Below are positions 1-64,000 of a DNA stretch of 64,000 nucleotides, one piece after another. How positions within the stretch are numbered: position 1 is the first letter of the stretch; each line of letters opens with the position of its first letter. This DNA is from Halobacteriaceae archaeon (lineage in GTDB: Archaea > Halobacteriota > Halobacteria > Halobacteriales > Halobacteriaceae), in assembly GCA_042216675.1 (NCBI GenBank), contig JBDGTS010000007.1, forward strand, positions 32,001 through 96,000. The letters run 5' to 3'. Position numbers and translations under genes: made by a program. The notes below the pieces were generated by a model that had not been told where the DNA came from, ran no database searches, and worked only from the letters and a program-made list of their open reading frames with translations.

Positions 1-641
1 TTGCGGACCTCCGACTCGGCGGTGACCGTCGCCGTGTTCGCGTCGACGTCGATGTCGTCCGCGTACACGTAGACGCCCGTCGTCCCGAGCCACGAGTAGA
101 GGGGAAGCGTCTGGTAGAGTTTGTCGGTGAGGTGGAGTTTGACGTTCTTCGTCACGCCGCCGTAGTTGGCGTTGAAGTTGCGGTCGGCCCACCGGAACGT
201 CTCGCCAGTCGCCGCCTCCTCGTAGTCCCAGTCGTTGTCGACGCGCACTGCGAGGACGTTCTCGCCGTCGGGGTCGACCTGTGCGGTGAGGTCGAAGCCG
301 AAGGCCATCACGCCGTTCTCGTGGCGGCCGAGGAACTCGCCGTTCAGGTACACCTCCGCGGCCTGTCGGACGCCCTCGAACTCCACGAATGCCTTCTTCT
401 CCGCGGTGCCCTCGGGGAGCGTGAACGTCTTTCGGTACCACGCGACGCCCGTCGAGAGGCCGTAGATGTCCTCGCGGAACGCCTCGTCCTCGTTCCACGC
501 GTGCGGGACGCTCACCTGCTCCCAGCCGCCGTCGTCGAACGACGGGTCCGCCGCGCCGTCGGGGTCGCCGACGCGGACCCGCCAGTCGGGGTTCATGCTG
601 TACGTCTCACGGGACCAATCAGGATCGGATTCGGGCGTCAT
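1..641 (-). CDS. Glycoside hydrolase family 2 (beta-galactosidase-like), N-terminal part; runs off the window edge
   Basis: Manual translation from ATG 641: MTPESDPDWSRETYSMNPDWRV...VPHAWNEDEAF...AWYRKTF...FEGVRQAAEVYLNG...GRHENGVMAFGFDLT...NVLAVRVDN...NYGG. This is the GH2 N-terminal sugar-binding domain pattern. Not in the ORF track. Confidence 0.85.
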   Translation of the reverse strand, partial: MTPESDPDWSRETYSMNPDWRVRVGDPDGAADPSFDDGGWEQVSVPHAWNEDEAFREDIYGLSTGVAWYRKTFTLPEGTAEKKAFVEFEGVRQAAEVYLNGEFLGRHENGVMAFGFDLTAQVDPDGENVLAVRVDNDWDYEEAATGETFRWADRNFNANYGGVTKNVKLHLTDKLYQTLPLYSWLGTTGVYVYADDIDVDANTATVTAESEVR

Positions 642-782
642 GGGGAATCTCTCGAACTGGTGGGATGCCGACGAGTGGCCACTTATACGTACGGGTCGGC
701 GAAGGGCCGCGGCGACCCGGTAAACCCGACGCCTCTGCTCCAAGAGACACCTTTTTGGTGTGGTCCCGCATTCCACAGGCGT

Positions 783-2225
783 ATGCATCAACTGCAGACG
801 GAATCCGAGGCCGACGCGGCCGAGGTGTCCGACGTGAAAATCGGCTACGTCGGCGGCGGCAGTCAGGGCTGGGCGCACACACTCATCAACGACCTCGCGC
901 AGTGCGAGGACATCTCCGGCGAAGTCGCACTGTACGACGTGCACTACGAACCCGCCGAGAAGAACGCGCAACTCGGCAATCAGGTCATGGACCGGGACGA
1001 CGCGCCCGGCGACTGGGACTTCGCGGCCTACCGCGAGATGGACGACGCTCTCGCGGACGCCGACTTCGTCATCTGCTCGATTCAGGACCCGCCCGAGGAG
1101 ACGTTCAAACACGACCTCGACATCCCCAAGGAGTACGGCGTCTTCCAGACGGTCGGCGACACCGTCGGCCCGGGCGGGGCCGTCCGCTCCCTGCGCGCCA
1201 TCCCCCAGTACCGCGAAATCGCGGCCACCATCCGGGAGCAGTGTCCCGACGCGTGGGTCATCAACTACACGAACCCGATGACCGTCTGCACGCGGGCGCT
1301 GTACGAGGAGTACCCCGACATCAACGCCATCGGTCTCTGTCACGAGGTGTTCGGCGCCCAGCGCAAGTTCGCCGAACTCGCCGAGGAGTACGTCGACGAG
1401 GCCGAGGACGTCGACATCGACGAAATCGACGTGAACGTGAAGGGCGTCAACCACTTCACGTGGATCGACGAGGCGTACTGGAACGGCCACGACGTGTTCC
1501 AGTACCTCGACGACAAACTCGAGGAAATCGGCCCGCTCCCCCGCTTCGAACAGGGCGAGTTCGACGACGAGTCCTACTGGACGAACAAGGGCGACGTCTG
1601 CTACGACCTGTACGACCGGTTCGGGATGCTCGGCGCGGCGGGCGACCGGCACCTCGTGGAGTTCGTGCCGTGGTACCTCGACATCGACGAGGAGTCCGAA
1701 ATCCAGCGTTGGGGCACCCGCTGTACGCCCTCCAGCGCTCGCGTCGCCGGTGAGCAGGACGTCTCGGAGGCGTCCCGCACCGAGCAGTATCTCTCCGGCG
1801 AGGAGGAGTTCGAGTTCCGAGAGTCCGGCGAGGAAGCGGTGCCCATCATGCGCGCACTGCTGGGCCTCCAGCCGCTGAAGACGCACCTCAACCACCCCAA
1901 CGTGGGGCAGATTCCGGACCTGCCTGAGGGCGCCGTCGTGGAGACGAACGCGCTCATCACGGGCGACAGCGTTCGGCCCATCACCGCCGGCGAACTCACG
2001 CGCCCGATTCGGAACCTCGTCCTCACGGCCGTCCACAATCAGGAGACGCTCATCGAGGCCGGCTTCGAGGGCGACCTCGACCTCGCCTATCAGGCGTTCC
2101 TCAACGAACCGCTCGTCAACGTCCAACCCGACGAGGCCGAGCAGATGTTCCGCGACCTCGTCGAGGTCGAACGCGACTACCTGCAGGACTACAACCTCGA
2201 CACCGCCGACGTGATGCAGGACTAG
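783..2225 (+). CDS. GH4 NAD+/Mn2+-dependent glycosidase, probable alpha-galacturonidase (LplD-like)
   Basis: KIGYVGGGS Rossmann motif, DTVGPGG, INYTNP and GLCHEV. Start reassigned from 132 to ATG 783. Confidence 0.88.
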   Translation: MHQLQTESEADAAEVSDVKIGYVGGGSQGWAHTLINDLAQCEDISGEVALYDVHYEPAEKNAQLGNQVMDRDDAPGDWDFAAYREMDDALADADFVICSIQDPPEETFKHDLDIPKEYGVFQTVGDTVGPGGAVRSLRAIPQYREIAATIREQCPDAWVINYTNPMTVCTRALYEEYPDINAIGLCHEVFGAQRKFAELAEEYVDEAEDVDIDEIDVNVKGVNHFTWIDEAYWNGHDVFQYLDDKLEEIGPLPRFEQGEFDDESYWTNKGDVCYDLYDRFGMLGAAGDRHLVEFVPWYLDIDEESEIQRWGTRCTPSSARVAGEQDVSEASRTEQYLSGEEEFEFRESGEEAVPIMRALLGLQPLKTHLNHPNVGQIPDLPEGAVVETNALITGDSVRPITAGELTRPIRNLVLTAVHNQETLIEAGFEGDLDLAYQAFLNEPLVNVQPDEAEQMFRDLVEVERDYLQDYNLDTADVMQD

Positions 2226-5200
2226 TCGGTCCTGAGTTCGACTTCCTTCTCGACGCGCAGTTCGACCGGGCCGCGCAGGCCCGACGCGGTCTGCCCCTCG
2301 TACACGTAGCGGGTCGGTGTCTCCGTCGCGAAGTGGTTGGCGACGGTGTTCGCGACGCGCACGGTCACCTCGTTCTCGCCGGGGTCGACGGCGTCAGTCA
2401 CGTCGACTTCGAACGGCCGCGAGAACACGGTGTCCACCGTCTCGCCGTCGACGGCGACTTCGGCGGTCACCGCCACGTCGCCGAGGTCCAGAACCACCCT
2501 GTCGCCGTCGTCGGTGTCGGGCACCTCGACCGTCCGGCGGTACTCCGCGATGCCCGAGAAGGAGTCGAGGCCGAGTTCCCGCCAGTCGCCCGCGTCGACG
2601 CGGCCCTCCTCGACGGTCAGCGGAACGGGCGTCTCCCACGCCGCCCCGCGGTTGTAGCCGTCGAGCAGTTCCGTACGGACGACGACTGTCGTGGCCGTCG
2701 TCGCGGGCGCGTCGAGTTCGACGCGGCCCGAGGGCGTCGCGTGTTCCACGCCGTCGACCCACGCCCTCGTCGGCCCTCGGGTGGGCAGGAGGAACGACGT
2801 CGTGCCCGGCGGGAGCGCGAACGCGAACCACGCCACGTCGTCGCGCCACGGGCGCGGTTCGAACCGGAGCGCCCCCGTCTCGAAGAACCACCGGACGCGG
2901 GGGACGTGGTCCATGTTCATCACGTGCGCCGTCGGCGGCGCGGGTTCGAGGGCGACGTGTGTCTCGGTGTCCGGTTCGACGACGATGTGTATCGGGACGG
3001 TGCCCTCGGGAACGTCCAGTTCGACCGACCCCGCCTCGTCGGGGACGGCGACGGGTTCGCCATCGACGCGCAAACTTTGGATGCCGGCGCCGTGGTGACA
3101 GGTCACTGTCTGGGCGTCCTCGCTCACCGCCGCCGACCAGAAGTGCGTGACACCATCGCCGGCGGGCGAAACGAGGAAGTCGTCGGAGACGACGCCGTTG
3201 TGGCCGTGGTCGTCGGGGTGGGTCCCCGGCTTGCCCACGTCGAGGGAGAACTCGTAGAGTGCCCATCCTTCGTCGTCCTCGTCCGGCGTCCGCACGTCGG
3301 CGTCCGCGGGCACGTCCGCCCGGCGCCAGAAGTGCGCGCCGTAGTCCACGAGCGCGTTGTCCCACCCCTCGATGGGGCCGGTGTACCACTCCTCTTCGAC
3401 GCCGTCCTCATCGGAGTCCTCCAGTCGATAGGCGAAGGCCCGCACCTCCGGACCGATCTGTGGTTCGGTGTCCGGATACCGGAAGTCCGCGTACGTGTTG
3501 TCCAGGGTCGGCTCCAGCGAGAACGCCCAGTCCTCGCTCACGTCCACGGGGTCCGGTACGTCGACGCTCGCCGTGGCCGTGACCTCGGTGCCGTCCGCGA
3601 CGGCCGTCGCCTCGTACTCGCCGGACTCGGCGGCGAGGCCGCGAACGGTCGTGCCCTGCTCGTCCGTCTCCACGGCCGTCACGCCGCCGAGGTCCGTGTC
3701 GGTGACGCCGACTCCCGGATCCGCGTGGCCGTCGAAGACGACCACTGCGAACTCGTGGGGCGCGAAGTCGAAGGTCAGGTCGGTGTGTGTGCCCTCGGCG
3801 TCGAACTCGTGAATCGGTTCGGCGGTGCCCGATTCGAGGTCCCAGCGCTCCGGGCGGCCGTCCGCGCGGAACGACGCCTCGACGGTGCGGGCCTCGTCGC
3901 GCGTGTTTAGGACGAGGTACACGTCCTGCCGACCGACGCGGCGGTGCGCGTGGAACACGTCGTCGGGCGCTTTCACGTCGCGGTTCACGAAGTCGTCGAG
4001 AACCTCGTCGAGGTCCGCCACGTCGTCCGCGACGACGCCGGCACCGCCGCTCTCGTGGTCGACGACGGGGTCGCCGTCGGCGGGCGGGCGCGCGTCGCCG
4101 AAGATGGCGTCCAGCGAGTTTTCGAGCGCCGGGTCGCCGGCGCCGCCCTCGACAGTCTCGTCTGGCAAGCGGCCCACCGAGACGACGACGCCGCCCTCGG
4201 CGACGAGTTCCGCGGCCGCCTCGACGACCTCGCGTCGGATCGTCGTCGCCGGGCCGAGGACGAACACGGGCGTCTCGCCGCCGCCGACGGCGAGGTCACC
4301 GTCCACGACCCCGCCGTCCACGATGGTCTCGTGGTCCACGAGGAGGAGGTCGCTCACCGACTCGTAGAACGCCTCGGCCACCTCGCGGGTGCGGGCGTCG
4401 ATGGCTTCGCCCTCGTCGGACATCTCGACGGGGTAGCGCGCGCCCGGCCCCTCTTTCTTCTCGTGGGCCGCGGCGCGGCGCTCCGCCTGCATCGTCGTGA
4501 TGGGGTAGTGCATCGCCGCGTCGACGACCCGGTCGCCCTGACTGAACAGGTACATCAGGCGCGTGACGGCGTCGTTGAACGCGTCGGCGTGTTCCCAGTA
4601 GGGCTGACGGAAGTGCGTGTCCGGCGGCGCGTGCTCGTACCAGCCACCGAGGGTCGTGTAGTAGAGGCCGTGCTTGTTGAAGCGATTGAGGCCGTAGCAG
4701 ACGTTCTCGGCGATGCCGGCGTACTGCAGGCGCGGCGGGAAGCCCCACCCGGTCGTGTGGAACAGTTCGCCCCACACCCGGTCGCGGCCGTAGTTCTCGG
4801 CGATGGAGGACGCCACCTTCGCGTCGAAGAACGTCCGGGTGCCGATGCCCTCGAAGCGCCCGCCGTCGTCGTAGCCGGGCTCCTGAAACCACCGCATCGT
4901 CCGCATGTAGTCGCCGTACTCGGAGTGGTGTTCGGTGAGGTCCTCGCGACCCCAGTTGTCGTGTGCGAACTTCAGGCCGCGGCGTTCGTGCCACTCGTAG
5001 AGCGGTTCGAACCAGTTCTCCTCCAGCATCGTCGTCACGACGTCGTGGTAGCGGCTCCGGATGGCCCCGGTGTCGGCGCCACAATCCTCGAAGAGTGCGA
5101 CGAGGTCCTCCGTCGGGTCCTCGCCCCAGTCGGCCTCGTAGCGCGCGAGGAGTCTGTCGTCGCAGGGAATCGTCCCCTGTAGCATGAACAGTTCGTCCTG

Positions 5201-5998
5201 GAACGTGCCGACGATGCTCTCGCCGAGATACTCGCCCAGTCGCTCGACGTAGGCCTCGTAGTGGTGTTCGATGACGCGGTCCACGGCGTCCCGCGTCGTC
5301 CGGCAGAGGCCCTCTGGCCGGTAACCGATACTCGCCACGTGCCAGTTGCCCTCGGGTGCGGTCCACTCGACGGCGCCGCCCTCGTGGTCGAGTTCGATGG
5401 CGCCCTCGGTGTCGAGGGTGCCGTCGTCGGCGCGGGGGTAGGCCGCCACAGAGAGCGGCGTGAAGTCCTCTCGGGGGTCGAGTTCGGCCGTCTCGCCGCC
5501 GGATACGTCGACGGCTTCCCGGTCGAGGACGTGGCCCTGCAGTTCCGGTCGCTCGTCGATTTCCTCCTCGACGGTGTCCTGCCAGTAGCGCTTCCACGAC
5601 GGCGGACTGTGGTGGTACGTCTCGTCGTGAATCCACAGGTCCATCTCGAGGCGGTCACACTCCGACGCCGCGTGGTCCATCATCTCCCACCACTCCTCGG
5701 AGAAGTAGGACTGGCGGGGTCCCTCCGGCGGCCCTTCGGGGTACTTCATCTCGAAGCAGACGGCCTCGACGCCCTGCTCCGAGAGGGTTTCGAGTTGGTC
5801 GGTGATACGCCCCCTCTCGAGGTCGTCGCCGTCCCACCACCAGAACGGGACGTTACCGAAGTCGGCGTGGGAGGGGTCGCTGAACCCCTCGATTAGCGCC
5901 TCGCGCTCGGTGCCCGCGCCCTCACGGTGGTCCGGTGCGGGCCTGTGGCTGATGGTGTCCTTCTGAATGTCGGGGTCCATCGGGTCCGGTCGTGGCAT
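2222..5998 (-). CDS. Large GH106-like glycoside hydrolase (putative alpha-L-rhamnosidase) with C-terminal beta-sandwich domains
   Basis: PFWWWDG, YFSEEWW, LWIHDE, FQDE, KVASSIA..YG, ELFHTTGWG; C-terminal FSGIAEYRR..LDLGDV..N.V.V.VANT..N. Confidence 0.7.
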   Translation of the reverse strand: MPRPDPMDPDIQKDTISHRPAPDHREGAGTEREALIEGFSDPSHADFGNVPFWWWDGDDLERGRITDQLETLSEQGVEAVCFEMKYPEGPPEGPRQSYFSEEWWEMMDHAASECDRLEMDLWIHDETYHHSPPSWKRYWQDTVEEEIDERPELQGHVLDREAVDVSGGETAELDPREDFTPLSVAAYPRADDGTLDTEGAIELDHEGGAVEWTAPEGNWHVASIGYRPEGLCRTTRDAVDRVIEHHYEAYVERLGEYLGESIVGTFQDELFMLQGTIPCDDRLLARYEADWGEDPTEDLVALFEDCGADTGAIRSRYHDVVTTMLEENWFEPLYEWHERRGLKFAHDNWGREDLTEHHSEYGDYMRTMRWFQEPGYDDGGRFEGIGTRTFFDAKVASSIAENYGRDRVWGELFHTTGWGFPPRLQYAGIAENVCYGLNRFNKHGLYYTTLGGWYEHAPPDTHFRQPYWEHADAFNDAVTRLMYLFSQGDRVVDAAMHYPITTMQAERRAAAHEKKEGPGARYPVEMSDEGEAIDARTREVAEAFYESVSDLLLVDHETIVDGGVVDGDLAVGGGETPVFVLGPATTIRREVVEAAAELVAEGGVVVSVGRLPDETVEGGAGDPALENSLDAIFGDARPPADGDPVVDHESGGAGVVADDVADLDEVLDDFVNRDVKAPDDVFHAHRRVGRQDVYLVLNTRDEARTVEASFRADGRPERWDLESGTAEPIHEFDAEGTHTDLTFDFAPHEFAVVVFDGHADPGVGVTDTDLGGVTAVETDEQGTTVRGLAAESGEYEATAVADGTEVTATASVDVPDPVDVSEDWAFSLEPTLDNTYADFRYPDTEPQIGPEVRAFAYRLEDSDEDGVEEEWYTGPIEGWDNALVDYGAHFWRRADVPADADVRTPDEDDEGWALYEFSLDVGKPGTHPDDHGHNGVVSDDFLVSPAGDGVTHFWSAAVSEDAQTVTCHHGAGIQSLRVDGEPVAVPDEAGSVELDVPEGTVPIHIVVEPDTETHVALEPAPPTAHVMNMDHVPRVRWFFETGALRFEPRPWRDDVAWFAFALPPGTTSFLLPTRGPTRAWVDGVEHATPSGRVELDAPATTATTVVVRTELLDGYNRGAAWETPVPLTVEEGRVDAGDWRELGLDSFSGIAEYRRTVEVPDTDDGDRVVLDLGDVAVTAEVAVDGETVDTVFSRPFEVDVTDAVDPGENEVTVRVANTVANHFATETPTRYVYEGQTASGLRGPVELRVEKEVELRTD

Positions 5999-6000
5999 CG

Positions 6001-7206
6001 TTACTGTCTAGTCCCTGTCGTGGGGTCCTCATAAACGGGCAGGTCCTCGAAGTCGGGAATCTCCACGAGGAACGCGTCGTCGGTGCCCGTCGGGTCCCCG
6101 TCGAACGCGATGGTGGACCCGTCGGGACTCATCCGTGCGTGGGGGTGGGGGCTGTCGGGGTCCCACGCGTGCGTGGCTAGTTTTCGAGGCCCATCGTACT
6201 CGTCCGTTGACTCGTCGTACTCGTACAGAAGGAGGAAGGGCACCTTCGCGTCGTCGCCGTCACAGACGAATCGCTCGCGAGTGTTCGAGTGACAGTGGGT
6301 GCGCCGGACCGGAATCTCCGTCTCTCGCCGGTCGGTGTCGTCCCACTTGATGGTGCCGTGGAAGCAGTTCTCGTTGTTGTTCTCGCCCTGCCAGCCGTGG
6401 TAGCCGACGTGTTCGCCGTCGCGAAGCCAGTACTCGTGGCCGACGGCCTCGTCCTCGTCGACTTCGCGGAGCGGTTCGTTGCGGTCCGTCTCGGTGTTGA
6501 CGATGTGGATGCGGTTGTCCACCTTCCCCCACGGCCCCTCGTGACAGTACGTGAACAGTTCGGGGCGCGTCGGGGAGGCGTTGACGTGAGAGATCCAGTA
6601 CTCCTCCTCGTGGAGCAGTTCCGTCTCGTCCGCGCCCTCGATGTTGGCGGCGAAGATGGCGCAGTGGGGGTACTCCGCGCGGTTCGCCTCGTGGCCCTCG
6701 ACGCCCGTTCGCTCGGAGACGGAGACGAGGAGACGTTCGCCGTCCGCGAGGAGGTCGTCGACGCCGAAACTGTAGTCGTCGTAGCCGTCGGGCTTCTGCA
6801 CGACGGCGCGGAGGTCGAGCGTCGTCACGTCGAGACCGAGGACGTACTCCGCGTCGTACCGGTCGCCGGTGGTGCTGTACGCGAAGTACACTTCGTTCGT
6901 CTCGGGGTTGACGCGGGTACAGCCACCGACGCCGTTCGGGAGGTCGGTGAGGCGGGTCAACTGCCCGGTTTCGAGGTCCGCGGAGTAGAGGTCACGCCCG
7001 CCCTCTCGCTTGCACCGCAGGATGAGGCGCCGGCCGTCGTCGTACCAGCCGTCGGTGGTGAAGTAGAGGTGTCTGTCGTCGCTGTCGGGGTCGGTCGTGA
7101 GGCGGTGGACCGTCGCGCCCGTGTTCGGGTCGGTGTACGTGTTCAGTTCCGAGGGGAGCACTGTGCCGGCGCGGGGTCCCTGCTCGACGTCGAGTTCGTG
7201 AACCAT
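6001..7206 (-). CDS. Oligogalacturonate lyase family (PL22, Ogl-like), copy 1
   Basis: YTDPNTGATVHRLT, HLYFT, HVN, YCHEGPW, GHEYW, HCH, PHPH. Confidence 0.85.
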   Translation of the reverse strand: MVHELDVEQGPRAGTVLPSELNTYTDPNTGATVHRLTTDPDSDDRHLYFTTDGWYDDGRRLILRCKREGGRDLYSADLETGQLTRLTDLPNGVGGCTRVNPETNEVYFAYSTTGDRYDAEYVLGLDVTTLDLRAVVQKPDGYDDYSFGVDDLLADGERLLVSVSERTGVEGHEANRAEYPHCAIFAANIEGADETELLHEEEYWISHVNASPTRPELFTYCHEGPWGKVDNRIHIVNTETDRNEPLREVDEDEAVGHEYWLRDGEHVGYHGWQGENNNENCFHGTIKWDDTDRRETEIPVRRTHCHSNTRERFVCDGDDAKVPFLLLYEYDESTDEYDGPRKLATHAWDPDSPHPHARMSPDGSTIAFDGDPTGTDDAFLVEIPDFEDLPVYEDPTTGTRQ

Positions 7207-7269
7207 GGGCCGACTTCACCTGCCTGACGGCAATAAACGCTCACGTAGGGGAAATCCGCGGGGGCTTCG

Positions 7270-8496
7270 TCACGACAGCGTGTAGTCGCCGAGTTCCGGC
7301 AGGTCATCGAAGTCCGGCACGTCCACGAGGTACACGTCGCTCCCATCGCCGTTCATCGTGCTGTCGAAGACGACTGTCTCGTCGTTCGGGCCGACGCGGG
7401 CGTGGGGATGTGCGTCGTCGTCGCCGCTCCAGTCGTGGGTCGCGAGTTTGCGCGGTCCGCGCATCTCTCCATCCCGCTCGGCCCAGACGAGCAGCGACTC
7501 GATGCCGCGGTAGGTGCCGTCGCAGACGACGAGTCCGGTGTCGTTGGCGTGGAAGTGCGTGTACGCGTCCGGCGCGTCGAACTCGTCCGGGTCGCCGCCC
7601 TCGTGGTCGACCACGCCGAAGAACGCCGCCGCGTCGTCCCTGTCGCCGCGCCACCCGTGGTAGCCGACGCGCTCACCGTCCGCCAGCCAGAACTCGTGGC
7701 CCACGGCCTCGTCGGCGTCCGTCTCGCGAACTTTCCACTGCTCGCCGGTGTCGAGGTTCAGCGCCCAGATGCGTTCGTCCACCTCGTCCCACGGCCCCTC
7801 GTGGCAGTACGTGAGGCGGTCCGCGCGCGTCGGGGAGGTGTTGACGTGCCCGAGCCACGTCTGCTCCTCGTGGAGCACTTCGGCCTCGCCCCCCTCGGCG
7901 GGGACGGCGAGGACGAGCGAGTGCGGGTCCGCGTCGTGCATCCGCGCCATCCACGACCCACGGTCCTCGTCGGCGTCCTCGTCGTCGCCGTCGCTCGCGC
8001 GGTTCCCACTGAACGACGGACGCTCGACCGCTCGCTCGACGAGTTGGAAACAGACCGTCTCGCCGTCGGCGGTCACGCCGGGCTTGCCGCTGTCGTAGTC
8101 GGCGTACTCGCCGCCGCGTTCGTACACGGTCCACGCGTCGAGGCCGTCGAGAGCGAGGCCGACGAGGCGGTCTCCACACCAGAAGTACGCCTCGTCCGCG
8201 GCCGGACTCGTCGTCACGCCGTGGACCTCGTCGGACAGGTCGGTGAGTTGCGTGACGAGGTGGCTGTCGAGGTGGACCGAGAACAGTTCGTGGTCGCCGT
8301 GGCGGACGCCCCGGAACAGCAGGCGTCGGCCGTCGTCGTAGCGGCCGTCCTCGGTGAAGTAGAGGTGGCGGTTGTCCGAGCCGGGGTAGTCGGTGAGCCG
8401 ATGCACTGTCGCGCCCGTCTCCGGGTCCTCGTACGCCGTCGCCTCGGCGGGCCAGTGTCGGCCGGCCTTCGGTCCCTGTTGGAGTGGTTCGACCAT
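7270..8496 (-). CDS. Oligogalacturonate lyase family (PL22, Ogl-like), copy 2
   Basis: YEDPETGATVHRLT, HLYFT, YCHEGPW, GHEFW, HFH, HPH. Start reassigned to ATG 8496, which aligns with the N-terminus of copy 1. Confidence 0.85.
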   Translation of the reverse strand: MVEPLQQGPKAGRHWPAEATAYEDPETGATVHRLTDYPGSDNRHLYFTEDGRYDDGRRLLFRGVRHGDHELFSVHLDSHLVTQLTDLSDEVHGVTTSPAADEAYFWCGDRLVGLALDGLDAWTVYERGGEYADYDSGKPGVTADGETVCFQLVERAVERPSFSGNRASDGDDEDADEDRGSWMARMHDADPHSLVLAVPAEGGEAEVLHEEQTWLGHVNTSPTRADRLTYCHEGPWDEVDERIWALNLDTGEQWKVRETDADEAVGHEFWLADGERVGYHGWRGDRDDAAAFFGVVDHEGGDPDEFDAPDAYTHFHANDTGLVVCDGTYRGIESLLVWAERDGEMRGPRKLATHDWSGDDDAHPHARVGPNDETVVFDSTMNGDGSDVYLVDVPDFDDLPELGDYTLS

Positions 8497-8638
8497 CGTC
8501 CCCACTCTGGACCCCCCTGATTTAAGTCTCCTGCCCGTCGTCGAAAATATCGAGCGGTGTGTGTTCCGATATTCGACACATAGGAAACGCGGATGATGGA
8601 AAATTATATATGTGGCTGTGTCAATTGTCGTCACACAC
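8497..8638. promoter_or_regulatory. Divergent promoter region between PL22 copy 2 and the solute-binding protein
   Basis: AT-rich. TATA-like tttaag at 8521 (for the minus gene) and aaattatata at 8601-8610 (for the plus gene). Imperfect inverted repeat gtcgaaaatatcg/cgatattcgac at 8540-8577. Confidence 0.6.
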
Positions 8639-10798
8639 ATGGCGAATGATGGCAGCAGTGATCAAGACACGTTAGAGATCGACCTGAGCGTGCCCTCCGA
8701 TCGGCGGAAGTTCCTCAGTGCGATGGGAGTCGCCGGGGCAGCAGGCCTCGCCGGCTGTAGTGGTGGCGGCGGCGGCGGCGACGGTGACGGCACCGCTACC
8801 GAGACGCCGACGCCGACCAGCGGCCAAGACACCACCAGCGGCGACGGCACCACCGGCGGCGACCAGACGACAACCCAGCAGGGCGCCCCGATGACGGAGC
8901 GCACGCTCTCGACGTTCGTCGGCTCCACCACCGCGGACAGCCCCGAACCGAAGGCACTGACCGAGTGGGGCTGGGCGCCGTCGAACTACCGGTCCCAGTT
9001 CCCGCGGATGATGTACCCCTTCCTGTTCGGTCGGAAGGTGTCGTCCATCGAGGCGACTGGCGAGCGCATCCCGATGCTCATCCAGGAGTGGGAGGGCAAC
9101 GCCAACGAGATTCACTACAAGATCCACGAGGACGCCAAGTGGTCCGACGGCTCGGACATCACCGCGGAGGACATGCTCGGCACCGGCATGGTCGGGCACA
9201 AGATCGGCTACGACAAGCCGGCCTCGGAACGTGACGAGTACAACACGCTCGGGCAGGCCATCACCGGCTTCCGCGCCGAGGGCAAGGACTACTACATCGA
9301 GAGCGAAGTCGGTGCCTTCGACAACTTCTGGCTGGACTTCAACGTGTGGGACATCATCGCCCACGCCGGCTCTGCCGAGTTCACCACGCAGGGCGAATTC
9401 GGCCAGTGGCTCGCCGACCAAGTCAAGGACAAGTACGACGACCTGTGGGGCAACAAGAAAGCGGGCAGCTACATGTCCAAGCTCGCGAACCAGCCGATCT
9501 CGAAGAACGAATACTGGCCCGATGACCCGACGAAACTGCCGTACTCGGGCGCCTTCAAGCTCGACCAGGTCCTCGAGGCCAAGGCCATTCTCACGAAGAA
9601 CGAGAACTGGCTGCACTCCGACTCCATCAACTGGCCCGACGTGAAGCTCATCGTCCAGAACAACACGCAGGCGCAGAACGCCCTGCTGCAGAACAACGAA
9701 GTCGAGATGGTCCCGATGCACGGTGCGTCGGAGTCCATCATCGACTCGTTCCCGGACAACATGCAGCAATTCCCCTACGCTGCGGGTGACTCCACGAACA
9801 TCCTGGCGCAGGGCCAGCACCCCCACTTCGGGAAGCCGCCGGTGCGGAAGGCGCTCCTGCAGGCGGTCGACACGCAGCAGCTCCTGAACATCGCGAACTC
9901 CTACACGACGGCGAAGATCTCCGAGCCGCCGGGACTTCACGCCCAGCAGGAGGAGCGCTTCGTCAGCCAGGAGTTCCAGGACCAGTTCACGGAGTACCCC
10001 TACGACCCCAAGGCCGCCGCAGAGTGGATGCGCAGTGCGGGCTACACGAAGGACGGCACCAACTGGATGACGCCGGAGGGCGAACGGCTCACGGCGGAGC
10101 TCATCACTGCCGACGACAACATCCAGCTCGAGGCCACCCTCGTGTCCCAGCTGAACTCCTTCGGCATCGACACGAGCCTCACCAAGGTCACCAGCACGCA
10201 GTTCGGCAGCCGTCTCGACAACGGCAACTTCGAACTCGCCATCGAGAACTGGTTCACGGGGTACCCCGTCTGGAGTGCCGCGATTCTGGGTATCTTCTAC
10301 CGTGCGTTCCAGCAGTCGGTGCGCCGGAAGAAGTGGGGCATGTTCCCCGAGGACAAGACGATGGCCTTCGTGGACCGCCACGACGAGGTCGTCAACAAGG
10401 AGTACTCGTGGACGAACAACGTCGAGGGCATCTGGCCGAACCCGTCCCTCGTCAACCCCGAGAAGCAGGACAAGTGGGTTCCCCACATCAAGGCGCCGCC
10501 GGTCGGAAAGCCGAACTCCGACAAGGAGGTCGTCTACCCCGTCGTCTACTGGGGCATCCTCTGGCAGCAGAACATCAGCCGGGAGAAGCGCAAGGAGATC
10601 ATCAAGGGCGTGACGTGGGTGTACAACCAGACGCTGATGCCGTACATCCCGATCCTGGAGTCGAACCAGCTCGCGTTCCAGGACGTCGAGGACTGGAACG
10701 TCCCCAAGAAGGGCAACAAGTACTGGGACCAGTGGAACCCCCAGCACAAGCTCATCGAGCAGCCGCAGAACACCTACCAGGCTGTCCCCAAGAAGTAA
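8639..10798 (+). CDS. ABC transporter solute-binding protein (family 5-like), Tat lipoprotein
   Basis: DRRKFL twin-arginine motif, LAGC lipobox, Gly/Thr linker, KWSDG..ITAED, HPHFGKPPVRKAL, YPYDPKAA. Confidence 0.85.
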   Translation: MANDGSSDQDTLEIDLSVPSDRRKFLSAMGVAGAAGLAGCSGGGGGGDGDGTATETPTPTSGQDTTSGDGTTGGDQTTTQQGAPMTERTLSTFVGSTTADSPEPKALTEWGWAPSNYRSQFPRMMYPFLFGRKVSSIEATGERIPMLIQEWEGNANEIHYKIHEDAKWSDGSDITAEDMLGTGMVGHKIGYDKPASERDEYNTLGQAITGFRAEGKDYYIESEVGAFDNFWLDFNVWDIIAHAGSAEFTTQGEFGQWLADQVKDKYDDLWGNKKAGSYMSKLANQPISKNEYWPDDPTKLPYSGAFKLDQVLEAKAILTKNENWLHSDSINWPDVKLIVQNNTQAQNALLQNNEVEMVPMHGASESIIDSFPDNMQQFPYAAGDSTNILAQGQHPHFGKPPVRKALLQAVDTQQLLNIANSYTTAKISEPPGLHAQQEERFVSQEFQDQFTEYPYDPKAAAEWMRSAGYTKDGTNWMTPEGERLTAELITADDNIQLEATLVSQLNSFGIDTSLTKVTSTQFGSRLDNGNFELAIENWFTGYPVWSAAILGIFYRAFQQSVRRKKWGMFPEDKTMAFVDRHDEVVNKEYSWTNNVEGIWPNPSLVNPEKQDKWVPHIKAPPVGKPNSDKEVVYPVVYWGILWQQNISREKRKEIIKGVTWVYNQTLMPYIPILESNQLAFQDVEDWNVPKKGNKYWDQWNPQHKLIEQPQNTYQAVPKK

Positions 10799-10820
10799 CG
10801 CACTCCTGATCGACGGTCGG

Positions 10821-10832
10821 TTTTTCTTTTTT
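10821..10832 (+). terminator. Archaeal oligo-T terminator after the solute-binding protein gene
   Basis: tttttctttttt about 22 nt after the stop codon. Confidence 0.6.
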
Positions 10833-10920
10833 CGCGACGCGTAGCGACGCGTCTACTCATCGTCGGCGTGAACGGAGTCGGGCGACGCGGAGAGCGGTCA
10901 GTGTGGCGTCCGAGCGGCCG

Positions 10921-11949
10921 CTACTCCGGCGGCGACTCGATGGGGAGACAGACGTTGAAGACGGCCTCCGGGTCGGCCGTGTGGCTGGGGAGTTCGGCGA
11001 GACTCTCCGCCTCGGCCCGGGCCTGCGCGCCCGGTTCCAGCACCGCGAGGTAGAGGTGGGTCGGAATCCCGTCTTCGACGAGGACCTGCGCTCGCTCGAC
11101 GTTCGGATAGCGCGTCTCCGTGCCGTCGTCCCACTCGATGACGAGGTCGCGGTCCCCCTCGACGCGGTGGGGGTACGCGTGGGGCGGGTCGCTCACCGTC
11201 CAGTCGAGGCCGTCGGGCGACGTGGCGTGAATGCCAGCGTAGCTCTCGGCGTAGCCCTCGTGGTCGTCGACGTGAATGTGCATGTCCTTCGCCACCATGT
11301 GGAACTCGCCGTCGGGCGCCCGCCAGACGTAGTGGTCCTCGACGGGGCGGAACACGTTCTCGGCCAGCATCTCGTACTCGCCGGCGTAGTGGTCGGCCTC
11401 CCAGACGCTCACTTCGTAACTCCCGTCGCGGGTGTAGAGCAGGACGCTCCCGTCGTCGCGAACGACCGGAACGGGGTTCGTGCCCCCCGAAATCTGGCCG
11501 TGCATCTCCCACGGGCCGGCCACTGAGTCGGCGGTGGCGAGGCCGACGGCACAGTCCGTTCGGGGCTGTGGCTCCGGGCGGTTCGGCGTCGGCCGCGCCC
11601 CCTCGAAGTTACACCCGTAGTAGTAGAGCAGATAGGTCCCGTCCGGCGCGCGGACGATAGAGGGATTATGCGACATCCGGTCCCACGCTCCCTCCGACCC
11701 CGGCGGAACCACGATGTCTCGGAACTCGAAGGGCCCCTTCGGCGTCGGTGCCGTTCCGCGGATGACGTGGGAGTTCGTCGTCCAACAGCCAAAGGAGACG
11801 TCGGCCGACCACCCCGAGGCGAAGGCGTGATAGTCGCCGTCCTCGCCCTCGACGACGGAGGTGCCCCAGATGACCCAGTCGTCTTTCCGGAAGCCGCCCT
11901 CTTTTGGCGCTGGTCCCAGTCCGTCGGCGAAACTGCGGTGTTCGTGCAT
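10921..11949 (-). CDS. Five-bladed beta-propeller glycoside hydrolase (GH43/GH117-like clan)
   Basis: WVIWGTSVV, YHAFASGW, PKGPF, HNPSI, YLLYY, TNP, VEDHYVW, ERAQVL. Start reassigned to ATG 11949. Confidence 0.7.
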   Translation of the reverse strand: MHEHRSFADGLGPAPKEGGFRKDDWVIWGTSVVEGEDGDYHAFASGWSADVSFGCWTTNSHVIRGTAPTPKGPFEFRDIVVPPGSEGAWDRMSHNPSIVRAPDGTYLLYYYGCNFEGARPTPNRPEPQPRTDCAVGLATADSVAGPWEMHGQISGGTNPVPVVRDDGSVLLYTRDGSYEVSVWEADHYAGEYEMLAENVFRPVEDHYVWRAPDGEFHMVAKDMHIHVDDHEGYAESYAGIHATSPDGLDWTVSDPPHAYPHRVEGDRDLVIEWDDGTETRYPNVERAQVLVEDGIPTHLYLAVLEPGAQARAEAESLAELPSHTADPEAVFNVCLPIESPPE

Positions 11950-12116
11950 CAGTAGATTTTGTGTGACAACGTCGCATAACCCTGCTGGAGGGTGGGCCGG
12001 CTTGCCGCCGCTTTCGGTCCGCGACGCGGGATTCGCCCGACGGGCCGTCGCGGTCCGCGGATGGGTCACGTTCACACTCCGAAAGACCCTTGCCCCGGCC
12101 CCGAGTCCTCGCACTC

Positions 12117-14105
12117 GTGACGATTGGCACCTGCTACTTCCCCGAGCACTGGCCCCGCGAGCGCTGGGAAACCGACGTGAAGGAGATGGCCGACGCGGGC
12201 ATCGAGTACGTCCGCATGGCCGAGTTCTCGTGGGCGGAGATCGAACCGTCCCGCGGCGAGTTCGACTTCGAGTGGCTAGAGGACGCCGTCGAACTCATCG
12301 GCGACCACGGCATGCAGGCCGTCCTCTGCACGCCGACGGCGACGCCGCCGAAGTGGCTCGTCGACGAACACCCGGACATCAGGCAGGAGGACCCCGACGG
12401 CACCGTGATGGACTGGGGAAGCCGACGCCACTACTGCTTCAACTCGCCGACGTTCCGCGCGGAGACCGAACGCATCGTAACCGTCATGGCCGAGCGCTTC
12501 ACCGACAATCCCCACGTCGCCGGCTGGCAGACGGACAACGAGTACGGCTGTCACGGCACGGCTCACTGCTACTGCGACGACTGCGCGGCCGCCTTCAGGG
12601 AGTGGCTTCGGGAGCGCTACGGCGACGCCGAGACGCTGAACGAGCGCTGGGGAACCAGCTTCTGGTCCCAGCGCTACGACAGCATCGACCAACTCGACGT
12701 GCCGCGCCCGACGCCGTACAACCACCATCCCTCGCATCTGCTCGACTACAACCGCTTCAGCAGCGACAGCGTCGTCGACTACAACCGCCTGCAGGCGGAC
12801 CTGCTCCGCGACGTGAACGACGACTGGTTCGTCACGCACAACTTCATGTCGGAGTTCGGCGGCGTCGACGTGAACGAGATGCGGGACGACCTCGACTTCT
12901 CGGCGTGGGACTCGTACCCCACCGGCCACGTGCAGGAGGCCGACCGCGACCTGCGCGACGCGGAGTTCCGCGTCGGCAACCCCGACCAACTCGGCCTGAA
13001 CCACGACCTGTACCGCGCGCCGGACGCCCCCCACTGGATCATGGAGCAACAGCCCGGCGACGTGAACTGGCCGCCCCACAGCCCCCAACCCGGCGAGGGC
13101 GCGATGCGCCTCTGGGCGCACTGGGCCGTCGCGCACGGCGCCGACGAGGTCCTCTACTTCCGCTGGCGGCGCTGCCGCGAGGGGCAAGAGCAGTACCACG
13201 CCGGCCTCCGGAAGCAGGACGGCACTCCGGACCGGGGCTACCACGACGCCGCGGAGACGAGCGCCGACCTCGATGCCCTCGCCCTCGACCCCGTGGAGGC
13301 CGACGTGGCAATCCTCCACGACTTCGAGAACATGTGGGCGCTCGGCCCGGACCGTCACTCCCCCGATTTCTCCTACTGGGCGCACCTCAAGGCGTACTAC
13401 CGCGCGCTCCGCGCCCGGGGCGCGACGGTGACCATCACCCACCCCTCGGCGGACTTGGACCGGTACGACGCCGTCGTCGGCAACAATCTCTATCTCGCCG
13501 ACGACGAACTCGCGGCCCACCTCGACGACTACGTGTCGGGTGGCGGCGACCTGCTGTTGACGATGCGCGCCGGCGTGAAGGACCGCGCGAACAAGCTCCA
13601 CGAGGACCTGACGCCCGGCCCCCTCGCGAATCTCGTCGGCGCGCGCGTGGACCAACACGAGAGCGTCCCCGCGCAGATGGAGACCCGCGCCACCTACGAC
13701 GGTGAGACGCACGCCTACCGGACGTGGGCGGAGTGGCTCGACCCCGACGCCGCGGCTGTCGTCGGCCGCCACGAGACGGGCGTCGCCGCGGGCGAACCAG
13801 CAATCACCCGCAACGAGGTGGACGACGGTTCAGTCACGTACGTCGGCCTGTGGCCCGAGGCGGACCTCGCGGACCGCCTCGTCACGGACCTCCTGCACCG
13901 CGCGGACGTGCCGACGACGGACCGACTGCCCGAGGGCGTCCGCTTCGCGGAACGCGACGGTCTGACGTGGGTCGGCAACTTCACCGAGGGCGCGGTCAGC
14001 GTGGACGCGCCCGCCGACGCCGAGTACGTCGTCGGCGACGAGACGGTGCCCTCCTTCGACGTCAGCGTGGTCAGGGCCGCCCCCCACGAACTGTCCGTCG
14101 ACTGA
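12117..14105 (+). CDS. bgaH: GH42 beta-galactosidase
   Basis: [52 protein letters not shown]; GTG start at 12117. Confidence 0.92.
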
Positions 14106-14154
14106 CGACGCGAACTCTTTAGTCCCGGCGGCCGTTTGTCCGGCTATCCGACGC

Positions 14155-16743
14155 ATGGCCTCCGACTACAATCACAGCCGCGTCGAGGCGTTCTGGCAAC
14201 GGGCGTGGGACGACGCCGGCGTCTTCGAAGTCGACCCCGACGCCGACGACCCCACCTACGTCCTCGGGATGTTCCCCTACACCTCGGGCGAACTCCACAT
14301 GGGGCACATCCGGAACTACACGCTCACGGACGCCTACGCCCGCTTCCGGCGGATGTGCGGCGACGACGTGCTTCACCCGATGGGCTGGGACGCCTTCGGC
14401 CTCCCCGCAGAGAACGCCGCCCGCGACAGGGGTTCGGACCCGCTGACGTGGACCGAGACGAGCATCGAGGTGATGCGGGACCAACTCGAAGAGATGGGCT
14501 TTGGCTACGACTGGTCCCGCGAGATTCGCACCTGCGACCCCGACTACTACCGGTGGAACCAGTGGCTGTTCACCCGGTTCCACGAGGCGGGCCTCGTGGA
14601 CCACCGGGGCGCCGAGGTGAACTGGTGTCCCGACTGCGCGACGGTCCTCGCGGACGAGCAGGTGGACCGCGAACCCGGCCACGCCGGGGTCTGCTGGCGG
14701 TGTGAGACACCCGTCGAGACGCGCGTCCTCGACCAGTACTTCCTCGCCATCACCGACTACGCCGACGACTTGCTCGACGGCCTCGACGAACTCGACGGCT
14801 GGCCCGACGGCGTGAAAGAGGCCCAGCGCAATTGGATCGGGCGCCGCGAGGGGGCGGCCGTCGCCTTCGATGCGGGCGAGTACGGGGACGTCGAGGCGTT
14901 CACGACGCGCCCGGACACGCTCTACGGCGCGACGTTCGTCGCCCTCGCGCCGTCACATCCCGTCGCGGAGGAACTCGCGGCCGAGAACGAGGCCGTGGCC
15001 GACTACGTGGCCGCCATCAATCGCGAGGAGGGGGCGGACGACCGCTCGGGCGTCTACACCGGCGTCGACGCCGTCCACCCCGCGACGGGCGAGGAACTGC
15101 CCGTCTACGTCGCGGCCTACGTCCTCGGCGACGTGGGGACGGGCGCGCTGATGGGCGTCCCGGCTCACGACCGACGCGACCACGAGTTCGCGGCCGAACA
15201 CGACCTGCCGGTGCGCCGCGTCGTGGCGGGCGGTGACCTTCCCTACGCCGGCGAGGGCGAACTGGTCGACAGCGGCGACTACACCGGCCTCGATAGCGAG
15301 ACGGCCCGCGAGCGACTGCGCACGGAATCCTACGTCGAGTCGCGCACGGCCTACCACCTTCGGGACTGGCTCATCTCTCGCCAGCGCTACTGGGGCACCC
15401 CCATCCCCATCGTCCACTGCCCGGACTGCGGCCCGGTGCGCGTGCCCGACGAGGACCTGCCCGTCGAGTTGCCGCCGTTTCAGGAGACGACCGGGAATCC
15501 TCTCGACGCGGCGACGGAGTGGGTGGAGACGACGTGTCCCGACTGTGGCGGCCCCGCCGAACGCGAGACGGACACGATGGACACCTTCTTCGACTCGTCG
15601 TGGTACTATCTGCGCTACCTCTCGCCGGAGTTCGAAGACGCGCCGTTCGACGCGGACGTGGCGGCCGACTGGCTTCCGGTCGACCAGTACGTCGGCGGCC
15701 GGGAACACGCGGTCCTCCACCTGCTGTACCTGCGCTTCTTCGCGCGGGCCCTCGCGGACATGGACCTCCTGCCCGAGTCGGCCCGCGAGCCAATCGAGAC
15801 GCTGACGACGCAGGGGATGGTCAACCTCGGCGAGGAGAAGATGTCGAAGTCCGCGGGTAACGTCGTCTCGCCCGACGAGTACGGCGCCGACACGACGCGG
15901 CTCGCGGTCCTCTCTGCCGCCGCGCCGGACAGCGACTTCGCGTGGTCGAGCGAACGCGCGAGCGACGCCTACGAGTTCCGCCAGCGAGTGTTCCGCCTCG
16001 TTCGGGAGTACGAGGCGGGCGAGGAACCCGACGAGCGCCGGCCGGTGGACGACTACGTGAGCCGCGAGGTGGACGCCACCATCGAGAACGTGACGGCCGC
16101 CTACGAGGACCTGCAGTTCGAACGCGGCCTCCAGTCGGTGCGCTCGCTCGTCTCCCTGCTGTTCCGCTACCGCCAGCACACGAGTCCAGCACCGGGCACG
16201 TACGCGCGAGGGCTGGAAGCCGTCGTGAAACTGCTCGGCCCGGTGATGCCACACCTCTGTGAGGAACTGTGGGTCGACCTCGACGGTGAGGGCCTGTTGG
16301 CGGCGGCGCCGTGGCCCGACCCCGTTGCCCTCCCTGACGACGTGGACCGGGAGCGAACGCTGGTTCGGGACGTGCGCCGCGACGTGCGCGACATCGCCAC
16401 CGTCGCGGACCTCGACCCCGACGAGATAGTGGTCACCGTCGCGCCGCCGTGGAAGCACGACGCCGCCGCGGCCGCGGCCGCCGACCCGGCCGACGCCTTC
16501 GACGCCGCGTCGGCCGTCGACGGGCCGAGCGAGGAGGCGGTCCGCGAGTTCGCAGGCACCCTCGCCGAACGCGCACGCGAACTCGACCCGCCGCTGGGGG
16601 CCAAGCGGGAGGCCGCGACGCTCGAACGCGCGGCGTGGCTCCTCCGCGACGAGTTCGACGCCGACGTGCGCGTGCGCCGCGCCGACGCGGACGACGTGGC
16701 GCCCGAGGCCGAACCGTACCGGCCGGCAGTCGAACTCCTCTAA
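14155..16743 (+). CDS. leuS: Leucyl-tRNA synthetase (bacterial-type core as in haloarchaea)
   Basis: [17 protein letters not shown], editing domain FTTRPDT and [32 protein letters not shown]. Confidence 0.95.
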
Positions 16744-18230
16744 ACGCCGCCGGCTGGCGATTCGCCGCTCGTCTGCGTCGGCAGTGCGTCCGGGCTCTCG
16801 CCCTCCAGCGCGGCCGCGAGGTGGAGAAGCGCCAGCGGCGTCGGGTCGCCGAGGCTGGCGACCCCCGCTTCGTCCACGAACGCGCCGTCGGCGAAGCGCT
16901 CGTCCAGAACGTTCTCGCCGACGCGGGCCGCCGCGCCGAGGTAGCCCGCACGGCCCGTGTCCCGATAGCGTTCGAGGGCCGCGTGGACGGCCCGGTAGTC
17001 GCTCAGGTCGTGGTCGGTCCGGGGCCGGCCATCGTCGTCGCAGAGGCCGAGGCCCGCGGCGAGGTGGCGACACATCTTCTGGCACGTCTCGTCGCCGGTC
17101 CGGCGCGCGGCGAGCGCGTACGCCCACAGGAAACCCGCGTCGGCCTCGATGGGGCCGATGACCCGTCCCTTCGGCCCGAAGTAGCCCTCGCGCCGGATGA
17201 CGAACCCCTCCAGACTGTAGCCGTCCGTCAGCATCGGCTCGAAGTCGTTCTCCGCGGGGCGGTAGGTGCCCGCCCACGCTTGGAGTTCCTCGACGGCCCA
17301 CTCGGTGAACCGCTCGGCGCCGAGTTTCGCGCCGAGTTCGAGTTGCCGACGCTGGACGACCGGTCGCGGCCGGAACAGGGTGCCCTCGAACACCCGGTGG
17401 TCGCCGTGGATGTACGGCGCGAACTGGTACTGCGCCCTGTCGCCCCTGATTTCGGGGCCGTTGCACCAACTGGGGTGCTGGCTGAACTGGTAGCCGCTGA
17501 TGCCCGTCTCGCCGCGCGTCTCGACGTAGCGCTCGGCCAGACGCTCGGCCCACCGCCGGGGCGCGTCGTCGCCGTCGAGGGCTGACAGCAGGCCCGCCGC
17601 GTAGTACAGGTCGCTCCCCGTGTTGACGAACGTGAGGCCGTCGCCCCAGAAGAACACGTCGCCGCCGGCGTAGTCGCGGTCCCAGACGCCCGCCGTGTCC
17701 GGCCCCCACCCGCCGTGGCGGTTGAAGTCCAGTCGGTCCCAGTCGAGGACGTGCGCGGCCCAGAACGCCTCGACGAAGCGCCGCGTCGCGTCGGCGTCCA
17801 CGTCCCAGAGGAACTCGTAGAACGGGTAGTCCCACTTGAGTTCGTGCGGGCCGCCCTTCTTCGTCGCCACGGCGTCGTCGTCCACGTCGTAGGCGACGTG
17901 GCCGCCCCAGTGCAGGAGGCCACTCGGCCCCGCGAGTTCGGCGAGAGCGAACTCGGTCACCTCCGCGGCGGCGTCGCGGTAGCGCGCGTCGCCCGTCGTC
18001 TCGCTGAGGCCCATCAGCGCACGGAGGAACGGCTGTTGGACCGCGAAGTTCGAGAGCCGTCGCCCCTCCCCCACGTCGCGTTCGTCGCGCGCGACCGGTT
18101 CGCCCGCGGCGGGGTCCACGCCGTCGACGAGCAACGGCGTCTCGACGGTCCCGAAGCGGTCCCGGCCGTGTTCGAGCATCGCGTCCGCGTGGGAGCGCAC
18201 CGCCTCGACCAGCGTCGCGGCGTCTGTCAT
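16740..18230 (-). CDS. Pectate lyase family 2 (PL2)
   Basis: [57 protein letters not shown]. No signal peptide. Confidence 0.8.
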
Positions 18231-18313
18231 ACCCGCCCCTGTGCGAGCGGCGACTTGTGTGTTGTGCCCGCGGACCACAACATATAACTCCGCAACCTCG
18301 GTCGCGGTAGACG

Positions 18314-19318
18314 ATGACAGACGACCTCCGCTTCGGCGTCGTCGGCGTCGCCGGCATGGGCGGCACGCACGCCGACGCCCTCGAACAGACGGACGGCGCG
18401 TCGCTCGTGGCCGGGGCCGACCTGGACGAGGCGGCCGCCGACGAGTTCGCCGACGAGTACGGCGTCGCCGCGTACACCGACACCGTCGAGATGGTCCGGG
18501 ACGCGGACCTCGACGCCGCGTGCATCTGCACGCCCAACGGCACCCACGCCGACGTCGTGGAGGACGTGGCCGCCGAGGGCGTCGATATTCTCTGCGAGAA
18601 ACCCCTCGACGTGACGCCCGAACGGGTCGCTCGGGTCATCGAGGCCTGCGAGGACGCCGGAGTGACCCTCGGCGTCTGCCTCCAGCGACGCACGCTCGGC
18701 GGTCCGCGCCTCGCCCGCGACGCCGTGGCGGACGGCACTCTCGGGGACCTCACGCTCGCGGACGTGCAGGTGAAGTGGCACCGCACGAGCGACTACTACG
18801 ACGTGGGCTGGCGGGGGACCGCAGACCTCGACGGCGGCGTCCTCCTGACGCAGGCGCTCCACGGCATCGACTTGCTCCAGTGGGCCGCGGGCGGCGTCGA
18901 ACGGGTGACGGCCACCGTCGAGACGATGCACCACGAGGGAATCGAAGTCCCCGACACCGCGGCGGCGACGCTGGAGTTCGAGAACGGCGCCTACGGCCAG
19001 ATTTCGGCTTCGACGGCCGTCTACCCCCAGTACCCCATCACCCTGCAGGTCCACGGCACCGAGGGGTCGGTCCGGTGGCACGAGGACGAACTGGACGAGT
19101 TCACCGTCGAGGGCCGCGACGACGCGGCCCTGCCGGATCCCGAACCGTTCGAGTTGGGGCGGGGCCACCTCGGCATCGTGCGGGACTTCGTGGAAGCGCT
19201 TCAGGAGGGCCGCGAACCGATGGTCTCGGGCGCCGACGCACGCGACGTCCACGACCTCGTGTTCGCCATCGCGCAGGCCGCCGAGACGGACGAGTGGGTC
19301 GCACTCCCCGACCGGTAG
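18314..19318 (+). CDS. Gfo/Idh/MocA family NAD(P)-dependent oxidoreductase
   Basis: GVVGVAGMG, ICTPNGTH, LCEKPL, GGVLLTQALHGIDL. Confidence 0.9.
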   Translation: MTDDLRFGVVGVAGMGGTHADALEQTDGASLVAGADLDEAAADEFADEYGVAAYTDTVEMVRDADLDAACICTPNGTHADVVEDVAAEGVDILCEKPLDVTPERVARVIEACEDAGVTLGVCLQRRTLGGPRLARDAVADGTLGDLTLADVQVKWHRTSDYYDVGWRGTADLDGGVLLTQALHGIDLLQWAAGGVERVTATVETMHHEGIEVPDTAAATLEFENGAYGQISASTAVYPQYPITLQVHGTEGSVRWHEDELDEFTVEGRDDAALPDPEPFELGRGHLGIVRDFVEALQEGREPMVSGADARDVHDLVFAIAQAAETDEWVALPDR

Positions 19319-19349
19319 GCTTTATTCGGCGCCGGGGCCACCCTCGGGC

Positions 19350-20069
19350 ATGTCGCTGACGGTCACCGTCTGGAACGAGAACGTCCACGAACAGGAGGAC
19401 CCCGAGGTGGCGGAGCGCTACCCCGACGGCATCCACGGGGCCATCGCCGACTTCCTCGACGACGCGGGCCACGACGCGCGCACCGCGACGCTACAGGAAC
19501 CGGAGCACGGTCTCGACGAGGGGACCATCGCGGAGACGGACGTGCTGGTCTGGTGGTCCCACGCCGCCAACGACGAGGTGACAGACGAGGTGGCCGACCG
19601 TGTCGTGGACGCCGTCCTCGACGGGATGGGCTTCATCCCCCTTCACTCCGGGAAGAACTCGAAGCCGTTCAAGCGCCTGATGGGGACCTCCTGTGCCATC
19701 AAGTACCGCCACGGCGGCGAGACGGAGCGAATCTGGGTCGTGGACCCCAGTCATCCCATCGCCGACGGCCTCGACGACCACTTCGAGATTCCCGAGACGG
19801 AGATGTACGGGGAGCCGTACATGGTGCCCGAACCGGACCGCCTCGTCTTCACCTCGTGGTTCGAGGGCGGCGAGGTGTTCCGCTCCGGCTGTTGCTACCA
19901 CCGCGGTCGCGGGAACATCTTCGCGTTCCGGCCCGGACACGAGGAGTACCCAATCTTCTATCAGGACGAGGTCCAGACGGTCGTCGAGAACGCCGTGGAG
20001 TGGGCCGCGCCGAACGAGGGCGCGAGCGCCACCCACGGCCACAGCGAACCGCTGGAGGACTTCGAGTAA
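19350..20069 (+). CDS. ThuA-like domain protein
   Basis: VTVWNENVHE, YPDGIHG, ATLQEPEHGL, LHSG, EMYGE, SWFEGGEVFRSGC, FRPGHEEYP. Confidence 0.88.
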   Translation: MSLTVTVWNENVHEQEDPEVAERYPDGIHGAIADFLDDAGHDARTATLQEPEHGLDEGTIAETDVLVWWSHAANDEVTDEVADRVVDAVLDGMGFIPLHSGKNSKPFKRLMGTSCAIKYRHGGETERIWVVDPSHPIADGLDDHFEIPETEMYGEPYMVPEPDRLVFTSWFEGGEVFRSGCCYHRGRGNIFAFRPGHEEYPIFYQDEVQTVVENAVEWAAPNEGASATHGHSEPLEDFE

Positions 20070-21497
20070 CTACTCGGAGACGGCCGTCTCGGCGCGCCCC
20101 AGACGGTTTCCGGTGAGTTCCACGTCGACGCAGTCGTCCAGTTCGAGGAAGGTTCCGGTCCCCTCCGCGGCGGCGCAGGCGTGGACGAGCGCGCCGTCCA
20201 CGTCCGCGAAGCGACAGACTGGCTCCCCGGCGGCGGGGTCGGGCGAGCGCAGGCGGTCCACGTCGAGGTCGGTCACCGACCGCGCGGCGACGGCGGGCGT
20301 CTCTTCGGCACTCGCGGTCACGTCGTGGAGGAACACGCCCTCGGCGTTGCTCACGTCGAAGCCACGGCGCGCGCCCTCGACGCGGACGTTCGAGAGGGTG
20401 AAGTCCTGCACGGGCATCTCCGGTAGGCCCTCCACGAGAGCGGCCGTGTCGGCACCGGCGACGGTGACGTTCTCGTAGTGGACGCCCCGGACCGTCGGCG
20501 TCCCCTCGGTGACGGGGTCGGGGTCCGGGTCGCCCTTGCCGTCGTGGTAGTGCATCGAGACGGTGAACCCGGAGTATTCGATGTCGCGCATCACGATAGT
20601 GCTCGCGCGGATGTTCTCGATGACGCCGCCGCGCCCGCGTCTGGTCTTGATGCGCAGGCCGCGGTCGGTGCCGTCGAAGACGCAGTTCGAGACGACGACG
20701 TTGCGCACGTCGCCGGACATCTCGGACCCGATGGTGACGCCACCGTGCCCGCGCCGCATCGTGCAGTTCGTCACGACGACGTTCTCGCAGGGTTCGCCCA
20801 CCTCGCGGCCGTCCTCGTCGAAGCCGGACTTGATAGTGATGCAGTCGTCGCCCACGTCGATGTGGCAGTTCGCGATGCGGACGTGCTGACAGGAGTCGGG
20901 GTTGATGCCGTCCGTGTTCACCGAGGACTCGGGGTTCTCGACGGTGACGCCCTCGACGGCGACGTTCTCGCAGTAGACGGGGTGGACCGTCCACGAGGGC
21001 GAATTGCGGATGGTGACGCCGCGCACGAGGACGTTCTCGCAGTCGTAGAGGTTGATGACCCGCGGTCGCGGATAGTCGAGTTCGCCGGGGTACGGTCGCC
21101 CGCGCCCGAGTTCGTGGTCCTGCTCGTCGCGGCGGTACGTCGCCCACCACACCTCGCCGCCGCCGTCGATGGTTCCGCGGCCGGTGATGGACACGTCCGT
21201 CAGGTCGTGGCCGGTGAACAGCGACGCGTACACCTCTCGCTCGACGCCCTCCCAGCGTCCGGCGACGCCGGGGTAGGACTCCACGTCTTCGAGGGCGCGA
21301 ACCAGCGCCCCGCTCTCGACGTGGACGCGCACGCCGGACCGGAGGAACAGGGGGCCGGTGAGATACTCGCCGGACGGGAACCGGACGACGCCGCCGCCCG
21401 CGTCGCCGCAGTCGTCGATGGCCGACTGGATTTCGTCAGTCGATTCGGTTCGGCCCTCGACGTCAGCGCCGTACTCCGTCACGTCAACTGTGACCAT
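20070..21497 (-). CDS. GH28 polygalacturonase/exo-polygalacturonase
   Basis: All four GH28 motifs are present: NTD, GDD, GHG, RIK. No signal peptide. Confidence 0.92.
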   Translation of the reverse strand: MVTVDVTEYGADVEGRTESTDEIQSAIDDCGDAGGGVVRFPSGEYLTGPLFLRSGVRVHVESGALVRALEDVESYPGVAGRWEGVEREVYASLFTGHDLTDVSITGRGTIDGGGEVWWATYRRDEQDHELGRGRPYPGELDYPRPRVINLYDCENVLVRGVTIRNSPSWTVHPVYCENVAVEGVTVENPESSVNTDGINPDSCQHVRIANCHIDVGDDCITIKSGFDEDGREVGEPCENVVVTNCTMRRGHGGVTIGSEMSGDVRNVVVSNCVFDGTDRGLRIKTRRGRGGVIENIRASTIVMRDIEYSGFTVSMHYHDGKGDPDPDPVTEGTPTVRGVHYENVTVAGADTAALVEGLPEMPVQDFTLSNVRVEGARRGFDVSNAEGVFLHDVTASAEETPAVAARSVTDLDVDRLRSPDPAAGEPVCRFADVDGALVHACAAAEGTGTFLELDDCVDVELTGNRLGRAETAVSE

Positions 21498-21533
21498 GCC
21501 TCGCCGTTTCGCCGCCCCCACAAAAACGTCCCG

Positions 21534-22778
21534 CTACTCGTAGTGGAACTCCGTCCACGGCCCCTCCTCGAAGGGGTACTCCGCCACGACGTCGAGGTTC
21601 ACCTCGAAGCCCAGTCCCGGGTCGTCGGGCACGGCGAGGCGCCCGTTCTCGACGGCCGGTTCATCCTCGATGAGGTCGAACGCCGCGTCGAAGGGGTACA
21701 TCCCGGGGTCGCCGTCGGCGGCGATGAGCGGGTCGTTCTCGAAGACGGGGTACTCCACGAGGTCGACGTCCGGCGCGGCGGCGACGAGGTGCGCGTTCGC
21801 CAGCAGACCGATCCACGTCCCGAAGTTGTGCGGCACGAACTCCACGTCCCGGCCGCGGCAGAACTCGACGGCCGGCACGCATCCGGTGAAGCCCCGGTGG
21901 TGGCGCACGTCGCCCTGCAGGAAGTCCACGGCGCCCGTGCGCCCGAGTTCGAGGAGGCCCTCGGGCGTCTCCTCGCTCTCGCCGCCGGCGAGGGGGGCGT
22001 CAGTCGTCTCCGCCAGCCACTCGTAGCCCTCGTAGTCGTCTGGCGCGACTGGCTCCTCGACCCAGTAGGCGCCCTGTTCGGCGGCGTACTGGACGATGGA
22101 CTGAATCTCCGCGTCGTCGTAGGCGTCCTCCAGTTTCCACCACGTGTGCGCGTCGAGCATCATCGCCGTCTCGTCGAGGGCCTCGGCCACGAGGTCGATG
22201 GTCCGCTTGTCGGCGTCGGGGCCGATGCCGGGCCGGTACTTGTAGCCGAAGAAGCCCTCTTCCTCGACGATGGCCGCTTGCTCGGCGAAGCCCTCGGGGT
22301 CCATGTACATCCCAGCGCTGGCGTAGAGGGGGAGGTCCGTCGTGGCCTCGGGCGCGTCGTCGAACTCCTCGCGGAGCAGTTCGTAGACCGGCACCCCCTC
22401 CTCCTTCCCGCGGATGTCGTAGAGGGCCACGTCCACGGCCGAGATCGCCTTCGTGGTCAGGTCGGCGGGGAGCGACGACGCCTCCAGCAGGTCGTGGGCG
22501 TCGGTGATGGCATCGATGTCCTCGCCTTCGAGGGCGTCGGCGACGGTGCTGTTCAGCACGTCCGCGAAAGTGCCCTGTGACTTGTCCTCGAAGAACTCCT
22601 TCATCGACGAACTCGACGCGCCGGCCGTCGCCGCGCCCCGGAGACCGGTGGCCGTCTCGACGACCACGAGGACCACGTCTCGCTTCAGCAGGCGACGGTA
22701 CCCCCCGTGGAACTCCCGTTTCTGCGTCGGGTCGATGGGCGACGACAGCGCGTACCCGGTGACGTCTGTGACGTGCAT
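21534..22778 (-). CDS. Mandelate racemase/enolase superfamily enzyme (acid-sugar dehydratase candidate)
   Basis: DVALYDIRGK, LYASAG, KYR, LDAH, WVEEP, GGES, PHNF. Confidence 0.85.
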   Translation of the reverse strand: MHVTDVTGYALSSPIDPTQKREFHGGYRRLLKRDVVLVVVETATGLRGAATAGASSSSMKEFFEDKSQGTFADVLNSTVADALEGEDIDAITDAHDLLEASSLPADLTTKAISAVDVALYDIRGKEEGVPVYELLREEFDDAPEATTDLPLYASAGMYMDPEGFAEQAAIVEEEGFFGYKYRPGIGPDADKRTIDLVAEALDETAMMLDAHTWWKLEDAYDDAEIQSIVQYAAEQGAYWVEEPVAPDDYEGYEWLAETTDAPLAGGESEETPEGLLELGRTGAVDFLQGDVRHHRGFTGCVPAVEFCRGRDVEFVPHNFGTWIGLLANAHLVAAAPDVDLVEYPVFENDPLIAADGDPGMYPFDAAFDLIEDEPAVENGRLAVPDDPGLGFEVNLDVVAEYPFEEGPWTEFHYE

Positions 22779-22861
22779 GCGGGGGAGTGACGAGCGACGT
22801 GGCTAAAGGCTCCCGGTTCGGCCCCCGCAACTTTACTACCCCGCCGGGGGAACGGGGGGCC

Positions 22862-25800
22862 GTGTCAGCGACACCCCCTGCCCCGACCGGCCTCCGCGTC
22901 GACGGCCGCACCGACGACCCGACGATACCCGCGACGCCCCACTTTGGATGGCGCGTCGACGACCCCGATTGGGGCGACGAGCAGACGGCGTACCGCGTCC
23001 GCGTCGCTCGCTCCCCGGACGGCCCCCTCGTGTGGGACAGCGGCCGCGTCGAGAGCGCCGACTCGACTGACGTGTCCTACGACGGCCCCGCACTCGATTC
23101 CGACGCGCGCTACTGGTGGACCGTGCGCGTCTGGAACGACGACGGCGAGCGCTCGGCGCGGAGCGACCCCGCCAGTTTCCGCACCGCGCCCGAGACGCCG
23201 TGGGCCGGCGACTGGATCGGACCCGACGGCGACACCAACGGCTTCCGGACGCGCTTCGAGGACCCCGACGACGCGCCGTGGGTCGCCGTCGACGTGGGCG
23301 AGCAGACCCCGATCTCGGAGATTGCGCTCCACCCGACCGAGCCGTTCGGCGGCCCGGAGACGCCCGACGGCAAGACGCTGACCGCCCAAGACACCGAGGA
23401 GACGTACCGCGACACCACCGTCGCACAGGGTCCCGTCGCGTTCGGTTTTCCGGATACCTACCGGGTCGAGGTGGCCGACGACGCCGACTTTGCGGACGCG
23501 GAGACCGTCGTCGAGGCCGACGGGGCAGACGTGCGCCGGGACCCCGCCGAACACGAGGTGGAGGCCGTGGGGCGCTACGTCCGCGTCGTCGCCACCGACC
23601 CCGACGTGGTGGGCGGGGACGACGACAGACTCCGCGAGGAGCGCCGCGACTGGAGCGTCCTCGCCCTCGCGGCTCTCGAAGTCAGAGACGGGTCGGGGGC
23701 GGACGCGGCCCGGGGCCGGCCGGTCACCCCGTCCTCCAGCGTCGAGAGCGAGGCGTGGGGTGCCACTCACCTGACGAACGGCGTCACGGAGTCCCGCTTC
23801 GGCGAGGGGTCCCCGCGCCTCCGCCGCGAGGTCACGCTCTCGAAGCGGGTGGCGAGCGCGCACGTCCACGTCGCCGCTCTCGGCTACGGCGAACTGTACC
23901 TGAACGGCGAGAAGGTGGGTGATTCGGTCCTCGACCCCGGCTGGACCGACTACACCGAGCGCGTCCTGTACCGGACTTACGACGTGACCGACCACCTTTC
24001 GGCGGGCGAGAACGCGCTGGGCCTCTGGCTCGGCCGCGGCTGGTTCGCGAAGCCGGTGCGCCAGTGGCCCGCCGTCGGCGCGCCGCGGGCGACGCTCCGC
24101 CTCACCGTCGAGTACGCGGACGGGACGACGCGCACCGTCACCACCGGCCCCGACTGGCGCCTCGGGCCGAGTCCCGTCACCGAGAACGACATCTACGACG
24201 GCGAGTCGTACGACGCGCGCCGCGAGGAACCCGGCTGGGCGACTCCCGGCTTCGACGACGGCCACTGGGAGAGTACCCCCGTCGTCACGGCGCCCGACGG
24301 CGAACTGTACCCCCAGCAGACGCCCCCGATTCGCGTGACCGAACGGCGCGAGCCAGTCGAGGTGACGGCCCGCGACGGCGGCCACGTCGTCGACTTCGGC
24401 CAGAACCTCACCGGCTGGGTCGAACTCACCGTCCGCGGCGCCGACGCCGGGGACGAACTCACCGTCAGCCACGCCGAGGCGCTGAACGACGACGGCTCCC
24501 TGCAGACGGTGGACCTCCGCACCGCCGAGGCGACGGACACCTACGTCGCGCGCGGCGACGATGCCGAGACGTACGCGCCGCGGTTCACGTACCACGGCTT
24601 CCGCTACGCTCGAATCGAGGGCTATCCCGGGGACCTCGACCCCGCGGACGTGACGGCCGAAGTCGTCCACACGGACTTCGACGACACCGGCCGCTTCGCC
24701 TGCGCGGACGCGGACCTGAACGCCGTGCAGGAAAACGCCCGGTGGGGCCTGCGCTCGAACGCCCACTCGGTGCCGACGGACTGCCCCCAACGCGACGAGC
24801 GACAGGGCTTCACCGGCGACGGGCACCTCGCGGGGGGCGCCCTGCACTACAACTTCGGCGCCGGGCGCTTCCACGAGAAGTTCGCCCGGGACCACGCCGA
24901 CGCGCAGTCCGCCCACGGCTACGTCCCCTCGAAGATGCCCCACGGCAGTCAGCCGGCGATGACCGACCCGACGTGGACGTACTCGCTTTTGGACGTGCCG
25001 TGGCGCACGTACTGCCACGACGCCGACGCGCGGTCGCTCCGCGCGCTCTATCCCCGGTTCGCCCGCTACGTCGCCTACTACCGCGACGTGGGCGACCCGC
25101 TGCTTCCGGAGCGGTTCAGCAGTTACGGCGACTGGGTGGCGCTCGAAAACGCCGACGGGCGCGTGGGGAAGCCCGTAGACCTGTTCACCAACGCCTACCA
25201 CTACCGCGCCCTCGACGTGGCGGCGCGCGTCGCCGACGCCCTCGGCACCGACGACGCGGAGCGCTACCGGGCGGCGGCCGAGGAGGTGGCCGCGGCGTTC
25301 GTCGAGCGCTACTTCGACGCCGACGCCGGGAGTTTCGGCGACACGCAGGCCGCGAACGCCGTGCCCCTCGCACTCGGCCTCGTGCCGGAGGACCGCGAGG
25401 CCGACGTGGCCGAGGCGCTGGTCGCTCGGGTCCGCGCGGCCGACGGCCACCTCCAGACCGGGTTCCTCGGCACGCCGGCGCTCCTCCGCGCCCTCACCGA
25501 GTCCGGGCACGCAGACGTGGCCTACGAGGTGGCCAGCACGCCCGAGAAGCCCGGCTGGGTGTATCAGGTCCGGCAGGGCGCGACGACGGTGTGGGAGCGC
25601 TGGGACACCGACGAGCGGGTGGGGTCGCGGATGAACTCCCGGAACCACTCGCCGTTCGCCCTCGTCTCCGAGTGGTTCTACGAGGGCGTCGCGGGCCTCG
25701 AATGCTCGTCGGCGCTCCCCCGCGAGCGACGGGTGGACGTGCGCCCGGGCCGCATCTCCGCCCTCGACTGGGCCGAGGCGGCCGTCGAGACGCCCCACGG

Positions 25801-26023
25801 CGAGGTGGCGACCCGCTGGGAGCGAGACGGCGACGCCCTCGACGTGTCGGTGACGGTGCCGTGGAATCTCACCGCCGCGGTCCACCTCCCCGACGACGCG
25901 GTAACGGTGAACGGCGACGCGCCGAGCGACGCTTCGGCGGTCCATGAGGTGACCGAGGGCGGGGCGACGCTCCACCTCGGGCCGGGCGAGCACGCGATAC
26001 GGGCGGGAACCGACACCCAATAG
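22862..26023 (+). CDS. GH78 alpha-L-rhamnosidase
   Basis: VWDSGRV, LDPGWTDY, DFGQNLTGW, PRFTYHGFRY, PTDCPQRDERQG, GFLGT, GATTVWERW, MNSRNH. Confidence 0.92.
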   Translation: MSATPPAPTGLRVDGRTDDPTIPATPHFGWRVDDPDWGDEQTAYRVRVARSPDGPLVWDSGRVESADSTDVSYDGPALDSDARYWWTVRVWNDDGERSARSDPASFRTAPETPWAGDWIGPDGDTNGFRTRFEDPDDAPWVAVDVGEQTPISEIALHPTEPFGGPETPDGKTLTAQDTEETYRDTTVAQGPVAFGFPDTYRVEVADDADFADAETVVEADGADVRRDPAEHEVEAVGRYVRVVATDPDVVGGDDDRLREERRDWSVLALAALEVRDGSGADAARGRPVTPSSSVESEAWGATHLTNGVTESRFGEGSPRLRREVTLSKRVASAHVHVAALGYGELYLNGEKVGDSVLDPGWTDYTERVLYRTYDVTDHLSAGENALGLWLGRGWFAKPVRQWPAVGAPRATLRLTVEYADGTTRTVTTGPDWRLGPSPVTENDIYDGESYDARREEPGWATPGFDDGHWESTPVVTAPDGELYPQQTPPIRVTERREPVEVTARDGGHVVDFGQNLTGWVELTVRGADAGDELTVSHAEALNDDGSLQTVDLRTAEATDTYVARGDDAETYAPRFTYHGFRYARIEGYPGDLDPADVTAEVVHTDFDDTGRFACADADLNAVQENARWGLRSNAHSVPTDCPQRDERQGFTGDGHLAGGALHYNFGAGRFHEKFARDHADAQSAHGYVPSKMPHGSQPAMTDPTWTYSLLDVPWRTYCHDADARSLRALYPRFARYVAYYRDVGDPLLPERFSSYGDWVALENADGRVGKPVDLFTNAYHYRALDVAARVADALGTDDAERYRAAAEEVAAAFVERYFDADAGSFGDTQAANAVPLALGLVPEDREADVAEALVARVRAADGHLQTGFLGTPALLRALTESGHADVAYEVASTPEKPGWVYQVRQGATTVWERWDTDERVGSRMNSRNHSPFALVSEWFYEGVAGLECSSALPRERRVDVRPGRISALDWAEAAVETPHGEVATRWERDGDALDVSVTVPWNLTAAVHLPDDAVTVNGDAPSDASAVHEVTEGGATLHLGPGEHAIRAGTDTQ

Positions 26024-26047
26024 GCCCTGCGAGCCGACGGCTGGGGC

Positions 26048-26359
26048 ATGCCCGATGACCACCCGCTCACCGCCGTCTCGCGCGCCGTGGCCGTCCTCGG
26101 CGCGACGTATCTCACCGTCGGGTCGTTGTCGCTCGCGCGGGACCCCGGCGCGACGACGGCGCGCTACGCCCTCCTCTTGCTCATCGTCGCCCTCGCGTGG
26201 GGCGGCGTCGCGGGCGTCGTCCGCGAGGAGCGGCCGCTCTGGGCCACGTCGCTCGTCGGCTTGACGGTGCTGGCGCTGTTCAACGACATTCTCACGCAGT
26301 TCCTGTTCCCCGCGCTCGGAGCGCTGGCGCTCGGGGTGGCGCTCACCGAGGCGCGCTGA
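26048..26359 (+). CDS. Small membrane protein (3-4 TM segments)
   Basis: Hydrophobic 103-aa ORF filling the gap between GH78 and GH2. Confidence 0.6.
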   Translation: MPDDHPLTAVSRAVAVLGATYLTVGSLSLARDPGATTARYALLLLIVALAWGGVAGVVREERPLWATSLVGLTVLALFNDILTQFLFPALGALALGVALTEAR

Positions 26360-29032
26360 CTACCGCGTGAGCAGTTTGTCGCGGAGCGGTCCCGACAGCA
26401 CCGCGTCGGGGTCGAAGTCGTCGGAGGCCGCGTAGGACAGAAGCGACCGGCGGAGTTGGTCCGCCGCCGGGTCGTCCACCTCGGGCAGTGGGGCCGCACA
26501 GACCAACAGGCCGCCGTCGCCGGCACTCGTCTCGAACACGAAGCCGAGTTTCTGGTTCCGCTCGATGTTGTCCACCGCGCCGACTACCGGTTCGTGGTCG
26601 GCGGGCGCGTCGTCAAGGACCACCGGGCGCCCGTTCTCGACGATTCGGTACCACTGCCAGTCGGTTCGCCCGGGCGTCGGGAAGTCGGCCAGCGCCGGGT
26701 GGTCCGGGTCACAGTAGAGCCCCAGCGTCCCGGGGGGTGCCTGTCGCTTGAACAGCGTGTACGACCAGAAGTCGGGTTGGAATGACCCCGGCACCGAGTG
26801 GCGGAGGTCGTCGCCGTCGGGGAACAGCACCACCGTCTCACCGTCGGCCAGCAGTTCGCGCGTCTCCTCGTCGTAGGATTCGCTGACCGTGACGCCGTCG
26901 GGCACCGTCACCGGGTCGGTGGGGTAGGCCCACACGTCGTAGCGGTTCGACGCGTCCGCCGCGGGCACGGCGACGGACAAGTCGAGGGCCGCGGGCGCGT
27001 CGACGCCGGGGAGGTCGGCTTCGACGGTGCCCAGTTCGGCCAGCGACCCCTGTGCCACGTCGCCGGCGTCGAGAGTGCCCGACGCCACTTCGCCGTCCGG
27101 GCCGGTCAGGCGCCACTCCGCGGTCACGTCCGTCAGGTCGGCGGCGCCGTAGTGCGCGAGGTCGATGTCGGCCGTCAGCGTCTCCTCGGCGGTCCAGACC
27201 CGGGTTTCGAGACGCGCCAGCGGCACCGTCGGCGCACAGTAGTCGCGCCAGCGGGCCGGGTCCACGAGACCCTTGGACTGCATGTGCGCGTCGAGGATGC
27301 CGACGAGCGCCGTCCCCTGTCCGGGGAAGTCCTGCAGGTCGAGCAACTGGAAGCCGCCCAGTTCGGGCGTTCGGAGCGCCGCCTCCACCTCCGCGCGGTA
27401 GCAGTCGACGGCGAGTCCGCCCGACGCCCGCTGGAACCGCTCGTCCCGGCCGGCCATCCCGTGGGCTTCGAGGTGGTCGCGGGCGACGGCGAGGTTCTCC
27501 GGCCGGAACAGCGGGCCGTAGTCGCGAATCTCGTCGTAGTCGGGGTACACCTGAAACTGCCCGATTTCGTGGGTCACGACGGGCAGGTCGACCGATTCGA
27601 GGACGTCGCGGTAGTCGTCGGCGGTGTCGGGCGTGCCCTCGGCCGTCTCGTCCTTGTAGGAGCCACGGACCGGCGTCTTGCCGTCCGCGCCGTCGAGGAG
27701 GTCCGGGCTGACCGAGGCCGTTATCCAGAAGTCCTCGTTGTCGCCGGGGTGTGGGTCCCCGAGGAAGTTGTACGCCCCGTGGGCGTACAGGCGGCGGGGG
27801 TCGTGGTCCCGACACCAGTCCACGAGGTCCGCCATCGCGTCTCGGGCGCCTTGCAGTTCGTTGCCGAGGGCGAACAGCGCGAACGAGGGGTGGTTGCCGT
27901 AGGCGTCGAGGATGGCCTCCGCCTCCGCGCGGAAGAACTCGTAGCGCTCCGAGTCCGCGAACGCGTCGGCGTTGTTCCAAATCGGCAGTTCCGGCTGGAG
28001 GTACATCCCGAGTTCGTCCGCCGCCTCGAAGGCGGCCTCGGGCGGGCACCACGAGTGAAAGCGGACGTGGTTGATGCCGTACTCGCGCATCGTCCCGAGA
28101 TGGTCGCGCCACGCGCTCTCGCCCATCGGCGCGTAGCCGGTGTTCGGGAAGACACAGCAGTCCACGGTGCCGCGCAGGAACGTCGTGCGGCCGTTGACGC
28201 GGAACTGCGTACCCTCGGTCTCGACGTCGCGCACGCCGAACGTCGCCGTCTCCGCGTCGGCGTAATCGCCGGCCGTCAGGTCGACGCGCACCTCGTGGCG
28301 CGTCTGCTCGAACTCGTCCCAGCGGCCGTCGCCGGCGTCGAGCGTCACCTCCACCGTCGTCTCGCCGGGGTCGGCGGCGACGGTGACTGTCGTCTCCGTC
28401 GCGTCGTGGGCCGCGCCGCGACTCGAGGCCGCGAGCGAGAGGTCTCCCGACACCGGGCCGTCGGTGTCGTTGGCGACTGTCACCGCCACGCGCGCCGTCC
28501 CGCGCGCGGCGTCGGGGTACACCTGCACGTCAGCGACGCGGACCGGGTCGGCGGCCCGGAGTTCGATGGCGCCCAGAATCCCGTTCCAGTTCGTCTGCGT
28601 CTCCTCGGTGACCATGTGCGACCGGGCGACGCCGCGCCAGTCGAACAGGGCCGCGCCGTTGTCGACGCGGACGGTCAGGGTGTTCTCGCCGGGCGCGAGG
28701 GCGTCGGTCAGGTCGAATCTCTGCGGCGCCGAGAGGCGGCGGCTCTCCCCGACCCGCTCGCCGTTCACCCAGACTGTCGTCACGCGACTCCGTTCGAGGA
28801 CCAGTTCGACGTGCTTCCTCGCCCACCGCTCGGGCACGGTGACCGTGCGCCGGTACCACGCCTCGCCCTCGAAGGGGTAGGTGCGCGTCAGGCGGTCCTG
28901 CTCGCGGGCCTCGTTTCTCTCGCCCACGCGGTTCTCGTCCGTCGTGCCCGGCAGGCAGACCGTCTCGTCGTAGCCGTCCTCGGGGGCCTGCGAGAACTGC
29001 CACCGGCCCGCGAGCGAACGCGTCTCTGTCAC
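26360..29032 (-). CDS. Glycoside hydrolase family 2
   Basis: LPGTTDEN, AWYRR, QTNWNGILG, FLRG..DCCVFP.TGY, NHVRFHSWCPP, GNHPSF..GNE, HEIGQ; GTG start at 29032. Confidence 0.88.
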   Translation of the reverse strand: MTETRSLAGRWQFSQAPEDGYDETVCLPGTTDENRVGERNEAREQDRLTRTYPFEGEAWYRRTVTVPERWARKHVELVLERSRVTTVWVNGERVGESRRLSAPQRFDLTDALAPGENTLTVRVDNGAALFDWRGVARSHMVTEETQTNWNGILGAIELRAADPVRVADVQVYPDAARGTARVAVTVANDTDGPVSGDLSLAASSRGAAHDATETTVTVAADPGETTVEVTLDAGDGRWDEFEQTRHEVRVDLTAGDYADAETATFGVRDVETEGTQFRVNGRTTFLRGTVDCCVFPNTGYAPMGESAWRDHLGTMREYGINHVRFHSWCPPEAAFEAADELGMYLQPELPIWNNADAFADSERYEFFRAEAEAILDAYGNHPSFALFALGNELQGARDAMADLVDWCRDHDPRRLYAHGAYNFLGDPHPGDNEDFWITASVSPDLLDGADGKTPVRGSYKDETAEGTPDTADDYRDVLESVDLPVVTHEIGQFQVYPDYDEIRDYGPLFRPENLAVARDHLEAHGMAGRDERFQRASGGLAVDCYRAEVEAALRTPELGGFQLLDLQDFPGQGTALVGILDAHMQSKGLVDPARWRDYCAPTVPLARLETRVWTAEETLTADIDLAHYGAADLTDVTAEWRLTGPDGEVASGTLDAGDVAQGSLAELGTVEADLPGVDAPAALDLSVAVPAADASNRYDVWAYPTDPVTVPDGVTVSESYDEETRELLADGETVVLFPDGDDLRHSVPGSFQPDFWSYTLFKRQAPPGTLGLYCDPDHPALADFPTPGRTDWQWYRIVENGRPVVLDDAPADHEPVVGAVDNIERNQKLGFVFETSAGDGGLLVCAAPLPEVDDPAADQLRRSLLSYAASDDFDPDAVLSGPLRDKLLTR

Positions 29033-29072
29033 GGCTATCTCGGGCGCGGCGGCGAGCAAAAGCGTTCCGGGG

Positions 29073-30221
29073 TCAGTCCACGACGACGTGGCGCGTCCGG
29101 TTCGCTTCCACGAAGTCCCAGTCGATGTCGACGCCGAGGCCCGGTCCCTCGGGGACGGCGACGTGGCCGTCGTCGTCCACGACTTCGATTGGGGTCTCGT
29201 AGCCGACGTTGTTCGTCCACTCGAAGCCGAGTTCCGGGTGGACGAGGCCGTGTTCGAAGTAGCCGGCGTTGGGCACCGCCGAGAGCAAGTGGAGGTGTGC
29301 CGCGCCGCCGAGATGGGGTTCGAGGTCCATCCCCGCGGACTGGACGGCGTGGACCGTCTTCATCGCGCCCGTCAGGCCGCCGCCGAGGTGGGCGTCGACG
29401 CGCACCAAGTCGAGGGCGTCCTCGAACAGGTGGTCGATGGCGCCGAACGGTTCGGTGCGGGAGTGTTCGAGGCCGAGAATCGGCGTGTCCAGTTCCTCGG
29501 TGAGGCGGCGCATCGCGTAGGCGCTGTCGCCGGTGTCGCGCAGCGGGTCCTCGTACCACGCGAAGTCGAGTTCGTCCAGCACCCGGCCCACCTTCAGCGC
29601 GTCCGAGTAGCGCCGGTAGCAACTGGACGGGTCGATCATCAGCTCCATCTCGTCGCCGACGGCGTCGTCGACGGCGCGACAGATTTCGACGTCCCGGTCG
29701 GCGTCCCCCAGCGGGTGAATCTTGAACGCCGGATACCCCCGGTCGCGGCACTCGCGGGCGAAGTCGGCGTACGTCGAGGGCGTGTCGTACTCCGGGTTGC
29801 CCGACGTGGTGGAGGCGTAGGCGGGCACGCGCTCCCGCATCCGACCGCCCAGCAGTGTGGCGACGGACTCGCCGTACTTCTTGCCGGCGAGGTCCCAGAG
29901 GGCGATGTCGATGGGGCCGATGCCGAGGTGCCCCGTGTGTCTGAGCGCCCGCCGCAGGTCGAACCAGATGGCCTCACGGTTGAGGGGGTTCCGCCCCAGC
30001 AGGAAGTCCTCGGCGACGTGTTCGACCTGTGGAACGGTGAGGGCGCCGAAAATCTGGCCTCGGTACTGGCCGGTCACCCCCTCGTCGGTGTGAATCGAGA
30101 GGACGAAGGAGGTCCCTTCGGCCGTCTCGCCCGGTTCGTACACGGACTCGCCGTCCGGGCGGGTGCCGACATCTGCCTGTTCGAACGCGAACTCGTCGAT
30201 TTCGACTGCGGTGATTTCCAT
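29073..30221 (-). CDS. Mandelate racemase/enolase superfamily enzyme
   Basis: IDIALWDLAGK, VPAYAST, FKIH, MIDP, WYEDP, GPGLG. Confidence 0.88.
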   Translation of the reverse strand: MEITAVEIDEFAFEQADVGTRPDGESVYEPGETAEGTSFVLSIHTDEGVTGQYRGQIFGALTVPQVEHVAEDFLLGRNPLNREAIWFDLRRALRHTGHLGIGPIDIALWDLAGKKYGESVATLLGGRMRERVPAYASTTSGNPEYDTPSTYADFARECRDRGYPAFKIHPLGDADRDVEICRAVDDAVGDEMELMIDPSSCYRRYSDALKVGRVLDELDFAWYEDPLRDTGDSAYAMRRLTEELDTPILGLEHSRTEPFGAIDHLFEDALDLVRVDAHLGGGLTGAMKTVHAVQSAGMDLEPHLGGAAHLHLLSAVPNAGYFEHGLVHPELGFEWTNNVGYETPIEVVDDDGHVAVPEGPGLGVDIDWDFVEANRTRHVVVD

Positions 30222-30321
30222 TCGGAGTGGCTCCGACGCTGGTACGTCGAAAAGCGAGTCGGTGCCACCCGGAATAAGGGTTTCCCAAAGGCTCATTTGC
30301 GCGGGCCGCGCCTCGGTTCAC

Positions 30322-31239
30322 ATGGCTGCATTCGAGGGCGTCTGCCCCATCGTCTCCACGCCGTTCGACGAGGACGGGAGCGTCGACTACGACAGTCTGG
30401 AAACGCAAATCACCGCGCTCGCGGACGGTGGCTGTCACGGCGCCATCCTCTTTGGCTTCGCCGGCGAGTTCTACAAACTCACCGAGGAGGAACAGGGCCG
30501 CATCGTGGCGCGGTCCGTCGCGGCCGCCGACGAGGCCGAGATTCCGCTCTACGTCTCCATCACGGCCCACGCGACGAGCGTCGCCGTGGACCGGGCGCGC
30601 GCCGCCGAAACTACGGGCGCCGACGGCCTGATGCTCCTCCCGCCGTTCGTCATGGGGCCGAGCGCCGACGACATCCGCGACCACATCGAGGCCGTCGGGG
30701 AGGCCGTCGACCTGCCGGTGATGGTGCAGTACGCGCCCGACAACACCGGCGTCTCCATCTCGCCGGAGACGTTCGTCGAGGTGAGCGAGTCACTGCCGAA
30801 CGTGAACCGCTACAAGGTCGAGTGTAGTCCCCCCGGCGGCTACACGACGGCGCTCCTCGACGCCGCGCCCGACGACGTGGAGGTGCTGGTGGGAAGCGGC
30901 GGCCGCGCCTTCATCGAGATGCTGGACCGCGGCGGCGTCGGCGTCGTCCCCGGCGGCGCCCTCCACGAGATTTACGTCGAAATCTACGAGCGATACGAGG
31001 CCGGCGACAGGGCCGGAGCCCTCGAACTCCACCGGGAACTGCTCCCATACCTCCAGCACATCGGCCAGACCGGCGAGATGTTCATCCACTACGAGAAGCG
31101 CCTCATCGCCGACAGGGGCTTCATCGACGACCCCACCTGCCGGGACCCCGCCTTCGACCCGGACGACTACCTCGACGACCTGTTCGCTGACCTCGCAGAC
31201 CCCCTCGTGGAGCGGGCAGAAGACCTGCGCCCGGCCTGA
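30322..31239 (+). CDS. DapA/NAL-family enzyme (2-keto-3-deoxy sugar-acid aldolase or dehydratase)
   Basis: TPFDEDGSVD, GFAGEF, GADGLMLLPPF, Schiff-base Lys in YKVE. Confidence 0.85.
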   Translation: MAAFEGVCPIVSTPFDEDGSVDYDSLETQITALADGGCHGAILFGFAGEFYKLTEEEQGRIVARSVAAADEAEIPLYVSITAHATSVAVDRARAAETTGADGLMLLPPFVMGPSADDIRDHIEAVGEAVDLPVMVQYAPDNTGVSISPETFVEVSESLPNVNRYKVECSPPGGYTTALLDAAPDDVEVLVGSGGRAFIEMLDRGGVGVVPGGALHEIYVEIYERYEAGDRAGALELHRELLPYLQHIGQTGEMFIHYEKRLIADRGFIDDPTCRDPAFDPDDYLDDLFADLADPLVERAEDLRPA

Positions 31240-31293
31240 GCCTACGCAGTTTTCGTCCCCGTTGAAGGCGCCGGCACCCGTCTCTCCGCCGAG

Positions 31294-31935
31294 ATGCTCG
31301 TGGCCTTCGACTTCGACGGCGCGCTGGCGGAGAACGACATGACCGTCGCCCTCGCGGCCGAGGCGGGCGTCGAGGACGAGGTGGCCGCCATCGCCGACAG
31401 AGCGGCGACCGGCGACGTCGACCACGCCGAGGGCATTCGGGAACGTGTCGCTCTCTTCGAGGGCCTCTCCGCGGACCGCGTCGACAGCGCGTTCGACCGT
31501 GTGAAACTCCGATCGGGCGCCGCCGACTTGCTCGCGGACCTCCGAGAAGCGGGCCACCGCGTCGCCGTCGTCTCGGAGGGCTTCGAGCGCGGCGTCGACC
31601 ACGTCTTCGCGAACCGACGCCCGCGCGTCGACGCCGACGACGTGGTGGCGAATCGCCTCGTCTTCGACGACCACGACGCCCTCATCGGCGACGTGGAGGG
31701 GCCGCTCCTCGACGGCAGTCCGGCCGACGCCCTCGACTCCATCGCCACCGCCGCCGGCGTTCCGATGACCGAGACGCTCGCGGTGGGCGGGCGCGCGTAC
31801 TCGCTCCCGATGCTACAGGCAGCCGACGACGCCGTCGGCTTCCACCCGGACGCCGTGGTCGAGGACTACGTGGACTACGTGCGCCGCGACGTGGGCCAAC
31901 TCCGCCTGCACTTCGAGGACCACGGCCTGCTATAG
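31294..31935 (+). CDS. SerB-like HAD protein with degenerate catalytic motifs
   Basis: MLVAFDFDG, RERVAL..GL, GFERGV, VANRL, GDVEGPL; motif IV reads GGRAYS. Confidence 0.75.
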   Translation: MLVAFDFDGALAENDMTVALAAEAGVEDEVAAIADRAATGDVDHAEGIRERVALFEGLSADRVDSAFDRVKLRSGAADLLADLREAGHRVAVVSEGFERGVDHVFANRRPRVDADDVVANRLVFDDHDALIGDVEGPLLDGSPADALDSIATAAGVPMTETLAVGGRAYSLPMLQAADDAVGFHPDAVVEDYVDYVRRDVGQLRLHFEDHGLL

Positions 31936-33135
31936 CCGCTCCGCCGCCGCCGCGTCCGCGGCCGCCCACGCGAACAGGTCGTCGGGTTCCTGCGCCTCGA
32001 TGGTCGAGAGCGAGGCGCCCGTCGCCGGCCGGTCCGGCGCGAAGCGGTTACAGCCGGCGGGTATCGTCGCGTCCGCGAACGTTCCGATGGCGCGGGCCTG
32101 CTCCATCACGTCCGTCTTGTCCTCGGTCAGCAGGGGCCGGTGAATCGGGAGCGTCGTCGCGGCGCTGGTAACCGCGAGGTTCGCGGCGGTCTGACTCGAC
32201 TTCTGCCCGACGACTTCCCCCGTGACGACGCCCGAACACCCCTCGCGATCGGCGATCTCCTCGGCGACGCGGAACATGTACCGTCGGAAGGCGAGCATTC
32301 GGCCCTGGTCGAGTTCCTCGGCGATGCGCGCGACGCTCTCCCCCGCCGGGACGACGTAGGCCGGCGTGTCGGCGTGGGGCGCGTACTCGCGGAGGGTGCG
32401 CATCGACTCCACCGCTCGCGCCCGGTGGTCCGGGCCGCCGTAGTCGCCGATGTCGAGGTACACTGGCACGACGGGCGACCCGCGGCGCATCGCCTCGAAG
32501 GCGGCCACGGGGGAGTCGATGCCGCCGCTGAGCAGGGCCACCAGCGGGTCTTGGCTCCCGACGGGGAGGCCACCCGGCCCGTCGCGGCGTTCGACGAAGA
32601 CGAACGTCTCCGCGGTGCGGCAGTCGACGCCCACGGTGAAGTCGGGGTCGTCCAAGTCGACCGTCGGCTCGAAGTCCACCGCGTCGTCAGGCCCCGCCTG
32701 ACTGCTCGTGGGGCCGTTCCCCACGGCGTCGAAGACGGCGGCGCCGCCGAACTCGCCCACGTCCTCGCTGTCGAAGGGGAGCGAGGAGTCGCCACGGTTG
32801 GCGTCGACGGCGAAACTGCCGCCGTCGTAGTGTTCGCGCGCCGCGTCGGCGACGGCGTCGGCGATGGCCGCGCGCTCAGAGGGCACCGACGCCGCGGGAC
32901 TGGCCGAGACGACGCCGGGTGCGTCGGCCGCGGCCGCGGCCGCGGCGTCGGGGGCTGGCGTCCGGACGACGAGCCGACCCGAGTACGCCTCGACGGTGCC
33001 CTCGACGTTCCGGTCCGCGAGGATGGCGTCGAGGTTGTCGCGGAGGCGGGCCGTCATCCGCTCCCGGACGGCGTCGCTCTTCGTGTAAATCTCGCCGAAG
33101 CGGACGACTACCGCGTCGGCGCCGGGGGGATGCAT
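31930..33135 (-). CDS. thiI: tRNA sulfurtransferase ThiI
   Basis: VRFGEI..KS, THUMP region, GPGGLPVG, LSGGIDS PP-loop, GQKSSQT. Confidence 0.9.
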   Translation of the reverse strand: MHPPGADAVVVRFGEIYTKSDAVRERMTARLRDNLDAILADRNVEGTVEAYSGRLVVRTPAPDAAAAAAADAPGVVSASPAASVPSERAAIADAVADAAREHYDGGSFAVDANRGDSSLPFDSEDVGEFGGAAVFDAVGNGPTSSQAGPDDAVDFEPTVDLDDPDFTVGVDCRTAETFVFVERRDGPGGLPVGSQDPLVALLSGGIDSPVAAFEAMRRGSPVVPVYLDIGDYGGPDHRARAVESMRTLREYAPHADTPAYVVPAGESVARIAEELDQGRMLAFRRYMFRVAEEIADREGCSGVVTGEVVGQKSSQTAANLAVTSAATTLPIHRPLLTEDKTDVMEQARAIGTFADATIPAGCNRFAPDRPATGASLSTIEAQEPDDLFAWAAADAAAAERL

Positions 33136-33224
33136 GGGTCCCCTACGGCCCCGCGGACTCTTGGGACTTCTGAAGCGACGCCGCAAGGACAACAGATAAA
33201 CGTCGGCGGTCCCGGGTCTCTGAC

Positions 33225-34271
33225 ATGGACGGGGCAATCGCCCTCCTCAACTTCGGCGAACCGTCCGAACCGACGCGCGAGGAAGTCGTGCCGTACCTCG
33301 CGCGCATCTTTCGCAACAACGCCGACCTCGAGGAGGCTGACACCGAAGCCGAGGTCCGGGAGCGCTCCCGCGAACTCGCGGAGCGCCGCGCCCCCGGCCT
33401 CATCGCGGAGTACGAGGAGATCGGGGGCTCACCCCTGAACGAACAGGCGGCGGGGCAGGCCGACCGCCTGAAGGCCGAACTCGCGGACCGGGGGTACGAC
33501 GTGGAGACGTATCTCGGGATGCAGTTCACCGAACCGTTCGTCTCCGACGCGGCCGAGAACGCCCGCGCCGACGGCGCGGACCACCTCGTCGGCCTCCCCA
33601 TCTACCCGCTGTGTGGCCCCTCGACCACCGTCGCGGCGCTCGACGACCTCGAAGCCGCCGTCGACGACGCCGACTGGGACCCACAGTTCGACGCGGTGAC
33701 CGGGTGGCACCGCCATCCCGTCTACACGCGGATGCGGGCCGAGGCCATCGCCGACTACGCCGAGTCGGCGGGCGTGGACCTCACCGACCCGGACACGGCG
33801 CTCGTCTTCTCCGCGCACGGCACGCCCCGGCACTACCTGAACGAGGGGAGCCGGTACGACACGTACGTCGAGGAGTTCACCAGCACCGTCGCCGCGATGC
33901 TGGGCGTCGAGGAGTACGAACTCGGCTACCAGAACCACGAGAACCGCGACATCCCGTGGACCGAACCCGAAGTCGAGGACGTCATCGAGACGGTGGACGC
34001 CGACCGCGTCGTCGTGGACCCGGTGAGCTTCATGCACGAGCAAAGCGAGACGCTCTCCGAACTCGACGACGAACTCGAGGAGGAGGCCGAGGAGCGCGGA
34101 CTAACGTTCCACCGCGTCCCGATTCCCCACGACGACGAGCGGTTCGCGGAGGTACTGGCCGACCTCGTCGAACCGTTCCTCGCGGACTTTGACCCCGGCT
34201 ACTACCAGTTCCGGCAGTGTGAGTGCCGCGACGAACCCGGGACGATGTGCCTGAACGCGCCCTGTCGATGA
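33225..34271 (+). CDS. hemH: Ferrochelatase (probably coproporphyrin ferrochelatase)
   Basis: LLNFGEP, YEEIGGSPL, PIYP, FSAHG, YQN, WTEP, SFMHEQSETL.ELD. Confidence 0.9.
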   Translation: MDGAIALLNFGEPSEPTREEVVPYLARIFRNNADLEEADTEAEVRERSRELAERRAPGLIAEYEEIGGSPLNEQAAGQADRLKAELADRGYDVETYLGMQFTEPFVSDAAENARADGADHLVGLPIYPLCGPSTTVAALDDLEAAVDDADWDPQFDAVTGWHRHPVYTRMRAEAIADYAESAGVDLTDPDTALVFSAHGTPRHYLNEGSRYDTYVEEFTSTVAAMLGVEEYELGYQNHENRDIPWTEPEVEDVIETVDADRVVVDPVSFMHEQSETLSELDDELEEEAEERGLTFHRVPIPHDDERFAEVLADLVEPFLADFDPGYYQFRQCECRDEPGTMCLNAPCR

Positions 34272-35527
34272 CGGTCGGCATCGTCGGCGCGGGCGTCACC
34301 GGTCTCGCGCTCACCCACCGCCTCGCCGACCGGGACACCGACAGCGTGGCTTTCGAGGCGAGCGACGAACCGGGCGGCGTCGTGCGCTCGGAGACGGAGG
34401 ACGGCCGCGTCCTCGAACGCGGCCCCCAGCGTACCCGCCTCACGCCCGGCATCGAGTCGCTCGTGGACGACGTGGGCCTGCGCGGGGACATGCTGACGGC
34501 CGACCCCGAACTGCCGATGTACGTCTACGCCAACGGCCGCCTCGGCGTCGTGCCGTTCTCGGTCCGAAAGTTCCTCACGACGGACCTGCTGTCGTGGCGG
34601 GGCAAACTCCGGGTGCTGGCCGAACCCCTCACCGCACAGGGCCACGAGAACGAGACGGCCGCGCACCTGTTCCGACGGAAGTTCGGCGACGAGGCGTACG
34701 AGAACTTCATCGGTCCCCTGTTCGGCGGCATCTACGGCTCCGACCCCGCCGAGATGCCCGCCGGCTACGCCCCCTCGCCCATCTTGGACCTCGAACGCCG
34801 GTCCGGGAGTCTCCTGCGGCCGGCCATCGAGACGGCGTTCGACAACGAGTCGAAGCCCCCCATCTCGTTCACCGACGGCATGCAGGCGTTGCCCCGCGCT
34901 CTCCACGAGGAACACGCCGACCGGGTGCGCCTCGACACGCCGGTGACGGCCGTCCGCGAGGTCGAGGACGGCTACCGGATCGAAACCGAGGCCGGCGCCG
35001 AACCCGTCGACGACGTGGTGCTGACGACGCCGGCGGACGCGACGGCGGACATCCTCGACGAACTGGTGCCCGACGCCGCGGCGCGTCTCCGTCGCCTCAA
35101 CTACAATCCGCTCGCCCTCGTCTACCTCGACGCGGACCACGCCCGCGAGGGCTTCGGCTATCAGGTGCGCCGCGAGGAGGGCCTCCGAACGCTGGGCGTC
35201 TCGTGGAACGCGAGCCTCTTCGACAGGGACGGCGTCCACACCGCCTTCCTCGGCGGGATGAACGACTCCGAAATCCTCGACGAGAGCGACGACTTTCTGG
35301 GCACCGTCGCCAGCGAGGAGTTCCGGCAGGTGATGGGCGTCGAGAGCGACGTCATCGACGTGGTGCGTCTCGACCGCGGCTTCCCGGCGTGGGACCGGTC
35401 GTGGCGCCACCTCGACGACCTCGAACTGCCCGACGGAGTCCACCTCGCGACGAACTACACCGCGCGGATGGGCCTGCCGGGGCGGATTCGGGAGGCGGCG
35501 TCGCTCGCCGACGAACTCAGCGACTGA
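34268..35527 (+). CDS. hemY: HemY-type (copro/proto)porphyrinogen oxidase
   Basis: IVGAGVTGL FAD motif, GGVVRS, ERGP, GGIYG.D, GMQALP, GFGY; translationally coupled to hemH (ATGA overlap). Confidence 0.88.
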   Translation: MTVGIVGAGVTGLALTHRLADRDTDSVAFEASDEPGGVVRSETEDGRVLERGPQRTRLTPGIESLVDDVGLRGDMLTADPELPMYVYANGRLGVVPFSVRKFLTTDLLSWRGKLRVLAEPLTAQGHENETAAHLFRRKFGDEAYENFIGPLFGGIYGSDPAEMPAGYAPSPILDLERRSGSLLRPAIETAFDNESKPPISFTDGMQALPRALHEEHADRVRLDTPVTAVREVEDGYRIETEAGAEPVDDVVLTTPADATADILDELVPDAAARLRRLNYNPLALVYLDADHAREGFGYQVRREEGLRTLGVSWNASLFDRDGVHTAFLGGMNDSEILDESDDFLGTVASEEFRQVMGVESDVIDVVRLDRGFPAWDRSWRHLDDLELPDGVHLATNYTARMGLPGRIREAASLADELSD

Positions 35528-36524
35528 TCGACTGCGCCGTCTCGACGAAGGTGGCGACGCTCTCGACGGGCGTGTTCTTGTTGACGCCGTGGCCGAGATT
35601 GAGGATGTGCCCGCTGTCGCCTGCCGCGTCCACGACGGCCCGCGTCTGCTCCGCGACGAACGTCTCGTCCCCGAACAGGTACGACGGGTCGAGATTGCCC
35701 TGCACCGGCGTGTCGCCGAGCGTCTCGCGCGCTTCAGCCATGTCCACCGTCCAGTCGAGGCTCACCACGTCGGCACCGCTCTCGGCCAACACGTCGAGAC
35801 TGCCGCCCATGTCCCGGACGAAGACGATGGTGGGCACGTCCACCGAATCGAAGATGCGCCGGTGGAGGGGGAGCAGGAACTCCTCGTAGTCCGCGGGCGT
35901 CAGCGAGGCGGCGTACGTGTCGAACAGCTGGAGGACGTCCGCGCCGTGGTCGACCTGATACTGGAAGTAGTCGGCCACCACGTCGGCGAAGACGTCGAGG
36001 AGGTCCGCGAAGGCGCCGGGGTGCTGGGCGCGGAAGCGCCGGAGTGACATGTGAGAGCGGGAGGGGCCGCCCTCGACGGCGTAGGAAGCGAGCGTGAACG
36101 GTCCCCCGGCGAAGCCGATGGTGGCGGCGTCGTCGCCCAGCGACGCGTCGAGGCGGTCCAGAAGCGCGCCCACGTAGTCGATCTCCTCGCTCACGTCGGC
36201 GTAGTCCTCCGGAACCGCGTCGGGCGTCTCGACGGGGTTCTCCACGACGGGGCCAACCCCGGACTCGATGTGATAGGTGAGGTCCAGCGGTTCGAGGACG
36301 GTGAGGATGTCCGAGTACATCACGACGCCGTCGACGCCGAAGCGCTCGTACGGCATCAGGCTGATCTCCTCGGCGATTTCGGGCGTCTTGATGGCTTCGA
36401 GGAACGTGTACTCCTCCCGAACTTCGCGGTACTCCGGGAGGTAGCGTCCGGCCTGTCGCATCAGCCACACCGGCGGTCGCTCCGTCCGCTCGCCGCGCGC
36501 GGCCCGGAGAAACAGGTCCTTCAT
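35517..36524 (-). CDS. hemE: Uroporphyrinogen decarboxylase
   Basis: PVWLMRQAGRYLPEY, YSDIL, GFAGGPFTLASY, QLFD, QGNLDP, NLGHG. Confidence 0.95.
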   Translation of the reverse strand: MKDLFLRAARGERTERPPVWLMRQAGRYLPEYREVREEYTFLEAIKTPEIAEEISLMPYERFGVDGVVMYSDILTVLEPLDLTYHIESGVGPVVENPVETPDAVPEDYADVSEEIDYVGALLDRLDASLGDDAATIGFAGGPFTLASYAVEGGPSRSHMSLRRFRAQHPGAFADLLDVFADVVADYFQYQVDHGADVLQLFDTYAASLTPADYEEFLLPLHRRIFDSVDVPTIVFVRDMGGSLDVLAESGADVVSLDWTVDMAEARETLGDTPVQGNLDPSYLFGDETFVAEQTRAVVDAAGDSGHILNLGHGVNKNTPVESVATFVETAQSISR

Positions 36525-36619
36525 TACCGGTGGGTAGCCCGAGGCGGCAAAGAAGATTGGGAATCCGTCGCGGGGCCGGAGCCGACATGGCTTTGGGGAT
36601 TCAGTCCCCTCTCTCGCAC

Positions 36620-36895
36620 ATGCAGTGGACGCTCTTCGCTGACTTGGCCGACGTGGCCGGCGACAGGGAGGTAGCGGTAGACCTCGACGCCGGCGACCCG
36701 ACAGTTCGGGACGCGCTCGACGCCCTGTTCGCGGCCGCACCGGGACTGGAGGACCGGGTCTGTGACGGCGACGGCTCGCTTCGGGACCACGTGAACGTCC
36801 TCCGCAACGGCGAAACGCTCGACGAGTCGGACCTCGACCAGACGCTCGACGCCGACGACGAACTCGCCCTGTTCCCGCCGGTCAGCGGCGGCTAG
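36620..36895 (+). CDS. Ubiquitin-like small archaeal modifier/sulfur carrier (SAMP1/MoaD family)
   Basis: LFADLA, HVNVLRNG, C-terminal FPPVSGG. Confidence 0.9.
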   Translation: MQWTLFADLADVAGDREVAVDLDAGDPTVRDALDALFAAAPGLEDRVCDGDGSLRDHVNVLRNGETLDESDLDQTLDADDELALFPPVSGG

Positions 36896-36896
36896 G

Positions 36897-37850
36897 CTAC
36901 ACGACCTGATTTTCGAGGTCCGCGTAGCCGCTCTCGCGGACGCGCTCGACGTTGCCGGCGAGCAGGTCCGCCAGCCTGTCGAACAGTTTCGGGCTGTGGC
37001 CGGCGTTGTGCGGCGTCACGAGGACGTTCTCGAAGTCCCACAGTGGATGGTCGTGTGGCAGAGGTTCGGGATCCGTCACGTCGAGGGCGGCGCCGCGAAT
37101 CCGACTGTTCCGCACGGCGTCCATCAGCGCCTCGGTGTCGACGATGGGGCCGCGGCCGACGTTGACGAGGACGCTGTCGGCGCGCATCGTCTTGAACACC
37201 GGCCCGTCCACGAGGTTCTCGGTGGCGTCCGAGAGCGGACACGCCACCACGACGTACGCGGCGTCGGCGACGGCCTCGTGAATCTCGTCGAACCCGTACA
37301 CCTCGTCCGTCGGGCCGCCCTTCGCGGGCGTGTACCGGACGCCCACCGTCGTCACGTCGAAGCCCTCCAGTCGCGGCACGAGTGCCTGTCCGATGCCACC
37401 GAGGCCGACGATGGCGACTGTCTCGCCCGCGAGTTCGTGGGACTGGAAGTGCCGCCACTCGGGCCGGTGCTCGCGGCGCCACCCCTCGTGGAGGTTGCGG
37501 CCGAAGGTGAGAATCCAGCCCATCACCTGTTCGGCGATGTTCGGGCCGTGGACGCCCGAGGCGTTCGTGACGGCCACGCCGCGCGTTCGGAACTCGTCGA
37601 GGGGCAAGTGGTCGTAGCCCGCTGAGGTGCCCGCGAACAGGCGAAGGTTCGCTGCCGCGTCGAGCAAGTCGCCGCGCAGGTCCCCACCGGTGACGATTTC
37701 GGCGTCCTCGATTGCTGCGAACTCCTCGTCGGGCGTCGACGCGTGGACGACCGCCGCGTCGGTGCGGTCCCGGAGTTTCGCGGCGTACTCGCTCGTCTCT
37801 ATCCCGTGGTTGGTGCCCCGCCGGACCAGAATCGTCGGCTCGGATGCCAT
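36897..37850 (-). CDS. D-2-hydroxyacid dehydrogenase
   Basis: AGYDH, IVGLGGIG, LVNVGRG, ALDVTDPEPL, TPHNAG. Confidence 0.9.
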   Translation of the reverse strand: MASEPTILVRRGTNHGIETSEYAAKLRDRTDAAVVHASTPDEEFAAIEDAEIVTGGDLRGDLLDAAANLRLFAGTSAGYDHLPLDEFRTRGVAVTNASGVHGPNIAEQVMGWILTFGRNLHEGWRREHRPEWRHFQSHELAGETVAIVGLGGIGQALVPRLEGFDVTTVGVRYTPAKGGPTDEVYGFDEIHEAVADAAYVVVACPLSDATENLVDGPVFKTMRADSVLVNVGRGPIVDTEALMDAVRNSRIRGAALDVTDPEPLPHDHPLWDFENVLVTPHNAGHSPKLFDRLADLLAGNVERVRESGYADLENQVV

Positions 37851-37924
37851 ACCTACTCCCGTACGGGAGCCCACCTCCTTGTGGCGGCCCCGGAGTACTT
37901 TGCCGGGGGGCACCATGGTGACGT

Positions 37925-38197
37925 ATGGCGGACCCGGGCGATCACGTCCGACCGGCGGGTGAGGACCGCGAGCACGGCGTCTACCGCGTCGTCGGCACCG
38001 GCGAGACCGTTGCGCTCCTCCGGGTGGCCGACGCGGACGGCCGGCGCGTCCACTCCGGGGAACTGCGCCACGTCGAGCGTCCGGTCCTCGAACGGGAGTT
38101 CGAGCGAGCCCCGGACCCCGACGCCGGGTTCGACCCGGTTCAGCGCCTCGAAAACGCGCTCTCGGGCCTCTACTGGCAGTTCCGGCGCTTCCTATGA
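37925..38197 (+). CDS. Small hypothetical protein
   Basis: 90-aa ORF ([25 protein letters not shown]) filling the gap, with host-like codon usage. Confidence 0.65.
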
Positions 38198-40759
38198 CCG
38201 GAAGCGGCCGAGCAGACGGTAGTCCTCCTCGGGGTCGTAGCGCCGGAACAGCAGGCTGTTCGAGAGGACGCTCACGCTGGAGAGCGCCATCGCGCCGGCC
38301 GCGAGAACCGGCTGGAGGAGCCCCAGCGAGGCGAGCGGAATCATCGCCGTGTTGTAGCCGAGCGCCCAGAACAGGTTCTGCTTGATCTTGGCGAGGGTGC
38401 CCTCGGAGATGCGGACTGCCTTCAGCACGTCTCTCGGGTCGTCCCGCATCAGGGTCACGTCCGCCGCCTCGATGGCGACGTCCGTCCCCGACCCGAGTGC
38501 GGTGCCGACGGACGCCGCGGCGAGGGCCGGCGCGTCGTTGACCCCGTCGCCGACCATCATCGCCTCGCGCCCGTCGGCCTGAATCTCCTCGACAGTTTCG
38601 GCCTTGTCCTCGGGCAGCACCTCCGCGCGGACGTTCGCGGGGTCGATGCCCACCGCCTCGGCGACGGCGCGGGCCGTGCGCTCGTTGTCGCCGGTGAGCA
38701 TCAGCACGTCGAGGCCGCGGGTCCGGAGCGCCGCGACTGCCTCGGCGCCGCTCTCCTTTACCGTGTCCGCGTCCGCGACGACGCCGACGGCGCGGCCGTC
38801 GACGGCGACGAGCATCGCCGTCTTGCCCTCGGATTCGAGGCGTTCGGCGGCGTCCAGCGCCGGGGCCACGTCGACGCCCTCGTCTCGGAGGAGTTTGCGG
38901 TTGCCGACCAGCACGTCGCGGCCCTCGACCGTCGCCTCGACGCCGTGACCGGGCACGTTCTCGAAGGACTCGGGGTCCGCGAGCGAGAGGCCGCGTTCGC
39001 GGGCGCCCTCCACGATGGCCGCCGCGAGTGGGTGTTCGCTGTTCAGTTCGGCGCTCGCGGCGAGGTGCAACACGTCGTCCTCGCCGAGTCGCTCGACGGC
39101 CGCCTGTCCGCCGTCGGGGGCCACGTCGTCGAGTGGCACCACGTCAGTCAGGCGCATCTCGCCCTCGGTGAGCGTGCCCGTCTTGTCGAAGACGACGGCG
39201 TCCACGTCTCTCACGCGTTCCAGCACGTCGCCGCCGGTGAACAACACGCCGTTCTGGGCGCCGATTGCGGTGCCCACCATCGTCGCGGCGGGCGTCGCCA
39301 GTCCCAGCGCGCAGGGACAGGCGATGAGGACGGCCGACGCGAACACGACGACGGAGAACTCGAAGACGGACACCGCGCCCCCGGCGACGGCGGGACCGCC
39401 GGCGACGAGACCCCACGCCGGGAGCCACTCGACGACCCCCGCCAGTGCCTCGGGGAACAGATACCACGCGACGGCCCAGAGCAGGGCGTTCGTGATGACC
39501 GCGGGCACGAAGTACGCCGAGATGCGGTCGGCCACGCGCTGAATCTCTGGCTGGCGGGACTGGGCCTCTTTCACCAGTTGGACGATGCGCTGGAGCGCCG
39601 TCTCGGAGCCGACTTGCGTCGCCTCGATTTCGAGGACGCCGTTCTCGTTGATGGTGGAGCCGATGACTTCGTCGCCGGGGCGCTTCTCGACGGGGACGGA
39701 CTCGCCGGTGACCATCGACTCGTCCACCGCGCTCTCACCCTCGACGACGACGCCGTCGGTGGGGATTTTCTCGCCGGGGCGCACCTTCAGTCGGTCGCCC
39801 ACTTCGACGTCCTCGATGGAGACTTCGACTTCCGCGCCGTCCTCGATGCGGGTGGCCGTGTCGGCCTCCATCTCCAGCAAGCGGCGCAGGGCCTCGCCGG
39901 CCTGCCCCTTCGACCGGGCTTCGAGGTAGTTCCCGAGCGTGATGAACACGAGGATGAGTGTCGCCGTATCGAAGTAGCGCCCGCCCGCGACGAGGCCCAG
40001 CAGGACGGCCACGGAGTAGGCGTAGGCCGTCGTCGACCCCAAGGCGATGAGTACGTCCATGTTCGCGGTGCGGTTGCGGACGACGGCCGTGTAGGTGTTC
40101 TTGAGGAACACTCGCCCGAGGACGACGTAGACGGGCGTCGCCAGCAGGAACTCCACCCAGCCGAAGTTCACGCCGAAGACGGACTCGGGGACGGGCGACG
40201 GGGACAGCAGCAGATTCAGGGCCAGAAACGCCACCAGCGGCGCGGAGAGGACCGCGCCGAACAGCGTGCGCCGGCGCTCCTCGCGAATCTCGGCTTCGCG
40301 GGCGCCCTCGCGCTCGTCCCCTTGGCCGTCGCTTTCTTCGGCCTCGCGCACAGGCGTGTAGCCGGCGTCCTCGATGGCGTCATAGAGGGTCTCGCGGGAC
40401 GCCTCGGCGGGATTGAACTCGACGGTGGCCTCGTCGGTGGCGTAGTTCACGTCGGCGCTCACGACGCCCGGCACGGATTCGAGGGCGTCCTCGTTCGTCG
40501 TCGCGCAGTTCGCACAGTGCATGTCCGAGATGCCGACGCTCGCGCGCGCCCGCACCGGGTCGTAGCCCGAACCTTCGATGGCGGCGTATATCTCGTCGAG
40601 ACTCGTCTCTGCGGGGTCGTACTCGACGGTGGCCTCGTCGGTGGCGTAGTTCACGTCCACAGAGACGACGCCGCCGAGGTCCGAGACGGCGTCCTCGACG
40701 GTGGCCGAGCAGTTGGCACAACTCATCCCGCCGACGCCTATCGTCGTCCCCCGAGTCAT
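38192..40759 (-). CDS. copA: Copper-translocating P1B ATPase with two HMA domains
   Basis: GMSCANC, DMHCANC, TGES, CPCALG, DKTGT, SEHPL, GDGVND, YN and MALSS. Confidence 0.93.
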
Positions 40760-40966
40760 ACTGTCTCGTAGGGCCTCCCCGTTCTTGCCGATTTCCCTTG
40801 GGAAACCGCAGTCGAACACCGTCTGAACTTTGGAATCGAAGGCGAATTCGGCGGATCGATACCGACAGTTCGCCCGTTGGCCCGCGAGCGCTCCGCGATG
40901 GCCCTCGCGCGCCGCCGAACCCCCTGAACGGAAACTGGATTGAACGAGGCGTCCGTACGACAACAC

Positions 40967-42157
40967 ATGAGCGTCACCGAGACGGCCATCGAGGGACTCG
41001 AACTGGCCGGCGAGATGGGGTGGGAGACGTGGTGGGCGCTGGTGTTGGGCTTCACCATCGCCGGCGCGGTAGAGTCGTTCGTCAGCGAGGAGCAGATGTC
41101 CCGCGTCCTCGGCGGCGCGGGGGTGCGCGAGGTAGCTCTCGGGACAGTCTTCGGCGCGGCGTCGTCGAGTTGCTCCTTTGGCGCCGTCGCGACGACGAAG
41201 TCGCTGTTCAAGAAGGGGGCCTCGGCCGTTGCGAGCCTCGCCGCGTTCCAGTTCGCCAGCACGAATCTGGTCATCGAACTCGGACTGGTGATGTGGATTC
41301 TGCTCGGCTGGCAGTTCGTCGTCGCCGACGTGGTGGCGGGTCTATTGCTCATCGTCCTGTTGGCTCTCACCTACGGGTACGTCGTCCCCGAGGCGTGGTT
41401 CGACGCCGCGCGCGACCACCTGCGTTCGACGGAGGGCGTCCGCGACCCGCAGTGTGGGATGACGGTAGACCCGACTGACGACGACGTTCTCAGCCTCGAA
41501 ACGGACGGCGGGACGGAGTACTTCTGCTCGGAGTCCTGCAAGACGGCCTATCGAGAGGCCCAGTCACAGCGCGAGGCGTCTGTGACCGACCGCCTGTTCA
41601 CGCTGGACGGCTGGCGCCTCGCCGCGAAGAACGCGGTCGGAGAGTGGGGGATGCTCTGGAAGGACATCGTCGCAGGCTTCCTCGTCGCGGGTCTCATCGG
41701 CGCGTTCGTGCCTCCCGAGTGGTGGACTGCGCTGTTCGGTGTCGGCGCCACGGGGTCGCTGACGTGGGTCGTCGCGAGCGCCGCCATCGGCGTCGTCGTC
41801 GGCGTCGTCACCTTCGTCTGCTCGGTGGGGAACGTGCCCTTCGCGGTCATCCTCTGGAGCAACGGCATCGCCTTCGGCGGTGTGATGGCGTTCATCTTCG
41901 CGGACCTCATCGTGCCCACCATCGTCGACGCCTACCGGCGCTACTACGGCGCGCGAATCGCGGCCGTCATCTTCGTCTCGACGTTCATCGCCGCCGTCGT
42001 CGCGGGCGTCGCCATCCACTATCTCTGGGCGGGGCTGGACCTCATCCCCGCGGCGGGCGAAGTCGGCGGCACCGCGCCGAAGGGGTACACCGCCTATCTC
42101 AACGCCGCCGCGACGCCCGTCTTCCTCGTCGAACTGGCCGCGACGTGGCGCGAGTGA
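40967..42157 (+). CDS. DUF318/ArsP-like permease with internal YHS/TRASH domain
   Basis: [21 protein letters not shown]; internal DPQCGM...YFCSESCK. Confidence 0.8.
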
Positions 42158-43279
42158 TTAGACCCGGTTCGCCTCGATGAAGTCCCAGTCGAGGTTCCAG
42201 CCGATGCCGGGGTCGTCGGGAATGTGCATCACGCCGTTCTCGTCGGGAAGCGGCGGGTCGGTGAGCCACGGCCGCGAGGACTCGTAGTCGTAGTCGGGGT
42301 GGAGCAGGCCGTACTCGAAGTAGTCGCCCAGTTCCGTCGCGCCGAGGACGTGCAGGTTCGCGAGGCCGGCGCCGTGGAGTTCGCACTCGATTTTGAACGA
42401 CTCACAGAGGTTCACCGTCTTCATCGCGGGCGTGATGCCCCCGAGGTCGTGAGTGCCGGCGCGGATGATGTCGGCCACGTCGCGCTTGATCCACTCCGCG
42501 CGGGTCTGGTGTTTCCCCTCGGCCGTCTCCGGGCCGATGACGGGCACGTCCACCTCGTCGGTGAGCCACGCGTACGCGGACATCGAGTGCTCGTCCATCG
42601 GCTCTTCGAACCAGCGGTAATCGAGGTCCGAGAGCCCTTCCCCGAGCGTCTTGGCCTCCGTGCGCGAGTAGTAGTGATGGGAGTCGAGCATCAAGTCTAC
42701 GTCCGGGCCAACCGCGTCGCGCACCGCCGCACAGGCCGCGAGGTCCCGTTCCGGGTCGGCGCTGTAGGGCGGCATCCAGCCGTGGAGTTTGATGGCCTGA
42801 AAGCCCTCGTCGACGAGGTCCGAGGCGAAGTCGGCGTACGCCTCGGGGGTGCCCAGCCCATCAGGGTCGTCGTCGCCGACCATCGTGCTGGCGTAGGCGG
42901 GCACGGAGTCCCGCGCCGCGCCCAGCAGTTTGTAAACCGGCTTTCCGAGGGCCTTACCCGCGAGGTCCCAGAGCGCGACGTCGATGGCCGCGAGGGCGCT
43001 GTCGGTGAGGGTGCCGAGGTTCAACCGCTGGGTGCGGTACAACTGCTGCCAGAGGGCCTCCCGGTCGAAGGGGTCCGCGCCGAGGAGGTAGTTCTCGGCG
43101 ATGTCGCAGGCCGCGGGCGTGCCGCCCATCCCGTAGCCCTCGACGCCCTCGTCGGTGGTGATGCGCGTGAGCGTCCGGGTCGCCTCGTGTGGCTCCCCCG
43201 GGTGCGCGTGGCCCTTCTCGTCGCTCGTGACGCGCGATTCGTACGCGAACTGGACCGTTTCGACGCCGGTGATTTCCAT
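42158..43279 (-). CDS. Mandelate racemase/enolase superfamily enzyme
   Basis: IDVALWDLAGK, VPAYAST, IKLH, MLDSH, WFEEP, GPE, PGIG. Confidence 0.88.
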   Translation of the reverse strand: MEITGVETVQFAYESRVTSDEKGHAHPGEPHEATRTLTRITTDEGVEGYGMGGTPAACDIAENYLLGADPFDREALWQQLYRTQRLNLGTLTDSALAAIDVALWDLAGKALGKPVYKLLGAARDSVPAYASTMVGDDDPDGLGTPEAYADFASDLVDEGFQAIKLHGWMPPYSADPERDLAACAAVRDAVGPDVDLMLDSHHYYSRTEAKTLGEGLSDLDYRWFEEPMDEHSMSAYAWLTDEVDVPVIGPETAEGKHQTRAEWIKRDVADIIRAGTHDLGGITPAMKTVNLCESFKIECELHGAGLANLHVLGATELGDYFEYGLLHPDYDYESSRPWLTDPPLPDENGVMHIPDDPGIGWNLDWDFIEANRV

Positions 43280-43392
43280 CGCCTCGGCCCTCACCGTCGA
43301 GCGACAAAGGCCTTCGGCCCGCGGAACTGTCGGCGTCAATGGGAAAACCGGGTCGCTTAATTGGGTCCTTCCCCATGTACCGCTATCTCTAG

Positions 43393-44445
43393 ATGGCGAC
43401 TTCTCTGTCCGCCGAGCCCGACCTCGACTGGTGTCACGAGGCAGTCCACGGTGTCTCCCGTACGTTCGCGGTGACAGTCGACGTGTTGGCCGAGCCGATG
43501 GCCTCACACATCTGTCTCGGCTACCTGTTGTGCCGCGTCGCCGACACCGTGGAGGACGCCGGACACGTGCCGCCCGCGGCGCAGGCAGACCTCCTGCGCA
43601 CCTACGACGCCGCCCTCGACCCCGACGACGGCACCACGATGGCGACGTTCAGGTCGGCCGTCGACGAGTGGCTCCCGGCCACCGAATCCCGAAGCGACGA
43701 CTGGGCCGTGGTCGCTGAGGCTCCGACGGTGTGGGCGACGTTCGCGAATCAGCCGGCCTCGGTGCGCGAAGCCGTCGTGCCGCCGGTTCGCGAGATGGTC
43801 GACGGGATGGCCACCTTCGTCGAGCGATACGCCGACGCCGGCGGCCTGCGGGTCGGCGACCGGCCGGAACTCGACCGGTACTGTCACTACGCCGCCGGGA
43901 CCGTGGGGACCCTCATCACGAACCTCCTCACGCGCGGCGACGTGGCCGCGGACAGGGCGCGGACGCTGTACGACACGGCGGAGTCCTTCGGCCTCCTCCT
44001 CCAGTTGATAAACGTCTCCAAGGACGTGTACGACGACTACACCGCCGAGAACAACGTCTACCTCCCGGCGGAGTGGCTGGCGGCGGAGGGCGTGGCACAG
44101 CAGAACGTCCTCGACCCGGCGAACCGGTCGGCCGTGACCCGCGTCGTCCGCCGCACCGCGGACTACGCGGCCACGTTCCTCGACGACGCCCAGCGATACA
44201 TCGAGACGATGCCACTCGTTCACGGCAACACCCTCGCCGCGTGGGCCGTGCCGTTTCTCCTCGGTGTCGGCACTCTCCGCGAACTCGACGAGCGACCGGG
44301 CGACGCCCTCACGGAAGCGGGGGTGAAGGTGTCCCGCGAGGAAGTGTTCGCCGTGATGGGCGCGGCGGACGAGGCTGACCGCGCCGCCATCAGTGACCTT
44401 CGGGAGTCCATCACGCGCGAACCGTTCCACCACACGCTCGACTGA
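43393..44445 (+). CDS. Squalene/phytoene synthase family protein
   Basis: VSRTF, YLLCRVADTVED, YCHYAAGTVG, LQLINVSKDVYDD, YLP. Confidence 0.88.
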   Translation: MATSLSAEPDLDWCHEAVHGVSRTFAVTVDVLAEPMASHICLGYLLCRVADTVEDAGHVPPAAQADLLRTYDAALDPDDGTTMATFRSAVDEWLPATESRSDDWAVVAEAPTVWATFANQPASVREAVVPPVREMVDGMATFVERYADAGGLRVGDRPELDRYCHYAAGTVGTLITNLLTRGDVAADRARTLYDTAESFGLLLQLINVSKDVYDDYTAENNVYLPAEWLAAEGVAQQNVLDPANRSAVTRVVRRTADYAATFLDDAQRYIETMPLVHGNTLAAWAVPFLLGVGTLRELDERPGDALTEAGVKVSREEVFAVMGAADEADRAAISDLRESITREPFHHTLD

Positions 44446-44599
44446 CTGGTCTCCGATTCGCGGACCGGGGCGGCGAACTCCTGTTACGATGCCAGCGGCG
44501 CCACCGCGACGGATTCCAGCAGTCCGACTGTCTCCCGACACCTACTGGTGAACGCTTTCGACGCCACTCTCACCACCCGCCGTTTCCGACGCCCCTCCG

Positions 44600-44983
44600 C
44601 TACGGCTGAATGTCGTAGATTTTCCACTCGCCGTCGGCCGTGCGCAGGTCGTACGTCGCCGTGTCTGACACCGTGCGGTCGCCGGTGTCCACCGTGACTG
44701 AGGTCCGGACTTCGGCCGTGCTGTCGCCCTCGTCGAGCACTTCGACCGAGTTGATTTCGATAGTCGCTCCCTCGTAGCGCTCCATCTGCTCCGGGGTGAA
44801 CTCGGGCAAGGCCGCGTCGGGATGCAGAAACTCGTTGACTTCGGACGCGCTTCCGCCGTACAGCGTCTCGAGGTAGTTCCTGACGACGTCCTCCGGTCCC
44901 GAACTGGAGGCCGAGCCCAGACAGCCGGCCAGAAGTGTGGCGACGGTCGTGCCACACGTCGTGAGAAAGCGTCTCCGTTGCAG
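44600..44983 (-). CDS. Tat lipoprotein; start codon unresolved (CTG start or 5' frameshift)
   Basis: The frame of the 69-aa track ORF extends upstream as LQRRRFLTTCGTTVATLLAGCLGS..., with no in-frame ATG/GTG/TTG before the signal. Confidence 0.65.
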   Translation of the reverse strand: MQRRRFLTTCGTTVATLLAGCLGSASSSGPEDVVRNYLETLYGGSASEVNEFLHPDAALPEFTPEQMERYEGATIEINSVEVLDEGDSTAEVRTSVTVDTGDRTVSDTATYDLRTADGEWKIYDIQP

Positions 44984-45229
44984 GGCACGCGCATTTGTGG
45001 AGACGCGGTTTGTATATTTTCGAACCCGGTAGTGCGCCGCACAGAAGGCCGGAGAGATTTGCTATCGCGGTTATTGATTTATCAGTTCGGTGCGCCCCTC
45101 GTGATCCGGTGGGTTCGCCGCCTACGCGCTTCGGTCGTGCCGACGGCGGCCCCGTCGTGAGCGGCGGTGCCGGTGGCCGCCGCGCGGGTAGGGTCCCCTC
45201 TTTTGCTCGTGCCGATGCCATCGCGGCCC

Positions 45230-45862
45230 ATGAGCACGGAGACCATCGTCTCGATACCCGCAGACAACGACGTGCCCCTGGAGGGCCAACTCACCGTCCC
45301 CGAATCCCCGGCCGGTATCGTCGTCTTCGCGCACGGGAGCGGGAGCAGTCGGCACAGTCCCCGCAACAACTTCGTCGCGGAGGTGCTGAACGACCGGAAC
45401 TTGGCGACCCTGCTGTTCGACCTGCTCACCGAACAGGAGGACCGGGACCGCAGCAACCGCTTCGACATTCCGCTTCTGACCGACAGGCTCGGCGCCGCGA
45501 CCGACTGGGTGGCCGAGCGACCGGCCGTTTCGGACCTCCCGCGGGGGTACTTCGGGGCGAGCACCGGCGCCGCGGCGGCCCTCAAGGCCCAAGCGCGCCG
45601 GGACGACGTGGACGCCGTCGTCTCGCGGGGCGGGCGCGTCGACATGGCCGAAGACGCACTCGACGAGATCGACGCCCCCTCGCTGTTCATCGTCGGCGGC
45701 GACGACGAGGACGTCCTCGAACTGAACCGGGAGGCGTTCGCCCGCCTCGACTGCGAGAAGTCGCTGGAAGTCGTCGAGGGCGCGGGCCACCTCTTTGAAG
45801 GGCCGGGCGAACTGGAGACGGTGGCCGAACACGCCGCCGACTGGTTCGAGACCCACCTCTAA
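45230..45862 (+). CDS. Alpha/beta hydrolase (dienelactone hydrolase-like)
   Basis: FAHGSGSSRHSPRN, GYFGASTG, VSRGGR, GAGHLFE. Confidence 0.85.
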   Translation: MSTETIVSIPADNDVPLEGQLTVPESPAGIVVFAHGSGSSRHSPRNNFVAEVLNDRNLATLLFDLLTEQEDRDRSNRFDIPLLTDRLGAATDWVAERPAVSDLPRGYFGASTGAAAALKAQARRDDVDAVVSRGGRVDMAEDALDEIDAPSLFIVGGDDEDVLELNREAFARLDCEKSLEVVEGAGHLFEGPGELETVAEHAADWFETHL

Positions 45863-47958
45863 AGCGGGCAACACCGCGCCTCGTCGGGCTTGCCGTCCTC
45901 GGAGAGCGATTCGGCGCTCGTCTGGAGTACCTGCTCGCTCCGGGAGCGGTTTCGGTAGATTGTCAGCCCCTTGCACCCGGCGTCGAGAGCGAGGCGGAAC
46001 GCGTCGGCCACGTCCTCGCGGGTGGCGTCGTTCGGAACGTTCACCGTCTTCGAGATGCCCGCGTCGACGTGTTCCTGAAACGCCGCCTGCACGCGGACGT
46101 GGTCCTCGGGGGCCACGTCGCGCGCGGTCACGAACGGGTCGGCGATGGCGTCGGGGATGGGGAGGCCCGATGCACCCTCGAACTCGCCGTCGGCGATCTG
46201 CTGTCTGGCCGCCTCTTTCACCTCGTCCACGTCGATAGCGTTGGCCTCCAGCACCCGGAGGAAGTAGTCGTCGAACTCCACGATGGCTTCGCCGCCCTCG
46301 ACGTCCGGGCTGACGTTCTTGCGGTAGGCGACGCTGAACAGGGGTTCACATCCGCCGGAGGTGTTTGCGATCATACTCGTCGTCCCCGTCGGCGCGATGG
46401 TCGTGGTGCTGTGGTTGCGCGTCGGGAAGCCATCGGTCCAGTTTCCTGCGTCCCGGCCGGTGTGGCGCCCGAACCAGTCTGCGTGGGCCGTCGGCGCGGC
46501 GAGTTTCGACTCGTCCCACGCCGGGAACGTGCCGCGTTCCTCCGCGAGGTCCCGACTCGCGCCAGTCGAGACGCGCTGAATCCGGCCCATCACGCGGTCC
46601 GCGACGGCCAGTGAGGTCCCCGACCCGTAGCGAACTCCCAACTGGAGGAGTAACTCGGCGAAGCCCATCACGCCGAGGCCCACCTTCCGCAACTCCTCGA
46701 CGGTGGCACCGATTTCCGCCACGGGGAACTCACAGACCGTGTTCACGTCGTCGAGGAAACGCGTCCCGTCGCGAGCGACCCGGTCGAGGCGGTCCCAGTC
46801 GATGGCCTGGTCGAGGAACGCGTCCACGTCGCCGTCGAAGGCGGGCCACGGCGTGCGGCCGTCGGCGGCCATCAGCGAGAGGTTCACGTGGCCGAGCGTG
46901 CATGCCTCGGCCTCCTCGAGTGGCTGTTCGCCGCAGGGGTTCGTCGCCCGAATCCGGTGTTCGGGGTGGCTCTCCACGTCGAAGGTGTGCTGGCGGTTCG
47001 CCTCGTCGATGGCGAACAGGCCGGGTTCGCCGTTGCGCCACGCACCGTCCACGATGAGACGCCAGACGAACCCCGCGGGCAGGGTCATCGGCTCCCCCGC
47101 TTCGAGGTCCGTCTCCCCCCGGTACTGTCCGATGCCGGCCACGTCGTCGGCGTAGTCGCGCCAGAAATTCGTCGCGACGGCGTGGTCTGGCGCGGACTCG
47201 TACTCGGTGCTGTAGAACGACGCCGTCGCCGCCGTCACCTCGTGTTGCTCGCCAGTTCGGGGGTTCACGAGTTCGTAGCGCTCACCGTCGCGTACCGCAC
47301 GGTCGAACGCCTCGGTGACGCCGACGGAGACGTTGAAGTTCGAGAGCACGCCCTCCTCGCGCTTGGCGGTGCAAAAGCGCCCGACGTCGGGGTGGTCGGC
47401 GCGGAGTATCCCCATCTGAGCGCCCCGCCGCTTTCCGCCCTGCTTGAGTTGCGCGCACATCTCGTCGAAGACGTGCATGAACGAGACGGGACCCGCGGCG
47501 GCGCCCGTCTCCGTGCGCACCGGGTCGCCTTCCGGTCGGAGCGCCGAGAAGGAGTAGCCGACGCCGCCGCCGCTGTTGAAGATCTTCGCGGCGTTCGTCA
47601 CCGTGTCGAAGATGTCCGTCAGGTCGTCGCCCGGCGACAGGACGAAACAGGCCGACAGTTGCTCTCGATTCGTGCCCGCGTTCATCAGCGTCGGCGAGTT
47701 CGGCACGAACTCCAACCCAGTCATCATCTCCTCGAACGTGGTCGCCCACGCGCCCGGGTCGCCGCCGTATCGCCCCTCGGCGCGGGCGACGGCTGTCGCG
47801 ACTCGCTCGAACATCTCCGCGGGCGTCTCCGCGAGTTCGCCGTCCTCGTTCCGGCGGAGATATCGCGAGGGGAGGATGCGCCGAACGGCGTTCTCCGTCA
47901 GACGCTCCCGGACCGTGTCGCCCGTAACGCGCTTGACGGGGAGTGTAACCTCGCTCAT
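45859..47958 (-). CDS. nrdJ: Class II (adenosylcobalamin-dependent) ribonucleotide reductase, short form
   Basis: PNSPTLMNAG, LSACFV, QGGKRRGAQM, ATNPCGEQPL, TIAPTGT, ISKTVN, GCKGLTIYR. Confidence 0.9.
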   Translation of the reverse strand: MSEVTLPVKRVTGDTVRERLTENAVRRILPSRYLRRNEDGELAETPAEMFERVATAVARAEGRYGGDPGAWATTFEEMMTGLEFVPNSPTLMNAGTNREQLSACFVLSPGDDLTDIFDTVTNAAKIFNSGGGVGYSFSALRPEGDPVRTETGAAAGPVSFMHVFDEMCAQLKQGGKRRGAQMGILRADHPDVGRFCTAKREEGVLSNFNVSVGVTEAFDRAVRDGERYELVNPRTGEQHEVTAATASFYSTEYESAPDHAVATNFWRDYADDVAGIGQYRGETDLEAGEPMTLPAGFVWRLIVDGAWRNGEPGLFAIDEANRQHTFDVESHPEHRIRATNPCGEQPLEEAEACTLGHVNLSLMAADGRTPWPAFDGDVDAFLDQAIDWDRLDRVARDGTRFLDDVNTVCEFPVAEIGATVEELRKVGLGVMGFAELLLQLGVRYGSGTSLAVADRVMGRIQRVSTGASRDLAEERGTFPAWDESKLAAPTAHADWFGRHTGRDAGNWTDGFPTRNHSTTTIAPTGTTSMIANTSGGCEPLFSVAYRKNVSPDVEGGEAIVEFDDYFLRVLEANAIDVDEVKEAARQQIADGEFEGASGLPIPDAIADPFVTARDVAPEDHVRVQAAFQEHVDAGISKTVNVPNDATREDVADAFRLALDAGCKGLTIYRNRSRSEQVLQTSAESLSEDGKPDEARCCPL

Positions 47959-48076
47959 CGGATCACCCTGCGACGGACACGCATGGAATTTCGTATAGCG
48001 CCTGACGATATAAGACGCCACCCAAAGGACACCTCACATCGGCACGCTTAGGCCCTCGCACTAACTCACAGCCCAC

Positions 48077-48877
48077 ATGCGCCTGCTCGTCGCCGGTGCC
48101 GACCGCGTCGACGCGGGGAAGACGACGTTCTCCACGGGCCTTCTCTCCCGCGTCGGCGGCACGGGGTTCAAGCCCCGCGCCGGCAACTCGCTCTGGTTCG
48201 ACCACGACGACGTGCGCCGCGCCGTTCGGGAGGGGCGCCTCTACGGCAAGGACGCCTACCGCCTCGCGGCCGCGAGCGCCGAGGACGTGACGGCCGAGGA
48301 CATCAATCCGATTCACCGACTCTGGCGGCCCGACCCCGGGGCCGGCGGCCTCATCGGGGCGCACGACCGGGCGTTCGTCTGTGACCGGGTGGGCGACTCC
48401 CACGTCGTCAACGGGACGGCCGAGGTCCCGGCTCTCGTCGCGGACGGCCTCCCACTCGACGACGCCGTCTCCGTGGCCTCCGTCGAGGAACTCAACACGG
48501 TCACCGAGCGTCGCCACCTCGTCGCCCTCGACCAAGTGGCCGCGCGGGTCCGCGCCCGGGACCGCACCGTCGTGGAGTCCTACGGCGACGTGGCCCGACC
48601 GCTCCGTGACCTCTCGGTGGACGCCGTCGCGGTGGTCGAACCCGGCCGCGCTCGGGTGTACGACGGGGAGCGCTACGGCCGTGCGTGTGAGGTGGCGGGG
48701 CGCAGTCCCCGTGACGGCCGCCTCGAACGCCGGGTGACAGACGTCCTCGACTACCTCGACCCGGCCGCGCGCGTCTCGCTTCCCCCACTCACCGACGAGA
48801 CGCGGACCGACCCGGCGGCCGTGGCGGACGCCTACGCCCCGGCGTACGACGAACTGCTGGCTGTCGCGAGCCAATAA
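48077..48877 (+). CDS. Archaeal P-loop ATPase-like protein
   Basis: AGADRVDAGKTTFS Walker A variant, FKPRAGN, VVESY. Confidence 0.75.
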   Translation: MRLLVAGADRVDAGKTTFSTGLLSRVGGTGFKPRAGNSLWFDHDDVRRAVREGRLYGKDAYRLAAASAEDVTAEDINPIHRLWRPDPGAGGLIGAHDRAFVCDRVGDSHVVNGTAEVPALVADGLPLDDAVSVASVEELNTVTERRHLVALDQVAARVRARDRTVVESYGDVARPLRDLSVDAVAVVEPGRARVYDGERYGRACEVAGRSPRDGRLERRVTDVLDYLDPAARVSLPPLTDETRTDPAAVADAYAPAYDELLAVASQ

Positions 48878-48967
48878 ACTGCATACCGCGATACGAAACA
48901 CGGGACTCGTGCCTGCACAATAGTTGTCGGGACTACACTTTTCTGCCCTCGCCGTGAGCCGTAGGCC

Positions 48968-49381
48968 ATGTCCTCGCTCGACGGCCCGCGCGGGACCCTG
49001 CTCGCCGCCGTACTTGTCGGGACTGGCCACGCCCTCCTCGTCGCCGGCCTCACCAGTTGGTTCGGAATCGGGTGGCACTTCGACCAGCCCGGAAACTATC
49101 CGATATACGCCTACACGCTGGGCGGGATGGTCCTCGTCGGCGTGACGGCGGCCGTCACGGCCCTCCGGTATCGGCTGGTCGGGCCCGCCGTGGCCGCCGG
49201 GACCGTGCTGTTCTCCGTCGTCGCACTCACGTGGCCCTACGTCGACGAACTGCGCGCGCCCGGGTCGGAGCCGATCGACGTGGCGCTGTTCAAGTACCTG
49301 CTCCTCTGGCCGGTGGCGCTGGGCTGGGTGCTACTAGTCGGCGCCGTCGAGTACGGCGTTCGGACTCCCGCCCCGAACTGA
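48968..49381 (+). CDS. Membrane protein (about 4 TM segments)
   Basis: Hydrophobic 137-aa ORF. Confidence 0.65.
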   Translation: MSSLDGPRGTLLAAVLVGTGHALLVAGLTSWFGIGWHFDQPGNYPIYAYTLGGMVLVGVTAAVTALRYRLVGPAVAAGTVLFSVVALTWPYVDELRAPGSEPIDVALFKYLLLWPVALGWVLLVGAVEYGVRTPAPN

Positions 49382-49385
49382 GCGG

Positions 49386-50190
49386 TCAGGACTCGGCGAC
49401 GGGGGCGCTCGCGAGGCCCTGTTCCGTCGCCGACAGCGAGAGGCGCCAGCCCTCGGCGCACCGTGCCGCGTCCGCGATGCCGAACTGCTCGTCGGGCCGG
49501 CGTCGGAACACGGCCGCGGCGATGGGGAGCGTCGGCAGTCGGCCCGCCGCGGCGTCGAGCGCGTAGTCCCCGACGGCGATGCCGTCCTCGACCGTGAACT
49601 CACCGACGAGCGACGCCGTCTCCAGCGTCGACAGCGCGGCCGGGAGCGGGCCCGCGTCCGGGTCGGTGGGGGCCGGCAGGCGCGCGGCGGCGCCGCGGAG
49701 GACCCCCGCCTGTTCGGTCGGGCTGAGGCGCTCGGGTAATCTCGTCGGCGACACAGCGGAGGAGGGCCAGACAGAGGCGCTCCCGGTCGGTCACTCGCTC
49801 GGCGCGGGCGAGGTAGGCGTCCATGACCGCCGTCTCGACCCCTCGGTGGCCGTCCGCGACCAGCGTCTCGAAGACGGCCGCGACGACCCGGTGGCAGAAC
49901 TCGATGCGCGTCGGGTCGTCGAAGTCGCCGGAGCCGTGAGTCAGTCCCGCCGGCGCCTCCGAGACGATGGGCTCGTGGCGCGGCAGGCGCGGGTCGTAGC
50001 GCCGGAGCGTGGCGCGGTACTGTTCCGTCAGGACCGCCGCCTCCGCCGCCGTCTCGCGGTTCGGGAAGCGCAGGTCGGCGCTCGGGACGGGGCGCTCGCC
50101 GGTCCGCGCGCAGACGACGCGGAACGCACCGTCAGGGGTCGCCAGCGAGGCGATTTCGTTCCGGAGGTCCGTGAGCGTCCGACCCACCAT
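49386..50190 (-). pseudogene. Hypothetical gene split by a +1 frameshift near 49734-49736
   Basis: Removing one C from ATT ACC C GAG joins ...CVADEIT to ERLSPTEQAGVLRGAAARLP... as one ORF. Confidence 0.7.
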
Positions 50191-50191
50191 C

Positions 50192-50290
50192 TCAGTCGTC
50201 CTCCTCCTCGTCGCCGTGCAGGGCGAGGGCCAACCCGGCCCAGAGCGTGGCCCGGCGCCGTCGCGGCCCGCCCGGCGATTGGTCGCTCAC
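50192..50290 (-). CDS. Small ORF, 32 aa
   Basis: [32 protein letters not shown]; GGAGG upstream; stop 1 nt before the next ATG. Confidence 0.35.
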   Translation of the reverse strand: MSDQSPGGPRRRRATLWAGLALALHGDEEEDD

Positions 50291-50346
50291 CGTCGTCCCT
50301 CCGACAGTCGGGGTTCGGTTGTCGCGCGTGACGCGATGGGGCTCAT
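50287..50346 (-). CDS. Small leader ORF, 19 aa
   Basis: MSPIASRATTEPRLSEGRR; ATG abuts the palindrome; GTGA overlap with the next small ORF. Confidence 0.3.
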   Translation of the reverse strand: MSPIASRATTEPRLSEGRR

Positions 50347-50347
50347 G

Positions 50348-50369
50348 TCTTTTAGGCTGGCCTAAAAGA
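50348..50369. promoter_or_regulatory. DtxR-family (iron-box-like) operator
   Basis: Perfect 10-bp arms TCTTTTAGGC-tg-GCCTAAAAGA with a TTAGG-N4-CCTAA core. Confidence 0.7.
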
Positions 50370-50371
50370 AC

Positions 50372-50809
50372 CTAAACCTTTCCCTCCGCGTCGAGTTCGT
50401 CGAAGAGGCCGGCCACGCGGGCCTCCACGTCGTCCCGAATCGCCGCGACGGTCTCGGGGTCCGCTCCGTCCGGGTCGGCGAGGTCCCAGTCACGGTTCTC
50501 CCCGGCGAGGCCGGCGGGACAGGCCTCCTCGACCGAACAGCCCATCGTGACCACGTAGTCGGCGCCCCGGAGTTCAGCCGCCGATACTTCGCGGGGCGTA
50601 CGGTCCGAGAGGTCGATGCCCACCTCCCGCATCGCGGCGACGACTTCCGGGTGGACGTGGTCGGCCGGGCGCGTGCCGCCGGTCACGAGGGTCACGTCCG
50701 CGTCTCGTTTCGCCCGCTCCCGCTCGGCAAAGGCGTACGCCATCTGTGAGCGCCCCGCGTTCTGCACGCACACGAACGCGACGGTTGGACGGTCAGTCTG
50801 CGGTGGCAA
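50372..50809 (-). CDS. arsC: LMW-PTP-family arsenate reductase
   Basis: CVQNAGRS, VTMGC, ACP, WDLADP; downstream of acr3. Confidence 0.88.
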   Translation of the reverse strand: MPPQTDRPTVAFVCVQNAGRSQMAYAFAERERAKRDADVTLVTGGTRPADHVHPEVVAAMREVGIDLSDRTPREVSAAELRGADYVVTMGCSVEEACPAGLAGENRDWDLADPDGADPETVAAIRDDVEARVAGLFDELDAEGKV

Positions 50810-51842
50810 CGCCGCTCACCCCCGTGTCGACGTCGAACAGACGGCCCTTCGTCGCCAGCGCCACCCGGACGAGAGCGAGCATCACCGGCACCTCGATGAG
50901 CGGTCCGACGACGGTGGCGAGTGCGACGTTGCTGCCGACGCCGAAGACGGCCACCGCGACGGCGATGGCCAACTCGAAGTTGTTCGAGGCGGCCGTGAAC
51001 GCGAGACTCACGCTCTCCGCGTAGTCGAAGCCGAGGAGCGCTCCCGCGCCGTAGGCGACGGCCCAGATGCCCGCGAAGAAGACGAACAGGGGGACCGCGA
51101 TGAGGAGAATCTGTTCGGGATGCGCGAGGATGTACTCCCCCTTCAGCGCGAACATCACGACGACGGTGAACAGCAGTCCGAGCAGACCGAGCGGACTGAT
51201 TCGAGGAATGATTCGGCCGTAGTACGCCTCGCGGCCCACCGTACGGAAGGCGACCCGTTGGGCGAGAACGCCCGCGAGAAGCGGGAGGCCGAGGAACACC
51301 CCGACCATCTGGGCGACGAGCGTCGTCGACACGGCCACCGTCGTCTCCCGGAGGACCGTGAGAAAGAGGACGGCGTAGGGCACGAACAGCGCGATTTGGA
51401 GGAGGCTGTTGACACCGACGCAGACCGCGCACATCTCCTGATTTCCGGCGGCGAGGTCGTTCCAGACTAGCACCATCGCGATGCAGGGCGCGATGCCGAC
51501 GATGATGAGGCCAGTCACGAATTCCGGGTGCCCGCGGAGCAAGGTGACGGCGAGGCCGTACATCACGACGGGTGCCACGAGCCAGTTGAACGCGAGCGTC
51601 AGGCCGATTTCGCGGCGCGCCGTCCGCGTGACGCGGGGGATGCGCCTGTAGTCGATTTCGGCCATGATGGGCGCGATCATCACGAACAGGCCGACGGCGA
51701 TGGGGAGATTGGTCCCGTGCCACGTCACCGCGTTCAGGGACTCCACGACCCCGGGCGCGACGCGGCCGAGGACGACGCCGAGGACCATCGCCAGCCCGAT
51801 CCAGAGCGTGAGAAACCGGTCGAGCAGCGACAGGTCGCTCAC
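50793..51842 (-). CDS. acr3: Arsenite efflux permease Acr3
   Basis: LDRFLTLWI, APCIAMVLVW, ASNNFELAIAVA, GPLIEVPVM. Confidence 0.95.
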   Translation of the reverse strand: MSDLSLLDRFLTLWIGLAMVLGVVLGRVAPGVVESLNAVTWHGTNLPIAVGLFVMIAPIMAEIDYRRIPRVTRTARREIGLTLAFNWLVAPVVMYGLAVTLLRGHPEFVTGLIIVGIAPCIAMVLVWNDLAAGNQEMCAVCVGVNSLLQIALFVPYAVLFLTVLRETTVAVSTTLVAQMVGVFLGLPLLAGVLAQRVAFRTVGREAYYGRIIPRISPLGLLGLLFTVVVMFALKGEYILAHPEQILLIAVPLFVFFAGIWAVAYGAGALLGFDYAESVSLAFTAASNNFELAIAVAVAVFGVGSNVALATVVGPLIEVPVMLALVRVALATKGRLFDVDTGVSGVATAD

Positions 51843-52213
51843 GCGTTCCCCTCCGCGGCCGCGAACAGGTCTGCGGCGAGGGACGTCGCCGCGTAGTAGC
51901 GCCAGTTCCCGTCCTTGCGACGCGTGACGAGGCCGGCGTCCACGAGGTCAGAGAGCGCGTGGCTGACGGCGCTCTCGCTCACGTCCACCAGCGCTTCGAG
52001 TTCACAGACACAGCGCTCGCCGTCGCTCGCGACGAGGGCGCGCGCGAGTCGGTACCGCGTCTCGTCGCCGAGGGCGGCAAACACCGGCCACACGGCGTCG
52101 GCCGCGAACGCGTCCGTGAGTTCGTCGAGTTCATCCAGTCGGCGCTCCACGTCCGCGTCACAGCAGTCGCCGAGTTCGTCCGCGAGGAGGCGTTCCAGTC
52201 TCGACTCTGTCAT
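51839..52213 (-). CDS. arsR: ArsR-family transcriptional repressor
   Basis: N-terminal CC, ALGDETR, RCVCEL, SAVSHAL, GNWRYY. Confidence 0.9.
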   Translation of the reverse strand: MTESRLERLLADELGDCCDADVERRLDELDELTDAFAADAVWPVFAALGDETRYRLARALVASDGERCVCELEALVDVSESAVSHALSDLVDAGLVTRRKDGNWRYYAATSLAADLFAAAEGNA

Positions 52214-52221
52214 GGCTCCTG

Positions 52222-52270
52222 ATTGAATCAGCGTTCAGATAGTTCTACCGATGTGAATTCTGATTCAGAT
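52222..52270. promoter_or_regulatory. Tandem palindromic operator upstream of arsR
   Basis: TGAA-N6-TTCAGAT at 52224 and 52254, 30 bp apart. Confidence 0.6.
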
Positions 52271-52290
52271 GAAAGCAAAGAAAACCGCCC

Positions 52291-53310
52291 TCAGAGACCG
52301 AAGTCGAGGCCGACGCCGAGCGACTCGTTCGTCGTCTCGCGGCTCTCAGCGGCCGGCATCGCGTCCGAGACGGCCCGAATCGCGTCGACGTTCTCCGGCA
52401 CCACGTCGCTCTCCTGGTGGACCGCCTGAAACAGGTAGAGGTCGCGGCCCGCGACGGCGATGGAGTCCGCCCAGAGCGCCGCCTCCCACACGTCGCCGCG
52501 CGGGCGGCCCACGTCGAGGGCGTACTCCTTGAGCGCCGCGCATCCCGCGAAGTCGGCCTCGCCGGGCACCATCGCGATGCGGTCCTCGTCGGCCAGAATG
52601 TTCCGTACTTCCTCGGCGGTGGGGGCGTCCGCGAAGGTGACGTTCAGGCTCTGGAGATGCATCAGCGTCGCGGGCACCTTCACGCCCGCCGTCTCGATTT
52701 CGAGGTCCGGAAGCACTGTCTTCACGTCCTCGCCGTGGTGGGACGGCATCGAGATGGGGTCCGGCAGGATGTCGTTGATGGGGCCTCGGTCCGGCTGATT
52801 CGGGTCGCCGCCGCGGCGGATGATGGTCCCGCGCGCCTTCTCCACCTCGAAGTGTTCGGTGAGGGGCGTCAGCGTGCGGGACATCGCCGTCGTGTTGCAG
52901 GAGACGACGCGCACCGAGTCGGCGCCCATCGCCCGGTCGAAGGAGGCCCGGGCGTTGAAGCTCACCTCGGCCACGTCGGCGTCTTCCCCGCCCTGAAACA
53001 CCGCGGGCGTGTCGTGCTCGCGGTACAGTTGGCTGTACTGTGCGCCGACGCCGGCCGGCGTCGCGTCCACGATGACGTCGCTGTCGTCTACGAGGTCCGC
53101 GACGACGCCCATCGGGTCGACGGGTGAGTCCGAGAACCGCTCGACGCCCTCCGCGGCGTACACGTCGATGCCCGACTGGCTGGCCGTCCGGGCCTCGAAG
53201 TTCGGCGAGCGCTTGGCGACGCCCGTGAGTTCCATGTCCGGTTGCTCGACGACGGCGTCGGCGACGCGCTTGCCGATGGTGCCGTAGCCGTTGATGCCGA
53301 CGCGAATCAT
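52291..53310 (-). CDS. gap: Archaeal type II glyceraldehyde-3-phosphate dehydrogenase
   Basis: INGYGTIGKRVADAV, FQGGE, RVVSCNTT, SHHG.DV, HQESDVVPENVDAIRA. Confidence 0.93.
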   Translation of the reverse strand: MIRVGINGYGTIGKRVADAVVEQPDMELTGVAKRSPNFEARTASQSGIDVYAAEGVERFSDSPVDPMGVVADLVDDSDVIVDATPAGVGAQYSQLYREHDTPAVFQGGEDADVAEVSFNARASFDRAMGADSVRVVSCNTTAMSRTLTPLTEHFEVEKARGTIIRRGGDPNQPDRGPINDILPDPISMPSHHGEDVKTVLPDLEIETAGVKVPATLMHLQSLNVTFADAPTAEEVRNILADEDRIAMVPGEADFAGCAALKEYALDVGRPRGDVWEAALWADSIAVAGRDLYLFQAVHQESDVVPENVDAIRAVSDAMPAAESRETTNESLGVGLDFGL

Positions 53311-54146
53311 CGCGCGACACCCCCTTCGAGGCAGTCGATGAGGTCACGGTTCCCGACGTGGACCGGGACGCGCTGATGGAGGTCGGTCGGCTCCACGTCC
53401 AGAATCGAGCCGTGTCCGGTCGAAGAGACGCCGCCCGCCGTCTCGACGACGTACGCGACGGGATTCGCCTCGAACTGGAGGCGGAGTTTCCCTGCTGGCC
53501 GCCCCGACAGCGCGGGGTACGCGAAGATGCCGCCGTTCGTGACGACCTGATTCACGTCCGCGACGAGCGCGCCGGCGTACCGCAGTTTCAGTTCCCGGCG
53601 CACCGACTCCGCGTACTCCGCGAAGGCGGGTTGCCAGTCGTCGACGCCGCCGCCGAAGCCGAACACCGTCGGCTCCTCGGGGATGGTCACGTCCTCGCGC
53701 ATCGCCTCGCGGCCGTCCTCGGTGACGAGGTACTCGGTCACGTCGTCCTCGCGCGCGACGAGCATCGTCGTCCGCGGGCCGTAGAGGACGTAGCCCGCGG
53801 CGACGAGGTCCCGTCCCAGCGCCGGGAGCGATGCGTCGTAGACGCCGACGATGGTACCCACGGGACCGTTCGCGGGCAGGTTCGACGAGCCATCGAGGGG
53901 GTCGACGGCGACGGCGTAGCCCTCGCCCGTGTCCAGCGGTTCGTCTCGCTCCTCGCTGGCGTAGGTACCGACGGAGTCGAGGGCGCCGAGTCGCTCCGCG
54001 AAGCGCTCGTCCGCGGCCACGTCGGCCGCGAGCTGTCGCTCGCCGCTCGGGTTCTCGCCGTCGCGATAGCCCCGTCGTTCGGCCAGCAGGGTCCGCATCG
54101 CCGACGCTTCCTCGGTCACCGCATCGAAGATGTCCGTGACCGTCAT
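53307..54146 (-). CDS. fbp: Class I fructose-1,6-bisphosphatase
   Basis: NPSGE, ASEE, DPLDGSSN, LRYAGALVAD, GKLRLQFE; start at ATG 54146. Confidence 0.92.
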   Translation of the reverse strand: MTVTDIFDAVTEEASAMRTLLAERRGYRDGENPSGERQLAADVAADERFAERLGALDSVGTYASEERDEPLDTGEGYAVAVDPLDGSSNLPANGPVGTIVGVYDASLPALGRDLVAAGYVLYGPRTTMLVAREDDVTEYLVTEDGREAMREDVTIPEEPTVFGFGGGVDDWQPAFAEYAESVRRELKLRYAGALVADVNQVVTNGGIFAYPALSGRPAGKLRLQFEANPVAYVVETAGGVSSTGHGSILDVEPTDLHQRVPVHVGNRDLIDCLEGGVAR

Positions 54147-54937
54147 CGTGTGGCGTCGAGTGCTGTCTCCGCGTCCTCCTCCTCGAAGATGACGCGCTCG
54201 AGGGCGTCGAGGATGGGCTTGGGGTTCTCGCGTTGCCAGACGTTGCGTCCGACGGCGAGGCCGGCCCCGCCCGCGTCGATGACGGCCTCGACGTATTCGA
54301 GGAACTGCCTGTCGTCGGTCTTCGACCCGCCGGACATCACGACTTTCGCCTCGCCCGCGGCGTCGACGGCCCACTCCATCGCCTCGGGACTGCCGGGATA
54401 CTTCACCTTCGCAATATCCGCGCCGAGTTCGAGGGCGATGCGGGACGCGTAGGCAATCGTCTCGTCCGCGGTGTCGTTTTTGAGGCCCTGCCCGCGGGGG
54501 TAAGACCACATTACGACCGGCAAGTCGTGGTCGCGGGCGCTCTCCTGCACGCCCCGGAAGTCCTCGTACATCTCCGGTTCGCGGTTCGACCCGGAGTAGA
54601 GCGTGTAACCGACGGCGTCGGCGCCGAGTTCCTCGGCGTAGTCCACCGACCAGTTCTGGGGGGAGTACGGCTCGCCCATCCAGAGGTTCGACGTCCCGTT
54701 GAGTTTCGCCACCAGCGCAACGTCGTCCTCGTAGGACGGGTAGTACGTCTCCGCGACGCCCTTCTGGACCGCGACGCCGGTGACGGCGTCGTGGGTCGTC
54801 AACTCGAACACCGTCTCCGGGTCGAGCGTCTCGGGCACCGGTTCGAAGTCCGACGGCCCGTGTTCGAGGCCGTGGTCCATCGCGAGAATCAGCGTCTTCC
54901 CGTCCCGCGTGAGATCCGAGTCGGTCAGGGGGAGCAT
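54143..54937 (-). CDS. fba: DhnA-type class I fructose-bisphosphate aldolase
   Basis: LAMDHGLEHGP, WSYPRG, LGADIAKVKYPG, SGG, AVGRNVWQ. Confidence 0.92.
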   Translation of the reverse strand: MLPLTDSDLTRDGKTLILAMDHGLEHGPSDFEPVPETLDPETVFELTTHDAVTGVAVQKGVAETYYPSYEDDVALVAKLNGTSNLWMGEPYSPQNWSVDYAEELGADAVGYTLYSGSNREPEMYEDFRGVQESARDHDLPVVMWSYPRGQGLKNDTADETIAYASRIALELGADIAKVKYPGSPEAMEWAVDAAGEAKVVMSGGSKTDDRQFLEYVEAVIDAGGAGLAVGRNVWQRENPKPILDALERVIFEEEDAETALDATR

Positions 54938-55069
54938 TCACTCATCTGTTCGGGCAATCCGAATATAAATGGACCGGTCCAGCACGGAACGAGGATTTCA
55001 CCCGGGAGAGGTCACGAGAGCGACGATACCGGGAGTGTAGGAGGTAGCGGGCCTGAAGCGGCAGAATTG

Positions 55070-55089
55070 TTTACTCGCCTTTCGGTAAA
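55070..55089. promoter_or_regulatory. Candidate TrmB-type site upstream of fba
   Basis: TTTACT-N7-CGGTAAA resembles the haloarchaeal TrmB motif TACT-N7/8-GAGTA. Confidence 0.4.
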
Positions 55090-55162
55090 TCCTGTGGGGA
55101 AACAGTCACTCGGACTAGTGTTTGAGAAAGCTTTATATCGGGGGATTGCGACAGTTCACACG

Positions 55163-55291
55163 ATGCCTACAGTGACCATTCCGGAGAATCTCTACCGGCA
55201 ACTCGAGGACGCGGCCGATGGCGGAGAACTAGACGACGCCATGTGGGAGATGGTCCACGCCTACCAGCAGAAATACGATCCCGCGGAGTAA
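55163..55291 (+). CDS. 42-aa acidic small protein, ribbon-helix-helix-like
   Basis: MPTVTIPENLYRQLEDAADGGELDDAMWEMVHAYQQKYDPAE; TATA-like ctttatat about 25-30 nt upstream. Confidence 0.65.
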   Translation: MPTVTIPENLYRQLEDAADGGELDDAMWEMVHAYQQKYDPAE

Positions 55292-55292
55292 C

Positions 55293-56327
55293 TCACTCTT
55301 CTGCGAACCGGAACACCGGCTTCACCGTGCGGGAGTCGAGGAAGTCCTCGAACGCGGTTTTCGGGTCGTCCACGGAGTAGTCCGTGTCCATAATCGGCTC
55401 CGGGTCCACCGACCCGTTCTCGAGGAGTCGGAGCGCCTGTTCGAAGTTGCGCCACGTCGAGCCATACGACGTGTTGAGGTCGACTTCGCCGCGCACTAGC
55501 GGCGTCATGAACACTTCGCTCGGCTCACCGGGGAGACCGACGACGACGATTTGGCCGCCTTTGCGGACCACGTCGACGGCCTGTTCGACACCGGAGTGAT
55601 GGCCGGTCGTGTCGAAGACGCGGTCGAAGTTCTTCCCGTTGGTGAACGCTTCGGTGCGCGCTTCGAGGTCGTTCTCCTGAATGTCCACCGTCTCGACGTC
55701 GATGTCGTCGAGGAGGGGGAAGCGGTGTTCGGTGTCCTTCGACAGGCCGGCGACGAGGACGTTCGCCCCGATGGAGTCGGCGACAGCGGCGACGAGGACG
55801 CCGATGGGACCCGGACCGAAGACGAGGACGTCCTCGCCGGGCACCGTCTCGGACTGTTCGAGGACGGCGCGCGTCGCGATGCTCAGCGGTTCGGTGATGG
55901 CCGCGTAGCCGAGGTCGAGTTCCTCGGGGACGTGGTGGAGATGCTCCGCCGCGACGTTGTTGTACTCCCGGTAGGCACCGTCGCGGTGCATGCCCGTGAT
56001 GGAGAAGTTCTGGCAGACGTTGGGCTGGCCGTTCTTGCACTGGAAGCACTCGCCGCAGTCGTGAATCGGCTCCTCGACGACCTTGTCGCCCACCTCGAAG
56101 TTCGTCACGTCGTCACCGACTTCGACGACTTCGCCCGAGTACTCGTGGCCCATGATGCGCGGCATCTGGATCCACTCGTAGCCACCCTCGTACGTGTACG
56201 CGTGCGCGTCACTGCCGCAGACGCCGGCGGTGTGGACCTTCACCAGCACCTCGTCGTCGGCGGGTTCCGGCCGCTCGCGCTCCTGTACTTCGATTTCGCG
56301 CGCCCCTGTCTGCACGATGGATTTCAT
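55293..56327 (-). CDS. Zinc-dependent MDR-family dehydrogenase (sugar/polyol)
   Basis: CGSDAH, GHEYSG, CGECFQC..C, GPGPIG. Confidence 0.9.
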   Translation of the reverse strand: MKSIVQTGAREIEVQERERPEPADDEVLVKVHTAGVCGSDAHAYTYEGGYEWIQMPRIMGHEYSGEVVEVGDDVTNFEVGDKVVEEPIHDCGECFQCKNGQPNVCQNFSITGMHRDGAYREYNNVAAEHLHHVPEELDLGYAAITEPLSIATRAVLEQSETVPGEDVLVFGPGPIGVLVAAVADSIGANVLVAGLSKDTEHRFPLLDDIDVETVDIQENDLEARTEAFTNGKNFDRVFDTTGHHSGVEQAVDVVRKGGQIVVVGLPGEPSEVFMTPLVRGEVDLNTSYGSTWRNFEQALRLLENGSVDPEPIMDTDYSVDDPKTAFEDFLDSRTVKPVFRFAEE

Positions 56328-56414
56328 CGAGCGAAACTCGGCTTCGTCCGCCCATAACCCTTGGGGGTTCGGCCGCGACTGCCGCGGCGTCGGACGGCGG
56401 CCCGTCGGAGTAGG

Positions 56415-56431
56415 TACTCGCTTCCGGAGAA
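56415..56431. promoter_or_regulatory. Candidate TrmB site upstream of ppsA
   Basis: TACT-N8-GAGAA, one mismatch to TACT-N8-GAGTA. Confidence 0.45.
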
Positions 56432-56481
56432 ATCGCTCCATCACAACCTATATTCTCGCCACCCTCGAATGACTGGCTACA

Positions 56482-58752
56482 ATGCCCATTCGGTGGCTCG
56501 CGGAGATCGGTGCCGAGGACGTGGACGTGGCCGGCGGCAAGGGCGCGTCCCTCGGGGAACTCGTCGCGGCCGGCTTGCCGGTCCCGTCGGGATTCGTCGT
56601 CACGGCGTCCACGTTCCGGACCTTCGTTGAGTCCGCAGGAATCGGCGACGAGCTGTACGAACTCCTCGACGTCGACGCCTCCGACCCGGAGGAACTCGAA
56701 GGCGTCGCGGAGGAGGCCCAGGCGCTCGTCACCGGTACGCCGGTCCCCGACGACGTGGCGGCTGAGATCCGCGCGGCGTACGACCGCCTCGGGACCGAGG
56801 CCGGCGTGGAGGCCCCCTTCGTGGCTGTCCGCTCGTCCGCGACGGCCGAGGACCTCCCCGATTCCAGTTTCGCGGGCCAGCAGGACACGTATCTCAACGT
56901 GACCGGCGAGGACCTCGTGGACCGCGTGCAGCGGTGCTGGGCGTCGCTGTTCACGAACCGCGCCATCTACTACCGCCAGACGCGCGGCTTCGACCACGAG
57001 GACGTGGACATCGCCGTCGTCGTCCAGCGGATGGTCGACGCCGAGAAGAGCGGCGTCATGTTCACGCGCGACCCCTCCACCGGGGAGGCCGAACTCACCG
57101 TCGAGGCCGCGTGGGGCCTCGGCGAGGGCGTCGTCTCCGGCACCGTCTCCCCCGACACGTACGTCCTCGACCCGGACGGGACGGTCAAGTCGGAGAACGT
57201 CGCCACGAAGCGGACGATGATCGTTCGGAGCGACGACGGCGAGACGGTCGAACGCGAGGTGTCCGCGGACCGCCGGGACGAGCGCGTCCTCGACGGGGAG
57301 GAACTCGACCGCCTCGTCTCCCTCGGCGAGACAGTCGAGGACCACTACGGCGGGCCACAGGACGTGGAGTGGGCCATCGCCGACGGCGAGGTGTTCCTGC
57401 TCCAGTCTCGCCCCATCACGACTATCGAGGAGGGAGCGGAGAGCGAGTCCGAGGCCGGGACGGGCGAGGAACTCGTCGACGGCCTCGGCGCCAGTCCCGG
57501 CACCGCGACGGGTCCGGCGCGCATCGTCACGCAACTCGACCAACTCGACAAGGTCGGTGAGGGCGACGTCATCGTCACCGAGATGACGACGCCCGACATG
57601 GTGCCCGCGATGCAGCGAGCGAGCGCGCTCGTCACCGACGAGGGCGGCCTGACGAGTCACGCCGCCATCGTCTCCCGTGAACTCGGCGTTCCGGCGGTGA
57701 CCGGCACCGAGGACGCGACGACGACGCTCGACGACGGGCAGGTCGTGGCCGTCGACGGCGACAGGGGGACCATCGAGTCGGCAACCGAGGCCGAGGAGCG
57801 CGAGCGGACCTCCGAACCGGCCGAACTCGCCGCGGACCAGTCCGCCCAATCCGAGTCGAGTCCGCCGATGACCGCGACGGAGGTCAAGGTCAACGTCTCG
57901 ATGCCCGCGGCCGCCGAGCGTGCGGCCGACACGGGCGCCGACGGCGTGGGTCTGCTCCGCCTCGAACACATGATTCTGGAGACGGGCAAGACCCCAGCCC
58001 GGTACGTCGAGGAGCAGGGCGAGGAGGCCTACGTCGACCAGTTGGTCGCCGGCATCCGAACCGTCGCCGACGCCTTCTATCCCCGCCCGGTGCGCGTGCG
58101 GACCCTCGACGCCCCCACCGACGAATTCCGGCATCTGGAGGGCGGCGAGACGGAGCCCACCGAACACAACCCGATGCTCGGCTTCCGGGGCATCCGTCGG
58201 AGCCTGCAGGAACCCGACCTGTTCAAGCACGAACTCCGCGCGTTCGAGCGCCTCTACGGGATGGGCTACGACAACCTCGAACTGATGTTCCCGCTCGTGA
58301 ACGACGCCGACGACGTGGAGCGAGCGACGGCGCTGATGGCGGAGGTGGGAATCGACCCCAATCGTCGCTCGTGGGGGGTGATGGTCGAGACGCCGGCGGC
58401 GGCGCTCGGCATCGAGGACCTCATCGACGCCGGCATCGACTTCGTGAGCATGGGGACCAACGACCTCACGCAGTACACGCTCGCCGTCGACCGCAACAAC
58501 GAGCGAGTGGCCGACCGGTACGACGCCGAGCATCCGGCGGTCAAACGCCTGCTGGCGGACGTGGTTGAGACGTGCCGCGAGAACGACGTGACGACGAGTA
58601 TCTGCGGGGAAGCGGCCTCCCAGCCCGGGATGGTGAAGTTCCTCGTCGAGGCGGGCGTCACGTCCATCAGCGCGAACATCGACGCGGTGAGCGACGTTCA
58701 GCAACTCGCCAAGCGCGTCGAACAGCGTCTGCTTCTCGATTCGGTCCGATAG
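56482..58752 (+). CDS. ppsA: Phosphoenolpyruvate synthase
   Basis: GGKGASLGEL, VRSSATAED, SFAGQQDT, GGLTSHAAIVSRE, NPMLGFRG, GTNDLTQ. Confidence 0.95.
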   Translation: MPIRWLAEIGAEDVDVAGGKGASLGELVAAGLPVPSGFVVTASTFRTFVESAGIGDELYELLDVDASDPEELEGVAEEAQALVTGTPVPDDVAAEIRAAYDRLGTEAGVEAPFVAVRSSATAEDLPDSSFAGQQDTYLNVTGEDLVDRVQRCWASLFTNRAIYYRQTRGFDHEDVDIAVVVQRMVDAEKSGVMFTRDPSTGEAELTVEAAWGLGEGVVSGTVSPDTYVLDPDGTVKSENVATKRTMIVRSDDGETVEREVSADRRDERVLDGEELDRLVSLGETVEDHYGGPQDVEWAIADGEVFLLQSRPITTIEEGAESESEAGTGEELVDGLGASPGTATGPARIVTQLDQLDKVGEGDVIVTEMTTPDMVPAMQRASALVTDEGGLTSHAAIVSRELGVPAVTGTEDATTTLDDGQVVAVDGDRGTIESATEAEERERTSEPAELAADQSAQSESSPPMTATEVKVNVSMPAAAERAADTGADGVGLLRLEHMILETGKTPARYVEEQGEEAYVDQLVAGIRTVADAFYPRPVRVRTLDAPTDEFRHLEGGETEPTEHNPMLGFRGIRRSLQEPDLFKHELRAFERLYGMGYDNLELMFPLVNDADDVERATALMAEVGIDPNRRSWGVMVETPAAALGIEDLIDAGIDFVSMGTNDLTQYTLAVDRNNERVADRYDAEHPAVKRLLADVVETCRENDVTTSICGEAASQPGMVKFLVEAGVTSISANIDAVSDVQQLAKRVEQRLLLDSVR

Positions 58753-58797
58753 CCCGAGCGATAAACGCTTATATGGGGTGAGTGGCCATCTCCGGTT

Positions 58798-59127
58798 ATG
58801 AGTTCAGACGGCTCCTCGATCGTCTGCCGTCGGTGCGGGGAAACGATTCCGCTCGAAGCGGGTAGCTGTCCCCACTGTGGGAAAGACATCCGCAATATCA
58901 CCGGTCCCGCCGTCGCCATCGTCCTCGGTCTCATCCTCGTCGGGTCGGCGATTCTCGGCGGGAGTCAACTGTACGTCTTCGGCGCGGTCGGTCTGGTCAT
59001 GGCTGCCTCCGGTGGGTACATCCTCTACGACCGTCGCCAGCGCATTCAGGAGGCCGCACAGCGCGGCGCCACGGCGACGACGAGCGAGGGTGAGGGCGAG
59101 GAAGAAGAAGAGGAGAGCATTTTCTGA
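58798..59127 (+). CDS. Zinc-ribbon membrane protein
   Basis: CRRC..CPHC, two TM helices and an acidic tail. Confidence 0.7.
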   Translation: MSSDGSSIVCRRCGETIPLEAGSCPHCGKDIRNITGPAVAIVLGLILVGSAILGGSQLYVFGAVGLVMAASGGYILYDRRQRIQEAAQRGATATTSEGEGEEEEEESIF

Positions 59128-59218
59128 GCGGTCACGGCCGTTCCGTGCGGTATTCTTCGGTTTTCGCCGATGAAGTGTCTCCGGAAGCGTTATTAACGAC
59201 CATGACTGTCACTTCCGT

Positions 59219-60205
59219 ATGGCAGAGACAGAGCTTACCGTTGACGAGGCCAACGAACTCATCGACTCAATTCTGGACGAGGTGAAGTCGGTCGTCATCG
59301 CCGACGACGACGTTCTCGAGAACATCATGCTCGCCATCCTCGCGGAGGGCCACGTGCTCCTCGAGGACGTTCCCGGGACCGGGAAGACGCTCGCCGCGAA
59401 CGTCTTTGCGACGGCGCTCAACGTCGAGTTCTCCCGCATCCAGTTCACGCCGGACCTCCTTCCCTCGGACGTGATGGGCACGAACATCTACAACGAGAAG
59501 GAAGGCGAGTTCGAGTTCCAGCCCGGCCCGATCTTCGGCAACGTCATCCTCGGCGACGAGATCAACCGCGCGCCGCCGAAGACGCAGGCCGCGATGCTCG
59601 AAACGATGGCCGAGGCGCAGGTCACCGTCGAGGGCAAGACCCGCGAACTCGAACCGCCGTTCTTCGTCATGGCGACGCAGAACCCCGTCGAGCAGGAGGG
59701 TACCTTCCCGCTCCCCGAAGCGCAGGTCGACCGCTTCCTCGTGAAGGACACCATCGGCCAGCCTGACGTCGAGGGCAAGGTCGAACTGCTCCGCCGCCGC
59801 TCCCAGCGCACCACCTCCATCCCGACGGCCGAACCGGTCGTCGACGACCCCGACAAGATCGTGGCCCTCCAGCAGGTCCCCGAGTCCGTCGAGGTCGACG
59901 AGGACCTGATGACGTACATGGCCGAACTCATCGGCCTCTCCCACGAGGACAACCGCGTCCGCGTCGGCGTCTCCCCGCGTGGTCTCCAGCGCCTCTTCGA
60001 GGCGTCCCGCGCCCGCGCCGTGATGAACGGTCGCGACTACGTCGTCCCGAGCGACATCCAGCGCATCTCCGAGCCGGTGCTCGCCCACCGCCTCGTCCTC
60101 ACTCCCGAGGCGCAGGTCAACGACGTGCAGAAGACCGAAGTCGTTCAGGACCTCCTCGACGAGGTGCCCGTTCCGACCATCGAAGGCGAAGCGACCGCCG
60201 ACTGA
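59219..60205 (+). CDS. MoxR-family AAA+ ATPase
   Basis: LLEDVPGTGKT, RIQFTPDLLPSD, DEINRAPPKTQ, ATQNPVEQEGTFPLPEAQ.DRF. Confidence 0.93.
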   Translation: MAETELTVDEANELIDSILDEVKSVVIADDDVLENIMLAILAEGHVLLEDVPGTGKTLAANVFATALNVEFSRIQFTPDLLPSDVMGTNIYNEKEGEFEFQPGPIFGNVILGDEINRAPPKTQAAMLETMAEAQVTVEGKTRELEPPFFVMATQNPVEQEGTFPLPEAQVDRFLVKDTIGQPDVEGKVELLRRRSQRTTSIPTAEPVVDDPDKIVALQQVPESVEVDEDLMTYMAELIGLSHEDNRVRVGVSPRGLQRLFEASRARAVMNGRDYVVPSDIQRISEPVLAHRLVLTPEAQVNDVQKTEVVQDLLDEVPVPTIEGEATAD

Positions 60206-60313
60206 GGCCGCTGTAGAGCCGCCGTTTCGGTCCCTTTTTGTCGTTTCTCTGTCTCGCGGTTTCCGCCCCTCAGTCGATGGTATTAAATATCATGTATCTT
60301 CTCAACCTAGTCA

Positions 60314-61267
60314 ATGAGTGTCGTTGATAGGAGCAAATTCCCCTCCATCGTTCTCATCGTGGTTGCGGTCCTCGCGCTGTCCGCCACGGCAGCCACGATA
60401 GACAACACGGTCGGGGGGCCATCTGGAAGCGGCTTCACAGTCGACCCGTCTCAGGGTGGCGGCGGTCAGGGCTCTGGACCCAGTTCCGGGCCCGCCAACC
60501 TAAGCGAAGGCCCCGCAGTCGATACCAAAGGGCAGCAGGTGACTTTCCAAATCTGCATCGAGTTCCTGACGACGCCAGTCGCCGTGTTGGGAATCTTCGG
60601 CGCGATGGGGCTGCTGTTCTACGGCATCCAGCGCCGGTGGAACGGCGCGACGGCCATGCTGGTGGGAACGGGCGTCGTGCCCGTGGTGCTCGGGTCGTAC
60701 TTCTTCCTGACGAACTGCCAGAGCGGCGGTGGCGGTGGCGGTGGTGGGGGTGGCGGCATCCCCACCCCGAGCCCGGGGACGGGCGTTCAGGCGCCCAACG
60801 TCCCGCCGACGGTGCTGGGCGTGGCGCTGGTCGCCGTCCTCGGTCTCGCCGCGGTGATGCTGTACGCCGTCACCGGTGAGGACGAGGAGTACGAACCCCT
60901 CGAAGACGAGGAGGCCGGTGAGGCCCCCGACAAGGCCGACTTCGCCGAGGCGGCGGGTCGCGCGGCCGACCGCATCGAGGAGGCGAACGTCGAAGTCGAC
61001 AACGCTGTCTACCGTGCCTGGTACGAGATGACCCAACTGCTGGACATTCCGGACCCCGAGACGAGTAGTCCGATGGACTTCGCGGACGCAGCCATCGAGT
61101 TCGGCCTCAACGAGGACGACGTGATGGAACTCACGGACCTGTTCAACGAGGTTCGGTACGGCCATCAGGACGCCGAGAGCCGCGAGGAGCGCGCACTCGA
61201 AATTCTCCGGCACATCGAGTCCGAATACGAAGGCGTCACGTCCGAGGAGACGGGAGGTGAGAACTGA
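60314..61267 (+). CDS. DUF4129-like membrane protein
   Basis: TM segments and Gly-rich linkers; C-terminal NAVYRAW.EM..P..F...LTDLFNEVRYG. Confidence 0.75.
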   Translation: MSVVDRSKFPSIVLIVVAVLALSATAATIDNTVGGPSGSGFTVDPSQGGGGQGSGPSSGPANLSEGPAVDTKGQQVTFQICIEFLTTPVAVLGIFGAMGLLFYGIQRRWNGATAMLVGTGVVPVVLGSYFFLTNCQSGGGGGGGGGGGIPTPSPGTGVQAPNVPPTVLGVALVAVLGLAAVMLYAVTGEDEEYEPLEDEEAGEAPDKADFAEAAGRAADRIEEANVEVDNAVYRAWYEMTQLLDIPDPETSSPMDFADAAIEFGLNEDDVMELTDLFNEVRYGHQDAESREERALEILRHIESEYEGVTSEETGGEN

Positions 61268-63225
61268 TGGACGTCGACGCGATTATTCACAAGACCGGAC
61301 TGGCAATCGGCGGCGCCGTGTTGGGACTGGGCTTCGTCGCCCTGTTCCTGACTGACTTCGGCACGTCGCTCCCTGTCAGCCTGTATATCGCCCAGTTCGC
61401 AGCCGTCGTCGGCATGGTCATCGCCGGGTTCACGGTTCGGAACCGCTACAACGCGTCGCTGCGGAACATCCTCATCCCCGAGGTCGAGTATCCGCTCGCG
61501 ACGCCCGCGCCCGGTGACGACCTCGACGACATGCTGTACCGGCTGACGGAGCTTCGCGAATCCACCATCGAGTACCGCGACCAGATTCGCGAGCAGGTCG
61601 GCGAGGTGGCCATCGCGGTCATCCGCCAGCGCGAGGAGTGCAGCCGCGAGGAGGCCATCGAGCGCCTCAAGAGCGGGTCGTGGACGGACAGCACCACGGC
61701 CGCGAACTTCTTCGTCGAGGGCGGCGTCGAGGAGTCCCAGTCGCTGTCGACCCAGATCCAGCGCCGCCTGTTCGGTACGAAGTCCGCCTTCGAGCGCCAA
61801 CTGGAGGAGACGGTGTCGGCGCTCGAAGAGCACGCGGCCTTCATCGAGGACCTGCCCGAGGTAGATGACGAGGACGCCGAACAGCGCGCACTGCGCTCGA
61901 ACGCGCTCGTCGACCCCGACGAGGGGAAGTGGATCACCGACACGGTTCGCTACCGCAGTCTGCTCCGAACGCACCTCTGGAGCGGCGTCACGGCGTTCGC
62001 GCTGCTCGCCGTCGCAGTCGGCGCGTTCTCCGCACAGCCCGCAGTGCTGCTGTCGAGCGTCGTCGCACTCGGCATCGCCGGCTACTCCCGTGTCACGTCC
62101 GCGCCGGACCTCGCGGCCCTCGACGTCGAGCGCACCCTCGAAGACAGTTCGCCCAAACCCGGCGACGAAGTCGAAGTGCAGGTGGAAGTGACGAACACGG
62201 GCAACACGTTCCTCACCGACCTGCGGCTGGCGGACCGCGTCCCGCCGACGATGCGCGTCGTCGAGGGGTCGCCCCGCCTCGGCACCGCGCTCCGGCCCGG
62301 CCAGAGCGCGCACTTCGAGTACACCGTCGTCGCCGACCGCGGACAGCACACGTGGCCCCTGCAGGTCGTGGGCCGCGACATCTCCGGGGCATCGGAGCGG
62401 GAGGCCTACATCGACGCCGACGCAGAGATGGAGTGTGCCCCGCGCCTGAAGACGGCCATCGAGACGCCCGTCCGGATGCAGACGTCGATGTACTCCGGAC
62501 AGGTCAGCACGGACATCGGCGGCGGCGGACTGGAGTTCCACTCGATTCGGGACTACCAGCCCGGCGACCCGATGCGCCGCATCAACTGGAAGCAGTTCGC
62601 TCGCACGGGCGAGTTCTCGACCATCGACATGCGCGAGGAGCGCGCGGCGAAGGTGGTGCTGATGTTCGACGCTCGCGAATCCGCCTACGTCTCGCCAGCG
62701 CCGGGCCAGCGCCACGCGCTCGACCGCTCGGTCGAGGCGTCCTACGACGTGTTCGCCTCGCTCATCGACGCCGGTCACCTCGTCGGCTTCGCGGCCTTCG
62801 ACACGGTGCCGATGTGGATGGGGCCGAACACGGGCGACCAGCACATGGAGCGCGCACGCCGGATGTTCGTCGACCACCCGGCCATCTCCCCGCTCCCGCC
62901 GGACGTGCTCGACAAGACCGGCGGCTACGTGGACCCGATGACTCACGTCCGCCGCCAGCTCCCCAAGAACACGCAGATATTCCTGTTCTCCCCGCTCACG
63001 GAGGACTTCGTGTACGAGGTCGCGCGGCGTCTCGACGGCGCGGGCCATCTCGTGACCATCATCAGTCCGGACCCGACGTCGAGTCGGACGCTGGGCCAGC
63101 GGCTCGCGCGCCTCGAACGCAAGTCCCGCGTCGTGCGGCTCCGGGAACACGGCATCCGCGTCATCGACTGGGGGCCGGACAACTCGCTCCAACTTGAACT
63201 CGAACACGCGACCCGGAGGTGGTAA
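61267..63225 (+). CDS. DUF58-domain protein with long N-terminal membrane extension
   Basis: GLEFHSIRDYQPGDPMRRINWK, REERA; MoxR operon context. Confidence 0.82.
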   Translation: MDVDAIIHKTGLAIGGAVLGLGFVALFLTDFGTSLPVSLYIAQFAAVVGMVIAGFTVRNRYNASLRNILIPEVEYPLATPAPGDDLDDMLYRLTELRESTIEYRDQIREQVGEVAIAVIRQREECSREEAIERLKSGSWTDSTTAANFFVEGGVEESQSLSTQIQRRLFGTKSAFERQLEETVSALEEHAAFIEDLPEVDDEDAEQRALRSNALVDPDEGKWITDTVRYRSLLRTHLWSGVTAFALLAVAVGAFSAQPAVLLSSVVALGIAGYSRVTSAPDLAALDVERTLEDSSPKPGDEVEVQVEVTNTGNTFLTDLRLADRVPPTMRVVEGSPRLGTALRPGQSAHFEYTVVADRGQHTWPLQVVGRDISGASEREAYIDADAEMECAPRLKTAIETPVRMQTSMYSGQVSTDIGGGGLEFHSIRDYQPGDPMRRINWKQFARTGEFSTIDMREERAAKVVLMFDARESAYVSPAPGQRHALDRSVEASYDVFASLIDAGHLVGFAAFDTVPMWMGPNTGDQHMERARRMFVDHPAISPLPPDVLDKTGGYVDPMTHVRRQLPKNTQIFLFSPLTEDFVYEVARRLDGAGHLVTIISPDPTSSRTLGQRLARLERKSRVVRLREHGIRVIDWGPDNSLQLELEHATRRW

Positions 63226-63228
63226 CTA

Positions 63229-63807
63229 ATGAGTCAATCTACAGAAATCGAGCCGAACGCAGTCGAAGCCGAAGCGGAGGAGGTGCCGACTCAAGAGAAG
63301 GAGACGGTCACGGTGGAACACAGTCCGCCGCGACTGAGCAGCGGCATCGCCCTCGGGTCGGTGTTCCTCGGGGTCCTGCTGACGGGACCGTTCAACCTCG
63401 TCGCGGCCATGTTCGGCGTCGCGAGTCTGGCGCTGGTCGCCGGGAGCCTGTTCCTGCGGCAGTCGCGGGGCTACCTCTCGGTGGGCGTCGGGTTCGCGCT
63501 GTTCGGCACGCTGGTGGCGGGTGGCTTCGGTGCGGTGCCGCCCATCTTCATGCTCGTCGCCGTGTCGTCCATCCTCGTCGGCTGGGCCGTCGGGCAAAAC
63601 GGGCTTTCCATCGGCGAACAGCTCGGAAGCAACACGAAGACGCGACGGCTCGAACTCACGTACGCCGGCGTGACGATGCTGACCGTCGCGGCCATCGACG
63701 TCGTCGCGATGGCGGTGTTCCAGCTGTCGGGCTCCGGACGCCCCGAACCCGCAGTCGCGCTGGTCATCGTCGGCGCCATCGTCCTGATGTGGACGCTGGG
63801 CGAGTAG
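63229..63807 (+). CDS. Membrane protein of the MoxR operon
   Basis: Multiple TM helices, 3 nt after the DUF58 gene. Confidence 0.72.
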   Translation: MSQSTEIEPNAVEAEAEEVPTQEKETVTVEHSPPRLSSGIALGSVFLGVLLTGPFNLVAAMFGVASLALVAGSLFLRQSRGYLSVGVGFALFGTLVAGGFGAVPPIFMLVAVSSILVGWAVGQNGLSIGEQLGSNTKTRRLELTYAGVTMLTVAAIDVVAMAVFQLSGSGRPEPAVALVIVGAIVLMWTLGE

Positions 63808-63869
63808 ACACGGCACACGTTCTCGAACCGTAATCATCTTACTGCTGATTCGTGAAGGCCCGGACGCAA

Positions 63870-64000
63870 ATGGTCCGAGAACTCGTCACCGACCCGCAGG
63901 CCTTCTTCAAGGGGAAGGCGCAGAACCGCAGCGTCGTGCTGGAGGTAGTTATCGTTCTCGCCGTCGGCGGCATCGGCATCATCGGCTCGTACTACTTCGC
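63870..64000 (+). CDS. Membrane protein (Yip1-like), partial
   Basis: MVRELVTDPQAFFKGK...VVIVLAVGGIGIIGSYYF; runs off the window edge. Confidence 0.5.
   Translation, partial: MVRELVTDPQAFFKGKAQNRSVVLEVVIVLAVGGIGIIGSYYF

Follow-up and report, generated by a model that had tools for sequence, protein, structure and literature searches.

A chromosomal gene cluster of an uncultured haloarchaeon with a probable role in the import and processing of pectic oligosaccharides

A metagenome-assembled genome of an uncultured haloarchaeon carries a chromosomal pectin-type cluster that spans about 40.6 kb (contig C4, 22643-63239). We favour, with a probability of roughly 0.62 for the explanation as a whole, the view that this cluster serves the uptake and cytoplasmic dismantling of pectic oligosaccharides, followed by a tentatively proposed oxidation of galacturonate. 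Taken by itself, processing of pectic oligosaccharides by the cluster is likely. Since its glycoside hydrolases (GH) and polysaccharide lyases (PL) have no export signals, no permease or regulator accompanies them, and PL1, CE8, KduI and UxaC were not found in the 80%-complete assembly, the cluster appears to serve the import and processing of such oligosaccharides rather than to form a full bacterial-type PUL.

Extent and setting of the cluster

The right end of the cluster lies at position 31239 of the window, the whole stretch of 64,000 nucleotides that was analysed (Table 1). As the sequence-only reading had anticipated, it continues past the left edge, by 9.4 kb (C4 22643-32000) that contain genes for a GFO oxidoreductase, a Tat-secreted beta-helix protein, a DHDPS-family protein, GH51, a luciferase-like oxidoreductase and the remainder of the first GH2. 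The latter, a 965 aa protein without signal peptide, reaches left to C4 29744, and its start (ATG 641) was placed by the rise in GC3. Housekeeping genes border both sides, those beyond the left end being DNA polymerase B and aromatic amino-acid genes.

CAZyme genes account for 11 of the 19 genes in positions 1-31239, whereas none of the 22 ORFs scanned between 31.3 and 64 kb matched a GH or PL family; the clustering is therefore not due to chance. The sequence-only reading had listed at least 11 CAZyme genes: all 11 are in place, and ten (GH2 twice, GH4, GH106, GH78, GH42, GH28, PL2, PL22 twice) score above the Pfam curated cut-offs. The solute-binding protein (SBP_bac_5) and the five candidate catabolic enzymes that it named (GFO/IDH/MocA oxidoreductase, ThuA-like protein, two enolase-superfamily proteins, DHDPS-family protein) are also present. 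Proteins of the cluster are acidic (D+E 0.13-0.21) with haloarchaeal closest relatives, in keeping with the salt adaptation proposed for them. The leucyl-tRNA synthetase (LeuRS) gene in the middle of the block, which that reading had passed over, is a housekeeping gene embedded in the cluster, outside the pathway.

Contigs from a second sample span the LeuRS-PL2, PL2-GFO2-ThuA and ThuA-GH28-MR1-GH78 joins. Gene order is kept at 85-92% protein identity in a related metagenome contig (L036), with 87-90% for the run GH42-LeuRS-PL2. Completeness of the assembly is 80.45%, and its other contigs are tied to C4 by binning alone.

Table 1. Genes of the cluster within the window (window coordinates).
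Feature	Position	Strand	Evidence
GH2 glycosidase, first 213 codons	1..641	-	Pfam Glyco_hydro_2_N, Glyco_hydro_2, GH2_C5, DUF4982, F5/8 type C
GH4, LplD-type alpha-galacturonidase candidate, 480 aa, cytoplasmic	783..2225	+	PF02056 179 bits, PF11975 152 bits
GH106-like alpha-L-rhamnosidase candidate, 1258 aa, C-terminal GH2-type sugar-binding domain	2222..5998	-	PF17132 82.6 bits, partial profile coverage
PL22 oligogalacturonate lyase homologue a, 401 aa	6001..7206	-	PF14583 73.7 bits, full length; HPH metal motif
PL22 oligogalacturonate lyase homologue b, 408 aa	7270..8496	-	PF14583 98.9 bits; 3PE7 E 7e-27
Family-5 solute-binding lipoprotein (SBP_bac_5), Tat signal + lipobox DRRKFL...LAGC	8639..10798	+	PF00496 104 bits
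Five-bladed beta-propeller, GH43/GH117/GH62 clan, 342 aa	10921..11949	-	clan-level only; model + relatives
GH42 beta-galactosidase	12117..14105	+	PF02449 486 bits, PF08532 187 bits
Bacterial-type leucyl-tRNA synthetase (LeuRS)	14155..16743	+	PF13603, PF00133, PF08264
PL2 pectate lyase, cytoplasmic, 496 aa	16740..18230	-	PF06917 473 bits; no signal peptide
GFO/IDH/MocA oxidoreductase (GFO2), paired with ThuA-like gene	18314..19318	+	three Pfam domains
ThuA-like protein	19350..20069	+	PF06283 109 bits
GH28 polygalacturonase-family hydrolase, cytoplasmic, 475 aa	20070..21497	-	PF00295 167.6 bits
Enolase-superfamily MR1, upstream of GH28 on same strand	21534..22778	-	PF13378, PF02746
GH78 alpha-L-rhamnosidase, 1078 aa	22787..26023	+	five Rha78 Pfam domains: 326, 192, 108, 98, 50 bits
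Small hydrophobic ORF, 103 aa, uncertain gene	26048..26359	+	GC3 0.95; no Pfam match
GH2 glycosidase, 899 aa	26360..29059	-	four GH2 Pfam domains; 8U01 E 1.9e-150
Enolase-superfamily MR2, upstream of GH2; acid-sugar dehydratase candidate	29073..30296	-	PF13378, PF02746; 4MMW, 4HCD, 1RVK E 1e-52
DHDPS-family lyase, divergent from MR2; 2-keto-3-deoxy acid aldolase/dehydratase candidate	30322..31239	+	PF00701 123 bits

Carbohydrate-active enzymes, export and uptake

The pectin and rhamnogalacturonan theme of the first reading is borne out by the Pfam families, the LplD-type GH4, the active-site residues of the second PL22 and three PL11 matches. The GH4 protein, called CHEV-type beforehand, does carry this motif at residue 191, and its best structure is LplD (3FEF, E 9e-108), other GH4 structures giving 4e-28 or weaker. 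PL22 homologue b retains five of the six active-site positions of 3PE7 (equivalents of R217, H242, H287, H353 and H355), Q350 being replaced by Asp. The GH28 translation shows NTD, GDDC, GHG and RIK motifs and no signal peptide; relatives of PL2 are 55-66% identical in haloarchaea and 44-50% in bacteria. The GH106-like protein aligns with 5MQM/5MWK in three stretches (E 9e-22) and with 6Q2F (E 9e-20). For the gene read as GH43-like, a clan-level assignment as a five-bladed propeller stands (model pLDDT 89, with Foldseek neighbours GH117, GH130, GH62, GH159 and GH43), and 25 of the 31 aligned relatives, from 1562 found, match GH43 at E<=0.01; the protein itself reaches only 16.3 bits with PF04616 against a cut-off of 32.2, that is, no Pfam GH43 match. 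Outside the cluster, the genome has three PL11 RGI_lyase matches (103-117 bits), of which the copy on C25 bears a Tat signal and a lipobox, and one weak GH88/GH105 match on another contig. A second locus, on C12, adds a GH29 fucosidase and a GH127-like protein.

Twin-arginine signals were detected in the cluster only for the SBP lipoprotein and the beta-helix protein. No GH or PL protein of the window has a signal peptide, and all of them look cytoplasmic. The beta-helix protein has a lectin part, and its helix domain most resembles the AlgE6 and AlgE4 modules, which act on polyuronates: these score Z 38.6 and 38.0 (rmsd 2.1-2.5 over 334-340 residues), about 5 Z ahead of the next structure group. 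No permease or ATPase genes were found near the SBP gene, none of the 20 BPD_transp_1 permease matches of the genome falls on C4, and no regulator was found in the cluster by Pfam; uptake and co-regulation thus remain candidate functions. Neither PL1 nor CE8 turned up in the assembly, which is 80% complete, so that methyl-esterified pectin would be inaccessible, and KduI and UxaC were likewise not found in the assembled genome. The idea of a counterpart to a complete bacterial PUL was consequently given up.

Fate of galacturonate

The oxidative galacturonate pathway of Agrobacterium tumefaciens comprises Udh, Gci, KdgD and KGSADH. SDR dehydrogenase, enolase-family, DHDPS-family and aldehyde dehydrogenase genes, of the same superfamilies, share neighbourhoods in haloarchaea. 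MR1 has as closest structures 5OLC, 3OZM and 4GGB, the last being AtGCI (4GGB/4HPN; PMC5698469). It keeps residues aligned with Asp194, Glu220, Glu246 and His296 of AtGCI, whereas Arg stands at the general-base Lys166 (K-x-R instead of K-x-K), as in all four orthologues checked. A plain Gci identity was rejected because of this replacement; from its sequence, MR1 is a candidate galactaro-lactone- or galactarate-converting enzyme.

Orthologues of MR1 occur in 55 of 400 sampled Halobacteria. They accompany PL2 in 7/7 genomes, a clear PL22 in 12/14, any GH28 match in 36/50 and GH28 at E<=1e-37 in 31/31 (a strong class defined after the data were seen, among genomes that are related and not independent), against 19 of the 350 genomes with no GH28 match. 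Within 10 kb of MR1, 20 hand-picked genomes contain an aldehyde dehydrogenase (13), a second enolase (13), a ThuA-like orthologue (12; 71-75% identical to that of the cluster), an epimerase-family SDR (9), GFO1 (7), an LLM oxidoreductase (6), DHDPS_L, GH4 and PL1-ricin (5 each), a lactonase (4), GH28 (3) and CE8 (2). The ThuA-like and LLM oxidoreductase genes have no counterpart in the A. tumefaciens pathway.

In the present genome, C2 carries the SDR (67% identical) and, adjoining it, the second enolase (63%); C37 encodes an aldehyde dehydrogenase that scores above the cut-off of the 2,5-dioxovalerate dehydrogenase equivalog (863 bits, cut-off 750). The best model for the SDR is Azf glucose-6-phosphate dehydrogenase, at 193 bits for a cut-off of 400. 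None of the catabolic proteins of the locus, GFO2 included, reached an NCBIfam equivalog cut-off. Unlike KdgD of A. tumefaciens, the DHDPS-family proteins stay far under the KdgD cut-off (83 bits against 374 for the one at 30322..31239, which has no specific closest structure). The presence of SDR, second enolase and aldehyde dehydrogenase near MR1 suggests an oxidative galacturonate route, and oxidation through an MR1-type route is our tentative proposal.

Bacteria classically use KduI/KduD for unsaturated monomers and UxaC/UxaB/UxaA for galacturonate. That the fifth of the genome absent from the assembly encodes these routes, and that the genes of the enolase and DHDPS families act on rhamnose, arabinose or galactose instead, seems unlikely. 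Besides the incompleteness of the assembly, this alternative can draw on UxaC, present in 3 of 5 PL2-bearing genomes so that an isomerase route exists in some relatives, on a mannonate dehydratase annotated near the Halosolutus cluster described below, on MR2 paralogues that adjoin rhamnose-mutarotase matches on C3 and C2, and on the isomerase and reductase proposed for haloarchaeal glycosaminoglycan (GAG) degraders. Against it, KduI occurs in none of the five complete PL2-bearing genomes, MR1 accompanies GH28 in every strong case, and the SDR, second enolase and aldehyde dehydrogenase adjoin MR1.

Known systems, nature of the substrate and proposed pathway

The pathway by which Dickeya and Yersinia handle oligogalacturonides in the cytoplasm (PelW PL2, Ogl PL22, TogMNAB uptake, KduI/KduD) likewise uses signal-less PL2 and PL22 after oligomer uptake by an ABC system with a binding protein. 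In contrast, no permease lies beside the SBP here, KduI was not found, GH4 and GH28 are added, and Asp replaces the Gln that serves as metal ligand in Ogl. The RG-I PUL of Bacteroides thetaiotaomicron and the RG-I/lplABCD genes of Bacillus subtilis, which are rhamnogalacturonan-fragment systems, share GH106, GH28, GH2, GH43-type, GH42-type galactosidase, PL11 and LplD-type GH4 with this genome, but their enzymes are periplasmic or surface-bound whereas ours are cytoplasmic, and no SusC/SusD pair was found here.

The PL2/GH28/GH4/GFO/MR1 core is conserved among other haloarchaea. PL2 has as neighbours GH28, a GFO1-like gene, MR1 (66-76% identical) or GH4 (64-68%); in 7 of 8 haloarchaeal loci on genome contigs PL2 and GH28 are no more than 10 kb apart, both GH4 and GH28 stand beside PL2 on two annotated plasmids, and the core sits beside CE8 pectinesterase and PL1 in relatives. 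PL2 was found in 7 and PL22 in 16 of 400 other genomes of the class, both together in only one, and neither in 22 genomes of the host's own family.

The locus had been put forward as an undescribed system, a claim that does not hold, since a PL2-GH4-GH28 cluster was reported for Haloterrigena turkmenica (Anderson et al. 2011, PMC3102087) and gene sets with GH28, PL1, PL22, PL11 and PL26 for haloarchaeal isolates in 2022. The H. turkmenica cluster (plasmid pHTUR02, Htur_4783-4790) has a twin in Halosolutus gelatinilyticus. Both group together PL2 (61-63% identical), GH4 (66-68%) and GH28 (40%), and Halosolutus also has nearby a GFO oxidoreductase, MR1 (68%), a DHDPS-family gene, the second enolase, SDR and aldehyde dehydrogenase. 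They are megaplasmid-borne and include annotated pectate lyases besides PL2, an IclR regulator and PGF-CTERM surface proteins, all absent from the present housekeeping-flanked locus. Conversely, tblastn found in the stretches inspected no relatives of its PL22, GH106, GH78, GH42, GH2 and GH51. Haloarchaeal PUL-like GAG loci (PL8/GH88/GH154, up to 46 kb; PMC13260240, 2026) are also large clusters for a uronic-acid polymer, with lyase, cytoplasmic glycosidases and ABC uptake, but they are plasmid-borne, carry the ABC transporter genes themselves and have support from growth experiments.

Cultured haloarchaea with GH28, PL1, PL2 or PL22 reportedly showed no or marginal growth on pectin, polygalacturonate and rhamnogalacturonan, and pectin enrichments failed; the authors of the isolate study propose an unknown activity for such genes. 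The GAG report gives its isolates as negative on the same substrates (PMC13260240). The pectin function of such loci therefore stays putative. These failures would fit a target other than plant pectin, such as rhamnose- or uronic-acid-rich microbial or algal exopolysaccharides or cell-surface glycans of brines, with pectin-family enzymes acting on related alpha-linked uronides. The beta-helix protein, closer to alginate epimerase/lyase modules and phage depolymerases than to known pectate lyases, and the C12 locus with its fucosidase point the same way, and GH78, GH106 and GH2, like GH42 and GH51, are families not specific to pectin. We nevertheless consider this reading rather improbable: to our knowledge galacturonide metabolism is the sole setting in which PL2, PL22, LplD-type GH4 and GH28 have been described, the 3FEF and 3PE7 matches agree with such a role, the genome encodes PL11 RG-I lyases, and the core adjoins CE8 and PL1 in relatives. 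It is very improbable that the block is a mere CAZyme-rich neighbourhood of separately transcribed and regulated genes, some perhaps transfer relics, as its about twelve alternating transcription units, central LeuRS, missing regulator and transporter core and patchy PL2 and PL22 might suggest, for all ORFs are intact and tightly packed (convergent genes share a 4-base overlap), their order is kept in a relative and the enzyme set is complementary, not redundant.

In the pectic-oligosaccharide pathway that we favour, the polymer would be cut outside the cell by the secreted beta-helix-plus-lectin protein, the Tat-lipoprotein PL11 or other organisms, and the SBP would deliver oligomers to an ABC importer of Opp/Dpp type whose genes lie on a different contig. 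Oligogalacturonides would then be shortened in the cytoplasm by PL2, GH28 and the LplD-type GH4, and the dimers split by the two PL22 lyases, while GH106, GH78 and GH28 would peel rhamnogalacturonan oligomers, and GH42, the two GH2, GH51 and the propeller would remove side-chain galactose and arabinose. Galacturonate would probably be oxidised rather than isomerised, first by the SDR-type sugar dehydrogenase of C2; MR1 and the second enolase may convert the lactone or aldarate to 2-keto-3-deoxy-aldarate, from which a DHDPS-family dehydratase/decarboxylase and then the C37 2,5-dioxovalerate dehydrogenase would yield 2-oxoglutarate. MR2 and the DHDPS-family gene beside it may be devoted to another acid sugar, possibly rhamnonate. 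What may be new here is the putative oxidative galacturonate pathway, of which we found no description for archaea.

Composition and setting of the locus

Pfam scans run on every long ORF of the window bore out the gene list of the sequence-only reading (see the table below). Glycoside hydrolase and polysaccharide lyase families lie where it had placed them, with the "GH43-like" gene matched at clan level only. The solute-binding protein (SBP_bac_5) and five catabolic genes are also present: a GFO/IDH/MocA oxidoreductase, a ThuA-like protein, the enolase-superfamily genes MR1 and MR2 and a DHDPS-family gene. What sets coding frames apart in the window (64-73% GC) is a GC3 of 0.8-0.95 together with the acidity of their products (D+E content 0.13-0.21 for locus genes).

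Features of the locus and of its genomic surroundings (window coordinates unless a contig is named)
Feature	Coordinates	Strand	Basis or remark
GH2, start of gene	1-641	minus	Pfam; remainder left of window
GH4	783-2225		Pfam
GH106-like, 1258 aa	2222-5998		Pfam
PL22, two copies (PL22a, PL22b)	6001-7206 and 7270-8496		Pfam
SBP_bac_5 protein (SBP)	8639-10798		Pfam
GH43-like propeller	10921-11949		Spotted by inspection of reading frames
GH42	12117-14105		Pfam
Leucyl-tRNA synthetase (LeuRS)	14155-16743		Pfam; GH42 on one side, PL2 on the other
PL2	16740-18230		Pfam, 473 bits
GFO/IDH/MocA oxidoreductase (GFO2) and ThuA-like protein	18314-20069		Pfam
GH28	20070-21497		Pfam
MR1, enolase superfamily	21534-22778		Pfam
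GH78	22787-26023		Pfam
GH2	26360-29059		Pfam
MR2, second enolase-family protein	29073-30296		Pfam
DHDPS-family protein	30322-31239		Pfam
Beta-helix protein	C4 23645-25906		Left of window
Palindromes TGTGK-N9-11-MCACA	759-777, 8560-8580, 8617-8637		Divergent promoter regions GH2/GH4 and PL22b/SBP
Related palindrome	18256-18279		Between PL2 and GFO2
Third enolase-superfamily gene	42158-43507		Outside locus; 40% identical to MR2; amid permease and phytoene synthase
MoxR AAA ATPase, DUF4129 protein, DUF7269/DUF58 protein	59219-63225		MoxR-type set, no relation to locus
Further glycan cluster	C4 99224-109456		Right of window; GH2-like gene, esterase-like ORF with GQSN motif at its start, two large ORFs
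PL11 RGI_lyase match	C4 108125-108361		Runs towards contig end
SBP copy	C8 59443-61599		82% identical; extreme contig end
Second CAZyme locus	C12 1-48628
2,5-Dioxovalerate dehydrogenase	C37 10280-11731		Outside window

The block had been expected to continue past the left edge of the window, and 9.4 kb more of it is found there, with the rest of the GH2 gene, a luciferase-like oxidoreductase, a GH51, a DHDPS-family gene, a 753-aa beta-helix protein and a GFO oxidoreductase. Beyond this flank lie a DNA polymerase B, a histidine-kinase-like protein, an ABC exporter and chorismate and EPSP synthases; to the right of position 31239 come a HAD hydrolase, ThiI, haem-synthesis genes, a copper ATPase, a ribonucleotide reductase and gluconeogenic genes. 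From the contents of both flanks, the locus therefore covers about 40.6 kb (contig C4, 22643-63239) and 24 genes, with housekeeping genes on either side. It holds 11 Pfam-supported CAZymes and 2 that are CAZyme-like by fold. The genes form about 12 alternating units in which convergent genes overlap by 4 bases, and head-to-tail groups are PL22b-PL22a-GH106, MR1-GH28, MR2-GH2 and GFO2-ThuA.

Contigs from a second sample of the same study are identical in sequence and bridge LeuRS-PL2, PL2-GFO2-ThuA and ThuA-GH28-MR1-GH78. A relative's metagenome contig, 85-92% identical at the protein level, has GH42-LeuRS-PL2, GFO2-ThuA and GH28 in unchanged order; its two extra stretches (2.2 kb and 4.3 kb) gave a weak winged-helix match and no other Pfam family. 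The embedded LeuRS, which the sequence-only reading does not list, carries a bacterial-type editing domain (PF13603). A related metagenome contig has it at the same site with 90% identity, and other class-I synthetase-like matches in the assembly are only 26-33% identical to it. Two LeuRS forms are known from Halobacteriales.

A palindrome, TGTGK-N9-11-MCACA, was considered as a shared operator and set aside: it has 5 matches in the window for 0.19 expected, 3 of them in two divergent promoter regions, but these sites had themselves served to define the pattern, and PL2 loci in other haloarchaea lack it.

The source assembly comprises 2.15 Mb in 58 contigs (completeness 80.45%, contamination 1.05%), and links between contig C4 and its other contigs rest on binning. 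Paralogues of locus genes are numerous: five beta-helix, five PL22, three GH28, four GH78, two GH42, two propellers and a second SBP (82% identity). The second CAZyme locus, on contig C12, encodes a GH29 fucosidase, a GH127-like protein, a GDSL esterase, two GH78, a GH42 and a GH2, together with two SBPs and a fused Opp-type ATPase with two permeases. The assembly also gives three matches each to rhamnose mutarotase and to the PL11 RGI_lyase profile (103-117 bits, one of the latter being a Tat lipoprotein on contig C25), and a weak GH88/GH105 match on C12. PL1, CE8, KduI and UxaC were not found elsewhere in the assembly, which at 80% completeness cannot show absence; the PL4 profile PF09284 has no match in any control genome and is thus uninformative here. 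The genome is small but unusually rich in such genes, with several glycan loci of which this is one.

Family assignments and predicted substrates

The Pfam profiles returned the pectin-linked families PL2, PL22, GH28 and GH4, in line with the sequence-only reading. PL2 is a full-length family match: it scores 473.2 bits with PF06917 (cut-off 26.6) and spans positions 1-485 of the 491 in the profile. Both PL22 copies match PF14583 (73.7 and 98.9 bits, cut-off 30), and PL22b aligns with the oligogalacturonate lyases of Yersinia (3PE7, E 7e-27) and Vibrio (3C5M, E 1e-25). In this alignment R217, H242, H287, H353 and H355 are kept and Q350 is replaced by Asp; we take these YeOGL residues to be the catalytic His and Arg and four metal ligands, with the Gln a metal ligand in the solved bacterial enzymes. 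The catalytic and metal-ligand roles in YeOGL were reportedly described by Abbott and colleagues in 2010. Asp occupies the position aligned with Q350 in PL22a, PL22b and one paralogue; a further paralogue has Gly there. The copies compared include those on contigs C24 and C6.

The hallmark motifs of GH28 are NTD, DD, GHG and RIK, and the GH28 translation (PF00295, 167.6 bits) contains NTDGINPDS, GDDCITIKS, GHGGVTIGSE and RGLRIKT. In GH4 a Cys-His-Glu-Val motif is linked to substrate. The locus protein matches PF02056 and PF11975, has CHEV at position 191 and falls within the LplD-type group; its nearest structure is the Bacillus LplD alpha-galacturonidase (3FEF, E 9e-108), and no other GH4 structure does better than 4e-28. 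The GH106-like protein scores 82.6 bits with PF17132 (cut-off 29; best stretch, profile positions 589-739 of 743) and aligns with 5MQM (E 9e-22, three stretches) and 6Q2F (E 9e-20); by these matches it is a divergent member of GH106. GH78 has the Rha78 domain set: PF17389 (325.7 bits), PF08531 (192.1), PF05592 (108.4), PF25788 (98.5) and PF17390 (50.3).

The propeller has no Pfam match above cut-off and stays below that of the GH43 profile PF04616 (16.3 bits against 32.2, E 0.0067). It has 1562 relatives, and 25 of 31 aligned members match GH43 at E<=0.01. A PDB sequence search gave one weak match (4U6D, E 0.002). The predicted structure (pLDDT 89) is five-bladed and nearest to GH117, GH130, GH62, GH159 and GH43. 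The protein is assigned at clan level only.

Full-length relatives of the beta-helix protein are haloarchaeal only, and since a PDB sequence search returned nothing at E<=0.01, it was placed by fold comparison only. Its helix domain comes closest to two mannuronan epimerase modules, those of AlgE6 (Z 38.6) and AlgE4 (Z 38.0), with phage depolymerases and plant polygalacturonases trailing by about 5 Z; the C-terminal domain resembles CBM66 and galectin folds. That it is a secreted polyuronate-acting enzyme is no more than a reasonable guess. Five paralogues of this Tat-secreted protein (43-57% identical; contigs C4, C1, C2, C3 and C29) belong to no assigned CAZy family; relatives often bear ricin domains, and the C4 copy has the CBM66/galectin-like end.

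Predicted cellular location and comparison with known loci

Export signals were judged by direct reading of N-termini. Within the locus only the SBP, whose N-terminus (DRRKFL...LAGC) combines a twin-arginine signal and a lipobox, and the beta-helix protein (TRRSALALMGAGG) have export-type N-termini; no signal was seen at the start of GH4, GH106, both PL22, the propeller, GH42, PL2, GH28, GH78, both GH2 and GH51. The ABC permease family BPD_transp_1 has 20 matches in the assembly and none on C4, the nearest candidates being on contigs C12 and C3. The neighbours of the SBP copy on contig C8 are unassembled and possibly include the missing permeases.

The block had been cast as a haloarchaeal counterpart of a bacterial pectin PUL, a comparison that does not hold for a complete PUL. 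No TonB-dependent receptor or SusD was detected by Pfam among the 24 locus ORFs, and the SusC/SusD pair of Bacteroidota-type PULs is thus missing. PUL-like loci of the ABC type, as in Gram-positives and the haloarchaeal glycosaminoglycan loci, bring CAZymes together with a regulator and all parts of an ABC transporter; here the SBP alone represents the transporter, and the Pfam scan of the locus found no DNA-binding family and no regulator. The locus is best seen as a putative cytoplasmic processor of imported pectic oligomers.

Among 400 other sampled Halobacteria species, 7 pass the cut-off for PL2, 16 for PL22 and 44 for GH28, while neither PL2 nor PL22 was found in 22 genomes of the organism's own family. 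The PL2 protein groups with haloarchaeal sequences (55-66% identity; bacterial ones, 44-50%). GH28, a GFO oxidoreductase, MR1 and GH4 are found around PL2 in Haloterrigena, Haloarcula, Natrinema, Halogranum, Natrarchaeobius and Halosolutus. PL2 and PL22 co-occur in only 1 of the 400 genomes.

The claim of an undescribed system has to be dropped. Anderson et al. 2011 (PMC3102087) describes the H. turkmenica genes of the PL2 core, and because this core is in print the locus type is already known. Compared with the H. turkmenica and Halosolutus clusters, the present locus additionally has PL22, GH106, GH78, GH42, GH2 and GH51 and is without PL1, CE8, IclR and surface proteins; those clusters are on plasmids, whereas this one lies amid housekeeping genes. 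It thus differs in make-up and setting from the haloarchaeal clusters reported since 2011, which have themselves never been shown to work.

Judged by gene families, the pectin/rhamnogalacturonan theme is a reasonable one. Isolates with such genes fail on pectin. Sorokin et al. 2022 lists GH28, PL1, PL22, PL11 and PL26 in isolates, with no growth on pectin, polygalacturonate or rhamnogalacturonan and with failed pectin enrichments. A 2025 paper still says that evidence for use of such polymers is lacking, the growth of strain A-rgal3 being marginal. A 2026 paper (PMC13260240) reports haloarchaeal PUL-like glycosaminoglycan loci of up to 46 kb, with hosts negative on pectic substrates. Pectinase-like genes have been on record in haloarchaeal genomes since the first comparative study in 2011; yet according to these papers, up to 2026, no haloarchaeon has been shown to grow well on pectin, and enrichments fail.

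A candidate galacturonate route

Of the 400 sampled Halobacteria, 55 have MR1 orthologues (55-75% identical). These are present in 7/7 genomes with PL2, in 12 of 14 with a clear PL22 match, in 36 of 50 with any GH28 match and in 19 of the remaining 350; for GH28 at E<=1e-37, a class chosen after the data were seen, the count is 31/31. For 20 of the 55 genomes, hand-picked among those without PL2 and not random, we inspected the 20 kb surrounding MR1 and counted genes within 10 kb. An aldehyde dehydrogenase, a second enolase-family gene and a universal stress protein are each near MR1 in 13 of these 20 loci, followed by a ThuA-like gene (71-75% identical; 12 loci), an epimerase-family SDR (9), a GFO oxidoreductase (7) and a luciferase-like oxidoreductase (6). 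An orthologue of the left-flank DHDPS gene is found in 5 loci, as are GH4 and PL1-ricin; a lactonase is found in 4, GH28 in 3 and CE8 in 2. In the present genome, an SDR (67% identical) adjoins the second enolase (63%) on contig C2. The MR1-associated gene set mirrors the oxidative uronate pathway of Agrobacterium, which runs from a dehydrogenase through steps of the enolase and DHDPS families to a semialdehyde dehydrogenase and yields 2-oxoglutarate.

Nearest to MR1 among solved structures are 5OLC and 4GGB, identified in PMC5698469 as DauB and the galactarolactone cycloisomerase AtGCI, and an enolase-family protein of Bordetella. AtGCI uses Asp194, Glu220 and Glu246 as metal ligands, Lys166 as base and His296 as acid (PMC5698469). 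MR1 keeps four of these five residues, the three metal ligands and the histidine, and Lys166 aligns with an Arg (K-Y-R), which is also found in 4/4 orthologues checked. With its general base replaced, MR1 is not classed as an AtGCI-type galactarolactone cycloisomerase, though it may work like a Gci.

None of nine catabolic or unknown locus proteins matches an NCBIfam equivalog. The KdgD equivalog TIGR03249 (cut-off 374) scores 63 bits with the left-flank DHDPS gene and 83 bits with the DHDPS-family gene of the window. The aldehyde dehydrogenase gene on contig C37 reaches 862.8 bits with NF052305 (cut-off 750), the equivalog of 2,5-dioxovalerate (alpha-ketoglutarate semialdehyde) dehydrogenase. 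Complete PL2-bearing genomes have KduI in 0/5 and UxaC in 3/5 cases. Our literature search found no description of an archaeal galacturonate or uronate dehydrogenase pathway, and public records name the MR1 orthologues, those of Haloferax included, only "mandelate racemase/muconate lactonizing enzyme family".

We tentatively propose, with a probability of roughly three in ten, that about one in seven Halobacteria species, including Haloferax, have an undescribed galacturonate pathway, joined in this genome to cytoplasmic PL2, PL22, GH28, GH4, GH106 and GH78 and accompanied by a five-member family of secreted AlgE-like beta-helix enzymes in no assigned CAZy family. The pathway would consist of an SDR dehydrogenase of Azf-like type, two members of the enolase superfamily, one of which has an unusual K-x-R catalytic motif, a DHDPS-family dehydratase and the 2,5-dioxovalerate dehydrogenase, and conserved ThuA-like and luciferase-like partners would travel with its genes.

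The main value of the locus, whose gene functions are all predicted, is as a lead to a haloarchaeon feeding on pectin fragments and to a conserved, unnamed galacturonate pathway: the cross-genome comparison yields a conserved set of unnamed genes that may take galacturonate to 2-oxoglutarate in archaea. Haloferax is a genus with standard genetic tools, and the presence of MR1 orthologues there therefore opens the route to deletion and assay. The locus also supplies salt-adapted candidates for PL2, PL22, GH28, GH4, GH78 and GH106 enzymes. As the predicted machinery is almost wholly cytoplasmic, oligogalacturonides, RG-I oligomers or co-culture with a primary degrader would suit the organism better than a supply of polymer, and the locus offers a concrete, testable explanation for the failure of haloarchaea on pectin. 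If the proposed pathway and its union with these cytoplasmic enzymes are real, the organism would be a candidate for the pectin-utilising haloarchaeon so far missed by enrichment cultures, one that lives on oligomers and not on the polymer.
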